Source of the DNA: an uncultured delta proteobacterium
GTDB taxonomy: Bacteria > Desulfobacterota > Desulfomonilia > UBA1062
Assembly (NCBI GenBank): GCA_963798485.1
Contig: CAWCTR010000014.1
Span: forward strand, 416,001-480,000
Direction: 5' to 3'
DNA length: 64,000 nucleotides
Shown: positions 1 through 64,000 of the stretch, piece after piece
How the letters are laid out: each line of letters starts with the position of its first letter
Numbering within the stretch: the first letter of the stretch is position 1
Made by a program: the position numbers and the translations under genes
Notes under the pieces: model-generated
Database searches by the model: none
What the model was told of the DNA's origin: nothing
What the model saw: only the letters and a program-made list of their open reading frames with translations

Positions 1-241
1 CTGGGCCGTGGGGACACCTGTTATTGTTACATCCAACCATTATAATTTCAATGATGACGTCGATGCGATCGTGGCGGAGGATGATATGATCGTCCCGCGG
101 TTGAATGCGATCATGCAACAACCTGAGGCCTATCGGCGCATCGCGGAAAACGGACGGAAAAGGTTCCTCGACGACCATTCGGCCCGAGGCATAAGTGACA
201 AGTTCATCGAAGTGTGCCGGTGCGTGCTTCAACCCGTATGA
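1..241 (+). CDS. Glycosyltransferase, C-terminal fragment (gene begins before the window)
   Basis: The sequence GTPVI...YRRIAENGRKRFLDDHS is typical of a GT-B/GT4-like C-terminus. Its stop overlaps the next start (ATGA 238-241). Confidence 0.6.
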   Translation, partial: WAVGTPVIVTSNHYNFNDDVDAIVAEDDMIVPRLNAIMQQPEAYRRIAENGRKRFLDDHSARGISDKFIEVCRCVLQPV

Positions 242-1758
242 TGTCATCTGGATTAAGAATCCTGCAGGTACGCAATAGCCTGTTACGGAGCATCTCGCAG
301 CAACCACTATGGACTGCCGGCATCCTGATGCTGGTTGGTCTTGTGATGGGCAAGGTCTTCTCCATGGGCAACAATGTCCTGCTTGCCCGCTCCCTTCATT
401 CAAAGGATTTCGGACTGCTCACGCTCGGACTTTCCGTATTCGAGTTGGCCAATATCCCTGCCGGGCTCGGTGTGGCCAGCCTTTTGCCGAAGTACATAGC
501 GGAAAGCTTGGCCCAGAACCAGCGTGAGAAGGTCAGCGACCTCTATTCCCTGGTGATCGGATCATGTTTCACGCTCGCCTTATGCCTGGCGGCCATGATC
601 ATAGTGTTCTCACACACGATTGCAAACGCCATCTTTCACCAGCCGGAACTCACCCGCGTGCTGATCATACTCGCCTGTGCAATGCCCTTCAGCGTCGGGA
701 CATCACTGGTGGTCTCCTTGTTCCGGGGATATCAACAGACCAGGCCGAAGATCTTATTTCAGGACTTCCTGTTGCCGTTGTTGAGAATTGCCCTGTTCGT
801 CATATTGTTCTCCCTGGGATATGGCTTGACGGCCGCCTGTTACGCATTTGCCCTTTCCAACATGCTCATCTTTAGTGGTGCCGTTATAACCGCCTCCGTA
901 ACGTTGCACATCAAGCTCCGGCCAAAAATCTATGATCCGATTCTGACGCCCGGAATCTTTCATCTGGCCTGGCCGCTGAGTCTGCAATCCCTTGTCTACA
1001 TAATCTATTCCCAGATCGACCGGATATGTCTGGGGGCATTCCTGAGCCCTGCGCAAGTCGGCCTCTATGGGGCGGCATATACCCTGACCACTATGCTTGT
1101 GATCATTCCCGGGGCCTTCAATTATCTCGCCCTGCCGTTGTTCGCCAAAACACACTCCCAGAACAATCTCGATGAGATCAGGCGTGCGTACCACAAGATC
1201 GGGGGATCGGTCTTCCAGATATCCCTGCCGGTCCTGATCCTCATCCTCATGTTCGCACCGCAATTTCTCAGGATCCTGTATGGCACAGAATACCTTGGCG
1301 CAGCAGGCGTTCTGGCCATCCTATGCCTCGGGACCTTTGCCGATGCGGTGATCGGACCCGCATCGGACGCGCTGGTTGCCTCAGGTAACACCCGCATCCC
1401 CTTATATGGAGCCCTGGCGGGGTGCATCTCCAATGTGTTTTTGAATGTCTGGTTAATTCCGCTACTGGGTATTATCGGGGCGGCAATCGCCACCTGCACG
1501 AGCATGTATCTCGCAAAATCGATCCTGGCCGTCTTTAACTACCGCCAATATCGAATCATCGCGCTCTCGAAGCAGTATCTCGTATATATACTGATAGGCT
1601 CTTTGACCGCATTGATCACCAGGCATCTTTATCACGCCACGGCGTTCGGAACTGATATGATACGAACCCTCGGCTTGAGCGCGTTTTATCTATTCTCCAC
1701 GTATAGTATGTTCTTTGCCTGGAATCGCATTACGAGCAAGACCGTTGCTGTGCCTTGA
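238..1758 (+). CDS. wzx: Wzx-type oligosaccharide flippase
   Basis: About 12-14 hydrophobic segments with the MOP-family motifs LARSL...FG, QIDRICLG...VGLYGAA and LIPLLGIIGAAIAT. ATG 238 is coupled to the upstream stop. Confidence 0.85.
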   Translation: MMSSGLRILQVRNSLLRSISQQPLWTAGILMLVGLVMGKVFSMGNNVLLARSLHSKDFGLLTLGLSVFELANIPAGLGVASLLPKYIAESLAQNQREKVSDLYSLVIGSCFTLALCLAAMIIVFSHTIANAIFHQPELTRVLIILACAMPFSVGTSLVVSLFRGYQQTRPKILFQDFLLPLLRIALFVILFSLGYGLTAACYAFALSNMLIFSGAVITASVTLHIKLRPKIYDPILTPGIFHLAWPLSLQSLVYIIYSQIDRICLGAFLSPAQVGLYGAAYTLTTMLVIIPGAFNYLALPLFAKTHSQNNLDEIRRAYHKIGGSVFQISLPVLILILMFAPQFLRILYGTEYLGAAGVLAILCLGTFADAVIGPASDALVASGNTRIPLYGALAGCISNVFLNVWLIPLLGIIGAAIATCTSMYLAKSILAVFNYRQYRIIALSKQYLVYILIGSLTALITRHLYHATAFGTDMIRTLGLSAFYLFSTYSMFFAWNRITSKTVAVP

Positions 1759-1818
1759 TAGCTCCCCCGCACATCTAAAACGCACTCCGAGAATTCAGGG
1801 GGTCAAGGAAATCTACTG

Positions 1819-2625
1819 ATGTCTGACGATATTTCATTGTATCTATCCGGCACTGAACTGTATGGGGATGATCTCCCGATCGATGGGATCGCGGCATGGT
1901 TCCATGACGAAAAGGAAGGCTATGCCGATCTCGGCGCAAAAGATAGGACATCATACCGCTATGTGTATCGCACACTGGACTGGTTGCATGGGTTTAGGCA
2001 TTTGGGGTCCCGAAGTTTCCGAGCTGCGCTCGGCATAGGCGCAGCCTACGGAGAAGAGTTTATACCGCTGGCTGATCGCATCAAGGAGATCACGATCCTC
2101 GACCCTTCCGACGCATTCGCCGTCAATACACGGATCAAGCGCACCCCGTGCCGTTACGTAAAGCCCACCATGGAAGGACGTCTGCCCTTTGCGGATCAGT
2201 GTTTCGATCTGATCACCAGTTTCAGTGTTCTGCACCATATTCCCAACGTATCCTATGTGATGCGGGAGTGTTTCCGCTGTCTGGCCATGGACGGACTCAT
2301 GCTTATCCGGGATCCGATTATATCGATGGGGGACTGGACAAAACCCCGGCGTGGCTTGACGAAAAGGGAGCGCGGCATACCGCTGGGCATATTCGAAAAA
2401 ATAATCGGAAATGCCGGCTTCACGGTTAAACACCGCTCATTATGTATCTTTCCGGCAATCCCCAAGCTTATGGATAAGCTCGGCATCGACGCCTACAACA
2501 CCTGGGGGCTTACCCTCTTAGATGCCCTACTCTGCAGGGCTTTGAGAAGGAACGCAACATATCATCGCACCACATTATGGCAGAAATTCGGCCCCGGGTA
2601 TGTGTACTTTGTTTTGACGAAATGA
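1819..2625 (+). CDS. Class I SAM-dependent methyltransferase
   Basis: Motif I-like ALGIGAAYG and LPFADQCFDLITSFSVLHHIPN; lies inside the EPS operon. Confidence 0.8.
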   Translation: MSDDISLYLSGTELYGDDLPIDGIAAWFHDEKEGYADLGAKDRTSYRYVYRTLDWLHGFRHLGSRSFRAALGIGAAYGEEFIPLADRIKEITILDPSDAFAVNTRIKRTPCRYVKPTMEGRLPFADQCFDLITSFSVLHHIPNVSYVMRECFRCLAMDGLMLIRDPIISMGDWTKPRRGLTKRERGIPLGIFEKIIGNAGFTVKHRSLCIFPAIPKLMDKLGIDAYNTWGLTLLDALLCRALRRNATYHRTTLWQKFGPGYVYFVLTK

Positions 2626-2632
2626 ATACATT

Positions 2633-3784
2633 ATGGCATCAGAAAAACCGAAGATATTGATCGTTAGCCGCTATAGTTTCGGGTATCAGCCGCTCCCTTA
2701 TCACTGGTGCCGGTATTTACAGGAATACTACGATATCACCTGCCTGTGTCTAGCGGATTCCCGCAAACAGGAACCGATTGCAATGGAAGGAGTGAATATT
2801 AAATATCTGAACTGCAAATTCGGAAGACTTGGGCGGCTGGCCGTACTACTCATCGGATCATTGCGAACCATCCGGCAGGGGTATGATATCTATATCGTCA
2901 TGTACTTTCAAGGCTGCGGGCTCCTCAAGTTATTCTGTTCCCCGCACCGGAAATTGGTTCTCGATATCCAAAGCGGCGCCATCGGCGTTTCAAGGACCAC
3001 GAGAATGCTGGTCAACTGGCTGCTGCGGCTGGAGGCTTCGCTTTTCCGCTATAAATTCGTGCTGTCCGAAAGCTTGCGCCAAAAGCTCCACATGCCGGCT
3101 GCACAGGTGCTTCCCATCGGCGCCCAAACGATTTCCTATAAGGAACGCAGTCTCAAACGAGTGGATTTAATATACGTCGGCACCCTTCAGGATCGTAACA
3201 TAGACAGCACCATCAGGGGCTTCAAACAATTCCACGTGCATCACAAAGATGCGGTCGGCATGTCCTACACCATCATCGGAAATGGGTTTAAGAACGAGGA
3301 AGAAGAACTGAAGAAGCTGGTGCGTGAGGAGGGTCTTGAAGGGGTTGTCAAGATCGTAGGATATATTGCAACAGACAAACTTGCTCCGCTTTTTGATGAA
3401 GCGAATGTGGGTGTGTCGTTCATCCCCTTGACGGATTACTACGATGTGCAGCCTCCCACAAAGACCTTCGAATATCTGTTGTCCGGGATGCCGGTCATTG
3501 CAACCCAAACAAGAGAAAACCGCCGCCTCGTCGATAATACCAATGGGGTCCTCATCAAGGACACTCCTGAGGGGTTTTATCAGGGACTGCTGGAGCTGTA
3601 TGAAAGGCGGTATATGTTCAATGCGGAAGAGATTCGAGCACGAGCTCAGGTACATACATGGGAACATATCACTACACAAAAGTTGATACCCCTTCTCAAC
3701 TCCATTTTGCATTCAGGCCCGGGTAAACACATGCCTGATCATTCAAATGCCCCGGCAAAGCAACGAGCTTATGGTGAGCATTAA
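2633..3784 (+). CDS. GT4 family glycosyltransferase
   Basis: LIYVGTL...R and PTKTFEYLLSGMPVIAT (GT4 C-terminal motif). Confidence 0.85.
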   Translation: MASEKPKILIVSRYSFGYQPLPYHWCRYLQEYYDITCLCLADSRKQEPIAMEGVNIKYLNCKFGRLGRLAVLLIGSLRTIRQGYDIYIVMYFQGCGLLKLFCSPHRKLVLDIQSGAIGVSRTTRMLVNWLLRLEASLFRYKFVLSESLRQKLHMPAAQVLPIGAQTISYKERSLKRVDLIYVGTLQDRNIDSTIRGFKQFHVHHKDAVGMSYTIIGNGFKNEEEELKKLVREEGLEGVVKIVGYIATDKLAPLFDEANVGVSFIPLTDYYDVQPPTKTFEYLLSGMPVIATQTRENRRLVDNTNGVLIKDTPEGFYQGLLELYERRYMFNAEEIRARAQVHTWEHITTQKLIPLLNSILHSGPGKHMPDHSNAPAKQRAYGEH

Positions 3785-5441
3785 AAACGTGAGATCTAAC
3801 CGCTTGCTGTTTCTATTCTGCCTCCTTTTCCTCGCCTTGGGTGTATCTCCGGGGCACTCAGCAAAGTCAGAAGAGCATCGCTGGATCTTCTGTCAGGATG
3901 CATTAGGGAATTCGGAAGATCTGGAAAAACTGCAATCCCTCATCATGGACGCCAAAGTATCCGGCTTCAATGGGATCGTTTTGAGTTCGCGCTTTGACAG
4001 CCTTGACCTCCAATCACCGGAGTATATTGAACGGATCAAGCAACTAAGTGCATTTTGTAATCAAAAGGCCTTCAATCTCATCCCCTGCTGTTTTTCCATT
4101 GGGTATGCTGGCGCTTTACTTTCCCATGACAAGAATTTGGCCGAAGGATTTCCCGTATGTGATCTCCTGTTCAAGGTTGCGGACGCTAAGGCTGTTCCCT
4201 ATTCCCCTGCAAAGGAATCAGACGAAACGCTCTTCGCCGCTGATTTCGAGAATCTGAGCCGGACAGGTATGGCCCTGGAAGATGTCGGCAAGGTAACATT
4301 CCGCGATGACACGGTTACGCATTCCGGCCGGTCTTCCCTGCGGCTCGAGAATTTCGGATACAACCGCCATGGCAATGCCCGGCTGAGCAAAGATTTAAAC
4401 GTAACTCCGTTTAAATCTTATGAGATCTCGTTCTGGTACCGGACGGAAAAGCTGACTTCCGGAACGCCCCTTATGGTGCAGGTTTACACTACGGACGGGC
4501 ACTACCTTACCTCTATGAACATGGAACAACCTACGGATGCCTGGCAGCGGTGCACATTGGATTTCAATTCTCTTGAACATGCACGTGTGAGAATATATCT
4601 GGGTGTATGGGGAGGCCAAATAGGAAAGGTGTGGATTGACGATCTGAAGATCAGACAACAGAAGGACCTCATCCGCCTCATTCATCGCGCCGGCGCACCA
4701 GTCAATGTGACCGACGCCCTCACAGGTGCGGCTTATGTGCTGGGAACCGACTTCGACATTCATGAGTATCCAAAGGGCTCCAATAATTATTTCATCACCA
4801 TCAATAAGCATGGCCATATCCGGGAAAACACCCAGCTTAAGGTGAGCTATTACCGTTCCTATGTAATGGCACACGGTCAGGTTTGCGCCTGCATGGCTGT
4901 ACCTGAGATATATGAAATATGGAAAAGGGAAGTAGGCCTGATTGAGCAACTGATTCATCCCAAGGCGTACTTTTTAAGCATGGATGAAATTCGTCAAGGC
5001 GGCTATTGCGATTTGTGCAGCAAGGAAGACATGGCGAGGCTATTAGGACAATGTATCACCAAGCAATATAAAATAATAAAATCACTCAGTTCAATTTCAA
5101 GAGTATACCTGTGGGGAGATATGCTCGATCCCAATATGGGCGCAACAAGCATCTATTGCATGACAAGGGGCGGGTTTTCAAATTCATGGCAGTATGTGCC
5201 CAAAGAGATCATTCCTGTTGTCTGGGATTATAATAATCGAGACAAAAGTCTGTCGCATTTCAAGAAAAACGGCTTTACTTCAATGGTATCCATAAGTGTG
5301 GATGAAGATGCATCAGTCGACAGACTTAAGGCCTGGAAGAAATCTCTGTACAGCAGTAAGAGCAAGCCGGGCATCATGTATACAACGTGGCATCATGATT
5401 ATTCACATTTAAAAATATTCGGTGAAACCCTCTTTGATTAA
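3771..5441 (+). CDS. Secreted GH20-like glycoside hydrolase with inserted CBM4/9-like domain
   Basis: Signal peptide after MVSIK; LSMDEIRQ catalytic DE pair, LWGDML and YTTW; CBM-like insert HSGRSSLRL...YEISFWYRT...GKVWIDDLKI. Confidence 0.65.
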   Translation: MVSIKNVRSNRLLFLFCLLFLALGVSPGHSAKSEEHRWIFCQDALGNSEDLEKLQSLIMDAKVSGFNGIVLSSRFDSLDLQSPEYIERIKQLSAFCNQKAFNLIPCCFSIGYAGALLSHDKNLAEGFPVCDLLFKVADAKAVPYSPAKESDETLFAADFENLSRTGMALEDVGKVTFRDDTVTHSGRSSLRLENFGYNRHGNARLSKDLNVTPFKSYEISFWYRTEKLTSGTPLMVQVYTTDGHYLTSMNMEQPTDAWQRCTLDFNSLEHARVRIYLGVWGGQIGKVWIDDLKIRQQKDLIRLIHRAGAPVNVTDALTGAAYVLGTDFDIHEYPKGSNNYFITINKHGHIRENTQLKVSYYRSYVMAHGQVCACMAVPEIYEIWKREVGLIEQLIHPKAYFLSMDEIRQGGYCDLCSKEDMARLLGQCITKQYKIIKSLSSISRVYLWGDMLDPNMGATSIYCMTRGGFSNSWQYVPKEIIPVVWDYNNRDKSLSHFKKNGFTSMVSISVDEDASVDRLKAWKKSLYSSKSKPGIMYTTWHHDYSHLKIFGETLFD

Positions 5442-6729
5442 GCTGATCTATCTAACGATAACTGCGGTATTTTTCCCGGTCTATATTCAGTTCCAGGGCA
5501 AAGATGCCACTACAACGGGGAGTTTAGCAATTATATGCCTTTCTTTCTTATTTTTTTCTTCAAGTCTTTTTACCAACGGCAAAAGGTTCAGATTCTTGTT
5601 ATTCGTCATGATTCTCACCTTTATCGGCATAATCAGTTCGTCGTTTCTCCCTCCTGATCTTACCATGAAATCAGTAAGGCACCTGGGCGCTTTTGTCTGT
5701 TCCATGCTGCTCTTCTTTGTTGTTGCCAATTATTACAGCGGGATGAATGGTCCTGAACAAAAGGAGCGTATTAATAGATTGATCTCATTTGTCCTCTTGA
5801 TGACATCGCTTCAGATCATGATCGGAATAATCCTATATTTTTATCCGCCCCTCGGCAAGCCTCTTGCCGTCTTCGCCCCGCGCAACGTGGATGTTCTCGT
5901 TACCGTCGATGCAGGCGCAAAACGATTGCAAAGTATTATGACGGGGTGGGAGGAAATAGGTGAATTTATAGCAGTTCTCTCGCCGCTCTTATTTTATCAG
6001 GTCATGAGAACAAGCAGCAAATTAATACCTCTCATTTTTCTGGTTCTGTATACCATCGGTGTAATTCTGTCTGCCACGAGATCGGCAATTCTCTTGTTTA
6101 TCCTTGCAGGTCTTGTTTTTATAATCTGGAACAGACATACCATACGCCTTCACAGGGTATTGTTGGGAAGTTATATACTTGGAATCGGCATGTCCATCCT
6201 GGTATTTCTTTTCCCCCTTTCTCTTAATTATTGGGATGCAGCCATGGCAAGGTTCATTGCCTTTTCAAACATCTATGCCAAGACAGATTCACTCACCAAG
6301 GCTATCGATCGTGAAGGGGCCTGGAATTATGGGCTCCATATAGTCGGTAATAATCTGAATCTGTTCGGCAACAGCATGGTCACGCCAGGTAATTTTCACT
6401 GTCTTTATCTAACCCTCATCTATGATTTGGGAATCATAGGAGGGGCAGTTATTTTTGGGTTCTTTATATACGTGCTTATCAAATTGTTTTTAGCGGCAAG
6501 AAATACAGTTGATCCCGATACAAAGTGTCTTGTTTCCGCGTGCATCATTTCATTGAGTGTTTTTTTGATCAATGAGATCAAATATGAATTCAATCGGGAT
6601 TTTTCATATCAGGAGATCATCTGGCTTCTTTTTGCACTATTCTGGCTGGTGTCGCAACGTGCTGCAACAAGTGCACAGCCGGTCGCCCTGCAAGATATGC
6701 AAAGGCATTATTTTGATTTCTCTCAATAA
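5422..6729 (+). CDS. Wzy polymerase / O-antigen ligase family membrane protein
   Basis: More than 10 TM segments with LSATRSA and FHCLYLTLIYDLGIIG (Wzy_C-like). Confidence 0.75.
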   Translation: MKPSLIKLIYLTITAVFFPVYIQFQGKDATTTGSLAIICLSFLFFSSSLFTNGKRFRFLLFVMILTFIGIISSSFLPPDLTMKSVRHLGAFVCSMLLFFVVANYYSGMNGPEQKERINRLISFVLLMTSLQIMIGIILYFYPPLGKPLAVFAPRNVDVLVTVDAGAKRLQSIMTGWEEIGEFIAVLSPLLFYQVMRTSSKLIPLIFLVLYTIGVILSATRSAILLFILAGLVFIIWNRHTIRLHRVLLGSYILGIGMSILVFLFPLSLNYWDAAMARFIAFSNIYAKTDSLTKAIDREGAWNYGLHIVGNNLNLFGNSMVTPGNFHCLYLTLIYDLGIIGGAVIFGFFIYVLIKLFLAARNTVDPDTKCLVSACIISLSVFLINEIKYEFNRDFSYQEIIWLLFALFWLVSQRAATSAQPVALQDMQRHYFDFSQ

Positions 6730-6744
6730 ATTCTAAAGTGGATT

Positions 6745-7917
6745 ATGCAAACAACCTGTCTCATCATTGAGAACTGCAATTTTATCGATTATCCGACCGG
6801 CGGTCATTTGTCATTCGCCCGGCAGATGATGTACGCATTTGGAAACAGGCTGGCCCTGGTGGGAATAACTACGGACAATACCCCCATAGGCAAATGGGTT
6901 GAAAAGGAAATTGATGGGATCCGGTATCAATTTTTTAGTGTCGGCCGCAGGAAAGGGTCAGCCCGGAAGCCGGTTATTCCGGAACGACTTTCCATGTTCA
7001 CTGATCTGATGCGTTATAGGAAAAAGATACTTTCCTCCGGGATCAAGAACGTTTTTACCCAGGCCCCTGAAATCCTGATGGTTGTCTCGCGCTGGCATAT
7101 GGAAAGCATCTGCTATGATTTTCCGGGTGTGGAAAACCCCCTTGTTATGCCTCGATATTCGTGGGGTAAGATGCTGATAAATCTTTATGACAGAGAGCTG
7201 TTCAAGGCTTTGAAAAAGGTTGATGTGATCCTTGCCTGTGCCGATGAGGCCTCAATTCGGGATTTGACCAGGAGATCCAAAGGTTCGCTTCAGAGAGACC
7301 GTGTAATTCTTTTCCCTACAAGGGTCGATACCAGTGTCTTCCGTGCAACCGGAAAACGTGTTGCCAGAGAGGCGCTTCATTTACCGCCGGATAGCCTCAT
7401 CATCATGAGTTGCGGAAGAATCAGCCGAGTGAAGGGTTGGGATCTCTTACTCGATAGCTTCTCAGTGCTTCTCAGTAAATTCCCCCATGCACTATTCATA
7501 TTCGTAGGCGACGGCGAAGAGAGGAATTTGCTCAAGACACATGCAACGGCATTAGGTCTGGATGGAAAGGTAATCATAACGGGTTTTCAAAAGCCTGAGA
7601 TGGTAGCGGGCTACATCAATGCTGCAGATCTGGTAGTAGTCGGCTCCCATAAAGAAGGTTGGTCGATTGCCATGCTTGAGGCCTTAGCCTGTGGGAAAAA
7701 CGTGGTTTCCACAAATATAAGCGGGGCTTCGGACATGATTTTAGAAGGTGTAACCGGGTTTATCGTGAGATCGAGAAACGCAGAGATGTTTGCAACTGCA
7801 ATAGAGAGCGCTTTGTCCATGCCCGATCCCAATGATACATCCGTTGCCGCATCAGAGAAATATGCCTTGGAGCATCTGCAAAATGACATTGCCGGGCTAT
7901 GGGGACCGCTTTCATGA
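6745..7917 (+). CDS. GT4 family glycosyltransferase
   Basis: GRISRVKG and EGWSIAMLEALACG (E-x7-E). Confidence 0.9.
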   Translation: MQTTCLIIENCNFIDYPTGGHLSFARQMMYAFGNRLALVGITTDNTPIGKWVEKEIDGIRYQFFSVGRRKGSARKPVIPERLSMFTDLMRYRKKILSSGIKNVFTQAPEILMVVSRWHMESICYDFPGVENPLVMPRYSWGKMLINLYDRELFKALKKVDVILACADEASIRDLTRRSKGSLQRDRVILFPTRVDTSVFRATGKRVAREALHLPPDSLIIMSCGRISRVKGWDLLLDSFSVLLSKFPHALFIFVGDGEERNLLKTHATALGLDGKVIITGFQKPEMVAGYINAADLVVVGSHKEGWSIAMLEALACGKNVVSTNISGASDMILEGVTGFIVRSRNAEMFATAIESALSMPDPNDTSVAASEKYALEHLQNDIAGLWGPLS

Positions 7918-9083
7918 AGATACTCCTCGTTCATAACGAATATAAGATCAGAGGCGGTGAGGATGAGGTCCTGGCTCAGGAATATGCTTTGCTAACCGAA
8001 CATGGTCATACAGTGAATGTCCTTTCTGAATCCAATGAATCCATAAACGGATGGAAAAGGATAAAAGTTGCTCTACAAACCCCATATTCCATAGGTGCAC
8101 GGAAAAGGATTGCCTCCACGATAAAGCATTTCAGCCCTGATATCATACATGTACATAATTTCTTTCCGCTGCTGACGCCATCGATCTATGATGCATGTAT
8201 TCATGCAGCTATCCCTGTTGTCCAGACCCTCCATAATTATCGCATGATGTGTCCGGGTGCACTGCTGATGTGTGACGGCATGATTTGTGAGCAATGCCTG
8301 ACCTCTTCACCGTATCATTCAATACTCAAAAGGTGTTACCGGGATTCACTCATGGGCACCTTGATGGCGGCATCCATGGTGGATCTGCATCGCAGATTGG
8401 GTACATGGCACAAAAAGGTGGATCGCTTCATTGCCCTTACCGAGTTCTCAAAAAATAAGTTCGTTGAGGGGGGCTTCCCATCACAGAGAATCGAGGTGAA
8501 ACCCAACTTCGTTAAGTCCCCCCAAAAACCTTCAGCCATGAAATGTACGGAAAAGAAAGATACAAATCTACGGGCACTCTTCATAGGAAGGATCAGTCAG
8601 GAAAAAGGGATAACCACATTATTATGGTCATGGCAGAACCAGGATATGCATTTACGTATTGCCGGAGACGGTCCGCTCCTGGAGCAGATCGAACAAGGGA
8701 AATCAGGCTTTGTCAAGGCACTCGGTCGCCTCTCACGGCCTGAGATTGAACAGGAATTGACGCAGGCGGATTTATTGATCATGCCGTCCGAATGTTATGA
8801 GAACTTTCCTTTGGCATTGGCTGAAGCCTATTCCTACGGAGTGCCTGTCGTCGCTTCAAACCTCGGAGCAATGGCTGAGATCGTCGAGGATGGTCTGACC
8901 GGGTTGCTCTTCGAGCCTGGTAACGCTGCAGATCTGAGGGCAAAGGTGGACTGGATGAAAGCACATCCCATCGAGCGCAACCGTATGGGTACTAATGCAC
9001 GAAGGGTTTTTGAAGAGAAGTACACGCCCGAGAGAAACTATGAAAAACTGATATCTATTTATCAGGATGTATTGAAGGGATAA
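7914..9083 (+). CDS. GT4 family glycosyltransferase
   Basis: MKILLVHN..GGE, GRISQEKG and YENFPLALAEAYSYG. ATGA overlap at 7914-7917. Confidence 0.9.
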   Translation: MKILLVHNEYKIRGGEDEVLAQEYALLTEHGHTVNVLSESNESINGWKRIKVALQTPYSIGARKRIASTIKHFSPDIIHVHNFFPLLTPSIYDACIHAAIPVVQTLHNYRMMCPGALLMCDGMICEQCLTSSPYHSILKRCYRDSLMGTLMAASMVDLHRRLGTWHKKVDRFIALTEFSKNKFVEGGFPSQRIEVKPNFVKSPQKPSAMKCTEKKDTNLRALFIGRISQEKGITTLLWSWQNQDMHLRIAGDGPLLEQIEQGKSGFVKALGRLSRPEIEQELTQADLLIMPSECYENFPLALAEAYSYGVPVVASNLGAMAEIVEDGLTGLLFEPGNAADLRAKVDWMKAHPIERNRMGTNARRVFEEKYTPERNYEKLISIYQDVLKG

Positions 9084-9088
9084 TTAAA

Positions 9089-9874
9089 CTGGAACATCCT
9101 AAGGTAAATATCTGCGGGATCAGGCATTCTTGTGTTGATTACGATGCCGCCATATCAACCTTTGGTGAATGGATTGCAGCGAGAGACAAACCCCATCAGG
9201 TGTGCATCTCAAATGTCCATACGACGGTGATGTGCCGGTCGGATAAGGAATTAGTCGAGATTGCCAATAAGGCGGACATGGTAACTATGGACGGCCAACC
9301 TCTCCGCTGGTATGCCAATCATGTCCGTGGGGCAAAGTTGAAAGACAGGGTATGTGGCCCGGATCTCATGATGCGATGTATTGAGACTGGGCTTGACAAG
9401 GGTTGGAGGCATTTCTTCTTCGGTGGCAAAATCGACGTGCTCTTGAATCTATGTGAAATGTTCAAGAGGAGATATCCTGAACTTAAAATTGTAGGCAGCT
9501 ACTCACCACCTTTCAGACCCTTAACAGAAAAAGATAATCAAGAGATTGCCTCAATGATCAATACATCCAAAGCGGATATTCTCTGGGTTGGACTTGGAGC
9601 ACCCAAACAGGAGAAATGGATTGCACATAATCTTGCCAGGATTCACGCACCGGTTCAGATCGGGGTTGGAGCGGCCTTCGATTTTCACACCGGCAACATA
9701 AAACGTGCACCTCTGTTTTTTCAAAGATCAGGTCTGGAATGGGCTTACCGGATCATTCAGGATCCGAGATTGCTTTTCAGATATCTCAAGACCAATCCTG
9801 TCTTTTTATATATGTTTTTCAGAGACTATCTCAATGCAAAGGTAATAAGAATTCCTACCAAGAATATATCTTAA
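9089..9874 (+). CDS. WecB/TagA/CpsF family glycosyltransferase (GT26)
   Basis: DGQPL, RVCGPDL, WVGLGAPKQE, GVGAAFDF and GLEW. Family-like sequence continues in frame upstream of the called GTG 9200, to a CTG at 9089. Confidence 0.9.
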   Translation: MEHPKVNICGIRHSCVDYDAAISTFGEWIAARDKPHQVCISNVHTTVMCRSDKELVEIANKADMVTMDGQPLRWYANHVRGAKLKDRVCGPDLMMRCIETGLDKGWRHFFFGGKIDVLLNLCEMFKRRYPELKIVGSYSPPFRPLTEKDNQEIASMINTSKADILWVGLGAPKQEKWIAHNLARIHAPVQIGVGAAFDFHTGNIKRAPLFFQRSGLEWAYRIIQDPRLLFRYLKTNPVFLYMFFRDYLNAKVIRIPTKNIS

Positions 9875-9921
9875 CTAACTAACCGTATTTATTACATAAT
9901 CATCAGGATCATGAGCATACT

Positions 9922-10803
9922 TTGACTGCCTCCTCAAAACTCAGATTGTTACTCTTCTTCTTTGCCATAGGCATGGCGGGATGCCTTACGAATGGGGAGG
10001 TGTCCCTTTCTCCACGGTCATCCTTCAGTGTCATGACCTTCAATGCTGGAGACTTTGACAGATGCCCCCAGGCAGCGCAGATAGCACAAGTAGTAAAAAC
10101 AGCCGGGGTTCCCGATATTATCCTGTTTCAGGAGCTCCAAGAAGGGCTCCAAACCAGCGAGCTCTTAGCCAGGTTGAAATACCCATATCATGCAGCTATT
10201 CCCTACAGATATATCAAGGGTGACAGCATTGCCATATTCTCTCGATATCCCATTGAACAAACAGACAAGCTCTATTTTCGAAACAGCAGAGACAGGTCGG
10301 CCGCTTTATGCGGTGTTGTAAGGCCGAATGGCACTCCTGTGCTTATCTGCTCGGTTCATCTGGACGAGATTCAATCCAAGCACAGGCAGAAAAATGGTTA
10401 TGTTAACCAGTCATTTTCTCAATCCTGTGATCAGATAAAAACCGAGACCTTTGGCAAAACCTCTCGCTGTCTGGGAGTGAACGAGCTCATTCCATGGCTG
10501 AAAAACAAGGGCTATAAGAATGTCGTCGTGGGAGGAGACTTCAACACCATCCCCTTTTCGACGGCCATAAGGGAAATGTCCAACGAATATGAGGACTCTC
10601 TCTGGCCATCATGGGATTACTTCTCAGGGACTTACTTCAAAATAATAAGCCCTATCCTGCCTCGGATAGATTATATATTTCACACATCCAAACTGAAAGC
10701 TACCGCTTCCAAGATAATCAAGCAGAGCTCAGGAGATCACTATCCCGTTTTTGCAACTTTTAATATTGAAGTTGTAAACCAACACATGGGGAAAAATACA
10801 TGA
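9922..10803 (+). CDS. Endonuclease/exonuclease/phosphatase (EEP) family lipoprotein
   Basis: MTFN, LFQE, SVHL, GGDFN, RIDYIF and GDHYPV motifs; lipobox MAGC. Confidence 0.85.
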   Translation: MTASSKLRLLLFFFAIGMAGCLTNGEVSLSPRSSFSVMTFNAGDFDRCPQAAQIAQVVKTAGVPDIILFQELQEGLQTSELLARLKYPYHAAIPYRYIKGDSIAIFSRYPIEQTDKLYFRNSRDRSAALCGVVRPNGTPVLICSVHLDEIQSKHRQKNGYVNQSFSQSCDQIKTETFGKTSRCLGVNELIPWLKNKGYKNVVVGGDFNTIPFSTAIREMSNEYEDSLWPSWDYFSGTYFKIISPILPRIDYIFHTSKLKATASKIIKQSSGDHYPVFATFNIEVVNQHMGKNT

Positions 10804-12320
10804 ACAAGGAACTTCTAAAAAAAATATTGTTCACCATAGCACCCCTGATTTGCCTACTTATCGGATTCTGGACCGTCATGCAGAAACTGTTCATACGCTG
10901 GAACAACGCCGACGACAGCTATTGCTACTTTATCATTCCACTCTTTCTCTACCTCTTGTGGGAAAAGAGAGGAACCTTCCATTTTCAGGAATTCTCATGG
11001 ACGCCGCAGGCGGTGCTTTCGGGATTCTTTTCTGTTGCATTGATTATCATGGGCGAGATGGGTTCTCTTGAAACACTCATGTATATAGGCCTCTGGGGTT
11101 GTATTTTCAGTATTATTTTCTTGTTATACGGCCAAAGGATAAGGTCATTGGCCTTCCCTATTATTATTCTGTTTTTCATGGTGCCGCTTCCGCCATTCAT
11201 CAATGGCACCCTCACTTTTTATCTGAAGATGATTGCCAGCAGATTGTCTGTCGACATGTTGAGTTTGACAGGAGCCAGTGTCATTCAGGAAGGAAATGTC
11301 ATTGACCTGGGCATACGCCAGCTCGAGGTGGCGGATGCCTGCAGCGGTCTGCGCTACTTCATGCCCATGATACTCATGGGGCTTCTCATGGCCCATTACT
11401 TCACAAGGGGCCTCTGGCGGAAAATGCTTGTGCTCCTTTTAATAATCCCCCTGTCCATTCTCATCAACGTCATCCGGATTTTTTCTGCAGGTTTATGTGT
11501 GGTTAATGGCCGGCCGGACCTCGTGGAAAACATGTTTCATGATTTTACAGGGTGGCTGGCATTCATTATCGCCGGGATAATTCTCTATGCAATCACCTTG
11601 ATACTGAAGCATGTGGGCAGATATCCATCATTGAAGAACCATGTTAATAAAGAGTTATCCCTCATGATTCAGTCCGGGACGAGTTCTCCCGTATCAATTC
11701 TCATCTTGTGTACCGTTTTTCTCCTGGGAGGACTGGGTTTGATACAGATGTCATCAGTAAGCCATGTCCCTCACCGGACTCCCTTTTCGGATTTTCCTAT
11801 GAAAATAGACCAGTGGAATGGCACCAGGTCTTATTTTTCAGAAGAAATCATGCAATCGCTTTGGGCGGATGACTATGTAAGTGCAACCTTCCAAAAACCC
11901 GGCTCTGTGAATGTCATCCGGCTTTTAATACCCTTTTATGCATATCAGGGGACACGGCATACTGCTCATGCGCCTCAATCATGCCTTCTCGGCGGAGGAT
12001 GGACAATGCTGTCTTCAAATGATTCCCCCATAAAATTCCCCGGGAAAATGATTACGGTTAAGCTCATGTTGCTGGAAAAAGACAACCAGAAACTGATCGG
12101 GACCTACTTCTTCCTTGAAAGAGGCCGAGTCCTTACAAGCCCATGGATGAACAAGTTGTATCTTATAAAAGACTCCATATTGAAAAGTCGCACCGATGGC
12201 GCTCTGGTGCGGGTTGAATTGCTGATGGGGGAAAATGTTTCAGTTGAAAATGCCCAGGAAGAGTTAAAGTCTTTTATTGTACGGCTCCGGCCTCTTCTCT
12301 CGGCATATGTTCCGAATTAG
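10800..12320 (+). CDS. xrtD: Exosortase (EpsH)-EpsI fusion, XrtD/VPLPA-CTERM type
   Basis: Multi-TM protein with catalytic Cys (VADACSGLRY), Arg (NVIRI) and His (FHDFTGW), and a C-terminal EpsI domain (HAPQSCLLGGGW, RTDGALVRV). VPIPA and TPIPA substrates are present in the window. Confidence 0.85.
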   Translation: MNKELLKKILFTIAPLICLLIGFWTVMQKLFIRWNNADDSYCYFIIPLFLYLLWEKRGTFHFQEFSWTPQAVLSGFFSVALIIMGEMGSLETLMYIGLWGCIFSIIFLLYGQRIRSLAFPIIILFFMVPLPPFINGTLTFYLKMIASRLSVDMLSLTGASVIQEGNVIDLGIRQLEVADACSGLRYFMPMILMGLLMAHYFTRGLWRKMLVLLLIIPLSILINVIRIFSAGLCVVNGRPDLVENMFHDFTGWLAFIIAGIILYAITLILKHVGRYPSLKNHVNKELSLMIQSGTSSPVSILILCTVFLLGGLGLIQMSSVSHVPHRTPFSDFPMKIDQWNGTRSYFSEEIMQSLWADDYVSATFQKPGSVNVIRLLIPFYAYQGTRHTAHAPQSCLLGGGWTMLSSNDSPIKFPGKMITVKLMLLEKDNQKLIGTYFFLERGRVLTSPWMNKLYLIKDSILKSRTDGALVRVELLMGENVSVENAQEELKSFIVRLRPLLSAYVPN

Positions 12321-12349
12321 AATCTCACCTTCATGAGAGAGGTATCATT

Positions 12350-13753
12350 ATGTACTATCAGCAAGTAAGCCTTATCAATACATTCCGCATGCTGTTCGAT
12401 GCAATGAGCGTCATAGCAGCAGGCTATTGTGCCTACTTAATCATTCTTTATTTTTATCCATGGCTTCAAACACCCGATGGACCCGAGTTTATCGCTCCGG
12501 TTCTCGCTATCATGTTCATCAATAATTACGTCATGGGCCGTTTTACCTTATACAGCGACAAGAAACATGCCTCGTATCACCAGATGCTCTGGGCCATAAC
12601 AAAGACAGTCATCATCGATTTTGCGATCCTTGCAGCCGGGATGCTTCTTTTAAAACAGCTCTATAGCGCAAGGTTATTTTATGGATACTTCCTGATTATT
12701 TCTCTGATAATTCTCGTTATAGAAAGGAGTATCCTGAGGTTATTATATGAAAACAATCGAACGAACCGCCCGAATCTCAGGGAGGTTCTCATAGTGGGCA
12801 ATATAGAGCGCGGGAAGCTGGTGTCAAATGCACTTCAGAAGCAGCTCAGCTGGGGTCATGAGGTTCTCGGTAACCTGACGGATAAGAAGGAGGAGCTTTC
12901 GAACCCCGGCACTATAGGGTATATTGATGATCTGCAGGATATACTGCATACTCAAACCATTGATGAGGTTATTTTCGCACTTGGTCCAGACCGTTCTATC
13001 GAGCTGGATGGATATCTGAAAACCTGCAGGAGTATGGGCATCACCACAAGGATAATACCTGCACTCTGGATGCCCGGCAACAGAAGTATGCATGCTGAAA
13101 ATTACCAGGGTATTCCATTCCTGACCTTTCACGAAAACAACTTTGACGCTACCGGCCTTTTTTACAAGAGGATCCTTGATATTGCAGGCGGAATAGCCGG
13201 AACAATGATTTTCATCATCATATACCCGTTTGTTGCATTTGCGATAAAGAGGGACTCTCCCGGGCCGGTTCTCTTCAAACAGAAACGTGTAGGTCAGAAC
13301 GGGCGTGTATTCAACCTCTACAAATTCAGGTCCATGACCAGTGACGCTGATAAAATGAAATCCGAACTCTTAAAGGACAATGAGATGAAAGGGGCGATGT
13401 TCAAGATCACCAATGATCCGCGTATCACAAAAGTGGGTAACTGGCTGAGAAAAACATCCATTGATGAAGTACCCCAATTCCTCAACGTTCTGAAAGGCGA
13501 GATGAGTCTTGTAGGCACGAGGCCGCCTACTCCCGATGAAGTGGAACAATACAAGGACTGGCAATACCGGAGGATCTCTGCAAAACCCGGCATCACCGGA
13601 TTATGGCAGGTGTCCGGAAGGAACAAGATCACTGATTTTGATCAAATCGTTGAACTTGATTGTACGTATATATCAAGCTGGCGTTTTCTGGATGACATAA
13701 AGATAATCTTCAAAACCATATCCGCAGTAGTTCAAAGAAAAGGCGCACTATAG
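12350..13753 (+). CDS. Priming polyprenyl glycosylphosphotransferase (WcaJ/CpsE-like)
   Basis: KRILDI, DSPGPVLFKQKRVG, YKFRSM, DEVPQFLNVLKGEMSLVGTRP and KPGITGLWQV. Confidence 0.95.
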   Translation: MYYQQVSLINTFRMLFDAMSVIAAGYCAYLIILYFYPWLQTPDGPEFIAPVLAIMFINNYVMGRFTLYSDKKHASYHQMLWAITKTVIIDFAILAAGMLLLKQLYSARLFYGYFLIISLIILVIERSILRLLYENNRTNRPNLREVLIVGNIERGKLVSNALQKQLSWGHEVLGNLTDKKEELSNPGTIGYIDDLQDILHTQTIDEVIFALGPDRSIELDGYLKTCRSMGITTRIIPALWMPGNRSMHAENYQGIPFLTFHENNFDATGLFYKRILDIAGGIAGTMIFIIIYPFVAFAIKRDSPGPVLFKQKRVGQNGRVFNLYKFRSMTSDADKMKSELLKDNEMKGAMFKITNDPRITKVGNWLRKTSIDEVPQFLNVLKGEMSLVGTRPPTPDEVEQYKDWQYRRISAKPGITGLWQVSGRNKITDFDQIVELDCTYISSWRFLDDIKIIFKTISAVVQRKGAL

Positions 13754-13813
13754 ATACTGCTTCGGACAACCTTACTAAGCCTTTGTATACCTATTGGAAA
13801 GGAAAATCAGGTC

Positions 13814-16219
13814 ATGAAAGAAAAATCTATTTATCTATTGGGTACTTTTATCATCATCCTTCTCTTTGCCGGCTGTTCCACGCCTGAAGAGAAAAAGATG
13901 GGCTACTATTCCAAGGCAAAGACACTCTATGCTCAGGATGAGCTTGTGAAGGCACAGATCGAGCTGAGAAATGCGATCCGGATCGACCCGAAATTCGCCG
14001 ATGCCTACTACCTCCTTGCCATGGTGGATCTCAAGTCGGGAAATGTCCGTGGTGCATACGGGGGTCTCATCAAGACTGTCGAGCTTGCACCCCGGAACAT
14101 CCCTGCACAGCTTCAGATCGGCCGACTTTTCCTTGCAGCAGGACTGAAAGACAAGGCCATGGAAAAGGCGGAAATCGCTCTTGGCATCGATGGTAAAAAC
14201 AAAGAGGCCATGCTTCTCAAGGCATCTGTCCTTCTTTCCCAGAAACAGACCGACAAGGCCGAGTCTATCCTGAATACGGTCTATGAAAAAGGCGACAGAG
14301 ACCCTGATATATACCTTCTGCTTGCATCATCCTTCTTTCAGAAAGGGAACAAGAAGGAAGCCGAAGGCATTCTTGTCAAGGGGGCGAGGAACCATCCTAA
14401 TACCGTTTCGCTCCTCTTGTTCCTGGAAAGCATCTATCGACAAGAAAACCGAATTTCCGAAGCAACAGCGATATTGAGGCGCATTATCATCATCGAACCG
14501 AAGAATACATCCTATAGACTCGATCTGGCGAACCTCTTGTGGGGTGCAAGCCAGAAAGAGCAGGGGATTAATCTTCTTGCCGATTTCATCAAATCCGAGC
14601 CTGGAAACGAAACCAACAGGATATCAGTCGCCCGGTTCTATTCAGGCAAGGGGATGATGGACAGGGGCGAAAATGTTCTGAAAGAGGGGCTCTTGGCCAA
14701 CAAGAACAGCTTTGAGCTCCATTATGCCCTGAGCGATCTCTATGCCGGAACCGGGCAATATGATAAGGCTCTCGAAATTCTTAACCAATGTCTGAGCATT
14801 AAGGACGATCCGACGAACCCGGATATCATCGAAACGAAAAGCTTTCTCGCAGACTTGTATCTCAAAAAGGGTGATATCGAAAAGGCCTCTCTTACTGCGG
14901 ATGAGGTCATACGTCTGTCGCCGAAAAGTGCAGAAGCCCATTTGGTCAAAGGAAAGATTTACCTGGTTAAGGGTGACGGAACCAATGCAGTGTCCGAAAT
15001 GAGGAGCGTTGTTTATTCGAATCCCGAGCTTATCGAAGGACACCTTCTGCTCGCTCAGGCTCATGTCGCAAGCGGCCAGATCGAGTTGGCAGTGGATGTG
15101 CTCCGGAATGCCATGAAGAAATTCCCTGATTCAAAGGAGGTTGCAAGGGCTCTTTCACAGGGTCTTTTCATCAGCAAGGAATACGGTGAGTCTGAAGATA
15201 TCCTCAAGAGGCTGGCATCAAATAATCCTGATGATCTGCTACCCAGCGTCGACCTTGGCGACTTCTATTTTGCACGAGGTAACTATGCGGAAGCGGAAAC
15301 CCAGTATGGAGAGATTATCCGGAGACAACCGGCGGCCGGACTCGGATACATGAAACTCGCAGGGTTTTATCAGCATCGGCGCAATCAGAATAAGGCGATA
15401 TCGGTACTTGAAGACGGATTGAAAAGAACAAACGGGGATCTTACCATCTTTTCTTCTCTAACCCAATTATACATAGCTTCCGGTAAGTCGGAAAAGGCTA
15501 AAGTGCTATGTGAGGAACTCATAAAGAAAGATTCTCAAACACCTGTAAGCTACCAGATACTTGGTCTGGTTTACACCTCGAATAAACAATACACAATGGC
15601 GGAAGGGTCTTTCCAGAAGGCAATATCCCTCGATCCCAAGTGGGATACCCCCCAGAAGAATCTCGCCCTCCTCTATCTCCTGGAGGGCAAGAAAACAGAT
15701 GCAATAAAGAAATATCAGTCTATGATAAAAGATGATCCGAAAAACCCTGCCCCCTACTTGAGCCTAGGCCAGATCTATGAGCTCATGGGCGACTTCCATA
15801 ATGCCATTGCAGTGTATACGACCGCTATCACCCAGACGCCAGGCTCATGGCTTGTTGTAAACAACCTCGCTTCCCTCCTCAACGAACACGGCAGCTCAAA
15901 GGACGACCTGGACAAGTCTCTTTCCCTGGCCGTCAAGGCAACCGCCATGGCGCCGGAAGAGCCGGCAACACTCGATACGCTTGGCTGGGTGTATTACAAA
16001 ATGGGCCAATACGACAAGGCTCGGGTTCAGATAGAAAAGGCATGGAAGAAGAATCCGGATAACCCCGAGAGCACCTATCATCTTGGAATGGTCCTGTTCA
16101 AGACAGGACAGAAGAATGAGGCAAAGACAAGGTTGGAGGCAGCCCTCAAGCAGGGCAAGGACTTCCCCGGGAAACAGGAAGCCAAGAAGCTTCTCAACGA
16201 GATCACCGGCAATGCATGA
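13814..16219 (+). CDS. PrsT-like TPR-repeat lipoprotein of exosortase systems
   Basis: Lipobox FAGC, many TPR repeats, C-terminal NNLA...DTLGWVYY...YHLGM. Confidence 0.85.
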   Translation: MKEKSIYLLGTFIIILLFAGCSTPEEKKMGYYSKAKTLYAQDELVKAQIELRNAIRIDPKFADAYYLLAMVDLKSGNVRGAYGGLIKTVELAPRNIPAQLQIGRLFLAAGLKDKAMEKAEIALGIDGKNKEAMLLKASVLLSQKQTDKAESILNTVYEKGDRDPDIYLLLASSFFQKGNKKEAEGILVKGARNHPNTVSLLLFLESIYRQENRISEATAILRRIIIIEPKNTSYRLDLANLLWGASQKEQGINLLADFIKSEPGNETNRISVARFYSGKGMMDRGENVLKEGLLANKNSFELHYALSDLYAGTGQYDKALEILNQCLSIKDDPTNPDIIETKSFLADLYLKKGDIEKASLTADEVIRLSPKSAEAHLVKGKIYLVKGDGTNAVSEMRSVVYSNPELIEGHLLLAQAHVASGQIELAVDVLRNAMKKFPDSKEVARALSQGLFISKEYGESEDILKRLASNNPDDLLPSVDLGDFYFARGNYAEAETQYGEIIRRQPAAGLGYMKLAGFYQHRRNQNKAISVLEDGLKRTNGDLTIFSSLTQLYIASGKSEKAKVLCEELIKKDSQTPVSYQILGLVYTSNKQYTMAEGSFQKAISLDPKWDTPQKNLALLYLLEGKKTDAIKKYQSMIKDDPKNPAPYLSLGQIYELMGDFHNAIAVYTTAITQTPGSWLVVNNLASLLNEHGSSKDDLDKSLSLAVKATAMAPEEPATLDTLGWVYYKMGQYDKARVQIEKAWKKNPDNPESTYHLGMVLFKTGQKNEAKTRLEAALKQGKDFPGKQEAKKLLNEITGNA

Positions 16220-16286
16220 TGTGGTAGCGATGTGGAAGCAATGGAAATCGAATGCCCGAACAAATCAAACTCATAGGGAATATGAC

Positions 16287-16865
16287 ATGAAACAGATACT
16301 ACACACCATGGTGCTTTTCGTCATCATCAGCCTGATAAGCACGGCGGCATGGACTCAGGATGAATCATCGAATCGTCCAGGGGAAGAATACAAAATAGGC
16401 AACGGCGATGTATTGTTTATTTCAGTCTGGAAAACCGAGGACCTCACCAGGGAGGCCATCGTGCTCCCGGATGGGACGATATCATTTCCGCTTACAGGGA
16501 AAATTGAAGCGGCGGACAAGACAGTGGACGAGCTCAAGCAGGAATTGGAGACGAAGCTGAAACCGTTCATTAATGATCCTGTTATCGCTGTGGCTGTCAA
16601 GGCAGTCAACAGCCTTAACATCTATGTTATAGGCCGTGTGAACATACCCGGGCGCTTCACTCTTTATACAAACGTGGATGTCCTCCAGGGCCTCTCCATG
16701 GCCGGCGGGCCGAATTCCTATGCAGACAGAAAAAACATCAGGATCTTCAGAAAAGACAATGGACAAACAATATGCATCAAATTTAATTATAAGGAGGTAA
16801 CAGAAGGGATCCATCTTGAACAGAACATCATGCTGAAAAGGGGCGATGTGATCGTTGTCCCTTGA
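16287..16865 (+). CDS. Short polysaccharide export (OPX/Wza-like) protein
   Basis: YKIGNGDVLFISVW...PDGTISFPL and an SLBB domain ending LKRGDVIVVP. The likely start is ATG 16287, which is followed by a signal peptide. Confidence 0.85.
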   Translation: MKQILHTMVLFVIISLISTAAWTQDESSNRPGEEYKIGNGDVLFISVWKTEDLTREAIVLPDGTISFPLTGKIEAADKTVDELKQELETKLKPFINDPVIAVAVKAVNSLNIYVIGRVNIPGRFTLYTNVDVLQGLSMAGGPNSYADRKNIRIFRKDNGQTICIKFNYKEVTEGIHLEQNIMLKRGDVIVVP

Positions 16866-16893
16866 GCTTTTCAAGGACATATAGTCTTCAGCC

Positions 16894-18093
16894 GTGCAAT
16901 ATTCCAAGCTCACTCTTCTCATGTATGTGCTCGCACTTACCATGATTATACCCCTGCATGATACATTCGGGTATGACCTCACTTACACTCCCCAGATAAG
17001 CCTTGATGTCAATTACCATGACAACATCTTCTTTACCGCTGAGAAGCCGACAAGCGACACCCTCAGTATTGTCAGTGGCGGCACGTCTCTCAATCTATCG
17101 AGTGAAAGAGATGATTTCTCATTCAACGGTATTGTAAAAAATACATCATATCTTAGAAATCATGAGCTCGATGATACTGATTTCTTCATTACGGCAAAAG
17201 CGTCGCATATGATATCTGAAAGAACCGGTATCGAGTCGGACATCGGCTTAAAAAAGGACTCCAGCCCAGACCGCGATCTGGAGAGCACGGGGTTGGCCCT
17301 CGGTACATCCGTCCGCAACACTTTAAACTACTCCTTTAAAGAAACGTATTCGCTGTCCGAGCTTATGAATACCGATATCACCTACGGCTTCGAAAGCCAA
17401 AAGTTCGACTCGAATCAGTTCACCGATTCTACCTCACAAAATGGTGACCTGGGGTACACCATTGATGCCGGCTCCATGCTCCCGGATACTTCGTTTCGTT
17501 TGGATCTCTTGTATGAACGCGATAAGTACCTGGATTCTCTTTTGGAGAAAGCTGAGAATTATGAATGGCGGGCCGGTGCCTCTCATCAAATGACGGAGCT
17601 GCTCAATTTTTCTTTCTACCTGGGTACAAGGCAAACCACTTCAACGTATTTGGTTCCCACATGGTTCGAGGTATTTGAAGAGCAGAGCCATTCACGGGGA
17701 ATGATCGGCCAGGCCGCTCTCGTGTACAAGACTGAATACACCGATTCAACCGTAAGCCTATCCCGCAACATAGACAGTGTGAGCGGTGAATCGCGACTTT
17801 CGGAAAGAACCATGGCCACTATTGATTCTTCGCTATCCATAAGCAGGACTGTCCAGACCACGTTCTCGGCTCAATACATCATGAACAAGGAGAATGAGGA
17901 CAACGTGTCACAAGAGAACATCCGCCAACGGACAGTGAATTTTTCACCTGGTCTAAAAATAGAGCTCTCGGATGATTTTTTTCTCTCTCTTTCCCATGTG
18001 TACACTCAGCTCAGGGACCGGAACAATGATGCCATAACCAGAAGGAATCTCTCAACCCTGCGTATTGAATACCGGCATTCTTTTTTCAACTAA
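16894..18093 (+). CDS. Outer-membrane beta-barrel protein associated with EPS export
   Basis: Signal peptide, YHDNIF motif, alternating amphipathic strands and an aromatic C-terminus; lies between OPX and Wzz. Confidence 0.7.
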   Translation: MQYSKLTLLMYVLALTMIIPLHDTFGYDLTYTPQISLDVNYHDNIFFTAEKPTSDTLSIVSGGTSLNLSSERDDFSFNGIVKNTSYLRNHELDDTDFFITAKASHMISERTGIESDIGLKKDSSPDRDLESTGLALGTSVRNTLNYSFKETYSLSELMNTDITYGFESQKFDSNQFTDSTSQNGDLGYTIDAGSMLPDTSFRLDLLYERDKYLDSLLEKAENYEWRAGASHQMTELLNFSFYLGTRQTTSTYLVPTWFEVFEEQSHSRGMIGQAALVYKTEYTDSTVSLSRNIDSVSGESRLSERTMATIDSSLSISRTVQTTFSAQYIMNKENEDNVSQENIRQRTVNFSPGLKIELSDDFFLSLSHVYTQLRDRNNDAITRRNLSTLRIEYRHSFFN

Positions 18094-18170
18094 CGATCCA
18101 TCTTTACAATGAAAATCGCGGATGGTGGAAATGATGCACTATTTTACTGAAAACAACTTGGAGAATATCT

Positions 18171-19742
18171 ATGCCCACACCTGAGATGACATCAGCCCAT
18201 TTCCTGGAAATCTTGAAGCGGAGGAAATGGGCCTTTATTCTTCCTGCACTGCTCACGATCCTCACTGTTGCGGTAATCGCAATAGCACTGCCTCCAATCT
18301 ATCAATCGACCTCCACGATCCTCATCGAGCAGCAGGATATACCGACTGATTTCATAAGAGCAACGGTGACGACATATGCCGAACAGCAGCTTCAGATCAT
18401 CAATGAAAAGGTAATGACCACCACGAAGCTTCTTGAGATCATCAACCGCTTCAACCTTTATAAAGATCTCCGCGACACAAAGACCACCGATGAGATAGTT
18501 GACAAAATGCGCAAGGATATCACCCTGAAACCTATAAGCGTAGACGTGGTTGACCCCAAGACCGGCAGGCCGACAACTGCTACGATAGCCTTCACGCTTT
18601 CCTATGAGGGGAAAAACAATCCCGTCCAGGTCCAGCAGATCGCAAATATACTGACATCGCTGTATCTTGATGAGAATCTGAGGACCAGGGAGCAGCAGGC
18701 GAGCGATATCTCCACTTTCCTGGCCAATGAGATGCAAAGGGTTAAAAATGATCTAACTCATATCGATGCCCGTCTCACCGATTTCAAGGCGCGCCATGTG
18801 AATGTGCTCCCGGAATTGATTCAGGTGAACATGCAGAGTCTGAATGGAATCGAGCACGACAAGGATATCATGAACGACCGTCTTACCAACCTGAAAGAGC
18901 AGGAAGCAGCTCTCAAGTCAAGGCTGGCCGTTGTCTCTCCCAACCTCAGGGAAATGGACCGGCAACGGCTGGAGGAGCTGAAAGTTCAGCTCATCTCTCT
19001 GAGAAACCGTTTCTCGGAGAATTACCCTGATGTGATCAACACCAAGGCCGAGATCGAAAATCTGGAAAAAAGCATCAATGCAAAGCCGGATAGCGGAAGC
19101 TCTGTCCATGAAAGGAAGGACAACCCCGAGTATGTCAGCCTTGATTCGCAACTCTCGGGGATTCAGGGCGAGATCGGAATGCTTCTGTCACAAATCGTTG
19201 AGCTCGATAAACAGTCGAAGGATTACCATGCAAGGATCGGAGAGACACCTAAGGTGGAATCAGAGTATACCTCGCTCATTTCAGAGAAAACCAATACCCA
19301 GGCAAAATATGACGACCTTATGAGAAAGCTTATGGAGGCAAAGTCTTCCCAGAGCCTCGAAAAGGGACAGAAGGGCGAGCGCTTTACCCTGATCGAACCG
19401 GCCCTGCTCCCGGAAAAACCCGTCAAGCCGAACAGGTATATGATCATTTTCATTGGTCTGGTGGCAGGGATCAGCATCGGCGGCACTACGGCGGCTGTTC
19501 AGGAAGCGATGGACAGCTCCATCAAGAATGCTGATGATCTCTCCTTCTTTGGCGTGAATGTCGTGCGGGGTTCTATCCCGGTGATCATGAACGAATCTGA
19601 TACCTTGCGCGCCAGGAGAAAATGGAGGGCAATGATTGCGGGAGTACTGGCCGCAATCATGATGGCAGTCATAGGATTCCATCTTTTTGTCATGCCTCTC
19701 GGTCTTTTCTGGACCCTGTTAAAAATCAGGATCGGAATTTAA
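18171..19742 (+). CDS. Polysaccharide co-polymerase / chain-length determinant (GumC/Wzz-like)
   Basis: N-terminal TM with PPIYQSTSTILIE, a long coiled coil, YPDV, and IEPALLPEKPVKPNR followed by a TM. Confidence 0.9.
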   Translation: MPTPEMTSAHFLEILKRRKWAFILPALLTILTVAVIAIALPPIYQSTSTILIEQQDIPTDFIRATVTTYAEQQLQIINEKVMTTTKLLEIINRFNLYKDLRDTKTTDEIVDKMRKDITLKPISVDVVDPKTGRPTTATIAFTLSYEGKNNPVQVQQIANILTSLYLDENLRTREQQASDISTFLANEMQRVKNDLTHIDARLTDFKARHVNVLPELIQVNMQSLNGIEHDKDIMNDRLTNLKEQEAALKSRLAVVSPNLREMDRQRLEELKVQLISLRNRFSENYPDVINTKAEIENLEKSINAKPDSGSSVHERKDNPEYVSLDSQLSGIQGEIGMLLSQIVELDKQSKDYHARIGETPKVESEYTSLISEKTNTQAKYDDLMRKLMEAKSSQSLEKGQKGERFTLIEPALLPEKPVKPNRYMIIFIGLVAGISIGGTTAAVQEAMDSSIKNADDLSFFGVNVVRGSIPVIMNESDTLRARRKWRAMIAGVLAAIMMAVIGFHLFVMPLGLFWTLLKIRIGI

Positions 19743-19765
19743 TTGCGAAAGAAAGGAGTTGCACC

Positions 19766-20584
19766 ATGAAAGATACCGATTTGCCAAGAATTCCTGAAGA
19801 CACAGGATCTGTGCCCTCTTCTCTATCCCGGAGAACCTCATTCGGATCGAAATCACCTGTTTACTCCGAATCCAAAGCACGAAATCTGGATACTGAACAT
19901 CTGAAACAAATGAGATGCATCGGCATGTTCCCTGAGATCCCTCTTACAAATTATTACAAGATCCTGAAGACTCAGATCCATCAACTCCTCAAACAGCGAG
20001 GATGGAATACTGTCATGATTACCAGTGCACACCATGGGGAAGGCAAAACCATTACATCAATCAATCTTTCTTTTACCTTTGCCCAGGATCATACCCATAC
20101 CGTCATGCTCATGGATTGCGATCTGAAGCAGCAGCAAGTGCATAAGTACCTCGGCATTGCCCATGAGCACGGCATCGCCGACTATCTTATAGACAATTAC
20201 CCTCTCAAGGACCTGATCATCTGGCCGGGAGTGGACAAATTCACGTTCATTTCAGGCGGAGAACAAATAATTGACAGCACTGAGCTTCTGAACTCACCAA
20301 GGATGGCTTCACTCGTTCAGGAGATCAAGACACGATACGACGACCGTTTCATTATATTCGACACCCCTCCCCTCCTTGAGGGCGCGGATGCCATGGCATT
20401 TCTTCCCATGGTCGAAGGAGTACTTATTGTATTAGAAGCCGGGAAGACCCCGAGAAAGAGTATAGAAAGATCCCTTGATCTGATCCCGAAAGAAAAATTC
20501 CTGGGTTTTGTCCTGAACAGATACCAAGCAAAACCGGTACGTAAGGATTCTTCTCATTACAAACTCGCAGGCAAATCAACATAA
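19766..20584 (+). CDS. CpsD/CapB-type bacterial tyrosine kinase
   Basis: Walker A SAHHGEGKT, DCDL, IIFDTPP and GFVLN; SD AAGGAG upstream of ATG 19766. Confidence 0.9.
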   Translation: MKDTDLPRIPEDTGSVPSSLSRRTSFGSKSPVYSESKARNLDTEHLKQMRCIGMFPEIPLTNYYKILKTQIHQLLKQRGWNTVMITSAHHGEGKTITSINLSFTFAQDHTHTVMLMDCDLKQQQVHKYLGIAHEHGIADYLIDNYPLKDLIIWPGVDKFTFISGGEQIIDSTELLNSPRMASLVQEIKTRYDDRFIIFDTPPLLEGADAMAFLPMVEGVLIVLEAGKTPRKSIERSLDLIPKEKFLGFVLNRYQAKPVRKDSSHYKLAGKST

Positions 20585-21165
20585 GAAAATGATGCTGATC
20601 CATACCTCCTCTATTATTCTTCCATCCCTTCGGCTTTTCTTACCCTCTCTTTGTTCCTGAAACACTCTCCTTAATCAGCATGTTCAAGAAAAATCCATTC
20701 TTGTTTCAACACAGATTTATTCGTACAAGGTTGTTCCCATGTCGGAGAGCTTAAATGCTTGTCCAAGCCAATCGAAATCTATCGGTAGATACCCATTACC
20801 CGCAACGTTTGATACCTCAGAAAGCAAAAGCTGTATAAATGGATTGGACGAACGGGCTCTTTAATTGGGGATAAAATCCCAAGATAAAAATACACCTATA
20901 TCCAGGATCTCACCATGCTTATGGGCATGAAGAGATAAACAATTCCTTCAGGAGATTATTATGTAACCTTTCAATATCAATATTTTTATTGCAACCTCTA
21001 CCCTGAAACCGGAGTTTGTTCGAAACCCGAAGCAGGAGAGCAGGTGAGTAATGTAATTCATTTACTGGAATTATACACATATATGGAATGTAACCTCTAT
21101 ATGTGTACCCATGCAATATAGTTTTATCTTATTGTTTTTGTATTTTATTTATCAATATATCAGCC

Positions 21166-22206
21166 ATGTATATCGACATCATCCCTAACCGGAATTCAAG
21201 GTCGACCATTCTTCTGCGAGAAGCATGGCGGGAGGGAAAGAAGATAAGGAAACGTACTATCGCGAATCTGACCGGCTGGCCCGATGATAAGATCTCAGCC
21301 CTCAAGCACATACTGAAAGGTGAGCCGCTCATTCATCCTTCCGAGGCCTTTGTTATCGAGCAGTCCCTATCCTGCGGTCATGTCCATGCCATTCTGAAAC
21401 TCATTGAAAAAATCCGACTCATAGAGATCCTGGGGCATGGATCAATACTGCAGAAGAACATCATCATTACCATGGTAATCCATACCCTGTTTTTACAGCA
21501 GGCACCCAATCTTGCGGATTGCCTGTGGCGTGGCACAACCATTCTGGATGACCTGGGTCTTCGCAACATCACCATCGAAAATGTAACAGGCACTCTCGAG
21601 TGGCTCGCGGAAAAAAGGGAACAGATCGAGGGTAATGTCGAACGAATATTAAGCTCTGTTGCAGAAGTAGCCTATGACAGCGGTATGCGTAATACCGCCC
21701 GGGCTCTTCTCCAGCTGTTGGCCGAGCATGTGAACAGGAACCTGCACAATGCCCTTTCGCCACTGCTTTCTCAGAATGCCCTCCACGAAGACCCATGCGC
21801 ACGTCACGTCCAGAGTGAATGTCCCTTAAGCCTGTATACCAATGAAAACCTCCATGAAACCGGCATGCAAAAAGAGAAGCGTCCTGCCCTCAGCCTTTTC
21901 GATATCGTTGACCATCTCAGTGCCCAGTGCAATATCAGGTTGAGGATAACCTCGATCCCAGGCGGCTTGACCGTCAACCTTCGCACTTCTGAATCCCCTC
22001 TCCATAAGCATGTATCCGAGCTCATCGAGGCCTATGAGGGAAAAGGCCCGGTCATAGAAACCGCATCCTGGCGCCACCCACACCAGGAGGGGAATAATCG
22101 GGCTCAGTCAGGATGGATGCACACCCCCGACGTACAGGATCTTGCCCTGAATAAAAACATGGACAGGTCTCTTTTACGAGACCGAGACATGAATAAACCT
22201 TTTTAA
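21166..22206 (+). mobile_element. IS1634-family transposase derivative lacking the DDE core (intact ORF)
   Basis: The N-terminus MYIDIIPNRNSRSTILLREAWREGKKIRKRTIANLT is IS1634-like, and so is the C-terminal LLAEHV...LSPLL...SLFDIVDHL...SPLHKHVSELI. The protein is only 346 aa. Confidence 0.7.
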
Positions 22207-22220
22207 AAAGGAGGAATATC

Positions 22221-22748
22221 ATGAAGAAAATCGGAATCTTTATAGTAACTGTATTGGTGAGTCTCGGTATAACAGGCACCTCAATGGCTTTTACTTTATA
22301 CAGTTCCCCCCTTACGGCAAACATGTGGATGTCCTATGCAGGCGGTTCCAGCAGCAACACATTCACGCTCAAGCTTGATGGGTACAAACCTTCGAGCATG
22401 TCCGGGTGTTCATCAGCCCAATTGGTTCTCTCCTTTGCCGGCGATGGCAATCCCTTTGACTCCTATATGTTCGCCGGTATTATGCAGGGCAGCAAGAAAA
22501 CCATCTTTGAGGTAAAAGACGGATCGGCCATGATCATCCCTATCTCGGATGACGGCCTGGTCAGCTTGAATACTACAGGACAGCTGACCTTCACCCTTAC
22601 CCGCTACTGCGGTGATTTCACGTTCAAGACAGCCAAGCTTATAGGAGACTCCCCAACACCAGCAGTTCCCATTCCCGCGGCGCTCTGGCTGTTCGGGCCG
22701 ACACTCATAGGGTTCCAGTTCATGAGAAGACAGTTTGTCCAAATATAA
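22221..22748 (+). CDS. VPLPA-CTERM (PEP-CTERM-like) exosortase substrate
   Basis: Signal peptide ending SMA; C-terminal PAVPIPAALWLFG-TM-MRR; SD AGGAGG. Confidence 0.85.
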   Translation: MKKIGIFIVTVLVSLGITGTSMAFTLYSSPLTANMWMSYAGGSSSNTFTLKLDGYKPSSMSGCSSAQLVLSFAGDGNPFDSYMFAGIMQGSKKTIFEVKDGSAMIIPISDDGLVSLNTTGQLTFTLTRYCGDFTFKTAKLIGDSPTPAVPIPAALWLFGPTLIGFQFMRRQFVQI

Positions 22749-22776
22749 AATATACCGAGCCAATAGCAAAAGTCCG

Positions 22777-22854
22777 AGATTGTCATTCCGCGAAAGCGGG
22801 AACCACTCTTTTTAAATACTGCAGGATCCCCCGTTTTCGCGGGAGGTGACATCT
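22777..22854. repeat. Palindromic REP-like element (GTCATTCC..CGAAAGCGGG / CCCG..TTCGCGGGA..TGAC type)
   Basis: tgtcattccgcgaaagcggg (22781-22800) pairs imperfectly with cccgttttcgcgggaggtgaca (22830-22851). Confidence 0.65.
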
Positions 22855-22985
22855 TTTCTTAGTTTTGCAATTAACCGAATCTTTTTTGATTCTTAATCAG
22901 GAATTCACACTGTTCGCGTATAAGAGCCTTGAAGAAAGAACCTTTATTCCATACGAAGAGATACATATCTAACTCCCCTCACTCG

Positions 22986-23020
22986 GGCACGAGTAAGTTT
23001 AGCTCGTGCCTTTTTCTTTT
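22986..23020 (+). terminator. Intrinsic terminator
   Basis: ggcacgag/ctcgtgcc 8-bp stem followed by tttttctttt, between convergent genes. Confidence 0.7.
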
Positions 23021-23065
23021 CAGAATTCAATAGAGAGGAAACGATGAAATTTTCACGACACCTCT

Positions 23066-24532
23066 TTAGCCTGCTGCACGAAGGATTATTTGGTCTCTCT
23101 TTCGGTCCTCTTCTCCCAGACCGGCATAGAACCACTTGGGGAAGTTAAAAAAAGAGGTAATGGAGCGTGGGAGCAAAAGGACAGCTTGAAGGAATGACTC
23201 AAGATCAGGCACGTTATAGATATTCACATCAAGGCCCCAGTTCTGGAGCTGGATGATCAGGCGCCTGCTTTCGCTTGTTTTCCAGTTCACTGAGAACCGG
23301 TTAATGCCCCACCTGGTGTACATGGCGAGATATCTCCTGGCCTCTGATGGGGAGGATATGATCAGGTATCCCAAGGCGTCCACAGGGCACTGCTTTATTG
23401 CACCGGGGAATCTATCCACGATCGTCTTGAGCCCGCCGATGTTCAGTTCGTTTACGGTCCTGTTTATCCATACCCGATCATCGGTAAAGCCGATTTCGGC
23501 CAGCATCCCGGTCACCCGTTCCAATAAACCCTCTTCCTTGATGTCCAGTTTCACACCCCTGCCTGCGTCCTTGAGAACGGACAGGAAATACTCCAGTTTA
23601 ATTGTAGTCTCGTTGGGAGTCTTCAGTACCTCAGAGAAACTCTTCCTGCGGACGATTAAGGATTTATCACCGGGGTCAATGCGGACGTGCATCTCAGCCC
23701 AGTGGACATTCGACACAAGGAACTGGCGGAGTATGGATTCATCGTCAACACCATGCCACACGAACTCGATGTGTTTGGGCAGCCCTTTTTCACCGATGAA
23801 CTCGGTAATGTCATAATGGCTGCCGGCTACTGCACCAATAGGGATATGGGCAGGTGCGGATTCAAGAATAGTATCCGCATGCAGTAAAAAAATATCGCGG
23901 GTAAGCTCTGTCTCCGCAATGGTCTTTAAGATTTCCGGCTCATTGTCGACCACGGCAACGATGCGGTACCCCATGCCCATAAAGGCCTTCAACCCATCTA
24001 TCTTGGAACCGGTAACACTGGACCCTGAATTCATATGAAGCAGGTGGGGTGGAAATCCAACACGGTATTCGGCAGCAAGGGTGTTGAGGACTCGCAGTGT
24101 CTCGTCCCTCATGTGCTCGGATCTCCCGGTGTTGAGGCCCACATAGGTATTGGGCTGCAACTGGAACCACCTTATGACATCCAAAACTCCATCAAACGGG
24201 TGGTGCGACTTGAGAATGGCATCTTCAGACCGGAAGTTGAGTATATACCATTCAATGATCTTCGACTTCTCAGGATCTGTTATGCCAAGATCGTTCAGGA
24301 GTGTTTCTATCTCATTTTCGTGGATGTGGATATCATCGGCCCCGAGATACCTGAAATGACGCGTACCATGCTCACGGTCATAGGTGTGGAGGGTCGATAT
24401 GATCATGTATCGTGTGTCTAGTATGGTACCATCGATGTCAAAGACTATCAGGAGTCTGTCTTGCGGGCATGCCTTACGTATCGATTCGTAGTGGAATGCA
24501 AGATCTCGCATCCAGCTTGTTGTGTTTTTCAT
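23066..24532 (-). CDS. HAD-family hydrolase fused to a FAM151/DUF2181-like phosphodiesterase-fold domain
   Basis: HAD motifs FDIDGT, NTGR, K and VDNE; C-terminal VWHGVD...WAE...GVKLDIKE TIM-barrel pattern. Confidence 0.65.
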   Translation of the reverse strand: MKNTTSWMRDLAFHYESIRKACPQDRLLIVFDIDGTILDTRYMIISTLHTYDREHGTRHFRYLGADDIHIHENEIETLLNDLGITDPEKSKIIEWYILNFRSEDAILKSHHPFDGVLDVIRWFQLQPNTYVGLNTGRSEHMRDETLRVLNTLAAEYRVGFPPHLLHMNSGSSVTGSKIDGLKAFMGMGYRIVAVVDNEPEILKTIAETELTRDIFLLHADTILESAPAHIPIGAVAGSHYDITEFIGEKGLPKHIEFVWHGVDDESILRQFLVSNVHWAEMHVRIDPGDKSLIVRRKSFSEVLKTPNETTIKLEYFLSVLKDAGRGVKLDIKEEGLLERVTGMLAEIGFTDDRVWINRTVNELNIGGLKTIVDRFPGAIKQCPVDALGYLIISSPSEARRYLAMYTRWGINRFSVNWKTSESRRLIIQLQNWGLDVNIYNVPDLESFLQAVLLLPRSITSFFNFPKWFYAGLGEEDRKRDQIILRAAG

Positions 24533-24747
24533 TGTAATAATAGCTCCTTTAATGCCCTCTTTTATAACGGGCTGTGGTTTAATATTGCGGACTCACTTTG
24601 GGTGCTCTCAATGGTTTCTGTCTCCTGCTTCCTGCAATAAGCTGGAATATTCTCATGCATACTGAATTATAACCATAAATATTTCTGGTTCGGTAAATCA
24701 GCAGGATCTTGGAGAAGTAAATCGAGGCCGTTTCAAAATAACGTGAG

Positions 24748-24954
24748 CTATTTACTTGCTCTTTCATATGTATGCTCCATATCTAAATACCCTCTATCTA
24801 TGCTTGCATTATTAACTAAGTATGAACATTGGATAAATTTTTGGTTAACTTCATCGTGTGCCTTGAAGGCATTCATTTCTGTTGCATGAACCGTGAACCA
24901 GGTAATGGATAGAGAGAGAATGAAGAAAAACGTGCTGATAATTAATCGTTTCAT
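24748..24954 (-). CDS. Small secreted hypothetical protein
   Basis: SD AAGGAG; signal peptide MKRLIISTFFFILSLSITWFTVHA. Confidence 0.5.
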   Translation of the reverse strand: MKRLIISTFFFILSLSITWFTVHATEMNAFKAHDEVNQKFIQCSYLVNNASIDRGYLDMEHTYERASK

Positions 24955-25010
24955 GATATCTCCTTACTTTTTACAAACAAGCACAACACGAAACATCCCA
25001 GGGGGAGATC

Positions 25011-25202
25011 TTATTTAAATCTCTCTAAATAATTATCTATGGTCATCGAGGTCGCTGACTGAGAACTGATACAATTGTCCGATGCGGAATATCCATTGTT
25101 TGTGTGTGATATCGCTCCATGCGGCATAAAGCGATTGCTATCGAAGCCCTCGGTCTTAACCTTATCTCTTATGTCTTTGTGAGAATCTATCCCTTTGTTC
25201 AT
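25011..25202 (-). CDS. Small hypothetical protein
   Basis: SD GGAGG before ATG 25202; Pho-box-like array upstream. Confidence 0.4.
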   Translation of the reverse strand: MNKGIDSHKDIRDKVKTEGFDSNRFMPHGAISHTNNGYSASDNCISSQSATSMTIDNYLERFK

Positions 25203-25239
25203 AATGGCACCTCCATTCATGTATTTTCCTTTAATTCAT

Positions 25240-25293
25240 TATCTAATGAATTAGTGTGAATTTATTATGTGTTCCTGATTAAAATTAGATGAA
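25240..25293 (-). promoter_or_regulatory. Pho-box-like array
   Basis: Minus-strand half-sites TTCAT/TTAAT/CACAT/TTCAC at plus positions 25289, 25278, 25267 and 25256 (11-bp period), then 10 nt, then TAGATA. Confidence 0.5.
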
Positions 25294-25364
25294 TTTTTTA
25301 GAGGTGCACCTTCAAATCGACGATATACGAGTCTCCGGACCTTTGATGCTGACAATTGGATCTA

Positions 25365-26054
25365 TCAGTTCTGCTTTTCAAATTTTAGCTTGTCTACCTT
25401 GTCGGTATACTCCTGCACGAATTCTTCAAGCTCCACTTTTTTAACCTGCGTGAGAGGCTCCTTTGCCGCCAGGGCGCTCACCACACCTTTATTCTTGTAT
25501 TTGATAAGCAACTCCTTGGATATCGCAGTTAGCTCAGTGTTCGCTTTCACACACCGCTCAAACTCATTCTGGTTCCGAGTAAGCTTCTTCTCCAGGTCTT
25601 TTTTAGCATCGCTCAGCCGTGCCTGCTCCTTCTGCGAATCCGAGGCTAATTGTGCATGTGTTTTCTTCAGGTCATCGAGATCTTTCTTCAGCTTGTCCCG
25701 CTCCAAAGTGAGCTCATTAAGTGCGCTTGTCTGCTTTTCCTTATAGGCATTGAATTCGGATTTCAGCACCCCTTCCTCTTTCACCGCCTTGTCCAGGTCG
25801 GACTGGGAAGAACGCTGCTTGCCTTCGACAGAGGACTTCATGCGCAGATATTCCTCGGACTGGTGTTTCTGGTCGGCATATTTCTTGTGGAGCTGCTCTT
25901 CTTTCATGGTGAGAGTTGCAATCATGTCCTTCTGCTCATTGTTTACTTTGACGAGGTAGAGGCAACCCCACGCAAGGGTAATAAGTACAATTACGCCGAT
26001 GATCTGCACCACCAAGACCATGTTCATTTTCTTCTGAGCCATATAGTCCTTCAT
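25365..26054 (-). CDS. Membrane-anchored coiled-coil protein, last gene of the TPS-TonB operon
   Basis: N-terminal TM, about 150 aa of coiled coil, C-terminal KEPLTQVKKVELEEFVQEY motif. Confidence 0.7.
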   Translation of the reverse strand: MKDYMAQKKMNMVLVVQIIGVIVLITLAWGCLYLVKVNNEQKDMIATLTMKEEQLHKKYADQKHQSEEYLRMKSSVEGKQRSSQSDLDKAVKEEGVLKSEFNAYKEKQTSALNELTLERDKLKKDLDDLKKTHAQLASDSQKEQARLSDAKKDLEKKLTRNQNEFERCVKANTELTAISKELLIKYKNKGVVSALAAKEPLTQVKKVELEEFVQEYTDKVDKLKFEKQN

Positions 26055-26128
26055 TCCTCCGATACTGATTCGTTCTCTAAGTACGTTTTCTTCAGCAAAT
26101 TGCTCTCCTGAACGGACATCCGTCCTTC

Positions 26129-26521
26129 TTAAGGTTTTTTGTATTGCTGGATGATCTCCCAGGTGCCCAGGACATTTTCCATTGCTGCCTTTGTCGATTC
26201 CGCATTATTGTGCGATGCAGCCTGATTGAGCTCTTCGGCCTGTACAGCGAGCCTGTTCACCATGCGTCTGAAGTACGAGTCAAGGGCCTTGCGCGAAAGG
26301 ATGCCGCTTAAGTTCACCATCTCTCGGGCGTTCATGGCGAGGATCCTGTAGGTATAACGCTCTTCGTTCTGGTATTTCAGCGTATCAATATAGCTGCTCA
26401 TTTCCTTGATCCCGCCCTGCAATTCCTTGTTCGAATAGGCGCCATCCAGGTCTTTCATGACAGCGCAGGAAATGCAGAGGAAAGAGATCATGACCGGCAA
26501 AAAGATGAAAAGCTTTTTCAT
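26129..26521 (-). CDS. Small helical lipoprotein
   Basis: MKKLFIFLPVMISFLCISC lipobox and an amphipathic helical body. Confidence 0.6.
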   Translation of the reverse strand: MKKLFIFLPVMISFLCISCAVMKDLDGAYSNKELQGGIKEMSSYIDTLKYQNEERYTYRILAMNAREMVNLSGILSRKALDSYFRRMVNRLAVQAEELNQAASHNNAESTKAAMENVLGTWEIIQQYKKP

Positions 26522-26542
26522 AGTATTCTCCAAGCCTCAAGG

Positions 26543-28318
26543 TTAAAATTTTACGTTCATGTCAACCTGCAGGGTGTCGATGGCGATCTTCGGACCGTCG
26601 ATCTCATCGGCACTGTACCACTGGATCGACCCCCAGACGTTCCTGGTCAGACCCAGGTCGTATTTGAGGATATACCCTTGCGCGTTCGTGCCACCCCCAT
26701 GGAAATTCGAGTCGGTGAATGCATCGAGCACACAATCTTTCCCGACATATTTCCTGGCGGCCGAGCACCTCCACTGTCCGAAGTCGGACACTTCCTTGTA
26801 GCCCACCCCAAAGATGACCTGGTATCCTTTGGTGTCCTTATTCAAACCAGGACCCGTGCGACTGATCACTTCACCCGTGTTAAATCCTATGTTCTTTACA
26901 TAATCACCGGTGAGGGTCAGATGCACGGGGTTGAAGATTACGACATCGATCATGCCGGTGTAATCAAGTTCATGATAATCTGCAGCGAGCGCCAGCTTAT
27001 AGCTCGACGAGGGGTCGATATCGAAGAGTGTGTTCCCCATCTGCTGGAACTGAGGAGCGGTCCAGTCGGTAAGCCCTGGGTATTGTGGGTTATTGGGTTT
27101 GCCCACCATGTTCGTGTAATAGTAATATGCACCACTGAGTTTGACGCTGATGATTTCAGGTGCATTCAGCTTTATACCTGTCTGCATCCCGTAGAGCCAC
27201 TTGTCATGGGAAGACAGCTCCACTTCCTGGATAGGGAATGCGCCAACGGTCAGAAAAGTGCGCAGCGGCCTGCCGAGCTGGGTGTCGAACTGGAGGGCCA
27301 CCCCGTCGAAATTGAGGTTGTCGTCCCACACAAGGTCCGTATAAAACCAGGGGTTCGGCATCCTGCCCGCCCAGAGACTCAGTTCGGGCATAGGCCTGTA
27401 TCTCATCCATGCCTGATTGAGCACCACACTCTTATTGTTCTGGTAATCGCCGAATGTCACATTGGCGGAGACCGGGGTGGTCGTGTTTCCCGTGCTGATG
27501 GTTACTCCCGCATCCACCTGGTCGGCAACCTGGATCAGGGTGTTGAGCCTCACCCGCAACCGCATGCGATCCCTGTCCTCCGTCGTGTTCATGAGCTGTG
27601 TCGGATTGCTGGGGCTTAGGACCTGGTCGTCATTGTCGGAGGCGAAGTAATCACCCTGGTAGCGGACCCTTATATCGCCTGTAAGCCTGATCTTGCTTGC
27701 CCACTCGGGCATTTCGGGCGTAAGCCAGTTCCCGAGACGGGCCTCTTTGAGGATATCCGCCTTGAGTTCATCCTTGACGGCCGATTGCACACTCCCCTTG
27801 ATCTGTCCCGCTACCTGCCTGGATATTTCATCGATGTACTTATCACGATCCGATGCAGGGAGCTGTGCGGCAGGGTTCCGCTTTGATGCCTCAAGGTATC
27901 GCTCCGCCTCCTCATCGCTGATGAGCCCGCGGTCTTTGAGGCCTTTGATCATGGTCTCGAAATCCAGTTGTGTGTCCTGCTGGGGCAAATCCGGGGTTAC
28001 CGCGGTCTGCTGTAAGGTGGCAGCCTGCTCTGCCGGGCCGGCCTGAGGCGCGGCCTCTGGGGTAATATTTTCAGCCGGGGCTGGCTCTGCGGCCTGTGGC
28101 GGGATTGAAGACGCTTCAGACTTCTCCGCCGGGGTCTGTTCAGTTGCATTATCCAGGACTGCCTGCTTATCCTCCGCAGTGGTCCCCTGCATCACAGGGG
28201 CTGCGGGGGCAGGCTCGTCTGCATGAGCCTGCCCCACAACACAGACAAACGGGATAGAGATGAGAAGGGCGATTACATACGGATAAACTCTCTTCCTGTG
28301 AATCAGTAGGTGTATCAT
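26543..28318 (-). CDS. Putative porin with a long periplasmic N-terminal extension
   Basis: Signal peptide, Pro/Ala/Gln linker, then WASKIRLTGDIRVRY, DRDRMRLRVRL, DLVWDDNLNFDG, DSNFHGGGTN; ends QVDMNVKF (beta-signal). Confidence 0.85.
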   Translation of the reverse strand: MIHLLIHRKRVYPYVIALLISIPFVCVVGQAHADEPAPAAPVMQGTTAEDKQAVLDNATEQTPAEKSEASSIPPQAAEPAPAENITPEAAPQAGPAEQAATLQQTAVTPDLPQQDTQLDFETMIKGLKDRGLISDEEAERYLEASKRNPAAQLPASDRDKYIDEISRQVAGQIKGSVQSAVKDELKADILKEARLGNWLTPEMPEWASKIRLTGDIRVRYQGDYFASDNDDQVLSPSNPTQLMNTTEDRDRMRLRVRLNTLIQVADQVDAGVTISTGNTTTPVSANVTFGDYQNNKSVVLNQAWMRYRPMPELSLWAGRMPNPWFYTDLVWDDNLNFDGVALQFDTQLGRPLRTFLTVGAFPIQEVELSSHDKWLYGMQTGIKLNAPEIISVKLSGAYYYYTNMVGKPNNPQYPGLTDWTAPQFQQMGNTLFDIDPSSSYKLALAADYHELDYTGMIDVVIFNPVHLTLTGDYVKNIGFNTGEVISRTGPGLNKDTKGYQVIFGVGYKEVSDFGQWRCSAARKYVGKDCVLDAFTDSNFHGGGTNAQGYILKYDLGLTRNVWGSIQWYSADEIDGPKIAIDTLQVDMNVKF

Positions 28319-28437
28319 CTAATGTCCTTTCATTTTTTTGTTAACATTCTCTGTGGAGCAAATTGTATGAACCCGCGATCGTCATTACTAAACAAGCAGC
28401 GGTCTCTGATCTCAATGGTCATAGCCTACTCAATATC

Positions 28438-28477
28438 ACCCCTCTACCCTGACCCTCTCCCGCAAGGGGAGAGGGGA
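28438..28477. repeat. CCCTCTCCC..GGGAGAGGG palindromic REP-like unit
   Basis: cccctctaccctgaccctctcccgcaaggggagagggg hairpin between the tonB-like and porin genes. Confidence 0.65.
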
Positions 28478-28510
28478 CTTATTATGAAACGGCTTTCCCT
28501 TGAACCATCC

Positions 28511-29197
28511 TTACGCCCTTGAGGAGATCTCTACCCTCAGGACCTTTGGCATGCCTTCAGGAGGCGGCTCGTTGAACCTCTTGATGAGACTCAGGGCGCG
28601 GGAAACGGCACTGTCCATCTGCTCCGATCCGGAAGATTTGTAGATCCGGTACTTCACGAGGTTTCCGTTGTCATCGAGCTGAAGCACCACAATGGTTTCG
28701 AGGTTGCCCGAGGGTATGTTACCCCTGGCGAAGACCTTGTGGATCTCATCCTGGATGCCCCTGTTGTACCAGGCATACTTCTGCATGAGGCTCTGGGGTC
28801 CTCCTCCATTTGGGTCGCTCCCCACCAGGGCCCTTCCACCTTTCCTGCCCACAAGCCCGAATGCGTCGCCCCCAGCGCCTCCCTCGGCATCGAGGCCCAG
28901 CTGATCGCCCGGCGGCGGCTCGTTCTTATCGGATTTGCTGTTCGGGACATCCTGCTGCTGGACCATCTGGTTCTCATGGGGCTTCTCCTGTTTGACCTCC
29001 TGCTCGGGCGGCTTCTCCAGCTTGGTCGGCGGGGGCGGTTTCAAAAGGGTGACCATGTGAATCGCCTTATGCCTCACCTTGTCCTCGGTCAGAACCATCT
29101 TCACCATGGTCGCGCCAAGCCCCACCAGTACGAGGATCACGATACCCGAGATCACCTTGACCCCGGTGGACAGCTTGTCTTCAGCATGCCTTACCAT
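28511..29197 (-). CDS. tonB: TonB/TolA-type energy transducer
   Basis: N-terminal TM, Pro-rich KPPPPTKLEKPP linker, TonB-C fold (LDDNG...SSGSEQMDSAV...EPPP). Confidence 0.8.
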   Translation of the reverse strand: MVRHAEDKLSTGVKVISGIVILVLVGLGATMVKMVLTEDKVRHKAIHMVTLLKPPPPTKLEKPPEQEVKQEKPHENQMVQQQDVPNSKSDKNEPPPGDQLGLDAEGGAGGDAFGLVGRKGGRALVGSDPNGGGPQSLMQKYAWYNRGIQDEIHKVFARGNIPSGNLETIVVLQLDDNGNLVKYRIYKSSGSEQMDSAVSRALSLIKRFNEPPPEGMPKVLRVEISSRA

Positions 29198-29231
29198 GCA
29201 CCCCTCCCCTACCCGTCGTCAGGCAGCAAGG

Positions 29232-29639
29232 TCATTTCACCACCTTCTGCGTTACAAGCCCCAGCTGCGTGATATCCAGCCGTTGTAAGAGATCGAGCAC
29301 GTCGATGACCTGCTGGTAGGCGACCTGTGAATCGCCCTTGACGATGACCGGCAGATCCGGGTTGGTGGCCTTGTACTGGACGAGCGTGTTCTCGAGGTCC
29401 TTCAGGGTTACCGGGTAGGCATCGAGGTAGATGGTCCCGTCAGCGGCAATAGTGATGGCCCTGGTGCTCGGCTTGTTCAGCGTCGGGGCCGTGCTCGCCT
29501 TGGGCAGGTTCACCTGGATGCCCTGTACCGCCGCTGTGATGCATACGATGAAAACGACCAGGAGGTTCCACGCCAGATCAAGCATGGGCGTAATGTTGAT
29601 TTCATCGTACGCCTTCTGATCGAACATGCCCCGTTTCAT
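29232..29639 (-). CDS. exbD: ExbD/TolR family protein
   Basis: EINITPMLD (essential Asp), VNLPKA and VIVKGD...Y..VI.VLD. Confidence 0.92.
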   Translation of the reverse strand: MKRGMFDQKAYDEINITPMLDLAWNLLVVFIVCITAAVQGIQVNLPKASTAPTLNKPSTRAITIAADGTIYLDAYPVTLKDLENTLVQYKATNPDLPVIVKGDSQVAYQQVIDVLDLLQRLDITQLGLVTQKVVK

Positions 29640-31465
29640 CAGGCAATCCTCCTCTCTTCGAGAGTGTCATACCGTTGGGCATCCTCGGTGTAGTTGGCTT
29701 CCACATTGATGGTGAACTCATCCACAAAGAGGTAGACATCCGCCATGATATCCTTGATCTTGGTGGTCAGGTAGTTGTATGCGAACAGCGCCGGTATGGC
29801 CAGGATCAGGCCCGTCAGGGTGCAAGCGAGCGCCGACGCGATGCCCGGCGCAATGGCCATAATGTTGGCTTCTCCCACCTGGGCCATGGCCGCAAAGGTG
29901 TTCATGACGCCCCAGACCGTACCCAGCAGCCCCAGGAACGGCCCGCCGGTAATCCCGATGGTCAGGAGAATAAGACCGCTGTTCAGCTTCTGGCCCTCCC
30001 GCAGCGCACCTTTTTCCAGCTCGTTCCTGAAGATGCTTGTTACCTTCGGCGTTATAATATGTTTTCCGTTGATGCTCCTCATGCGGTTGTTAAGGACGTG
30101 ACAGCCCTGCTTGAAGATGCGGTAAACGGGCGAACGCGGATATTCGCCGCAGGTTTTCTCGAAGCCGTAGTAATCGTCCCGCTCCTCGATCAGAGGCATG
30201 AATTCATCGTTCGCCTTGGTGATGTTCCGGATGGTGTTCAACTTGTCGATAAAGAGCACGATGCAGAAGCCCAGGATAATGAGGGTGATGGCAATGATTG
30301 ACCACCCGGAGATTGTGGTGTTTTTGAACACGATCACCAGATAGCCGAACACTTCGAGCATGCCGCCGCCTTTTGGGGCCTCGGCGGCCCCGTAGGAGAG
30401 CAGGGTCGGCTTGGGAGACTGGCTCGAATACTGTGCCTGGACCCAGGGCTTGGAACGTGCGGTATTGGAGATGGTGAGCTCGTCCAGGTCGCCTGCAAAG
30501 CCGTGACCGCCTTTGCCATCGTTGCCGATGACGATCTCGCCTGCGAGATTGGGCAGTGTGGGAGACAGGTCTATACCGTATATGTCCTTGCCGTCGATGT
30601 AGAGCGTAAGCTTGCCCTGGTGCTGGGCGCTCATCACCACATGGTGCCACTGGCCGAGCGTGATCTCGCTGTTGGCCACCGGGGTCATGAGGGTGTCTTC
30701 CCTGCCCGACTTGAGACGGCAGTAGAGCCTGGTCTTGTCTATGCCGATGGTGATCGCCTTGTCCCCTTCTTCCCGGTAGAGGAGATATGCGTCAGCCTGC
30801 GCCGTGTTGGCCCTGATCCAGGAGGAATAGGTAAACCCGCCGGAGATGTCCAGCGACGGGTTCGACTGGATGACGAGCTTGTCCGCTCCGCCTCCAAGCG
30901 TGACCCCTTTGCCCACTATGGCAGGCAGCCCCAATGACCCTGAAAACGCGGAGGCATTGTTGCCGTAGCCCGTGGAGTCCTTGGGCATGCCTTCGGTTTC
31001 GGCAAAGTGGAACACCGCCACATAGTTCTTGTCATAGGTGCCCTTCGTGTCATCGGCCCTGGGCGCCTTCTTGTTGTCGTAATACATCCAGATGAAGTCG
31101 GCCTTGGATGCGGCTGCAACCTTTGGGACGCGCACCCAGATAAGCGCCATCTCGTCGGTGATGTCCAAGAGCTCGATGTGGTGCTTGAGCATTGCCTTGT
31201 CATCCGATGATACGAACCGTATGTCCGAGCCGTCTTCCTTGATGCGCGTGAAGTCGATATTCCCCGTATGGAGCCTGACCAGGACCGGTATTTCGTCCGC
31301 CCCTGCATGGATGTCCGCCCCGGAAGTTGTGGTGTCGATGGTGATCTTCTCCCTGCCCGACCACTCTTCATTCCACCATGCGCGCGCCTCGCCGGACCAT
31401 AGGCAGATCAGCGAGCATGCCAGGAGAACCCCCAGCAACCGATTTCTTATCACATGTGAGTCCAT
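29639..31465 (-). CDS. exbB: DUF2341-LamG-MotA/TolQ/ExbB fusion proton channel
   Basis: Signal peptide, AWWNEEW...PVLVRL...DGSDIRF (DUF2341), WHHVV...LYIDG...FAGDLDEL (LamG), and GPFLGLLGTVWGVMNTF...IAPGIASAL (ExbB). Start ATG 31465 after SD GGAGG. Confidence 0.9.
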   Translation of the reverse strand: MDSHVIRNRLLGVLLACSLICLWSGEARAWWNEEWSGREKITIDTTTSGADIHAGADEIPVLVRLHTGNIDFTRIKEDGSDIRFVSSDDKAMLKHHIELLDITDEMALIWVRVPKVAAASKADFIWMYYDNKKAPRADDTKGTYDKNYVAVFHFAETEGMPKDSTGYGNNASAFSGSLGLPAIVGKGVTLGGGADKLVIQSNPSLDISGGFTYSSWIRANTAQADAYLLYREEGDKAITIGIDKTRLYCRLKSGREDTLMTPVANSEITLGQWHHVVMSAQHQGKLTLYIDGKDIYGIDLSPTLPNLAGEIVIGNDGKGGHGFAGDLDELTISNTARSKPWVQAQYSSQSPKPTLLSYGAAEAPKGGGMLEVFGYLVIVFKNTTISGWSIIAITLIILGFCIVLFIDKLNTIRNITKANDEFMPLIEERDDYYGFEKTCGEYPRSPVYRIFKQGCHVLNNRMRSINGKHIITPKVTSIFRNELEKGALREGQKLNSGLILLTIGITGGPFLGLLGTVWGVMNTFAAMAQVGEANIMAIAPGIASALACTLTGLILAIPALFAYNYLTTKIKDIMADVYLFVDEFTINVEANYTEDAQRYDTLEERRIA

Positions 31466-31481
31466 TAACCCTCCGCCTTTC

Positions 31482-34400
31482 TTACTTGTCCTTATCCTGA
31501 TTCTTGGCCTTTTTCTTCGCCTGGTCATCATTACCCTGTCCGCTGTTATCCTGCCCTTGTTCATCATCGCCGAACCCGATAACCATGACCTTCACCCACT
31601 TAGGCACATAGCTTTCTTCTGCAGCAGCGCTGCTCTTGGCTGCTGACGAAGATATGCCCGACATCTCTTCAGAGAGCTGCGATGACTCGTTCAGGCTGCT
31701 TGTCCCTGACAGTGCGGTGAGGGACCCGGCGTTCGTGTTCGTCAGAGGCACCCCTACGGAGACGCCCGACACCTGGATGTTCTGGGTGTTGCGGACTTGC
31801 TGTGCGCCGATGTACAGGTTCTCTGCCGCAATGCCCGCTTCACCCGCGTCAATGATGCCCGCAGGTGCGAAAATATAGGCGTCGCCGGGCTCCGGGGACG
31901 GAGTCTGATCGTTGATCGAGTAGGTGACCGTGCGGATCCCGCTTCCGGTTGCAGCCGGCAGGTACTCTTGAGTCAGCTGTCCTGAATCTTCATCCCACGT
32001 CCAATCAGAGCCACCCCTTCCGACCGCGGTCTTGGAGCCCCTGCCGGCATTGATGTCACCCTTGTCGCTCCATATCAGGATGTCACCTCCGTAGAGAGTC
32101 ATGACCCTTGACTGCAGGACATCCACGTCCTTGCTCGAAAAGATATCGATATTGCCTCCCTTCCAGGTTTTTATGCCGGTACTTTCGTCAGAGGTCAGGT
32201 CGCTGCGGCCCACGTCCATGGTGCCTGTCGAGAGGATACTGATGTTCGAGTTGGTGCCCTTCGCCGTGATCTGCGAGCTGATCATCCGGATATCACCCTT
32301 AGCCAGGGTGGTATCAGTCCCCTGGGTAGCCGTAGATCCGGTGTCCACCGTGCCGATAAAGGGCTCTATGATGTTCTTATCCGTTTCGGCGACGATATCG
32401 AGCGCTCCTTTGGGATCGTCCTTGAGCTTGGTGCTGTAATCAATGCCTGCCTGCTTGATCTGGCTGAAGAACTGGTCGACGCCTGCCGGGTCCAGTGGGT
32501 GCGTCGCCGGATCGAGACCAGAGGCCACGATGAGATTGCACCCCTGGTTTCCGAGTTGAGAGGAATAGAGTTCAAAATAGTTTCCCTCTGATACAATGCC
32601 TTGCGTGGCCCCAAGGTCAATGGAGTTTCCGGCCTGGACGATTAACGTGCCCGGCCCGCCGTACAAGAACCCGGTCCCATAACCGCTCGCGTCCACCGTG
32701 CTCATGACGATATCGTGTCCTGCGCTTATGACGGAGACATCGTTCTTATGGAGGTTCTGGCCCTGTATGTAGGTGTCGCGGATATCATTGCCCGCCTCTA
32801 TCTGAGCCATCTTGGGCAGGTAGAGCCTCAGGTCGTGGATATCATTGCCTGCATCGATGGTGATCGAGGTATGATCGGCCTCGTGGATCAGGTCTCTGCT
32901 TGCGGATCTGGAGATGTCTCCTGCGATGACCTGGGCTTTTGTATTCTCGGTACTGATTGTTGTATATCTGGGCTTTCCCGTTCCTTCATCAATACTTGTC
33001 TCTATGGATAAACTGATAGGCATTGCAGTGCCGTATACCTGCTGGGGGTCGAAGTCTGACATCTCTATCTTAGCCTCGCAATACGTCAAACCTGTACCTG
33101 ATCCTACAGTGTACGCGCCGCTGATGTCACGGCCTGCAGCCATACTGAGGTTCCCTGTCAGGGAGGGCGCCAGATATAAATCCTGCAGGATATCGATATC
33201 CCGCCCGGCCTCGACCTCCAGGGTCGGCGGAAGCATTTCCTGGGCATTGGTCGTTGACGTCGAATCGCCATTGTAATAGGGCCCTGCTTTCCCGGTTATT
33301 GTGACATCACCCTGAATGGATGTGATGCGCACCTTGGCGTCTTCGGTGTAACTGAATACATCATTGAGGCCTCCGGAAGTCGGCAGCCTGGGGTCGGCAA
33401 GGTTCGGGTTCACGATAGACCCCAGCATGATGTCGCCCTGGGCGGTAAGACGCACGTCCGTATCGAAGGCCTCCACGGCCATGTTCTGATTGTTCGTGCT
33501 TGCCATTTTCTGCTGGTCCGTGCCGATGTTGCCCATGGCGTTCAGCTCGCATACCCCGTCCTTGACCAGAAAACGGCCGTTGATGTCATTGTCTGATACG
33601 ATCTTCAGATCGCTCTCGCCGTTCAGGCCGAAGGTCCCTGCCTGGGCAAAGAAGTCACCACCGGTTCGGATAGAAAGGTCCCCTCCTCCCATGGTGGCAA
33701 TACCCCTAGTACTTTGAAGCAAGCCGTTCGTGTCTGCATAACTTGCCACCCAGGTGGGAGTGGTCATATTGCCGTCCGCATCAACAATAATATTTCCCTG
33801 GTCATCAACCTCGTAGGCTGAAAGACCCGTGTCCCATGCATTCGGGTTGATGCCGCCCTTTACATCACCTCCGACCTTCAGGTTGATGCCGCCGCCGTTG
33901 CCGAACCTCCAGTAAGATGAATACGCATAATGCGGGGATGGCTCCATATATCCTGTCGTACGTATTGCCCCGTCCGTTCCCATGACCACATCCCCATTCA
34001 CCGTAAGATCGATTGCCCCGGCTGCGCTCTGGATGGCCCCGCCCTTCTGAATCTGGGTGCTTCCCGTCAGTAACAGGTCCCTTCCCACCTCGCCTTTGAT
34101 ATCGCCGTCAAAGGTTGCGAGGTTGTACTTCATCGAGCCATTGATCATATATGAAGCAGTAGTTCCTGCGTAAGCCTGCATGATCGTGTCGCGGCCCGAT
34201 GCGAAACGAAGCGGTGCGTTCTCGGTATAGACAAGCTTTGAGCCGATGTTGAGGTCGCCTGTATCGGGCGCGGATATGACGGCCATGGTATCGGCGCTGG
34301 CAAGGTCGGCACCGGCCGCCAGGGTAATACCCCACGAATCCATTTTAGTGTCTGCGGTAAGAGAGGTGAACACCGTGGGGTGGTCTGTAATATTCTGGTT

Positions 34401-37400
34401 GATATTCAGGTTTCCCCCTGCCCTCAGGGTCAGCATGCCGGGCTCGCCCCCAAAACGCCAATTCCATGTTACGGTTTTATTGCCGATCTTGGTCTTATTG
34501 CTTTGGCTGAGATCCCAGGTGCTGCTCAGGGTTATGTCACCCTGGCTCTGGATTTCGATACCGGGCACGAGATGGAACGAATCCGGATCTGATCCGCTCA
34601 GATCCAGAGAGGAAACGAGCCGTTCCTTGACGCCGGAAGCGGCGGCACTGTTCATGAACTTATTGGTATCCTGGTAGTACTTGCCGGAGTAGCCGATGTC
34701 ATTTGCATTGATCACGACATTGACAGCGCCGGTATCAGGGTCAGTGACATAGTCATTGTCCGTGTCCTTATAGACCTTGACGGCCTCTGCAACCACACGC
34801 GAGGCGCCTTTAACCGTGCCTGCGAGGTCCATGCTGACATCTGTGCCGCCGGGGTTGGATGTATCGATACCGGTGCGGTCCGCCCTGAGGTATACCTGGC
34901 CGCCGGTACCTGCAGCTGTTGTTACGTTGCCGTTATTGTCCGTCAGCTGCGGGGACCCGCTCACATCGATGAGGGAGCCTTTCTCCATGGTCAGATCATT
35001 TTGAAGATCCTGGTTCGAGGAGTTGCCTGTCGTTGCGAGCCTTACTTCACCGCCCGCCCTGCCGGTACCTGTACCCTGGGCATTGGCATAGATCGCTCCC
35101 GTCGGTGCAAGGTCGATCTTGCCCGCATTGATCTCCACGCTGCCGCCCTGGGCACCCGCGGCGTCGATGTTCCCGGCTATGGTCAGAATACCCGTATCCG
35201 CGGTCAACTCCACGGACTTGGCGCTCAGCGTATCGCCCGCATTGACCTTCAAGTTCTCTGTGCGATCTCTGATGGAAATCGACTCGGTGAAACCCTTGAG
35301 GCCTTTGGACAGGGCACCGAGATCCACATCACCGCCTCCTCCGTTGATGCTGTTTGCATCAAGCCCAAACGTGCCTGCCAGCCCGGCGTCTCCGGCTATT
35401 CCATTGAGCGTTGTTGCCAAAGCCGCATTACCGTTCGGCGTACTAATCACAACACTGCCTGCATCCCCATGGTAAACGCCCTGGCCATCCTTATATGCCG
35501 AGACATCAATCAGGGAGCCGGCCTGGCCTGTAAATCCTCCTCCACCTGAGGCCAGCGCCACCGCGCCTCCAGGGGTATAGACCTGCGTGCCGTTCACCGC
35601 GGCCTGCACTGTGCCCTGGGCCAGGATCTGCGAACCGTTCTCTAGTGTAATGCCGTCAGCGGCGTCTGAACCCGTCGCCGTGAGCTTGACCGTGGCTGAC
35701 GGTGCCTCGATGATGCCTGCATCGTCTATCGACCTGGCCGTGATCTCCAGCGTGCCTCCCGGGGTCAGGGCCCTGTTGGCCGCAAGCGTGTAATCCTTCT
35801 GGCCGTTGATGGCAAGCGGCCTGGCGCCGGCATCGATGCTGAACTGAGGGGCTTCATACGGCCCCTGGTCGGTCGTATCCGTGGGCGGGTCTCTGTAGAA
35901 TGAGGTCGTGATGCGTCCTGCAGTGATATTCATAACTGCGTCCGGCGCCTGGTTGTTCAAGCTGTCCACACTCAGTGATCCTTTGCCCATGGTTGTAAGG
36001 TCATTGGCGCACTGGATGCCGACAGAGCCGAAGCCGTTCATGATCATATCACCGTGGCCTATGCTCATCTGGTCCGCAGAGACGGTCAGAAGGGCGGTAT
36101 CCGTATTGCCTGCGTCGCTGTTGGGATCTGGATTGTCGGGGTCCGCGATGCTGGTATTCTTCAGGGTGATCGTCTTTGAACCCATCTTCACCAAGCTGGA
36201 ATCGCCAGCCGCATGATCGTGCACGATCCTCGGCGCATCGATATCAAGTTCCGTGCCAGTTTCAAGGTCTACAGCCCCCTCGAAGACCACGTCTTGCGTG
36301 CCCTTGAGGCTGAGGCTTGAGACACCCTGGAAGCCGGTCAGCTTGTCGCTCAGGTAAAGCCCGCCTGTCTGTGCCGACTGGAAGCCGTCAGGGGTGACGA
36401 ATATCCTTTGGGATGTGAGGTTGAGCGCACCGTTATCCACCTTACAGGTGCCTTGGAGGTCAAGGCTGCCGGCCTGGATGTTTATGGTATCTGTGGCATG
36501 GACGGAAGCCCCTTGGCTGATGGTGATATTTCCATTGTAGGTGTTGAGGCTTGCCGCGCCTCCCGTGCCAGTCGCCTCGATGCCGGAGCCCGACGCGAGG
36601 GTGATGGAATCGGCTGCATTCAGGCTCACCTTGTTGGCGGTGAGTACCGCACCGTTCTGCAGGTCTACCGTCTTGGTCTTCGTTATGTCGCCAACGGTGA
36701 TCTCCCCGATCCCCGAGGAGTTGAGTCCTTCCGCAGAGACAGTGCATTTTCCGTCATAATCGGGTGCTGCCGAAGATACCGTTGAGTCATAGGTGAAATC
36801 CTCAGGGAGGAGTACCGGTGATTTCACCACTTCGTTATCCTCGGAAGCTAGGGTCAGAGAGCCGCTCTTGTAGCCGGTTCCCGCCAACGCCTGTGACGCT
36901 ATGGAACCGCTGATGACGGTGGTGGGCCCGCTTATAGAGATGCTGCCTGCATCGCCTCCGACAAGCTCCATTGCCTGGTATCCGCCCTGGTTGACGGTGC
37001 CGTAGCCGCCCTGTTTGAGCACATCGGATGCGGGCCTGATGCTGTATGTATGTGCCAGAGGCGACAAGACGGATGTCCCCTGAATCGTCTGATATCCTTG
37101 CGTGAGTGGATAGCCTTCCGTGGATGAGGTGAAGGAACCCGGCGTTGTAATGACACCGAGGTCGGATATGACGTAAGCTCCCGGCAGGAAGGCGTATTCT
37201 TCATGGTCTTTCGAAGATACCAGGGTGTATGTGCCGGATGGAAGCCCGGCTGCGCCGTTCAGCTTGACCGCATTTCCGGGCAAGGTCAACCCGGGTACGA
37301 TAATATACTGGGCGCTCTGCTGGAGTGGGTCGGTGGAGCCCATGATGCCCGGCTGAAATACATAGGAGAATATCGAGCCCCCTCCCGACGTATCGATAGT

Positions 37401-40400
37401 AGCCCCCTGCTTGACAATGACCTCATCGGCTGCCGAAATACTTATGGCCTTGTCCGGGACCGTGGCTGTCTGTGCGAGCTGGGTATTGGAAGGATCGATC
37501 TTGTCCGGCACGGTCCAGGAGGTGGCGTTCGCATCGAGCGTTCCGTAGAGGACCAGGCCCTGGCCCTTGGTGGAAAGAGTACTCCCGGTGTCCAGGTATA
37601 TCTTGTCAGTGTTATTGGTATCAGGATTACCGAGGGTGATGGCGCCCATGGGGGCGTAGATCGCACCGCCATGGTCGATGTTCCGCGCGTCTATGGTCAG
37701 ACTTCCGCCTGCCGATAAAATGGGGCCTTCCGTGATTCCCTGGCCCGGCTTGGTGGTGACGGTGCCGTATAGGATGTCGCCTTTGTCGTCTGTATACCCC
37801 AAGGCATCGATGGAGAAAGCACTCCGGGTGGTTGGATATATGCGATCGGCAGTAAGGGTCAGGTCCCCGGGAATCTGGAGGGAACCATCGATCACTGTGG
37901 GTTGTTGAGTGCTGTCATGATTTAGTGGTGTACTATATCTCGTATCCGAAAGTCTGATATCGTGCGTTGCCGTGAGGCCCACATCCTTGAACCCTTCCAG
38001 TTTGACGCTGCCGGTCACGTCGATAAAGTCACCCGAGAGGGCAAGCGACCCGGCCGGTGCCGCCGGTGCAGTTTCCTGGCCGGTGCTGGTGTTTTCAGAA
38101 GGCTGATAAGGATAATAGGAGTTGGTGAGCGTGATCATGGGCGCCTTGAGACTTATATCCTGCGTTCCGCTGATGACCGGGGCATCCAGGGTGAGGGCCC
38201 TTGCTATCGCCGTGTCCGTGATGTCATCAGCCTGGGTGCGGGAGATGTCCAGGGAAAACCTGCTCGCCAGGGTGATGTCATCGAACCCGCTGCTCACATA
38301 CCCATTGATATCATCCGTGGTTACGTTCAGATTCCCTGTGACAGGGTCCACATCGTTGGTCTTGCTTATGATGAGGGTGCCGCCCTTCAAGCCATCCAGG
38401 CGGGCGCCCGCCATGAGTGTTCCCTTGTTATCGAGTTCACCGTAAGATGACAGCTTCACCGTCCCGGGATCGGATGCGATATTGATAGATGAGATGGTGC
38501 CGTCATTCTTGGTGATCGTGTAGGGAGTCGGCTGCGAACCCGACACATCGATTGTTGCGCCTTTATCGATGGTTAGGTCACCGTAGTGATCTGTATTGCT
38601 GTTTTTTGCTTCAAGGTCCACAACCCCTGCATTAACCGGGGTCATGGTTGTTTCGAGTCCTTTTGCAGGCGCCTTCAGATTCTGCATGTTGTAACCTGCG
38701 GCACTGATCACGGCTGTGGACGCGATATGTAATCCCTGGACCTCGCTGTCAGGATCACCGAGAAATGTCCCGCTGCTCTCATTCGAGACAGCCGTTATCG
38801 TGCCAGCAGGCGAACTCAGGCTGCCTGCGATCTCGATGCGGGGTGCATTGAGGGTAATAGCGCCTCCGGGGGCCGACTGGATCGAAGACTTTTCCGGAAT
38901 ATCGATTGTCGCTGACAGGTCGATTATATTCGATGAGCTGCTGGTGGGTTTCTGTAAAGGGATATCCAGCGGTTGCCCGGCATTCAAAGAGATCGATGAT
39001 GACCCGAGATACATAGGGTCAATGGTAAAGAGTCCTTTCTGCTTGAGTTCCCCGCTTGATGCCTCCTCCATGGCATTGTAGTTATCGACGCCGCCATTTC
39101 CTCCTGCCGGTGTCGGGGTGATCATCTTCACCAGGGACGGCTTGAGTATAACCGGGTCGTCATCCGAGCCGAACTTAAGGTCGTGAAGGCTGTAGAGCGC
39201 CACCTGGGTGAATCCCGTATCGTCAAGGCGGTGCTCCCACAGGTTGACCGTGCCGGGCTTGTATTTGTCTTTATCGAGTGTATCGAGCGGGCTGTCCGTC
39301 ACGGCTATGTCGGGGGCATGCAGCTCAATGGTGCCGCCGTTGCTGCCTGCCAGGGAGTAACCCCTGATATCACCGTCCAGGACAAGAGCAGAACCCTGGA
39401 TGGAAAGCTTCCCGGCATTTCCTCCTGTTATCGTGCCATTTTGCGCAATGGCATACCCTCCGCTTACATCCACGCGTGCATCTTTTGTTATCAGGACACC
39501 CTTGCCTTCTTCAGTCTTGTCCTGAAGCGAGATGGTACCTCCCGTAGTATTTCCGGTCGGTCTCAGGCCGGTGTCCATACTTCCGGTCTGGGAATTGTCT
39601 ATGCTGAGCCCACTCACATCGAGCGTGCCGCCTATATAGATCTGCTGTCTGATATCCCGGTAATCCGGGTTATCATTTACCTCTTCCGTATCAAAGTTGG
39701 TAAGGCCCTTAAGGTATGTCTGGTTCTCTTCCAGGGTAAATTTTATCGATCCCGAGGGAGCCCTGATGCCGGCAAAATCCTCTATGCTCCGGGCCTTGAT
39801 ATCAATCTCCCCTCCGGGACATAACGTGAGGTCCGCACCCCTTTCAAGGGTGACGACCGTATTCGAGTTGATCTGAATGGTTTTCAGTAAGGCATTGTTC
39901 AGGGTATCAGGAGACAGGTACGAGACACCTTGCCTTTCAACGGGATAGGGATTACTTTTGGAATCTACCCCGAAGTCATCCGGAAGTCGGGTGAAGTCCT
40001 GGCTGATGACGACATCGCCGAGTTTATGGTCTGCTGCTTGGATATCGCTTATTGCACCATCTCTTAAGGTATAATCGCTTCCCATGATAAGGGTGCCGCC
40101 ACTTGGCTCCATATTGGATCCTGCCAGCACCTTGCTGTTTCCGCTCGTGTTCAGCGGGTCCGATGCCTGGGTCTGGAAGATGCCCGGCACTGCAGATCCT
40201 TTCATGGTACCCTCAAATGCGATATGGGGTGCTATGAGGGTGAGGGTCCCGGCATCGTCCCCCTGGCTGAATCCGGTGGCATAGTCCTTGATTGAGCTGC
40301 CGCCGCCGAAGTAGATGCCGCTGTATGTCTCGGTAATGCCGAAGCGGTTATACACCTGTTGGTAGTTCCCAAGCACCTTGTCATACGTTATCGATTCGGG

Positions 40401-41897
40401 GGCCGAGCCGATGTCATACACCGTGTTGCCCGAGAGGAGCTTTGTAGTATCATAGGCGCCGATTGCATAATTGACGCCGCCCCCTGAAAAATCGACGTTT
40501 GACCCCTTCTTGGCAATGATGTCGCCGTTTGCCACGTTGATGGTGATAGCGCCACCCTTGGTGCTCTGGTCCTGGGCCGACACAGGCATGGTTGTGATGT
40601 TGCCGGAGGTGTCGCCTATGGAAGTCCCGGTCTGGGCATTGAAGCTGACATTCTGGCCCAGGAGAACGCCGTCCTTCTGACCAGTGTCGTCCTTGAGCTC
40701 TACACTGTTGAGCTGTGCCTGGATGAGATTTGCACCTGCAGGCTTGTCCTCGGTTACCCCTTTGGCGTCGATGGTGCTGCCGGCATCCAGCAGGACACGG
40801 TCGGTGGCATTGAGGCTGATTATGCCGTGCGGGGATGAAATAACCCCCTGGTGCCAGATGCTCTGCAGCTGAAGCCCCGGTTCATTTCTCAGACCGTCGA
40901 TCGTTATGTGCCCCAGAGGCTGGAAGGAATTGTCCGCAGTCTCCGTGGAAGTGGATATTGGGCAGATGGTTTGGCTCGATGGGCCTGTTTCCACCTCTTC
41001 CGTAGCGCGCAGCTCGATCTTGCCGTCATTCTTGAGGGCAACGATGCACTTCACAAGCCCGTCCTGGTTCACCGCCCTGCCGAAGAGCCCTGCAGATCCC
41101 CCGTCGGCTTCGATGGTCCCGGTTTGGGAATTGGTGGTTAGGCCGCTATTTTTCCCTGTGTCGTATGAATTGATTTGTATATCCCCGTTATTGTCCGCTG
41201 ACAGGGTAATATCCTGCCCTGCAGCAAGAACGATATGTCCCTCGGGTGAATTGATGGCTCCATAATTCTCCACCAGGGACCCGATCAGGTATACCGAGCC
41301 GAGCGCGTCTGTCTGGATCGTGCCCTGGTTCGAAACCACGCCCGTGGCATCGGTGTCCTGACCGGTGAAGTACAGTGTCCCCGATTCAAAATCCTTAAGC
41401 GACAGCATGAGGGAAGAGGCGATGAGCGAATGTACATTGACCTTGGAGCCCGGGCCGAAGAGGATGCCGTTCTGGTTGATAAGGTATATCTTCCCGTCTG
41501 AAGTCAGGTTGCCGTAGATCTGGGAAGGGTTGCTGTCATTGATGTAATTCAAGAGGGACCAGTAGGTCTTTCCCTGCTGGTCAAAGACGACCGAGGCCTT
41601 GGACCCGATGTCGAATGAATCCCATTGGATAACGGCATTCTGATCCGTCTGGTGGATAGTGAGCGTATTGTTGGCAGCAGCAGGGATTGCCGCATTGGTA
41701 ACGGCGCCTGGACTTGTGCTGACCACAGGCAGTTGGGTGGCGGCAGGTGTCTTCAAGGGAGCCGCCAAATTCCCGTAGAACCCCGGGATTGTCGGCCCTG
41801 CAGCATAGGTGAATGCAGGAAAGAAGACCTGGCAGACGACCTGGATGGCGGTCACAATCCGTATTACCTTTCTCAAGCGCCTGTTCACTCTCATCAT
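31482..41897 (-). CDS. Giant filamentous haemagglutinin-type TpsA protein (3471 aa) with C-terminal DUF3739
   Basis: Signal peptide; TPS domain (WDSFDIG, SQIYG, YLINQNGILFG); repeated G-x-x-I-D-V-S-G beta-helix motifs; C-terminal GDINAGRGSKT...GSGI...APAGIIDAGEAGI. Confidence 0.9.
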   Translation of the reverse strand: MMRVNRRLRKVIRIVTAIQVVCQVFFPAFTYAAGPTIPGFYGNLAAPLKTPAATQLPVVSTSPGAVTNAAIPAAANNTLTIHQTDQNAVIQWDSFDIGSKASVVFDQQGKTYWSLLNYINDSNPSQIYGNLTSDGKIYLINQNGILFGPGSKVNVHSLIASSLMLSLKDFESGTLYFTGQDTDATGVVSNQGTIQTDALGSVYLIGSLVENYGAINSPEGHIVLAAGQDITLSADNNGDIQINSYDTGKNSGLTTNSQTGTIEADGGSAGLFGRAVNQDGLVKCIVALKNDGKIELRATEEVETGPSSQTICPISTSTETADNSFQPLGHITIDGLRNEPGLQLQSIWHQGVISSPHGIISLNATDRVLLDAGSTIDAKGVTEDKPAGANLIQAQLNSVELKDDTGQKDGVLLGQNVSFNAQTGTSIGDTSGNITTMPVSAQDQSTKGGAITINVANGDIIAKKGSNVDFSGGGVNYAIGAYDTTKLLSGNTVYDIGSAPESITYDKVLGNYQQVYNRFGITETYSGIYFGGGSSIKDYATGFSQGDDAGTLTLIAPHIAFEGTMKGSAVPGIFQTQASDPLNTSGNSKVLAGSNMEPSGGTLIMGSDYTLRDGAISDIQAADHKLGDVVISQDFTRLPDDFGVDSKSNPYPVERQGVSYLSPDTLNNALLKTIQINSNTVVTLERGADLTLCPGGEIDIKARSIEDFAGIRAPSGSIKFTLEENQTYLKGLTNFDTEEVNDNPDYRDIRQQIYIGGTLDVSGLSIDNSQTGSMDTGLRPTGNTTGGTISLQDKTEEGKGVLITKDARVDVSGGYAIAQNGTITGGNAGKLSIQGSALVLDGDIRGYSLAGSNGGTIELHAPDIAVTDSPLDTLDKDKYKPGTVNLWEHRLDDTGFTQVALYSLHDLKFGSDDDPVILKPSLVKMITPTPAGGNGGVDNYNAMEEASSGELKQKGLFTIDPMYLGSSSISLNAGQPLDIPLQKPTSSSSNIIDLSATIDIPEKSSIQSAPGGAITLNAPRIEIAGSLSSPAGTITAVSNESSGTFLGDPDSEVQGLHIASTAVISAAGYNMQNLKAPAKGLETTMTPVNAGVVDLEAKNSNTDHYGDLTIDKGATIDVSGSQPTPYTITKNDGTISSINIASDPGTVKLSSYGELDNKGTLMAGARLDGLKGGTLIISKTNDVDPVTGNLNVTTDDINGYVSSGFDDITLASRFSLDISRTQADDITDTAIARALTLDAPVISGTQDISLKAPMITLTNSYYPYQPSENTSTGQETAPAAPAGSLALSGDFIDVTGSVKLEGFKDVGLTATHDIRLSDTRYSTPLNHDSTQQPTVIDGSLQIPGDLTLTADRIYPTTRSAFSIDALGYTDDKGDILYGTVTTKPGQGITEGPILSAGGSLTIDARNIDHGGAIYAPMGAITLGNPDTNNTDKIYLDTGSTLSTKGQGLVLYGTLDANATSWTVPDKIDPSNTQLAQTATVPDKAISISAADEVIVKQGATIDTSGGGSIFSYVFQPGIMGSTDPLQQSAQYIIVPGLTLPGNAVKLNGAAGLPSGTYTLVSSKDHEEYAFLPGAYVISDLGVITTPGSFTSSTEGYPLTQGYQTIQGTSVLSPLAHTYSIRPASDVLKQGGYGTVNQGGYQAMELVGGDAGSISISGPTTVISGSIASQALAGTGYKSGSLTLASEDNEVVKSPVLLPEDFTYDSTVSSAAPDYDGKCTVSAEGLNSSGIGEITVGDITKTKTVDLQNGAVLTANKVSLNAADSITLASGSGIEATGTGGAASLNTYNGNITISQGASVHATDTINIQAGSLDLQGTCKVDNGALNLTSQRIFVTPDGFQSAQTGGLYLSDKLTGFQGVSSLSLKGTQDVVFEGAVDLETGTELDIDAPRIVHDHAAGDSSLVKMGSKTITLKNTSIADPDNPDPNSDAGNTDTALLTVSADQMSIGHGDMIMNGFGSVGIQCANDLTTMGKGSLSVDSLNNQAPDAVMNITAGRITTSFYRDPPTDTTDQGPYEAPQFSIDAGARPLAINGQKDYTLAANRALTPGGTLEITARSIDDAGIIEAPSATVKLTATGSDAADGITLENGSQILAQGTVQAAVNGTQVYTPGGAVALASGGGGFTGQAGSLIDVSAYKDGQGVYHGDAGSVVISTPNGNAALATTLNGIAGDAGLAGTFGLDANSINGGGGDVDLGALSKGLKGFTESISIRDRTENLKVNAGDTLSAKSVELTADTGILTIAGNIDAAGAQGGSVEINAGKIDLAPTGAIYANAQGTGTGRAGGEVRLATTGNSSNQDLQNDLTMEKGSLIDVSGSPQLTDNNGNVTTAAGTGGQVYLRADRTGIDTSNPGGTDVSMDLAGTVKGASRVVAEAVKVYKDTDNDYVTDPDTGAVNVVINANDIGYSGKYYQDTNKFMNSAAASGVKERLVSSLDLSGSDPDSFHLVPGIEIQSQGDITLSSTWDLSQSNKTKIGNKTVTWNWRFGGEPGMLTLRAGGNLNINQNITDHPTVFTSLTADTKMDSWGITLAAGADLASADTMAVISAPDTGDLNIGSKLVYTENAPLRFASGRDTIMQAYAGTTASYMINGSMKYNLATFDGDIKGEVGRDLLLTGSTQIQKGGAIQSAAGAIDLTVNGDVVMGTDGAIRTTGYMEPSPHYAYSSYWRFGNGGGINLKVGGDVKGGINPNAWDTGLSAYEVDDQGNIIVDADGNMTTPTWVASYADTNGLLQSTRGIATMGGGDLSIRTGGDFFAQAGTFGLNGESDLKIVSDNDINGRFLVKDGVCELNAMGNIGTDQQKMASTNNQNMAVEAFDTDVRLTAQGDIMLGSIVNPNLADPRLPTSGGLNDVFSYTEDAKVRITSIQGDVTITGKAGPYYNGDSTSTTNAQEMLPPTLEVEAGRDIDILQDLYLAPSLTGNLSMAAGRDISGAYTVGSGTGLTYCEAKIEMSDFDPQQVYGTAMPISLSIETSIDEGTGKPRYTTISTENTKAQVIAGDISRSASRDLIHEADHTSITIDAGNDIHDLRLYLPKMAQIEAGNDIRDTYIQGQNLHKNDVSVISAGHDIVMSTVDASGYGTGFLYGGPGTLIVQAGNSIDLGATQGIVSEGNYFELYSSQLGNQGCNLIVASGLDPATHPLDPAGVDQFFSQIKQAGIDYSTKLKDDPKGALDIVAETDKNIIEPFIGTVDTGSTATQGTDTTLAKGDIRMISSQITAKGTNSNISILSTGTMDVGRSDLTSDESTGIKTWKGGNIDIFSSKDVDVLQSRVMTLYGGDILIWSDKGDINAGRGSKTAVGRGGSDWTWDEDSGQLTQEYLPAATGSGIRTVTYSINDQTPSPEPGDAYIFAPAGIIDAGEAGIAAENLYIGAQQVRNTQNIQVSGVSVGVPLTNTNAGSLTALSGTSSLNESSQLSEEMSGISSSAAKSSAAAEESYVPKWVKVMVIGFGDDEQGQDNSGQGNDDQAKKKAKNQDKDK

Positions 41898-41910
41898 GGC
41901 TCATTCCCTC

Positions 41911-43638
41911 CTAGAACTGCCCTTTGACCAGGAAATGCAGTATCCGGTTGTTCTTGTCTGTCTGGTCCGTCTTCCTCAAGGCAAAGGCATAATCGGTCTC
42001 AAACTGGAAATATCTGGTCAGGCTCCCCCGCAGGCCTAGGCCGGTCCCGTAGATGCCCGCGCTTCTGTCCTGCTGGGGCAGCGGATCGATGGTGGTGAGC
42101 AGGGCAGCATCGCAAAAGAGGTACGGCGTCAGGTATGTAGTGCCCTGATCCGATCCTGAGGAAATATATGAAGTCAGCTTCGAGTATCCGGGTATCTTCA
42201 GCATCTTCATCAGATCCGGGGCTCGCAGCTCTATGGTGCCGTGCAGGGCGTTGTCGCCTGCCTCCTCACTTTCCTTGTATCCCCGGACACTCTCCATGCC
42301 GCCTGCCGTATACTGCTCATTGCTGATGAGCGGCTGGCCGCTCATCTGGCCGTCGACCTTGAGGAACAGGCTCGCATCTTTCGGCAGAGCCAGGTCGCGT
42401 TCCACGCCGAGCTTCGTGATGAAGTAATCGGCCCGCGCCATGTAGCGCTTGTCTTCGAACTGGCCCTCGCGGGTGCTGAACCCCCTGAAGCAGGTGCTCA
42501 TGCCGGCCTGGAACCTGGTTGCCCCTAATGAATCGGGCAGGTTCGAATTGTACTGGACGTTAAACGGCAGATAAGTGACCGGCGTCTTGATACCGCTCGG
42601 AGAGTCCTTCGTGCCCTGGGTCTCTCTCATGTGCTTGTAGTCAACGCCAAATGATATGCTGTGCGAGTAGATCTTGTAGAAAGGGAGCGGCACTGCATAC
42701 TGGAGCCCGTAGATGTCGCCTTTGCCGTTCACCTGGAAGCCTTCTCCGAATGCGGTCTGGCTGTCGGAGATCACCCCGTATACAGCCAGTATGTTGTCTT
42801 CGTTCCAGGGTGCCGGCAGCACATAGGAGGCGGCAAAGGCCTTCACCTCGTCTGTTTCCTGTGGTGACATCTGGTACTGGAGGCTGATGCTGTGGCTGCT
42901 CTGCCAGAGATTGTCATAGTGAATGACGCCGTTCAATCTCAGGTCGCTCGTGTCGTGCGTGGAACGGTTGTTCAGCTCGATGCTGCCGTGCAGGGGAAAA
43001 TAGTCCGTGGCACGCAACTCGACGTCCGTTGTCCCGAGCTCCTTGCCGGGCATGAGGATGGGTTCTATCTTGAGGTCGGAGGCGCTGTTCGCCTTGTTCA
43101 TTTCCTTCTGGACTTCAGGCACATAAAGGAGCTCGCCCCTCCTGAACGCCGGGAGCATTTCCAGGATCTTTTCCTTGGTATGGTAACGGTTCCCGGTAAC
43201 CCTGACATCTCCGATCTTGCTCTCGATGACCTCCAATGTCACTACACCCTCCTGCACATCCTGTGGGGGTATGTTCACAAGGACCGTGGGATACCCATCG
43301 TTGTGGTAGAGTTTTTCAAGGTATTTCCTCGCCTCCTCGACATCTTTAGAGGTCTTGTTCTGTCCTGTGTAGAAGTTGAGGCCTTCGATAATCCTGTCAT
43401 AGTCCAGCAGCGTGTTGCCCTTTACGATATAACCCTTGATCTCAAAGGCCGTCTCTTCCTCCTGTGCCGTATACCCGTCCCGGAACATGACAAGCAGAGT
43501 GAATACCACCACCACCAGGATCCACATGGTCTCCATGAACAACCCTGATTCTTCATCCTGTCTCTTATTGCCGTTACCAGCTGGATCCATGTCGGCATAA
43601 CCATACCTCTGATGCTTCTGAGATTTTATCTCCTTCAT
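41911..43638 (-). CDS. ShlB/FhaC/HecB (TpsB, Omp85) transporter
   Basis: POTRA domain (FEIKGYIVKGNTLL...YHNDGY...IPPQ...V.L.VIE), SVRGY loop-6 motif, C-terminal Phe. The start codon is uncertain. Confidence 0.92.
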   Translation of the reverse strand: MKEIKSQKHQRYGYADMDPAGNGNKRQDEESGLFMETMWILVVVVFTLLVMFRDGYTAQEEETAFEIKGYIVKGNTLLDYDRIIEGLNFYTGQNKTSKDVEEARKYLEKLYHNDGYPTVLVNIPPQDVQEGVVTLEVIESKIGDVRVTGNRYHTKEKILEMLPAFRRGELLYVPEVQKEMNKANSASDLKIEPILMPGKELGTTDVELRATDYFPLHGSIELNNRSTHDTSDLRLNGVIHYDNLWQSSHSISLQYQMSPQETDEVKAFAASYVLPAPWNEDNILAVYGVISDSQTAFGEGFQVNGKGDIYGLQYAVPLPFYKIYSHSISFGVDYKHMRETQGTKDSPSGIKTPVTYLPFNVQYNSNLPDSLGATRFQAGMSTCFRGFSTREGQFEDKRYMARADYFITKLGVERDLALPKDASLFLKVDGQMSGQPLISNEQYTAGGMESVRGYKESEEAGDNALHGTIELRAPDLMKMLKIPGYSKLTSYISSGSDQGTTYLTPYLFCDAALLTTIDPLPQQDRSAGIYGTGLGLRGSLTRYFQFETDYAFALRKTDQTDKNNRILHFLVKGQF

Positions 43639-43694
43639 CTATTTCCCGGCTTCCCCTCTTTTCTGTGTGAGCGTCTCTTGTGCATCGATTCCGT

Positions 43695-44906
43695 TCACTG
43701 CCCCGACGTGCAACCCTGCTGTTCCTGGGGCAATGTCAAAGAGGCTTTCGAGGTTTCTCTCTTTCCTGTCATGCCGTGTGCGATGCAGTGTATCTCGCTG
43801 GCGAGTTTTGCGGCGTTGCTGAACCCGCTGAGCTTTTTCACTACCGTCCCGTCAGGACTTATGAGCACCGTCAAAGGAAACCCCTCCTGCTGGTACATTG
43901 TCTTGTATTCTTTGTTCAGGTCCGAATCGATCTTCACCCACACGAAGTTTTCGGCAATGGCCTTGATCCTCGGGTCTACCAGGGTTTCATCAAAGTATTT
44001 TTTGCTCCACTGGCACCATGATGCATAGAGCACGAGCAGGACAGATTTGTGCTCTTCTTTGCCCCGGGAAAGGCCGGCCTTGTAGTCATCGCCCCAGGCT
44101 ATCTTCATGGCTTCCATGGCTGCCTTGGGTACAAAGGAAACAGCTTCAACCGTAAGGTTGATGTTCTTCCCGGCCAGGGGATTGTTCAGGTCCACAGTGA
44201 ATTTCTTGCCGTCACTCGAGGTGATGACCCCCTTTTTCCCATCTGCATCGAAATCGGCGCCGATCTGCGGGGTGAGTGTGACATAGATCATATCGCCTTT
44301 CACCCTGACGACAGTCTTCCCGAAGGGGCTTTGCGCTGTAAAGCCGTCTTTTGGCTGGTTCACGAGCACTGCCTCCTTCTCGGTCACCTTCTTCACCTTT
44401 GCCGGAAAGTACGGGTTTGCATTTACCTTGGCCCCTGCAACCGGGAGCTTGTTGAACCGGAATACATATTCACCCGGTTTCATGGTGAAGGCCTTCTTCA
44501 TGGTCTTTATGCAGTCGAACTGTTTGAAAAGATTCTTGTCTATTGACCCGTACGCATTCTGTGCCGGCACTGTTACGGTCCGTCTTTCACCGACGCGCAT
44601 CCCTGGGAGTATATCCTTGAGTCCGGGTACCGGGCCGTCTTCCCCGGCTATCATATCGGAAGGTATGGCACAGTCGGGCTCATCGTATCCCCTAGCCCTG
44701 ACCGTATCTGCCCCTGAGGCGGTAAGAGGTTCTGTCGTGTAGATTGTCTCACCGCTCTCGGTCCTTGCGGTTATATTGATAGTGACGAGGTCACCCTTTT
44801 GTATCTCAGTGCCCGTTGCCGATGCAGGCAGCCATCCGATGATGGACGGCAAAACCCAGATCATGGTTGTTGTTATTATGATAGGAAAAAGGCGTCCTGT
44901 TTTCAT
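43695..44906 (-). CDS. Exported FKBP/SlyD-type PPIase fused to a thioredoxin-like (CxxS) domain
   Basis: GMRVGERRTVTVPAQNAYG and VDLNNPLAGKNI; C-terminal YASWCQWS and GFPLT (cis-Pro). Confidence 0.8.
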   Translation of the reverse strand: MKTGRLFPIIITTTMIWVLPSIIGWLPASATGTEIQKGDLVTINITARTESGETIYTTEPLTASGADTVRARGYDEPDCAIPSDMIAGEDGPVPGLKDILPGMRVGERRTVTVPAQNAYGSIDKNLFKQFDCIKTMKKAFTMKPGEYVFRFNKLPVAGAKVNANPYFPAKVKKVTEKEAVLVNQPKDGFTAQSPFGKTVVRVKGDMIYVTLTPQIGADFDADGKKGVITSSDGKKFTVDLNNPLAGKNINLTVEAVSFVPKAAMEAMKIAWGDDYKAGLSRGKEEHKSVLLVLYASWCQWSKKYFDETLVDPRIKAIAENFVWVKIDSDLNKEYKTMYQQEGFPLTVLISPDGTVVKKLSGFSNAAKLASEIHCIAHGMTGKRETSKASLTLPQEQQGCTSGQ

Positions 44907-45766
44907 GGTTGCTTGTCCTTCTGGGTTTTATCGCCGGCACCTGTGCCCCGGGGCAGTATGGAGTCGATTTGCACATCGCACATGAGCTCTTCACCGCCGA
45001 AGGGATTCCCGTAGTCGATAGTGAATGTCTTTTCTGTCACTTTTATGATCCGGCCCACCTGGGACGCGGATCGTACAAGGTGACCCTCCTGTGCATTGGT
45101 CACGATGTCATAATGGTCGGGGTAATCTCTGATCACCCCCCTGCCGAACGGCTGGTCAACGATACGGCCGTCTTCCACATCGATATGGATGAGAGCCTCC
45201 TTGTCCTTTATATCTTTTACGGTACCCACAAAACCCTGATAGGAAAATGCCTGATCGCCTATGGCTGGGACATATCCGATCTTTTCTTTCAGGGCCTTCA
45301 GGGCCACCTTCTGTTCCTTTTCCCTTCGTACCACCCGGCCGAGGGTTGTATAGCGGTCCCCCTCCTTCAGATCGGAGGGGACATCGGACCTGAGTACGAT
45401 GGTGTTGTTTTCACCCACCTTCATGCCCACAATCGCCCGGGCCACTTGGGCCGCAACTTCCCACTCGAACATCTTGAGTTTGCCGAACCTCGGGTAGTTG
45501 TCCGGACCGCCCGCCACCAGATCTTCAGGGCCATATTTCTTGAAGGGAAGGAAGATGGCCGCTTGAGAAGCCTTGTCCCCGGCGATCTCTTCACGGGTGG
45601 TGAGCACAACTTCGCCGTTCATCAGGCGGCAGGTGTAGTTCACCATGGCAGTGTCTCCCTGCTTTACCCGGACAGGGCCGAATGATGAACAACCGCTGAG
45701 TGTCGATGCAATGATGATGGTTATCAGTGCGAAAGAAATAACATGTTCCTGTTTGTGCATCATCAA
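44903..45766 (-). CDS. FKBP/SlyD-type PPIase lipoprotein
   Basis: Lipobox LSGC; VKQGDTAMVNYT, GMKVGE and IDYGNPFGGEEL. Confidence 0.75.
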   Translation of the reverse strand: MMMHKQEHVISFALITIIIASTLSGCSSFGPVRVKQGDTAMVNYTCRLMNGEVVLTTREEIAGDKASQAAIFLPFKKYGPEDLVAGGPDNYPRFGKLKMFEWEVAAQVARAIVGMKVGENNTIVLRSDVPSDLKEGDRYTTLGRVVRREKEQKVALKALKEKIGYVPAIGDQAFSYQGFVGTVKDIKDKEALIHIDVEDGRIVDQPFGRGVIRDYPDHYDIVTNAQEGHLVRSASQVGRIIKVTEKTFTIDYGNPFGGEELMCDVQIDSILPRGTGAGDKTQKDKQP

Positions 45767-45807
45767 ACTTTCTTCCTTTTTTCATTCCGTATAATTTGTG
45801 CACTTTA

Positions 45808-45836
45808 GGGGAAGGGCCCGCGAGGAGCCCTCCCCC
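45808..45836 (-). other. Intercistronic GC-rich stem-loop without a U-tract
   Basis: Minus-strand RNA GGGGGAGGGC...GCCCUUCCCC, downstream of the PstS-like gene. Confidence 0.6.
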
Positions 45837-45867
45837 ACTGTATGTAACCTTGTTCTTTAAGCGGCGA

Positions 45868-47097
45868 CTACTGGCGGACCGGGTATGTTAAATCGGTGGT
45901 CTTCGTCACGCTCATCTCGCTGCTGGTTGCCCACCAGGTGTTCTCGGAGGCAGGCAGGTTGGCTGGATTGGCTGCGAAGTTGACCAGGTCATTGACCAGA
46001 CCGTTCATTGTTGTACCCAGGTTGTTCGGCCAGTACAGCTCCTGTGCTGACCAGAAGTCATACTGTCCCTCTTTGATATGGGTCCTGTCGCCGGTGACAC
46101 CCATATAGGGCAGCCGCGTGGCGCCGGTAAGGACCTGATCGGAGTCGGCATAACCAATAGCGCCTGACACTGTGGAGACGCAGGTCATCATCTGGCCGGT
46201 GCCGTCATTGAAATATGTCACAGGGGACAATCCGGCAAGATAGAGCGGGTCGGTGGGAAGGACCTCGGTGGTCACCAGGGAGTAATCGCCCCTCATGACG
46301 GCCGCATCAAGTGTGGCAACCGTGCCCGAGCCTGCATGCCTCATGCACACGACGATCGGCGTCGATGCCGTAGTGGTGTCCAGCTGGTTCCAGTTGGTAA
46401 CCTGTCCGGAGAAAATCTGAGTGGCCATGAGCCTGCTCATGTTGGTAATGTTGGCCAATTTGGTGTCGCTGCTGTTCTTGAAGAAGGAAAAGGGAACGAC
46501 CAGGGGTGATGCGTTGTAGTACGTTGCCGGCATGCTCAGGCCCGAGACGATACGATCGACCTGGGAACCGCCTGCAGGGCCGTTGGCCAGCCCGTGGCTC
46601 TCCTGGTTGAATGTCTCTGCCTTCACATCGGAAGCAGCTACGTTGATGGGCACGCACAGGTTGGCGGTTACGGTGTGCGCAGACCAGCTGGCGGTTGCCT
46701 GATTTGCCATCTGGCGCTGGGCGTTGTTTGTACAACCTGCAGTTGCGAAATCGTTCAGACCCTGAACGGCATCGACGCCGTCATAGGATGCCTTGGAAGA
46801 ATAACGCAAAACGAGCGTGTCATGGGTGCCGCTGATGCCGCTGCCCGATACACCGCCGAAGGCCGTGTTGCCGGCGCATACCGCGATGCCGTGCTTGTTG
46901 TCGGAAGAATGGGCCGTGTAGATATCGCCCGATGCGCAGCCCTTGGAGGCGAGGAACGCGGCGTCGGATGCGGTCCAGAAATTGTATTCTGCCGAGGCGC
47001 CGTACATGTTGATTTCGTAGCTTGCAGCATTTGCCATGCCGCCGATCGCCAGCATTGACACACCAAGGATCGCTGATTTCATATATTTATTAAACAT
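45868..47097 (-). CDS. Secreted PstS/DING-like phosphate-binding-fold protein
   Basis: Signal peptide ending ANA; YGASA, AASDV, IFSGQVTNW, RHAGSGT and GAIGYAD; 6 Cys; SD AAGGAG before ATG 47097. Confidence 0.75.
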   Translation of the reverse strand: MFNKYMKSAILGVSMLAIGGMANAASYEINMYGASAEYNFWTASDAAFLASKGCASGDIYTAHSSDNKHGIAVCAGNTAFGGVSGSGISGTHDTLVLRYSSKASYDGVDAVQGLNDFATAGCTNNAQRQMANQATASWSAHTVTANLCVPINVAASDVKAETFNQESHGLANGPAGGSQVDRIVSGLSMPATYYNASPLVVPFSFFKNSSDTKLANITNMSRLMATQIFSGQVTNWNQLDTTTASTPIVVCMRHAGSGTVATLDAAVMRGDYSLVTTEVLPTDPLYLAGLSPVTYFNDGTGQMMTCVSTVSGAIGYADSDQVLTGATRLPYMGVTGDRTHIKEGQYDFWSAQELYWPNNLGTTMNGLVNDLVNFAANPANLPASENTWWATSSEMSVTKTTDLTYPVRQ

Positions 47098-47145
47098 AGT
47101 GTATTCTCCTTTTTTTAGTATATTCATTCGGTTCAGTATGATTGG

Positions 47146-47919
47146 TTACGCGGCCGTCTCTGCGCCCTTCTTTTTCAGACCCACAAGACCAAGCAGCCCG
47201 GACCCGAAGAGCAGTATGCTCGCCGGGATCGGTGTGGCGGCAGTCGATTCGGCGACCGTGCTGCCGTTTGCATTGAGGGTGAGTATACCGCTGTAGGGGG
47301 TGCCGTTTGCGCCGGGAGCTGCGGAGACCAGGTTGAAGTGGTAGAGGTACATAGTTACGGAACCACCATTATCGAGAGCAGCAAGGCTGGCTTCGCCGAG
47401 TGCACTGGCTGCCGTATTAAGTCCTCCATAGTAGCCTGGGGCGGTTCCATTCGAATCCATCTTCTTTACATATGAATTCACATTGCTTGGACTGGCATCC
47501 ACGATCTGATTTGTGGTGCCGCCAAGTTGGGTGGCGTAGTATGTGTTGACAGTAGAGCCGTAGGCAGTACTAAAGTTAGTCCTTGCGTTAGGATTGATTA
47601 CCGGGGTTGTAGTCGCCGTGGTTGCGAAGTACTCCTGGTAGGTTGAACCGCTGTAGGCAAAGAACCCGACTTTCAGATTCGACCAGCTGGATGCCTGGAG
47701 TGCGCTGAGGTTGATGCTGTCCGCACCGGCAAGGGTCAACGAGCTTGCGATGGTGTCAAGGTTCAGGGTGGCGAGATTGCCGAGATCGATGGCGCGTTCA
47801 GCCGTTGTTCCGTTGTACACGACCTCAATGAGATCGTTGTTCGAAAAATAGGCAAAAGCCTGTGAAGAAAGTGCTGTCATGAGCACAACTGCTAGTATGG
47901 TTATGAAACTGGATTTCAT
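47146..47919 (-). CDS. PEP-CTERM/VPLPA-CTERM surface protein
   Basis: Signal peptide ending AFA; Ser/Thr/Asn-rich body; C-terminal TPIPASILLFGSGLLGLVGLKKK; strong SD AGGAGG. Confidence 0.9.
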   Translation of the reverse strand: MKSSFITILAVVLMTALSSQAFAYFSNNDLIEVVYNGTTAERAIDLGNLATLNLDTIASSLTLAGADSINLSALQASSWSNLKVGFFAYSGSTYQEYFATTATTTPVINPNARTNFSTAYGSTVNTYYATQLGGTTNQIVDASPSNVNSYVKKMDSNGTAPGYYGGLNTAASALGEASLAALDNGGSVTMYLYHFNLVSAAPGANGTPYSGILTLNANGSTVAESTAATPIPASILLFGSGLLGLVGLKKKGAETAA

Positions 47920-48259
47920 GTTTTTTACCTCCTCTGTTTTTTAGTGATGCCTGGTGTTTCTTTAAGTATGTTGCCGCCGAGGGATTCTTTATTTTATTTT
48001 GACTTGCCTCTCCTTGCCCTGATCACCCCCTTTCTTTCGGCTTCCGGCCGTACGCACTGTGTGTGCGGACAGAGTTAGGCCGTTCGTTTAAGAGGGCTTC
48101 CTGTTCCTTACTGTACGTATATTAAGGAATGATGGCGCTCGGTAAATTCAGAGCCGAAGAACTTCGATTCATTCCCCTTAGCTCATTCCTCATTGTGATT
48201 CTAAAAACTGATCAACGTAAGTCAGCAAAGTACCCTGTATGTATTTAATTGTGAGACGG

Positions 48260-48313
48260 GTTGTACCACGGGTATGTGAACGGAGTATGAATGAACAATG
48301 AATTTTTTGTTAA
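48260..48313 (-). promoter_or_regulatory. Pho-box array promoter of the PEP-CTERM/TPS/TonB operon
   Basis: Minus-strand TTAAC/TTCAT/TTCAT/TTCAC at plus positions 48309, 48298, 48287 and 48276 (11-bp period), then 10 nt, then TACAAC. Confidence 0.75.
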
Positions 48314-48447
48314 TATTGAAAATAGTTTGTGGTCATGTATGTCATTGATTTTATATTTGTTTATTAACGTTGTCACGTCAGGTCCAGACCTTCGAGGCAT
48401 GAGTGAAATGTGATACTCGGCTGAATCGTTTCACTCGGCGCATTTTG

Positions 48448-49302
48448 CTAGGTGCGCTTTGACTGGCCCGCAAGGGGGACACTCACCGTGAGAATCTCGC
48501 CGCTCCTCTCCACCTCGAAGGAGAGAGCAGAAGCGCCCTTCAGGCTCCTCGTTGCCAGCGCAGCATCACCCATGGAATTTACCGGAATCCCGTTGATGGA
48601 CCTGATAATGTCCCCCGGTCTCATGCCGAACTGGTAAAGCCTCGAGCCGACCCCCACACCAGACACCCTGTAACCCTGGGATCGTGTCTGTTCCTGGGCC
48701 TGGGCAATGGCAGGGGCAATGGCGGACATACCCAGGGCAGACTGTGCTGAAACTTTAGCCCCCTGATTGGTTTTCAAGGCGCCTCCAGAAGCAATTTGGG
48801 CACCCCCCTGATTGGTATCTCTGAAATCCATGACAAGCATCTGGTTCCTGCCCCCTGTGCTTACTATGATCTGATCGCGGAATATGGCCTGTATGACCCC
48901 GCCTTTCAGCAGGTCACCGATCTTGTAGATGCGCTGCTCTTTGTTCTCCTCGATAATTGCACGGGCTAGATCCTTCGGACCGGCTATGGTACCTTTAAGA
49001 ACCAGCCCCATCGACAAAAACGTGCCCATGGGCATGGACTGGTCCGTGGTCGCAGATCCTGTCCTGGCAACTTTGAACAAGTCCCTCTCGAAGATGACTT
49101 CATAGGCTGATTTTGTCCTGATGGGCTTGTTCTGCATTTCTTTGGTGATATTAAGTGCCTTCTGAGGAACAGGAGGTTTATAGAGGATATGGCCTGCTAT
49201 TGATGTCACAAGACCGGCTGCAACCCATGTAAACATACCAATAAAAAACACTGCAGCTATCCATTTATATTTATATAGTGTCTTGTTATAGTGTGACTTC
49301 AT
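48448..49302 (-). CDS. gspC: Type II secretion GspC-like protein with PDZ domain
   Basis: TM, HR domain (LVLKGTIAG...AIIE...YKIGD...IFRDQIIV) and PDZ (GMRPGDIIRSING...VERSG). Confidence 0.75.
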   Translation of the reverse strand: MKSHYNKTLYKYKWIAAVFFIGMFTWVAAGLVTSIAGHILYKPPVPQKALNITKEMQNKPIRTKSAYEVIFERDLFKVARTGSATTDQSMPMGTFLSMGLVLKGTIAGPKDLARAIIEENKEQRIYKIGDLLKGGVIQAIFRDQIIVSTGGRNQMLVMDFRDTNQGGAQIASGGALKTNQGAKVSAQSALGMSAIAPAIAQAQEQTRSQGYRVSGVGVGSRLYQFGMRPGDIIRSINGIPVNSMGDAALATRSLKGASALSFEVERSGEILTVSVPLAGQSKRT

Positions 49303-49371
49303 CTATGAACCTGCACCCACCAACCCGGTAACTTCTCATTAATATATGCCTTGAAAGTTCAATCTATGAAA

Positions 49372-49425
49372 TTCGTACCACGGATTTATCAATATCCTAT
49401 GAACAAGCTGTTAATTTTAGGTTAA
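49372..49425 (-). promoter_or_regulatory. Pho-box array promoter of gspC
   Basis: Minus-strand TTAAC/TTAAC/TTCAT/TTGAT at plus positions 49421, 49410, 49399 and 49388, then 10 nt, then TACGAA. Confidence 0.7.
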
Positions 49426-49584
49426 CAATTGGGTCTTTGAAAGCCAGGATGAAGATATGATGGAAAATGTATAAATTCAGGTCAGGTCTATTGTCTCGAT
49501 CTCACATAAAGTATATAGAAAGGATATTGATGCTCATTCGTTGGAAACCGGACCAATTGGTATACAATAAAAGTATAAATGAGC

Positions 49585-49605
49585 TCTTCATTGATTCTTA
49601 ACAAT
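49585..49605 (+). promoter_or_regulatory. Pho box upstream of phoB
   Basis: TTCAT 49587 and TTAAC 49598; tcttcattgattcttaacaatt matches the site upstream of pstC at 20 of 22 positions. Confidence 0.7.
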
Positions 49606-49664
49606 TATCTGGCATACGTAGTTTGTGATTGATAACTTAAGGCCTTATGGAAGGATGAACGTTT

Positions 49665-50339
49665 ATGGGTAAACGTATAGCTGTGGTGGATGACGAACCT
49701 GATATTATACACTTGGTCACTATTCACCTCAAGAAGGCCGGGTACAGCGTGGACAGCTTTCTCAACGGAAGCTCCCTGCTGAAGTCTCTCCCGACAAGCA
49801 TTCCCGATCTCGTCATCCTCGACCTCATGCTGCCTGATCTCGATGGGTTCGATGTGTGCAGGATGATGAAAAGTAACCAAAGCTACGAGTCCATCCCCAT
49901 CATCATGCTTACGGCAAAGGGACAAGAGGCCGACAAAGTGACCGGCCTGGAGCTCGGCGCAGACGACTACCTGACAAAACCGTTTTCTCCCCGCGAGCTC
50001 CTTGCGCGAGTCAAGGCCGTACTCAGGAGGACATCCGCATCGAAACTGGCTCAAATAATCGTCGGCGACATCTCCATCGACCCGGAACGGTTCGAGGTCA
50101 TGGTCAATGAGAAACCCGTGACCCTGACACCTGTTGAGTTCAAGATCCTCCACCTGCTTGCACAGAACCCGGGAAAGGTCTTTTCAAGGGAGCGCATACT
50201 CGACCACCTCTGGGGTAACGAAAAGGCCGTGATCGACAGGACCGTGGACGTGCATATCAAAAACCTCAGGGACAAACTGGGCCCTGCAGGCGACCTTGTG
50301 AGAAACATCCGGGGCGTGGGGTATAAGATCCAGGCATGA
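49665..50339 (+). CDS. phoB: PhoB/PhoP response regulator (OmpR family)
   Basis: VVDDE, LDLMLP, GADDYLTKPFSPREL and RTVDVHI...RGVGY; adjacent to phoR and pst. Confidence 0.88.
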   Translation: MGKRIAVVDDEPDIIHLVTIHLKKAGYSVDSFLNGSSLLKSLPTSIPDLVILDLMLPDLDGFDVCRMMKSNQSYESIPIIMLTAKGQEADKVTGLELGADDYLTKPFSPRELLARVKAVLRRTSASKLAQIIVGDISIDPERFEVMVNEKPVTLTPVEFKILHLLAQNPGKVFSRERILDHLWGNEKAVIDRTVDVHIKNLRDKLGPAGDLVRNIRGVGYKIQA

Positions 50340-52054
50340 GGAGATCCATTTTTTTCAAAATGTTCATGGGATACCTGGTGATCATGATCGCCATGGCAGT
50401 CCTTATCCTCACCTTCACCTATGAGATCGTCAAATCGCATTATGAGCAAACCATGTCAGATAACCTGAAGAATATCGCCATTCCATTGCGGCAGGTCATG
50501 ACCCCATACCTGACACAGGGCAAGCCGGACCATCTGAATGCCGTGGTCGGTGAGTACGCGCGCGCGCTTGAACTCAGGATAACGGTTATTGACCCTGCAG
50601 GCAAGGTGCTTGCAGATTCCGAGAGGGACCCGGCCACACTCGAAAACCACCGGGACAGGCCTGAAATGGGCCAGGCCCTTGCCGGTAAAACCGGTCAAAG
50701 CATACGTTTCAGCACCACCCTCTGGCAGGACCTTCTCTATGTTGCGCTTCCTGTCGAGGCAGAGGGAAAGATAATCGGCGTACTCCGGCTGAGTACCCCG
50801 CTAACGCACATCAGCAACCTGCTGAAGACCCTGAGAATAAGGGAACTCCAACTGACACTCATAGTTATTGTTATTTCACTGCTCATTGCAGCGCTCATCT
50901 CTCACCGCTTGTCAACGCCCATCCGGGAACTAAGCAAGGCGGCAAGAAGGGTTGCCTCCGGAGATCTCTCCGTGAGGGTATCCCCCAAGCCCCATGCAGA
51001 CGATGAGATCAGGGACCTCACTGAAGGTTTCAACGAGATGACTCAAAGGCTTGGACAGACCTTTGCGGAACTCAGCGGACGCAATGAAGAGCTTGAGAGT
51101 ATCATATCATCCATGACCGAGGCCCTGCTCGTACTCGATGAAGAAGGAAAGGTCCGGCTTTTCAATGCAGGCGCCCAGAAGCTCATGCCTGCTGAAAATA
51201 TCCTGGGCAGATATTACTGGGAGCTGCTCAGATCGACAAGGCTCAACACATTGCTTGAGGAGAGCTCTGAAAGGTCCATCTCCGACGAGGTGGAGCTTGC
51301 GGATAAATCTTTCCTGTGCATTATTACACCCCTTGCTTCCAGGAAGGCAAAGGTCGTGCTTCTGCATGACATCACAGAATTGAAGCAGATAGAACGGGTG
51401 AAGAAAGACCTGGTGGTCAATGTCTCCCATGAACTCAGGACCCCGCTCACTGCCATCAAGGGATTTACCGAGACACTCTTGGATGAGGCAGACCCCAAAT
51501 CAATGGAATACCTCCGGATCATCAAGCGCCATACGGACAGGCTCATCGCCATGGTTAGTGACCTGCTTACCCTTTCCGAGTTGGAGGAAAAACCGCAGCT
51601 CGTCATCGACGATGTAAACCTCCAAGAGCTTATTACCAATGTGCTGGCTATCTACGATCCCAGGATAAGGGCCAAGGGCCTGGGTCTCACTGCCGATATC
51701 AGCCCCATCACCCTCAAGGGTGATGCATTCAAGCTTGAACAGCTCCTCACAAACCTCATCGACAACGCCCTTAAATACACGGAGAAGGGACAGATCTCCG
51801 TGGGTACCGAGGTGAGGGAGGACAACGCCATTATCACCATAAATGATACAGGGATAGGGATACCGAAAGAAGACCTGGGAAGGGTATTCGAGCGTTTCTA
51901 CGTAGTGGACAAATCACGTTCAAGAAGTATGGGCGGCACCGGGCTCGGGCTTTCCATTGCGAAACATATTGCTACGCTCCACGCCGGGTCTATCGAGGTG
52001 GCAAGCTCCCCATACACGGGCAGCACCTTTACCGTTATTATCCCTATAAAATGA
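50336..52054 (+). CDS. phoR: PhoR sensor histidine kinase (HAMP, PAS)
   Basis: ENHRDRPE, NVSHELRTPLTAIKGF, NLIDNALKY and FERFYVVDKSRSR..GGTGLGLSI. Confidence 0.88.
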   Translation: MRRSIFFKMFMGYLVIMIAMAVLILTFTYEIVKSHYEQTMSDNLKNIAIPLRQVMTPYLTQGKPDHLNAVVGEYARALELRITVIDPAGKVLADSERDPATLENHRDRPEMGQALAGKTGQSIRFSTTLWQDLLYVALPVEAEGKIIGVLRLSTPLTHISNLLKTLRIRELQLTLIVIVISLLIAALISHRLSTPIRELSKAARRVASGDLSVRVSPKPHADDEIRDLTEGFNEMTQRLGQTFAELSGRNEELESIISSMTEALLVLDEEGKVRLFNAGAQKLMPAENILGRYYWELLRSTRLNTLLEESSERSISDEVELADKSFLCIITPLASRKAKVVLLHDITELKQIERVKKDLVVNVSHELRTPLTAIKGFTETLLDEADPKSMEYLRIIKRHTDRLIAMVSDLLTLSELEEKPQLVIDDVNLQELITNVLAIYDPRIRAKGLGLTADISPITLKGDAFKLEQLLTNLIDNALKYTEKGQISVGTEVREDNAIITINDTGIGIPKEDLGRVFERFYVVDKSRSRSMGGTGLGLSIAKHIATLHAGSIEVASSPYTGSTFTVIIPIK

Positions 52055-52124
52055 TGGGGCTTACCTCTAGGGGTTTACCTGAGTAAAGCTTGAAAAATCA
52101 ACTGTTACCAGGTGACATCCGCAC

Positions 52125-52153
52125 TTGACTGAACAGGGCAATCCTTATAAAAC
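52125..52153 (+). promoter_or_regulatory. Sigma70-like promoter for DUF47-pit
   Basis: TTGACT-N17-TAAAAC; no Pho-box array seen. Confidence 0.45.
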
Positions 52154-52204
52154 AATTCCGGCACCATGTAAGTTACTCGCATGAGGACATTCGAGGAGGA
52201 GTGA

Positions 52205-52831
52205 ATGGGGTTCAGCTTTCTCCCTAAGGATCATAATTTCTTTGCACTGTTCAACAAGCAGGCACAATATGCGGTCGATGCCTCAGCACTGTTCGCCGAA
52301 ATGGCTGCACAAGGGACCTTCGACACTGAGACGGTACAAAGGATGCGAGATATCGAGCACAATGCGGATGAGGTTGCCCATGAAATCATGAACCGCCTCA
52401 ACAAGACCTTCATCACCCCCTTTGACCGCGAGGACATTCATGCCCTGGCGTGCGCGCTGGACGATGTCATTGATATGGTCTACACCATCTCTAACCGCAT
52501 GAGGGTCTACAAGGTTGTAGAGCGAGACTCCGACCTCATGGAATTCTCCGCTATCATCGAACAATCGGTCCGCGCTCTGGCCTTAGCCGTCGAAGGCCTG
52601 CTGGACACCAAGCACCCGGAGACAACGCTTAAATCCTGCATTGAGGTGAACCGGCTCGAGAATGTCGGTGATACCATGAGGGACGCTATCCTTACCAAAC
52701 TGTTCGAGACCGCGCACGACCCCATCTATCTGATAAAGTGGAAAGAGATCTATCAGTTCGCCGAAAACGTGCTTGATATCTGCGAGGACGTGGCCCACAT
52801 AGTGGAATCCATTATCGTTAAACAAGCATAA
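52205..52831 (+). CDS. DUF47 (PhoU-like) Pit accessory protein
   Basis: IEHNAD, TFITPFDREDI, LENVGD and IKWKEIY. Confidence 0.92.
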   Translation: MGFSFLPKDHNFFALFNKQAQYAVDASALFAEMAAQGTFDTETVQRMRDIEHNADEVAHEIMNRLNKTFITPFDREDIHALACALDDVIDMVYTISNRMRVYKVVERDSDLMEFSAIIEQSVRALALAVEGLLDTKHPETTLKSCIEVNRLENVGDTMRDAILTKLFETAHDPIYLIKWKEIYQFAENVLDICEDVAHIVESIIVKQA

Positions 52832-52834
52832 ACG

Positions 52835-53815
52835 ATGACCCTTTACATCGTCTTTCTGATCCTTCTCGCCTTGACGTTCGATTTTCTGAACGGATTTCAT
52901 GACTCTGCAAACTCCATTGCCACTATTGTTTCCACACGTGTCCTTTCACCCCGATATGCAGTAATCTGGGCCGCCTTTTTCAACTTCGTGGCCTTTTTGT
53001 TCCTTGGTCTTCACGTGGCCAACACCATAGGCAAGGGGATTGTGGATGTGGGCATTATCGACCCGAATATCATCTTCGCCACTTTGGTGGGTGCATGTCT
53101 CTGGGACATTATTACTTGGTACGTCGGGCTACCTACGAGCTCGTCCCATGCCCTCATCGGCGGCATGGTCGGTGCGGCCCTAGTCAAGACCGGCCCTGAT
53201 GCCCTGGTATGGAAGGGCATCATTAAGACCATAACCTTTATATTTGTCTCACCCACTGTGGGGCTCTGTCTGGGTCTTCTCATCGGGATAGCCGTCTATT
53301 GGACCTTCAGAAAATCAACTCCACGAAATGTCGACCACATCTTCCGTAAAGGGCAGCTCTTTTCTGCTGCATTATACAGCCTGGGCCATGGAGGCAATGA
53401 CGCCCAGAAGACCATGGGCATCATCGCGGGGTTGTTGTTCAGTGCGGGCCTCCTGGGCGATAAATTCTATATCCCGTTTTGGGTGGTCATCTCATGCCAG
53501 ACGGCCATTGCGCTGGGGACCATGTTCGGCGGCTGGCGCATCGTGAAGACCATGGGCCAGAAGATTGCCAAACTCAAACCGGTAGACGGTTTCTGTGCCG
53601 AGGCCGGTGCTGCCGTCACCCTCTTCATCTCAACAGCCCTCGGTATCCCGGTAAGCACTACCCATACCATCACAGGGGCTATTATGGGTGTGGGCTCTCT
53701 GCGACGTATGAGTGCGGTGAAATGGGGTGTTGCAGGCCGCATAGTGTGGGCCTGGATACTCACAATCCCAGCCGCAGCAGTTATTTCGGCCATCACCTAC
53801 ATACTTGCACGATAG
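52835..53815 (+). CDS. pit: PiT inorganic phosphate transporter
   Basis: NGFHDSANSIAT, GLPTSSSHALIGG, HGGNDAQKTMG and GIPVSTTH. Confidence 0.95.
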   Translation: MTLYIVFLILLALTFDFLNGFHDSANSIATIVSTRVLSPRYAVIWAAFFNFVAFLFLGLHVANTIGKGIVDVGIIDPNIIFATLVGACLWDIITWYVGLPTSSSHALIGGMVGAALVKTGPDALVWKGIIKTITFIFVSPTVGLCLGLLIGIAVYWTFRKSTPRNVDHIFRKGQLFSAALYSLGHGGNDAQKTMGIIAGLLFSAGLLGDKFYIPFWVVISCQTAIALGTMFGGWRIVKTMGQKIAKLKPVDGFCAEAGAAVTLFISTALGIPVSTTHTITGAIMGVGSLRRMSAVKWGVAGRIVWAWILTIPAAAVISAITYILAR

Positions 53816-53834
53816 ATATTCCCTGTGCAGACCT

Positions 53835-53869
53835 TGTAGGTTGGGTTTCGTCCCTCAACCCAACCTACA
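53835..53869. repeat. GTAG-type REP palindrome
   Basis: Perfect 13-bp inverted repeat tgtaggttgggtt...aacccaacctaca. Confidence 0.75.
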
Positions 53870-53884
53870 CATTTGCAATTGGCC

Positions 53885-53944
53885 CCTTCATGAAAAATTA
53901 ACACACTCTTTATTCATAATTCACATTTGAGTCATATCTATAAT
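53885..53944 (+). promoter_or_regulatory. Pho-box array and -10 region of pstS
   Basis: TTCAT 53887, TTAAC 53898, TTTAT 53909, TTCAC 53920 and GTCAT 53931 (11-bp period); TATAAT at 53939. Confidence 0.8.
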
Positions 53945-53964
53945 AAAAACAGTGGAGGAATTTC

Positions 53965-54798
53965 ATGAAATCAAATTTGTCCTCAAAGATAACATGGTAC
54001 ATTATGGCGGTCCTGATCATTGCTATACCTGCCTCAATAGTCCATGCAGCGGGAAATACCATTATCATAAAGGGTTCGACCACGGTACTGCCTGTAGCGC
54101 AAGCGGCAGCAGAGGTCTTCATGGAGAAGAATCCCGGCGTCAACATCTCGGTGCAGGGCGGCGGCTCCGGTGTGGGCATTGCCTCGCTCCTGGACAAGAC
54201 CACGGATATCGCCGACTCATCCCGCAAGATCAAACCGGAGGAAATAGACAAGGCAAAGGCCGCAGGGGTCAACCCCAACGAGATCTCCATAGCGATCGAC
54301 GGCATCGCAGTCATCGTGCATCCGACCAATCCCGTCAAGGCCCTTACCAAGACCCAGATCAGGGACATCTTTACCGGCAAGATCACCAACTGGTCCGAGG
54401 TCGGGGGCAAGAGTGCCAAGATCGTTGCCGTGAACCGCGATACCAGTAGTGGTACTTTCGAGGCATTCGAGACGCTTGCCCTGAACCACGAGAAGGTCCG
54501 CCCCGATGCGCTGACAACGGCGTCCAACCAGGCCGTGGCCCAGACCGTCGCCCAGACCCCGAACGCCATCGGCTATGTGGGGCATGGGTTTTTAAGCCCC
54601 AAGGTAAAGGCAGTGACCGTTGACAAGATCGAATGCACCAAGCAGACCATCCAGTCCGAGAAGTACCCGCTCTCCAGGTACCTGTACGTGTATACCAACG
54701 GCAAGCCGTCCGGGAACGTCCAGAAGTTCATCGGCTTTCTCCTGAGCGCCCAAGGACAGAAGCTCGTAGTGGACGAGGGGTTCGTCGAGATCAAGTAA
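53965..54798 (+). CDS. pstS: Phosphate ABC transporter substrate-binding protein
   Basis: KGSTTVLP, GGGSGVG, DSSR, RDTSSGT, AIGYVG and YPLSRYLY. Confidence 0.95.
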   Translation: MKSNLSSKITWYIMAVLIIAIPASIVHAAGNTIIIKGSTTVLPVAQAAAEVFMEKNPGVNISVQGGGSGVGIASLLDKTTDIADSSRKIKPEEIDKAKAAGVNPNEISIAIDGIAVIVHPTNPVKALTKTQIRDIFTGKITNWSEVGGKSAKIVAVNRDTSSGTFEAFETLALNHEKVRPDALTTASNQAVAQTVAQTPNAIGYVGHGFLSPKVKAVTVDKIECTKQTIQSEKYPLSRYLYVYTNGKPSGNVQKFIGFLLSAQGQKLVVDEGFVEIK

Positions 54799-54826
54799 CA
54801 ATCTATTGTAAGGTGATGCCGACTTG

Positions 54827-54859
54827 AGAGGAGGAGGGGCTCCCTGCCCTTTCTCCTCT
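54827..54859 (+). terminator. 14-bp stem-loop after pstS (terminator or mRNA stabiliser)
   Basis: agaggaggaggggc pairs with gccctttctcctct. Confidence 0.6.
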
Positions 54860-54870
54860 ATGAAAGCTGC

Positions 54871-54926
54871 CCTTAACGGATAATTCACCCGATCTTCATT
54901 GCATCTTAACAATTCTTCCCTACTGA
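54871..54926 (+). promoter_or_regulatory. Pho-box array upstream of pstC
   Basis: TTAAC 54873, TTCAC 54884, TTCAT 54895 and TTAAC 54906, then 10 nt, then TACTGA. Confidence 0.75.
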
Positions 54927-54950
54927 TGAGTGTTGAAAGAGGAAACGGAC

Positions 54951-55850
54951 ATGGACAGGAAATCCCTGCGAAGAGTCAAAGAAGGCATCTACGAGTGGAT
55001 ATTCGCGACCCTGGCCTTTGCCTCGCTCGTTTTCCTCGTGGGCATCATCATCACGCTCCTCAGGGAGTCTTTGCCGGTCTTTGCCAGGATCAAGCTGAGC
55101 TCATTTCTCTTCGGGCAAGCGTGGTATCCCACCGCTGATCCACCGGAAATGGGGATATGGCCTCTGATCACGGCATCATTCACGGTGACGGTTGGTGCCA
55201 TGGTGGTCTGTGTCCCCATCGGCATCGGCACGGCACTGTTCATTCATGAACTGGCAAGCCATTCCCAGCGGGCATTCCTGAAACCTGTCATCGAGTTGCT
55301 GGCTGGCATCCCTTCCATTGTGTACGGCTTTTTCGGCATGGTCATAGTCGCCCCGTTTCTTCAGGACCTTCTCGGCATACCCACAGGCCTGTGCGCCTTT
55401 ACGGCAAGCCTGGTGCTCGGCATCATGGCAACGCCCACGGTGGCGAGCCTTGCAGAAGACGCCTTGAGCTTTGTGCCCAGGAGCTTCAGGGAGGCGTCAC
55501 TGGCGCTCGGCGCCAACCGGTGGCAGACGCTGACCAAGGTTGTCATGCCTGCTGCGGGTTCCGGCATCTCCACAGCCATAATCTTGGGCATGGGCAGGGC
55601 CGTCGGCGAGACCATGACCGTGCTCATGGTGGCGGGTGGTGCGGCCATGGTGCCCAAGAGCATCTTCGACCCGGTGAGGCCCATGACATCCACCATTGCA
55701 GCCGAGATGGGCGAGGCCGTGCTGGGGAGCCTCCATTATCACGCGCTCTTCGCCATCGGGCTGATCCTCTTTTTGATCACGCTCGGGGTAAATATCTGTG
55801 CGGAGATCATCAGCAGACGGTACAGGCTGAAGCTGGGGCTCGGCAGATGA
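54951..55850 (+). CDS. pstC: Phosphate ABC permease PstC
   Basis: [20 protein letters not shown] and GRAVGETM. Confidence 0.95.
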   Translation: MDRKSLRRVKEGIYEWIFATLAFASLVFLVGIIITLLRESLPVFARIKLSSFLFGQAWYPTADPPEMGIWPLITASFTVTVGAMVVCVPIGIGTALFIHELASHSQRAFLKPVIELLAGIPSIVYGFFGMVIVAPFLQDLLGIPTGLCAFTASLVLGIMATPTVASLAEDALSFVPRSFREASLALGANRWQTLTKVVMPAAGSGISTAIILGMGRAVGETMTVLMVAGGAAMVPKSIFDPVRPMTSTIAAEMGEAVLGSLHYHALFAIGLILFLITLGVNICAEIISRRYRLKLGLGR

Positions 55851-56776
55851 CGACACAAAACGGCATTACGGAGAATCTCACCGGCACCATGCCGAAGCGG
55901 ACCTCCGGAAAAAAGAAGCTCATCAGGATGAGCGATGTCACGCAAGCCCTTGGGTTTCTCTTTCTGATACTCTGCATTCTTTTCGCGCTCTTTTTTCTCG
56001 GATCCATCATCTACTTTATCACTTCCCGGGGAATAGCCGTCATCTCGTGGGAGTTCCTTACTTCTGTACCCAGAAAGGCCATGACACAGGGCGGCGTAGC
56101 ACCTGCGATTGTGGGGACATTCTACCTCACCCTGGGCGCCATCGCATTCTCCCTGCCGCTCGGGCTTGCCAGTGCCATCTATCTGTGCGAGTACAGCCCG
56201 GGTAATGTTGCGGTGAACATAATCCGCCTTTCCATCAACAACCTGGCAGGCATCCCTTCCGTAGTGTTCGGGCTTTTCGGGTTTGCGGTATTCGTGAAGA
56301 TATTCGGCTTCGGTGTGTGTATCCTCTCGGGCAGCCTGACGCTCGGCATCATGGCCTTGCCGGGTATCATTTCCGCATCCCAGGAGGCGATCCTTGCGGT
56401 ACCCCAGTCATACAAAGAGGCATCCCTCGCCCTGGGAGCAACACACTGGCAGACCATCAAGAAGGTGGTCCTGCCGACGGCCCTGCCCGGGATTCTCACC
56501 GGTGTCATCTTGAATATCGGCAGGGTAGCCGGGGAGACTGCGCCCATCCTGTTCACTGCAGCCACCTTTTATACGCGGGACTATCCTAATTCGGTTTTTT
56601 CCGAGGTCATGGCACTGCCCTATCACATCTATGCGCTCATGACCGAGGGCACGCACCCTGAGGTGCAGACGGCAATCGCATACGGTTGCGCGCTCATCCT
56701 GCTTGCACTCGTGCTTGCCATATCGGCATGCGCCATCATCTTAAGACAGAAACAGAGGATTACCTATGGCTCCTGA
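55847..56776 (+). CDS. pstA: Phosphate ABC permease PstA
   Basis: [22 protein letters not shown] and GRVAGETAP; ATGA overlap at 55847. Confidence 0.95.
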
Positions 56777-57527
56777 GGTGAAGATCAGCGCACAGGACAT
56801 CAATTTCTTCTACGGGAAGACCAGGGCTCTGAAGAATATGTCCCTGGATATCTTTGAAAAACATGTAACTGCCTTCATCGGTCCTTCCGGCTGCGGCAAG
56901 TCCACCTTTATCAGGCTCATAAACCGCATGAACGATCTCATACCCGGCTCCAGGGTGGAAGGCCGGATCATGATGGACGGGTTTGACATCAACCACGTAA
57001 AGACCGATGTGGTGGACCTGAGGCGTCGTGTAGGTATGGTGTTCCAGAAGCCGAACCCCTTTCCCAAGACCATCTTTGAAAACATGGCATACGGGCTCAC
57101 CATAGGCGGAATAAAAGATAAAGGATTTATTGAGAACAGGGTAGTCAACTCGCTCAAAAAGGCTGCCCTTTTTGATGATGTGAAAGACCGTCTGAACGAC
57201 AGTGCACTCATGCTTTCGGGCGGTCAGCAGCAGAGGTTGTGCATCGCCCGGTGCCTGGTGGTGGAGCCCGAGGTGATCCTCTTCGACGAACCCTGCGCCA
57301 GCCTGGACCCCATCTCCACCCGCAAGATAGAGGAGCTCCTCCTGGAGCTCAAGAAAGACTACACCATCGTGATCGTCACCCATAACATGCAACAGGCAGC
57401 CCGCGTCTCGGACTATACGGCATTCATGTACCTGGGCGAGCTCATCGAGTACGACCGCACCGAGAAGATCTTCACCGTACCCAAAGAGCGGATGACAGAA
57501 GAATACTTAAGTGGTAAATTCGGATAA
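56766..57527 (+). CDS. pstB: Phosphate ABC ATPase PstB
   Basis: [35 protein letters not shown] and VTHNMQQA. Confidence 0.97.
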
Positions 57528-57536
57528 GGAGCATTC

Positions 57537-58202
57537 ATGTTAGAAGAGGCAAAACTGACGAATCTGAAGAAGACGCTCATGGAGTTCGCAACATTGGTGG
57601 AGACCATGGTGGACCAGAGCATCACCGGGCTGAAAATGAAGAAGCCGGACATGCTTCATGACGTGATACAGCTTGATGAACCGAGGGCAAACACCTACGA
57701 GGTCGAACTCGACGAGAAGAGTGTGTCCATAATCGCCCAGCACCAGCCCACGGGCAAGGCCCTGCGCACCATTATCATGACCCTGCACATCAACAGCACC
57801 CTGGAGCGTATAGGAGACCATGCCGTGACTATTGCAGAGAGCGGCCTTATCCTTATCGAACAACCACCGGTCAAGTCGCTCATCGACATCCCAAGGATGG
57901 GGGATGTGGTGAAGACCATGATATCGGACAGCATCACATCCTTTATCAACGAGGATGCCGAGCTTGCGAGGAGCGTATGCGAGCGCGACAACATCGTAGA
58001 CGGCCTGCGCACCCAGATCATCAGGGAGCTCATCACCTTTATGATATCAGACCCTACCTCTATCGAGAGGGCACTGCATCTCATGAAGATCGCGAGCAAC
58101 CTGGAACGCATTGCAGACCTCACCACCAACATCTGTGAGGACGTGATCTACATGGTCAAGGGGCAGGTGATTAAGCATCATATGAATGAAAGAAATGAAT
58201 GA
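57537..58202 (+). CDS. phoU: Phosphate signalling protein PhoU
   Basis: QP...LR, LERIGDHA, DNIVD and LERIADLTTNICE. Confidence 0.95.
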   Translation: MLEEAKLTNLKKTLMEFATLVETMVDQSITGLKMKKPDMLHDVIQLDEPRANTYEVELDEKSVSIIAQHQPTGKALRTIIMTLHINSTLERIGDHAVTIAESGLILIEQPPVKSLIDIPRMGDVVKTMISDSITSFINEDAELARSVCERDNIVDGLRTQIIRELITFMISDPTSIERALHLMKIASNLERIADLTTNICEDVIYMVKGQVIKHHMNERNE

Positions 58203-58250
58203 ATCAAACCCTGTTGAACATGAACGGCTGTTCGTTGGAAGATGATTCGT

Positions 58251-58718
58251 ATGGCCAAAGAGATTGAAAGAAAGTTCCTGGTGGATATGAATCAATGGAA
58301 ACCGGATCATTCCGGCTCCATGATAAAACAGGGGTTCATCCCGACTTCCGGCCATTCTGTCGTACGCATCCGCATCAGCGGAGATAAGGCATATCTGACA
58401 ATCAAAGGAAAAAATACGGGGTCTGTGCGAAGCGAATTCGAATATTCCATACCTGTCTTCGATGCCGAGCAAATGCTCCAAGAGATCTGCGACAGGCCTT
58501 TCATAGAGAAGACGAGATACCTTGCGAATTACTCAAGCAGTACCTGGGAGGTAGATGTCTTTCACGGTGAGAATGAAGGTCTCACTATTGCCGAGATCGA
58601 GCTGGATTCCGTTGACCAGAAGATCGATCTTCCTCCATGGGTTTCAAAAGAGGTTACCGATGATCCCAGATATTACAATGTCAACCTCGTGAACCACCCG
58701 TTCATCCTGTGGCGGTAA
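58251..58718 (+). CDS. CYTH (triphosphate tunnel) domain protein
   Basis: EIERKFLV, VRIR, LTIKG, EFEY, WEVDVF and AEIEL. Confidence 0.92.
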   Translation: MAKEIERKFLVDMNQWKPDHSGSMIKQGFIPTSGHSVVRIRISGDKAYLTIKGKNTGSVRSEFEYSIPVFDAEQMLQEICDRPFIEKTRYLANYSSSTWEVDVFHGENEGLTIAEIELDSVDQKIDLPPWVSKEVTDDPRYYNVNLVNHPFILWR

Positions 58719-58724
58719 AGATCC

Positions 58725-59570
58725 ATGGAGGGGTTCGCCTCAGGAATATATGGCTTCCTCAAAAACCGCTGGAACGAATATGGGCCGCCTGCTTACGGCA
58801 CAGCTACTCAAACCCTGACACTGCTGACATACAATGCATGGTTCATGCCGTTCGCGGATGCGGAGCGCTCTATGGCCCTGCTGGAGATCATACGCTCGGG
58901 CAATGCCGACATCATCGGCATCCAGGAGGTAACGCCTAAGCTCCTGGGGATGATCCTGGAGCAGGACTGGGTAAGGAAGGACTACCTCGTTTCCGATTTC
59001 CAGGGCAAAACAGTCGAGCCCCACGGCGTCTTCCTTCTCTCTCGTTTCCCCGTGCGCAGACTGGCCGTTTATAACCTGCCGGGCGCCCTTGACCGCAAGG
59101 TCCTGATCGCAGAACTCATGCTCAACTCCTCTGTGACAAAGATAGCCGTCCTCCATCTCGAGAGCAGGAAGAAGAACGCCCATGTGAGGACCGAGCAGCT
59201 CACGGGCCTCTTTCCACTCCTGGAAGATGCCCCCCATGCCGTCCTCATGGGAGATTTCAACCTCGACACAGTTGGCGCCGCCGAACCCTCCCCTATCGAC
59301 GGCAGGTATGAGGACGTGTGGTCAATACTCAAACCGGAAGATCCCGGCTTCACCATCGATACCGACATCAATACCATGCGGTTCGAGCAGAAGGGCGGGT
59401 CGAAGAGGGTCCGCTTCGACCGCATACTCGTGCGCAGCGGATCCCCGGGCTGGAGACCCGAAGCCATCAGGCTGCTGGGTACTGATCCCATCAGAAAGAC
59501 ACACCCGGTTGTCTTCCCTTCCGATCATTTCGGACTCATGGCCAGCCTGAAATGGAGCACAGCCGGCTGA
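58725..59570 (+). CDS. EEP family phosphodiesterase (TDP2-like)
   Basis: LLTYN, IQEVT, HLES, MGDFN, RFDRI and PSDHFG. Confidence 0.85.
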   Translation: MEGFASGIYGFLKNRWNEYGPPAYGTATQTLTLLTYNAWFMPFADAERSMALLEIIRSGNADIIGIQEVTPKLLGMILEQDWVRKDYLVSDFQGKTVEPHGVFLLSRFPVRRLAVYNLPGALDRKVLIAELMLNSSVTKIAVLHLESRKKNAHVRTEQLTGLFPLLEDAPHAVLMGDFNLDTVGAAEPSPIDGRYEDVWSILKPEDPGFTIDTDINTMRFEQKGGSKRVRFDRILVRSGSPGWRPEAIRLLGTDPIRKTHPVVFPSDHFGLMASLKWSTAG

Positions 59571-59739
59571 TCTGCGGATGCTCCCTTCAACTTGCATTGT
59601 TCCCGTTTCATGCAATATCCCCCCTTGACTTTTATAAGGAGAGGATTAATATTAATGGTCCTGAGATAGTAATATTAAATATTTTTAGAGATTGCCAAGC
59701 ATCTCTCACTAATGAGAGAATCCCAAAGTGAGGTGTACC

Positions 59740-60054
59740 ATGAGAAACTTCGGTTCCGGGTCCAGGTATTTTATCTTCAAGTGCCAGAATCCTGATTGCA
59801 ATGAAGATATTCCTGTGGCGTTACACTCTTTCGCCCCTTCCGGGAAGAGGACTTCCACAGTAACATGTCATAAAAGGGATGAAGGGACAGACGAGACTGA
59901 CTCGATTAATATCACCTGTCCATATTGCAATTCTTTAAATCATATTCTCATGCTGAACAGCCACAATGAAGTAAACAGACATGTGTTCGAAGCGGAAAAT
60001 AAAGCGATGAATGCGATGCAGTTCAAACGCATTGATCTACCGGCTCAGGTTTAG
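59740..60054 (+). CDS. Small Zn-ribbon-like hypothetical protein
   Basis: CQNPDC...CPYC; SD GAGG; TTGACT-N16-TAATAT upstream at 59625. Confidence 0.55.
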   Translation: MRNFGSGSRYFIFKCQNPDCNEDIPVALHSFAPSGKRTSTVTCHKRDEGTDETDSINITCPYCNSLNHILMLNSHNEVNRHVFEAENKAMNAMQFKRIDLPAQV

Positions 60055-60201
60055 GAATCGAGTATAGAGAAGAATTTATTTAAAAGATATTTAATTATCA
60101 GCATTCTTTATTGCCCGAACACACTATCTCTGGAGCATGAGAATGAGTACGCCGTGATTCTCCTAAAGCAGCCCCTTATTCTCAAGCAGTCAGTTGCGGT
60201 T

Positions 60202-60257
60202 TTTTCATGAATATTTAACCATACCCAAAAATTTCTTTAACAAAGTGCGGATAAATA
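60202..60257 (+). promoter_or_regulatory. Pho-box-like array
   Basis: TTCAT 60204, TTAAC 60215, a degenerate position at 60226 and TTAAC 60237, then 10 nt, then TAAATA. Confidence 0.5.
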
Positions 60258-60340
60258 CACCTCATAAGATCAGAGTCCTTGCATCTGTGGTGAATGCACG
60301 CGGATAGCACTCGATGATCAGGTAAAGATTGGGGGTGAGT

Positions 60341-60610
60341 ATGTCATATCAGGTCTTGTATATCAAAGAGCCCCGTATACCGGGGGATCAGGCGGATGTA
60401 CTGAACTATGAACCCGAATTATTCATTACCGAGGATCTTGCACTCGAAAACGCATTCAAGGCTATGGAACGCCAAAGAAAACGTGATCACACAGAAGGAT
60501 ATGGAGGATCCTTCCAGATCCGGGGGCCGGATGGGTTTCTGATGAAGCATACCGCTGTAATAGAGAGATACCGGAAATGGTACTGGCTGAAAACGGGCAG
60601 ATTGCCGTGA
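60341..60610 (+). CDS. Small hypothetical protein
   Basis: SD GGGGGTGA before ATG 60341; Pho-like promoter upstream. Confidence 0.5.
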   Translation: MSYQVLYIKEPRIPGDQADVLNYEPELFITEDLALENAFKAMERQRKRDHTEGYGGSFQIRGPDGFLMKHTAVIERYRKWYWLKTGRLP

Positions 60611-60630
60611 ATCAGGACATGGAGAGATTC

Positions 60631-62220
60631 TCATCCTGTACGGATGATCTCAAGCTTTTTCCCAAAGATTCTCCTGAAGAAATCCCTGTGATTTTGTACG
60701 CCCCAGAGCTCGAGCTGGCAATTTTTTGAAGATGCGATTTCGAGGGCCACGGTTTTATCTGAGTCTGTGCTGCTGAACTGGGCGTCCTCCACAAGGCCGC
60801 CGTGGCTTCGGTCAAGGCTTTCGGCCAGGCGCAGGAAGACCGACTGTATCCTGATTACATCCTGATCCGGTTTGTCGAGGTCCTTCAGTTGGGGGTGCTT
60901 CCTGCCGGGAAAGGCTTTCCGATGAAAAAAGACCATCCCGGCCATGAGGGCCAGCTCATCCTGGTTGAAGCCCAAGAGATCCGCGTTGCGGATCAGGTAG
61001 GCGCTGTTGCCCTGGTGATTATGGTAGGAAATGAATGTGCCGATGTCGTGGAGCTGGGCGGCATAGTAAAGGAGCTCGCGCTTGACCAGGCCCTGCTTGT
61101 GCAAATCGAGCTCCCGGGCACTGTCGAAGAGCGAAAGGGAGAGCCGTGCCACGGTGCCCGCATGCTGTTCGTCGAAACTGCATCTGCGGCCGAGCTTGAG
61201 GACACTCCTCTGCCTTACCGATAGCTCGTCCATGAGGGGATGCTCGATGCGGGAGAGATAGTTCACAAGCAGTCCGTCCCTCAGCTCCCTGTCGCTGACC
61301 GTGATCTCACTTAATTTCAGCTCGGAGAGGATCGTGTCGAGAATTACCGCTCCTCCGATGATGATATCGGCCCTTTTGGGGTTCATGCCCGGCACATTCT
61401 GCCGTTCCTTCACGGAAAGCGAGCATAAGAGCTCGATGACCTGCTTGAGGTCCTTCAGCCGCATGGTTTTTCTCTTCTCCGGGTCGCCGCCATGGATGAC
61501 CTGGCAGCAGACCTCGGCAAGGCTCTGGATCGTGCCCGAACTGCCGAATGCCTTTTCCGCATTGAACTTGCGCAGGCCCTGAAAGGTGCGGATATACTTG
61601 TTGCGTACGAACTCCTGTAGCTCCTGGTAGCGCTTACCCGAAATCGGGCCATCAATACCGTCCAATTGGAGCATGGTCAGCCGGATGGCGCCGAGCTTGA
61701 GGCTGTCGAGGAATTGGTATCCCTTCTCGTCCCCTATGACAAGCTCTGTGCTACCGCCGCCGATATCGATGAACAGGGCGTTTCCGGAGAGGTTGATCCC
61801 GCTGGCAACGCCGAGATATATGAGCCGTGCCTCCTCCTTGCCGGATATCACGTGGACATCGACTCCCGATTCCCGCTTGAGCCGGTGAAGGAATTCGCTC
61901 TGATTCCTGGCATCACGGGCGGCTGAAGTGGCCACGACAATGATCTTGTCCGCCTTGAAGGACCGTGCCATGACCTCGAAGTTCCGGCATACGGCAACCG
62001 CCCTGTCCATGGCCTCCTGTTTGAGGATGTTGTCGGTGAATTCGCCTGCCCCCAGGCGTATCATCTCCTTCTGTCGGGAGATGACGGTATATGAGTGGTT
62101 CGGGCTGATGCGCACGATCATAATGCGCACGGAGTTGGTACCCATGTCCATGAAGGCAACAACACTGTCGCTGCCGGCTGAATCGCGGCCTTCTTTCAGG
62201 GTTGCCTTTTCACCTGCCAT
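60631..62220 (-). CDS. ppx: Ppx/GppA exopolyphosphatase with HD domain
   Basis: DMGTNSVR, ATSAARDA.N, EEARL, IDIGGGSTE, RADII.G and LHDIG. Confidence 0.93.
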   Translation of the reverse strand: MAGEKATLKEGRDSAGSDSVVAFMDMGTNSVRIMIVRISPNHSYTVISRQKEMIRLGAGEFTDNILKQEAMDRAVAVCRNFEVMARSFKADKIIVVATSAARDARNQSEFLHRLKRESGVDVHVISGKEEARLIYLGVASGINLSGNALFIDIGGGSTELVIGDEKGYQFLDSLKLGAIRLTMLQLDGIDGPISGKRYQELQEFVRNKYIRTFQGLRKFNAEKAFGSSGTIQSLAEVCCQVIHGGDPEKRKTMRLKDLKQVIELLCSLSVKERQNVPGMNPKRADIIIGGAVILDTILSELKLSEITVSDRELRDGLLVNYLSRIEHPLMDELSVRQRSVLKLGRRCSFDEQHAGTVARLSLSLFDSARELDLHKQGLVKRELLYYAAQLHDIGTFISYHNHQGNSAYLIRNADLLGFNQDELALMAGMVFFHRKAFPGRKHPQLKDLDKPDQDVIRIQSVFLRLAESLDRSHGGLVEDAQFSSTDSDKTVALEIASSKNCQLELWGVQNHRDFFRRIFGKKLEIIRTG

Positions 62221-62225
62221 GTCCT

Positions 62226-63563
62226 TCAATTCCCGATTTCAACCCTGCGGCCGAACGTAACCTGCATGAGATCGCTCTTGATGAGGCCGAAGGCAATCTC
62301 CTCTTCGGCAGGACCCGATGTGCTGCATGTTATCCTGATGGAATCCGGCAGCACTGCGCAGCCGACATCCTGAACCGCATTCCGGTGTGTCCGATCGAGC
62401 CCGTCAGCTACCCGGAGCAGGGCTGAGAGCTTCATGACAATATCCCGGCACGGTTCGGATAATGCCGCGAACCGGTCGTGTTTCATGGAAGGCACGGCCT
62501 TGCGGTGGTATCGGGCAATCAATGCAATCATTATGATCTCACCCGGGCTGAACTTGGAGAGTCCATGTTCGATGATGATATCCATGGAGTGTTTGTGATG
62601 GCCTTTTACATCCGTCGTAATGCCGATGTCATGGAGAAGCGCTGCACATTCGAGCATGATGCGCTCATGTTGTGAAAGGCCGTGTATCTCCCCAAGGCAG
62701 TCGAAGAGCTTCAGCGCCAGTGATGCGGTCTGGATCGCGTGGCCCTCCTCAAAGGAGTAGGATCTTCCGAGATCCAGGGCCTCCTGGACGCATAAAGACC
62801 TGTCCGGCAATGCACCCGTGGGCGTATCCTCGGCAACGACATCCCTGTAGCCCCTCCCCGTAAGGACCATCCTTGCGTACACATCCGGCAGTCCTTTTTC
62901 ACGGATTGAGGAGGCTGCCTGGTGAATGTCATAGGGGATCCGGTAGTGGCTGACCTGCATGGAGCGTTTCGTGAGGGTAAGGACGGCATATGATGCCCGC
63001 GGATCTCCGTCTGTCTGCAGGCCGATGCTCCCGGGGTTTATGAAGGAGATTCCTCCTGCTTCTCTGACAAAAGGGCTGTGGGAGTGCCCGCATACAACAA
63101 TATCCGCGCTCGCCTGTTCGGCAAGGCTTTTAAGCCGTGATGCCGGTGTGCCTGGCCCAATGTGCTCGTCCCCGGATTCGGGGCTGCCATGGACCAAGAG
63201 GATCTCCCATCCAAGCCGCAGGCATCTCATTTCATCGGGCAGCCCTATGATATAGGAGATGTTTTCCTCGGAGAGCATCTCGAAGGTGTATCTCCACATG
63301 GAGAACTTATCGAATGATTTCCCTTTTTCCCACATTTGTTTCTTGTCAGGGAACTTCAGTATCTTCCGGTCGTAGTTCCCGGCTATACTGAGGATATCGT
63401 TGCTCCTGAGGAGAGAAACGGCTTCATCCGGGAAGGCGCAGAAACCCAAGGCATCCCCCAGGTCCCAAATCTCGTCGATATCTCCTTGTGCCCTGATGTC
63501 ATCCATGACTGCGATAAGGGCGGTCAGGTTGGCATGGATGTCTCCGATGAGCACGATCTTCAT
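62226..63563 (-). CDS. YfcE-type metallophosphoesterase fused to a Ppx-like HD domain
   Basis: GDIHAN, LGD, GNYD, HGSP, GHSH and NPGSIG; then H...LLHDIG...HHKHS...RYHRK...ADGLD. Confidence 0.88.
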   Translation of the reverse strand: MKIVLIGDIHANLTALIAVMDDIRAQGDIDEIWDLGDALGFCAFPDEAVSLLRSNDILSIAGNYDRKILKFPDKKQMWEKGKSFDKFSMWRYTFEMLSEENISYIIGLPDEMRCLRLGWEILLVHGSPESGDEHIGPGTPASRLKSLAEQASADIVVCGHSHSPFVREAGGISFINPGSIGLQTDGDPRASYAVLTLTKRSMQVSHYRIPYDIHQAASSIREKGLPDVYARMVLTGRGYRDVVAEDTPTGALPDRSLCVQEALDLGRSYSFEEGHAIQTASLALKLFDCLGEIHGLSQHERIMLECAALLHDIGITTDVKGHHKHSMDIIIEHGLSKFSPGEIIMIALIARYHRKAVPSMKHDRFAALSEPCRDIVMKLSALLRVADGLDRTHRNAVQDVGCAVLPDSIRITCSTSGPAEEEIAFGLIKSDLMQVTFGRRVEIGN

Positions 63564-64000
63564 GGTTGTGTATTACGCTCTGAAACCGGCTGCTCCTCTT
63601 TCCCGGCGAGTCTGGTGAGCATGGCAAGGAGTGCCGGCCAGGAGGCCGTGTTTTGTTCCCAGTATTCGACGAATTCCCGGTAGCGTTTCTCCCTGAATGC
63701 GCGGCGGTCAGCCAGGAGAGACTCGATCCCTCGCTTCAGTCTCCCCACGGAGCGCGTATGCCCGATGTATTCGAGGGCCAGCTCACGCTCTTCGGTAAGG
63801 AACTCCGGGAGGAATTCGAGCCATACGTCGCAGTCGTGGATATCGCCGAGCATTTCCTGAATGTTTTTTACGATCTTTATGTACTTGGCAAGCTTCTTCT
63901 CATAGGCAGGCTCGAAGGCCTCCAGGCTGTAGCGTAAGTGCTTTGAGGCGATACGCATTGCATGGAGCTCGGAAATGCGTGCTGGGTCGTGGATGTAGAT
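63560..64000 (-). CDS. CHAD-domain polyphosphate-binding protein (5' part outside the window)
   Basis: ELHAMRIASKHLRYSLE and QEMLGDIHDCDV. Confidence 0.85.
   Translation of the reverse strand: MYIHDPARISELHAMRIASKHLRYSLEAFEPAYEKKLAKYIKIVKNIQEMLGDIHDCDVWLEFLPEFLTEERELALEYIGHTRSVGRLKRGIESLLADRRAFREKRYREFVEYWEQNTASWPALLAMLTRLAGKEEQPVSERNTQP

Follow-up and report, generated by a model that had tools for sequence, protein, structure and literature searches.

What does a motor of the TonB-ExbBD type do in a gene cluster whose largest product is a two-partner secretion (TPS) exoprotein, and how closely is such a cluster tied to the phosphate regulon? This question is raised by 13 open reading frames, all on the minus strand at 25365-49302 of the window, by which we mean the whole analysed stretch of 64,000 nucleotides from an uncultured delta proteobacterium (Table 1). 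By gene content, the core of the cluster is the counterpart of Pseudomonas aeruginosa pdtA-pdtB-exbB2-exbD2-tonB4-PA0696, which is induced at low phosphate and functionally unexplained according to the available extracts of published work (PMC7035377, PMC2729926, PMC9769906); a preliminary description of the window had drawn this parallel, and the extracts agree with it in gene content and in phosphate induction. The association of TPS genes, ExbBD and PA0696 was already pointed out by Llamas et al. (2009), and, as far as these extracts tell, the motor of the P. aeruginosa relative has been without a known job since then. Transposon mutants of tpsA, tpsB, PA0695 and PA0696 had wild-type virulence in zebrafish under VreI overexpression, and therefore no phenotype in these extracts ties the motor to TpsA.

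Table 1. Features of the cluster and its upstream region (positions in the window).
Feature	Position	Strand	Evidence and remarks
Coiled-coil protein, membrane-anchored, 229 aa	25365..26054	-	No match in family search; inner-membrane protein
Exported protein, 134 aa	26129..26533	-	No family match; homologue only in closest relative L003
Porin_5 outer-membrane barrel	26543..28318	-	Porin_5 421.5 bits
TonB-family protein	28511..29197	-	TonB_2 48.9 bits, C-terminal
ExbD/TolR	29232..29639	-	98.5 bits
ExbB/TolQ-type fusion	29639..31567	-	DUF2341 64, Laminin_G_3 76.6, MotA_ExbB 96.6 bits
TpsA, 3471 aa	31482..41897	-	TPS 95.8 bits (residues 62-294), DUF3739 112.2 bits (3270-3384)
TpsA C-terminal strand motif	31569..31604	-	Residues 3432-3443
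TpsB/FhaC-type transporter	41911..43638	-	ShlB 62.8, POTRA_2 58.4 bits
FKBP2 + thioredoxin-like protein	43695..44906	-	FKBP_C 35.3, Thioredoxin_7 42.4 bits; WCxWS motif
FKBP-like protein 1	44903..45766	-	FKBP_C 18.2 bits, below cut-off 21.1
PstS-like protein, 419 aa	45868..47127	-	PBP_like_2 36.9 bits; signal peptide; 6 Cys
PIP-CTERM protein, 257 aa	47146..47919	-	Signal peptide, novel ~200-aa domain, PEP-CTERM-like sorting tail
Leader hairpin	48093..48236	-	Conserved GGGNACYTYGCUGRC ... CAGRAAGCCC; at or near transcript 5' end
Cluster Pho box	48276..48313	-	Four TTMAY repeats, 11-bp period, 357 nt 5' of first ATG
gspC paralogue	48448..49302	-	T2SSC 49.5 bits and PDZ; own Pho box
gspC Pho box	49399..49425	-	TTMAY repeat scan

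Domain identities were assigned from Pfam and NCBIfam profile matches judged against the respective cut-offs; the calls agree with the gene list given previously for the 13 genes, and the identity of the cluster is well supported on this basis. The core, as these matches define it, consists of TpsA-DUF3739, TpsB, an ExbB fused to DUF2341 and LamG, ExbD, TonB, Porin_5 and the coiled-coil protein. In the ExbB fusion, DUF2341 and LamG form the N-terminal periplasmic part, and translation probably begins at M35 (31465). The TonB-family protein has a transmembrane segment, a Pro-rich spacer and a conserved LGLDA...GG motif before its TonB_2 domain. No match to the Plug domain was found in the window (both matches in the genome lie outside it), in agreement with the previous statement that no TonB-dependent receptor is encoded here. 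The genes are closely spaced, as had been reported, with gaps of -4 to 192 nt, and we found neither a convincing minus-strand terminator within the cluster nor, in the triple-repeat scan of the window, a second Pho box inside it. These two negative findings would suit transcription of the twelve genes from the one Pho-box promoter described before, the 192-nt gap with its strong hairpin 5' of the porin gene less so.

For the Pho boxes, we scored the triple repeat TTMAY-N6-TTMAY-N6-TTMAY. The window has 5 exact matches where 0.01 would be expected, and 12 where 0.26 would be expected when one mismatch is allowed; TTMAY repeats in the window precede the cluster, gspC, phoB, pstS and pstC. Genome-wide, the exact pattern gives 17 matches at 11 sites, and the box is found before pstC, gspC, ppk, a metallophosphoesterase gene, a GT4 glycosyltransferase gene and three CTERM genes. 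The proposed link to the Pho regulon holds for this genome, because boxes also mark phoB, pstS, pstC, ppk and the phosphoesterase gene, and Pho control of the cluster is well supported by these sequence patterns. The box upstream of phoB is kept also in a genome of the same genus (G209), and the pattern was not found 5' of the cluster in G045, a genome of another family, or in the other relatives. The leader hairpin, which bears a large distal insertion in this genome, had no match in Rfam. In two relatives, a c-di-GMP-I riboswitch lies 5' of the gene pair for the PIP-CTERM and PstS-like proteins (60.6 bits in G294 and 50.5 bits in G255), and a third (G392) has a match below threshold at the same place; phosphate therefore appears to be one among several regulatory inputs. 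The pho and pst genes (phoB, phoR, PhoU_div, PHO4/Pit and pstS-pstC) are encoded divergently, by the plus strand, as had been described, but their physical linkage to the cluster, although present here, is rare elsewhere: it was found in G045 within the phylum, and PhoB/PhoR-like genes are close to the module in 1 of 80 metagenome loci.

The co-occurrence of the core genes was examined in 401 genomes of the phylum and in 80 related metagenome loci, for which loci with sufficient flank served as denominators. DUF3739 and the full-length fused ExbB are found in an identical set of eight of the 401 genomes, on the same contigs and adjoining each other, and the set of 11 genes recurs in shuffled order in four other families (G045, G392, G294 and G255). 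Metagenome loci carry the full core in 22 of 25 cases, ExbD in 68/68 with enough downstream flank, TonB in 50/52, Porin_5, after TonB, in 41/42, homologues of the coiled-coil protein in 28/33 and TPS genes in 39/47, and the core was found also in MAGs of Anaeromyxobacter and Chthoniobacterales. Prolyl isomerases repeatedly accompany the core genes, but they belong to different families: FKBP here, and PpiC in L005, seven metagenome loci and PA0699. It is very improbable that the TPS, Ton, porin and PstS-like genes are unrelated operons that merely adjoin; although the 101-nt gap 5' of the FKBP1 gene and the 192-nt gap with a strong hairpin 5' of the porin gene would suit such an explanation, it is contradicted by the strict co-occurrence counts and by the maintenance of the gene set, despite rearrangement, in four other families, two other phyla and the 80 metagenome loci. 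The core is thus a widespread module, whose gene association is neither rare nor new, and the view of these genes as a functional unit is upheld by the strict pairing and by the 11-gene set in the other families.

What appears from the sequences to be new here is the coupling of this module to a dedicated divergent PstS and a PIP-CTERM protein. The PstS-like protein scored 52.7 bits against TIGR02136, whose cut-off is 206.6; its AF2 model has a pLDDT of 93.3, and the best 29 PDB matches listed in a fold search are all phosphate-binding proteins. Among 60 homologues, S45, S114, D167, R263, S267 and G268 are invariant and T269 nearly so. The model and the alignment therefore indicate a PstS fold with an intact anion-binding loop, predicted to bind phosphate, and the earlier identification stands. 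The family is present in six of the 401 genomes, every one a cluster carrier; it was not found in the Anaeromyxobacter and Chthoniobacterales genomes, nor in any of the 80 metagenome loci, where a 10-kb flank cannot reach beyond the 10-kb tpsA. Co-occurrence with the PstS-like gene had been expected and was found (6/6), with the PIP-CTERM gene directly upstream of it in every case, but the expected phoBR genes seldom accompany the cluster. The PIP-CTERM protein had no Pfam match; its C-terminus has the PIP motif, a hydrophobic helix and a basic tail, and the VPLPA-CTERM profile gave 16.5 bits, under the cut-off of 25.35. Exosortase genes are present in the genome, one of them within the window. 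FKBP1 has an L-S-G-C lipobox by eye, and it cross-matches FKBP2, the two being fused into one gene in G045 and G255. The Thioredoxin_7 domain of FKBP2 had been missing from the preliminary description. The exosortase-type and FKBP extension described previously does exist here, but neither FKBP-Trx nor PIP-CTERM genes turned up in the loci of Anaeromyxobacter and Chthoniobacterales, and the PstS-like, PIP-CTERM and FKBP-Trx genes look like lineage-specific add-ons.

The other apparently new feature, judged from alignments and a structural model, is a conserved strand motif on the disordered C-terminal tail of TpsA. This protein has a TPS domain, a long beta-helix, DUF3739 and a disordered tail, and its AF2 model shows the beta-helix at a pLDDT of more than 90 and, after it, an unstructured tail containing the motif (hydrophobic-x-V-x-V-hydrophobic-G-F-G, then acidic residues). 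The motif is conserved across 29 aligned homologues, and the pattern matches 99 of 120 further ones, the remainder showing variants by eye. A complex prediction of TonB residues 95-228 with the tail, as had been proposed, scored 0.47 (best of three controls, 0.00); at such a score, a pass is more likely to be false than true if the guess was not already probable. Of 80 solved complexes, 58 passed the mark, 7 of them at 0.60 or below, and of 110 mismatched pairs 2 passed, both at 0.60 or below; these counts hold only roughly because our own alignments were used. The runs share at least 74% of contacts, with partner pLDDT of at least 46; since TonB/TonB-box complexes have already been solved, the prediction may reflect a resemblance to those, and it weakly suggests docking of the tail to the C-terminal part of TonB.

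We tentatively favor, at slightly below an even chance, the reading that the cluster is a Pho-regulon version of PdtA/PdtB-type motor-coupled two-partner secretion working as follows. At low phosphate, PhoB would turn the cluster on; the periplasmic FKBP-Trx proteins would hold the 3471-aa TpsA chain export-competent, and TpsB would pass it to the surface, where it would fold into a long beta-helix while the disordered tail of about 85 residues, with its strand motif, remained in the periplasm. We hypothesize that TonB would grip this tail as it does a TonB box, and that the proton-driven ExbB-ExbD motor would then act on the filament from within the cell, pulling, gating or releasing it. Equally hypothetically, Porin_5 and the PstS-like protein would be the path of surface-gathered phosphate or a phosphorylated ligand to the Pst transporter. 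The cluster may have the role in phosphate capture or display that the preliminary description suggested.

The motor might instead open Porin_5 for phosphate, polyphosphate or organophosphate, in the manner of a plugless TonB-dependent transporter, TpsA only gathering or processing the substrate. Such gating, which we consider unlikely, would fit the position of Porin_5 after TonB, its long, conserved periplasmic N-terminal extension and the PstS-like binding protein in the same cluster, as well as the available extracts on P. aeruginosa, where PA0696 ranks next to OprO and OprP among the proteins with the strongest enrichment at low phosphate; however, no TonB-box-like strand is evident by eye in the Porin_5 N-terminus, and the one-to-one pairing of fused ExbB with DUF3739 TpsA would be left unexplained. 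That pairing (8/8 genomes), together with the recurrent prolyl isomerases of differing families and the fused FKBP genes, would suit a somewhat more doubtful alternative, in which DUF2341-LamG on the ExbB pentamer and FKBP/PpiC chaperones handle unfolded TpsA, and the proton motive force feeds or ratchets it into TpsB, or inserts Porin_5 or TpsB. However, FhaB and CdiA, TpsA proteins of comparable size, are known to be secreted without a TonB/ExbBD-type motor.

An adhesion or biofilm filament also seems rather improbable; in this reading, phosphate starvation in this genome and in P. aeruginosa, and c-di-GMP in the relatives, would set only the timing of its production, and the PstS-like protein would have been recruited for another ligand. 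The riboswitches of the relatives point in this direction, as do the exosortase in the window, PEP-CTERM proteins being linked with exopolysaccharide loci, the lack of nearby pho or pst genes in most related loci, and the fusion of PstS-like homologues to beta-propeller-like repeats, which are typical of surface proteins. Against it stand the invariant anion-binding residues, the confinement of the PstS-like family to cluster-bearing genomes and the common box shared here by three CTERM genes, ppk, the phosphoesterase gene and pst genes.

The gspC gene, which had been counted with the cluster, does not belong to the conserved set: no match of at least 45 bits was found near any of the five other related clusters. 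The genome has a second gspC at C14:69355-69774, close to a secretin gene, and on sequence grounds the copy upstream of the cluster appears to be a Pho-box-controlled paralogue of this housekeeping gene.

Thirteen minus-strand ORFs lie within window 25365-49302, and the domain calls obtained with Pfam and NCBIfam, which are collected in the table together with the other features discussed here, agree almost exactly with the gene list drawn up from the sequence in the preliminary description. TpsA has an N-terminal TPS domain and its gene adjoins that of an Omp85-type TpsB with POTRA, and thus the pair belongs to two-partner secretion (type Vb). As listed, the ExbB ORF shares 86 nt with tpsA, and its start is more likely at 31465 because alignments of the orthologues begin only at about residues 27-35. 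On the plus strand of the window are phoB, phoR, a PhoU_div gene, a PHO4/Pit gene and pstS-pstC; a "219-aa ORF" at 53910-54569 was rejected as a shadow of the real pstS. No Plug domain occurs within the window, in line with the earlier remark that no TonB-dependent receptor is encoded here, and the two Plug matches of the genome are both located outside it. None of the 13 cluster proteins matched the TolB or Pal families in Pfam and NCBIfam.

Features of the cluster, of its surroundings and of related loci (positions are those of the window unless a contig of the same genome, C, or a related locus, L, is named)
Feature	Position	Strand	Size	Domain matches and remarks
gspC	48448-49302	(-)		T2SSC and PDZ
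Putative Pho box of the cluster	48276-48313	(-)		5' of the first gene
PIP-CTERM protein		(-)	257 aa	no family match; PEP-CTERM-like tail
PstS-like protein		(-)		PBP_like_2, 36.9 bits
FKBP1 (FKBP-like)		(-)		18.2 bits, under the cut-off
FKBP2		(-)		second FKBP, fused to a thioredoxin-like domain
TpsB		(-)		POTRA_2, 58.4 bits; ShlB, 62.8 bits; gene ends 13 nt ahead of tpsA
TpsA		(-)	3471 aa	TPS (PF05860, 95.8 bits), residues 62-294; DUF3739, residues 3270-3384
ExbB fusion		(-)		DUF2341-LamG-ExbB; then ExbD and a TonB_2-type TonB
Hairpin, tonB-porin gap	28453-28475			9-bp GC-rich palindrome
Porin_5 protein	26543-28318	(-)		421.5 bits
Two small proteins		(-)		no family match
HAD-family hydrolase	23066-24532	(-)	488 aa	immediately 3' of the cluster
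One-mismatch Pho box, HAD gene	24811-24848			279 nt upstream
Canonical pstS	53965-54798	(+)
Exosortase (EpsH)	10848-11597	(+)		PF09721; 516-aa open frame
AAA_31/CbiA-type gene	19622-20584			near the exosortase gene
Polyphosphate kinase (ppk)	C14:480558-482714
CTERM gene	C14:483253-484020
GT4 glycosyltransferase	C14:492659-495085
Calcineurin-like phosphoesterase	C14:495397-497199
Plug matches	C4:257252; C14:199449
Secretins	C14:64547; C22:62780
Second gspC	C14:69355-69774			beside the secretin at C14:64547
Leader hairpin, own genome	48093-48236; C14:~484139; C7:~393099	(-)
Leader hairpin, related loci	L049 2581, 2783; L052 12783; L055 7338
Leader hairpin, related locus	L056 15900	(-)
c-di-GMP-I riboswitch	L056 15626-15707	(-)		60.6 bits
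c-di-GMP-I riboswitch	L055 7558-7637	(+)		50.5 bits
c-di-GMP-I, sub-threshold	L052 13020-13092	(+)		31.3 bits
Small upstream ORF	L049 ~2330-2510; L055 ~7130-7300	(+)	~55-60 aa
FKBP1-FKBP2-thioredoxin ORF	L049 5476-7401	(+)	641 aa
FKBP1-FKBP2-thioredoxin ORF	L055 4749-6710	(-)	653 aa
Split TpsA	L053 2438-11476 and next frame			DUF3739 portion in its own 222-aa open frame

The strict co-inheritance of the core genes became evident when 401 genomes of the phylum were sampled, and the earlier expectation that they would co-occur across genomes was borne out. A full-length match to the fused ExbB was obtained in eight of them (G000, which is the window's own genome, and G045, G134, G165, G173, G255, G294 and G392), and DUF3739 was found in the identical eight, on the same contigs and adjoining the ExbB gene; 175 of the 401 match the ExbB query at E <= 1e-20, the remaining matches listed spanning the ExbB/TolQ part only. 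As far as our searches show, this one-to-one link between DUF3739 and DUF2341-LamG-ExbB is new. Both were absent from the two same-genus and four same-family genomes searched. The same-genus genomes G209 and G115 retain phoB-phoR-pit-pstS-pstC with 70-80% nucleotide identity and the similarity ends just upstream of phoB, so that the cluster and gspC are accessory DNA in this genus. With tblastn, the PstS-like protein, both FKBPs, FhaC (TpsB), TpsA, ExbB, ExbD, TonB and Porin_5 were recovered in all four carriers having long contigs (G045, G392, G294 and G255), and the coiled-coil protein in three, G255 giving no match of at least 45 bits; gene order or strand arrangement differs in three of the four. 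TpsA of G392 is split, possibly by a frameshift or an assembly error.

The core was found also in one Anaeromyxobacter MAG and one Chthoniobacterales MAG, and the fused ExbB architecture is present in at least 505 protein clusters (E <= 1e-30), whose sources include Burkholderia, Paraburkholderia, Gallionella, Sulfuricella and Ancylobacter. For a metagenome survey, HMMs made with the window proteins and their orthologues were applied to the best 80 of 570 loci, and the counts refer to those with enough flank: ExbD was present in 68 of 68, TonB in 50 of 52, Porin_5 in 41 of 42 and the coiled-coil protein in 28 of 33, while TpsA or TpsB was present in 39 of 47 (missing in L073, L074, L082, L084, L096, L120, L122 and L132) and the full core in 22 of 25. 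These sequence comparisons show a single widespread module composed of the motor, Porin_5 and a DUF3739-type TpsA, occurring in Desulfobacterota, Myxococcota, Verrucomicrobiota and under many proteobacterial names; its spread outside proteobacteria is likewise new as far as could be found by our searches.

The first gene of the cluster is preceded by four TTMAY direct repeats with an 11-bp period. Exact occurrences of the three-repeat pattern number 5 in the window, where chance would give 0.01, and with one mismatch allowed there are 12 against 0.26; all are intergenic, being located before the cluster, gspC, phoB, pstS, pstC and the HAD-family hydrolase gene. Because the pattern was built from the cluster's own site, the pst and phoB sites serve as an independent test. 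The whole genome (4.3 Mb) has 17 exact triple-repeat matches at 11 sites, the additional sites preceding ppk, the calcineurin-like phosphoesterase gene, the GT4 glycosyltransferase gene (assigned by Pfam) and two more PEP-CTERM-like genes, and the two-repeat site of phoB is kept with its flank in G209. We have therefore taken the TTMAY repeat as the probable Pho box of this organism, and at the sequence level the cluster is a predicted member of the PhoB regulon, its repeat being common to the promoters of pst, phoB, ppk and the phosphoesterase. A one-mismatch scan of the window detected no second Pho box inside the cluster, and no convincing minus-strand terminator was found there; tonB and the porin gene are 192 nt apart, and the strong hairpin in this gap may act as an attenuator or be a site of processing. 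A search for the pattern in front of the clusters of G045, G392, G255 and G294 and at the related loci L003-L005 found none, and in this set only G045 has it, at its pstS promoter; the exact pattern had no match in the 80 metagenome loci, and in G209 neither phoB nor the HAD gene is preceded by the triple repeat, even with one mismatch allowed.

Fifteen of the 17 exact triple repeats are confined to 82 kb (C14:413347-495252), a stretch that takes in the whole window, C14:416001-480000, and where the genes behind Pho boxes are pstC, gspC, the cluster, ppk, the calcineurin-like phosphoesterase gene, the GT4 glycosyltransferase gene and a CTERM gene, and this stretch looks like a phosphate-starvation island. 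The HAD-family protein, judging from its upstream site, may be a Pho-regulated phosphatase.

The PstS-like protein stands for a distinct family, whose representative clusters number 468 at E <= 0.001 and 192 at E <= 1e-30. Its AF2 model (pLDDT 93.3) has the PstS fold: the best 29 PDB fold matches listed are all phosphate-binding proteins, with E-values down to 1.5e-13, and the target-normalised TM-score against PstS1 (4exl, 4lat) is 0.80-0.83. In an alignment of 60 members, the columns S45, S114, D167, R263, S267 and G268 are invariant and T269 is nearly so, and five cysteines are invariant or nearly invariant; these conserved anion-binding columns correspond, we presume, to the classical phosphate-ligand residues. 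The R-x-x-G-S-G-T loop aligns with that of PstS1 (4exl), and the profile of the family matches the window's own PstS in the C-terminal lobe with 94.6% probability. The protein thus shares fold and loop with PstS/DING proteins, but is about 150 residues longer, forms a family of its own and is not encoded beside pstCAB; its TIGR02136 score is 52.7 bits against a cut-off of 206.6, the canonical pstS being a separate gene. It was found in 6 of the 401 genomes, all among the eight cluster carriers, of which the other two are represented by 4-8-kb contigs only, and searches of the Anaeromyxobacter and Chthoniobacterales genomes did not find it. In some members of the family, 828-888 aa in length (P0335, P0402), an N-terminal beta-propeller-like repeat array is fused to the PstS-like domain, an architecture that suggests that this domain is used outside the cell.

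The gene of the PIP-CTERM protein is directly 5' of the PstS-like gene in 5 of 5 genomes. The mature domain of the PIP-CTERM protein has 26 homologous clusters only, all unnamed. Nineteen aligned homologues display a signal peptide, a C-terminal P-x-P motif in which (T/V)-P-I-P is conserved, a hydrophobic/TM helix and a basic cluster; this is the tail plan of PEP-CTERM proteins, but with PIP instead of PEP, and no curated sorting model reaches its cut-off (VPLPA-CTERM, 16.5 bits against 25.35). The genome has two exosortase genes, and the one in the window is likely to mark an exopolysaccharide/PEP-CTERM locus, some 36 kb away from the gene of the PIP-CTERM protein. FKBP1 and FKBP2-thioredoxin are single fused ORFs in G045 and G255, the thioredoxin motif WCxWS is present in three of four FKBP2-thioredoxin orthologues, and a PpiC isomerase replaces the FKBPs elsewhere (L005, 7 metagenome loci and PA0699 of P. 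aeruginosa). A Desulfobacterota variant of the module, having a dedicated PstS, a PIP-CTERM protein, an FKBP-FKBP-thioredoxin chaperone and predicted direct Pho-box control, is also new as far as our searches show.

The core is of a kind known from P. aeruginosa since 2009, for which no explanation has been given. The phosphate-starvation cluster of that species, mentioned in the preliminary description, was confirmed in three papers (PMC7035377; PMC2729926; PMC9769906). According to these, pdtA, phdA, pdtB, exbB2, exbD2, tonB4, PA0696 (a putative porin), PA0697, PA0698 and PA0699 (a PpiC isomerase) form one block, PA0690-PA0699, controlled by sigma-VreI and PhoB (PMC7035377); the TPS system, ExbBD and PA0696 homologues travel together in several proteobacteria, and mutants of tpsA, tpsB, PA0695 and PA0696 were equal to the wild type in zebrafish virulence (PMC2729926); and PdtA, PA0696 and PA0698 were among the proteins most enriched at low phosphate (PMC9769906). 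There, exbB2-exbD2-tonB4 beside pdtAB has been labelled an uncharacterised putative TonB system from the first description on (PMC7035377; PMC2729926). The two clusters have in common a giant TpsA and its TpsB, homologues of exbB, exbD and tonB, a porin-like protein of the outer membrane, a prolyl isomerase and some small proteins. Each belongs to the phosphate-starvation (PhoB) response, that of the window as predicted from its promoter, and neither has a TonB system of characterised role. They differ in that the VreA/VreI/VreR layer is present only in P. aeruginosa (no sigma-70-family gene lies on contig C14, and the genome's 12 Sigma70_r2 matches are all on other contigs), that the order is tpsB-tpsA in the window and tpsA-tpsB in P. 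aeruginosa, that FKBP-FKBP-thioredoxin stands in place of PpiC, that the PIP-CTERM protein and the dedicated PstS-like protein are extras of the window, and that a single gspC paralogue is found instead of an adjoining Hxc-like type II system. The presumed orthology with the PAO1 genes rests on shared domain content and order rather than on alignment, and P. aeruginosa was not among the best 120 matches of either protein search.

FhaB/FhaC and CdiA/CdiB have in common with the window a TPS domain, a POTRA-ShlB transporter and a long beta-helix, but they lack a dedicated ExbB-ExbD-TonB, a Porin_5 and a DUF3739 whose tail bears a strand motif. In FhaB and CdiA systems a C-terminal part is retained in the periplasm, which is the source of the same idea for TpsA here. 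HxuA/HxuB/HxuC of Haemophilus influenzae is a TPS system genetically coupled to TonB-dependent uptake (PMC5422565). Its TonB partner HxuC is a classical plug-containing receptor. The window's motor shares the MotA_ExbB, ExbD and TonB_2 domains with ExbB-ExbD-TonB and TolQ-TolR-TolA motors, the best NCBIfam match of the ExbB channel part being TolQ (118 bits, under the cut-off); unlike these standard motors, it has a periplasmic DUF2341-LamG extension of about 370 aa and no TolB, Pal or TonB-dependent receptor partner encoded with it. The DUF2341-LamG extension is noted as uncharacterised in a 2025 motor survey (PMC12505986). Literature searches found nothing relevant on DUF3739 and nothing on the function of DUF2341, and the matches listed for two-partner secretion with ExbB, ExbD and TonB propose no motor mechanism in their titles and abstract openings. 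The Porin_5 protein has an N-terminal extension (residues ~116-200) containing one or two copies of the helical motif L-x-x-L-L-x-x-K-G-hydrophobic-I-x-x-E-E-A after a Pro/Ala/Glu-rich spacer; we assume a resemblance to SHOCT.

The last 330 residues of TpsA, in an alignment of 29 homologues, consist of the DUF3739 beta-helix coils, a Ser/Ala-rich linker and a motif at the extreme C-terminus, hydrophobic-x-V-x-V-hydrophobic-G-F-G followed by acidic residues, many homologues terminating directly past G-F-G-E. Among 120 further homologues, a pattern search matched this motif in 99, within the 70 C-terminal residues, and the non-matches inspected bear variants; as far as our searches show, this conserved tail is new. 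In the AF2 model of the C-terminal piece, a helix hairpin and the beta-helix have pLDDT > 90, and residues 245-331, including the motif, are unstructured; a fold search with the model gave no PDB match at E <= 0.001 and only generic beta-helices. A TonB box would be expected to have this appearance, a short strand held by a long flexible tether at the terminus that is the last to leave the cell. Docking of TonB residues 95-228 with the last 67 residues of TpsA, each with its own 27-row alignment, for which the calibration is approximate, gave weak support, with a score of 0.47 (runs 0.47, 0.45 and 0.47) against 0.00 for the best of three controls on this rough scale, with at least 74% contact agreement among the runs and a partner pLDDT of at least 46. 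Of 80 solved complexes 58 attain the docking mark, as do 2 of 110 mismatched pairs; at scores of 0.60 or less just 7 of the 80 do so, and both of the mismatches. Since TonB-box complexes have already been solved, likeness to them may account for the pass, and the modelled docking would lift the odds of a TonB-tail pairing only modestly. The LamG domain, ExbD, Porin_5 and the POTRA domains are further candidates for the partner of the tail.

The tail motif could be a C-terminal TonB box by which the DUF2341-LamG-ExbB/ExbD/TonB motor would pull, from the periplasm, on a surface beta-helix of about 3000 residues, making it a proton-powered retractable or force-gated filament that is combined here with PstS and a porin for phosphorus foraging; we consider this joint reading unlikely as it stands. 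In the main reading, which we regard as the most likely one, the inferred steps are, in order of falling confidence, that PhoB would induce the cluster at low phosphate; that TpsB would export TpsA with the aid of the periplasmic isomerase/thioredoxin proteins; that the motor would work on its own TPS system and not on some unrelated receptor; that TonB would engage the TpsA tail; and that phosphate or a phosphorylated ligand would be transferred inward by Porin_5 and the PstS-like protein. Three other accounts compete for the same genes. TonB might gate the porin, which we also hold to be improbable; the motor might drive export, to which we give still less credence; or TpsA might be an adhesin whose links with phosphate are regulatory only, again an unlikely account in our estimation. 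Two of these three can be combined with the main reading.

If the motor does pull on the TpsA tail through a TonB box, this would be the first TonB system having a type V secretion substrate as its client instead of a plug-containing receptor. With the module, the one-to-one co-occurrence and the tail motif, a vague association between motor and TPS system is turned into a concrete question, namely whether TonB binds the TpsA tail and what becomes of the filament once the motor stops. The dedicated phosphate-binding protein added in the Desulfobacterota version is an argument for phosphorus acquisition as one of the uses, at least, of the module. Should the TonB-tail idea prove wrong, what remains is a module without known mechanism that is cleanly defined by comparison.

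One gene that had been counted as part of the machine should be set apart. A Pho box of its own precedes the gspC of the window, none of 5 related clusters gave a gspC match nearby, and the gene is a paralogue of the secretin-linked gspC; it is not encoded with a secretin and other Gsp genes, the genome's secretins being far away. We read it as a probable separate Pho-regulon gene, perhaps an alternative specificity subunit that the housekeeping type II system uses under phosphate starvation.

The leaders of the PIP-CTERM/PstS-like genes have regulatory features of their own. A c-di-GMP-I riboswitch (gathering score 35) is present in G294 and G255, with a sub-threshold match in G392, and the window leader (47850-49700) gave no Rfam match, including c-di-GMP-I, at E <= 1. 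Common to the leaders of the window, G294, G255 and G392 is a hairpin 5' of PEP-CTERM-like genes, composed of GGGNACYTYGCUGRC, a variable distal part and CAGRAAGCCC. The window's genome has three copies, each 26-40 nt 3' of a Pho box, and the strict pattern has one further match in 1.53 Mb, probably by chance. RNAalifold with 8 instances gave 15 pairs, 4 of them with compensatory changes, and the motif matched no Rfam family; it is possibly an undescribed cis-regulatory RNA. As a sigma-54 promoter the motif was rejected by eye, the GG-to-GC spacing being about 4 nt too short for what we take to be the consensus. In G045 and G255, a small ORF with the conserved sequence "...VK(I/V)NFSQG...RIEKFEEILK", absent from the window, is located upstream of the PIP-CTERM leader, and its product presumably resembles YezD/DUF2292.
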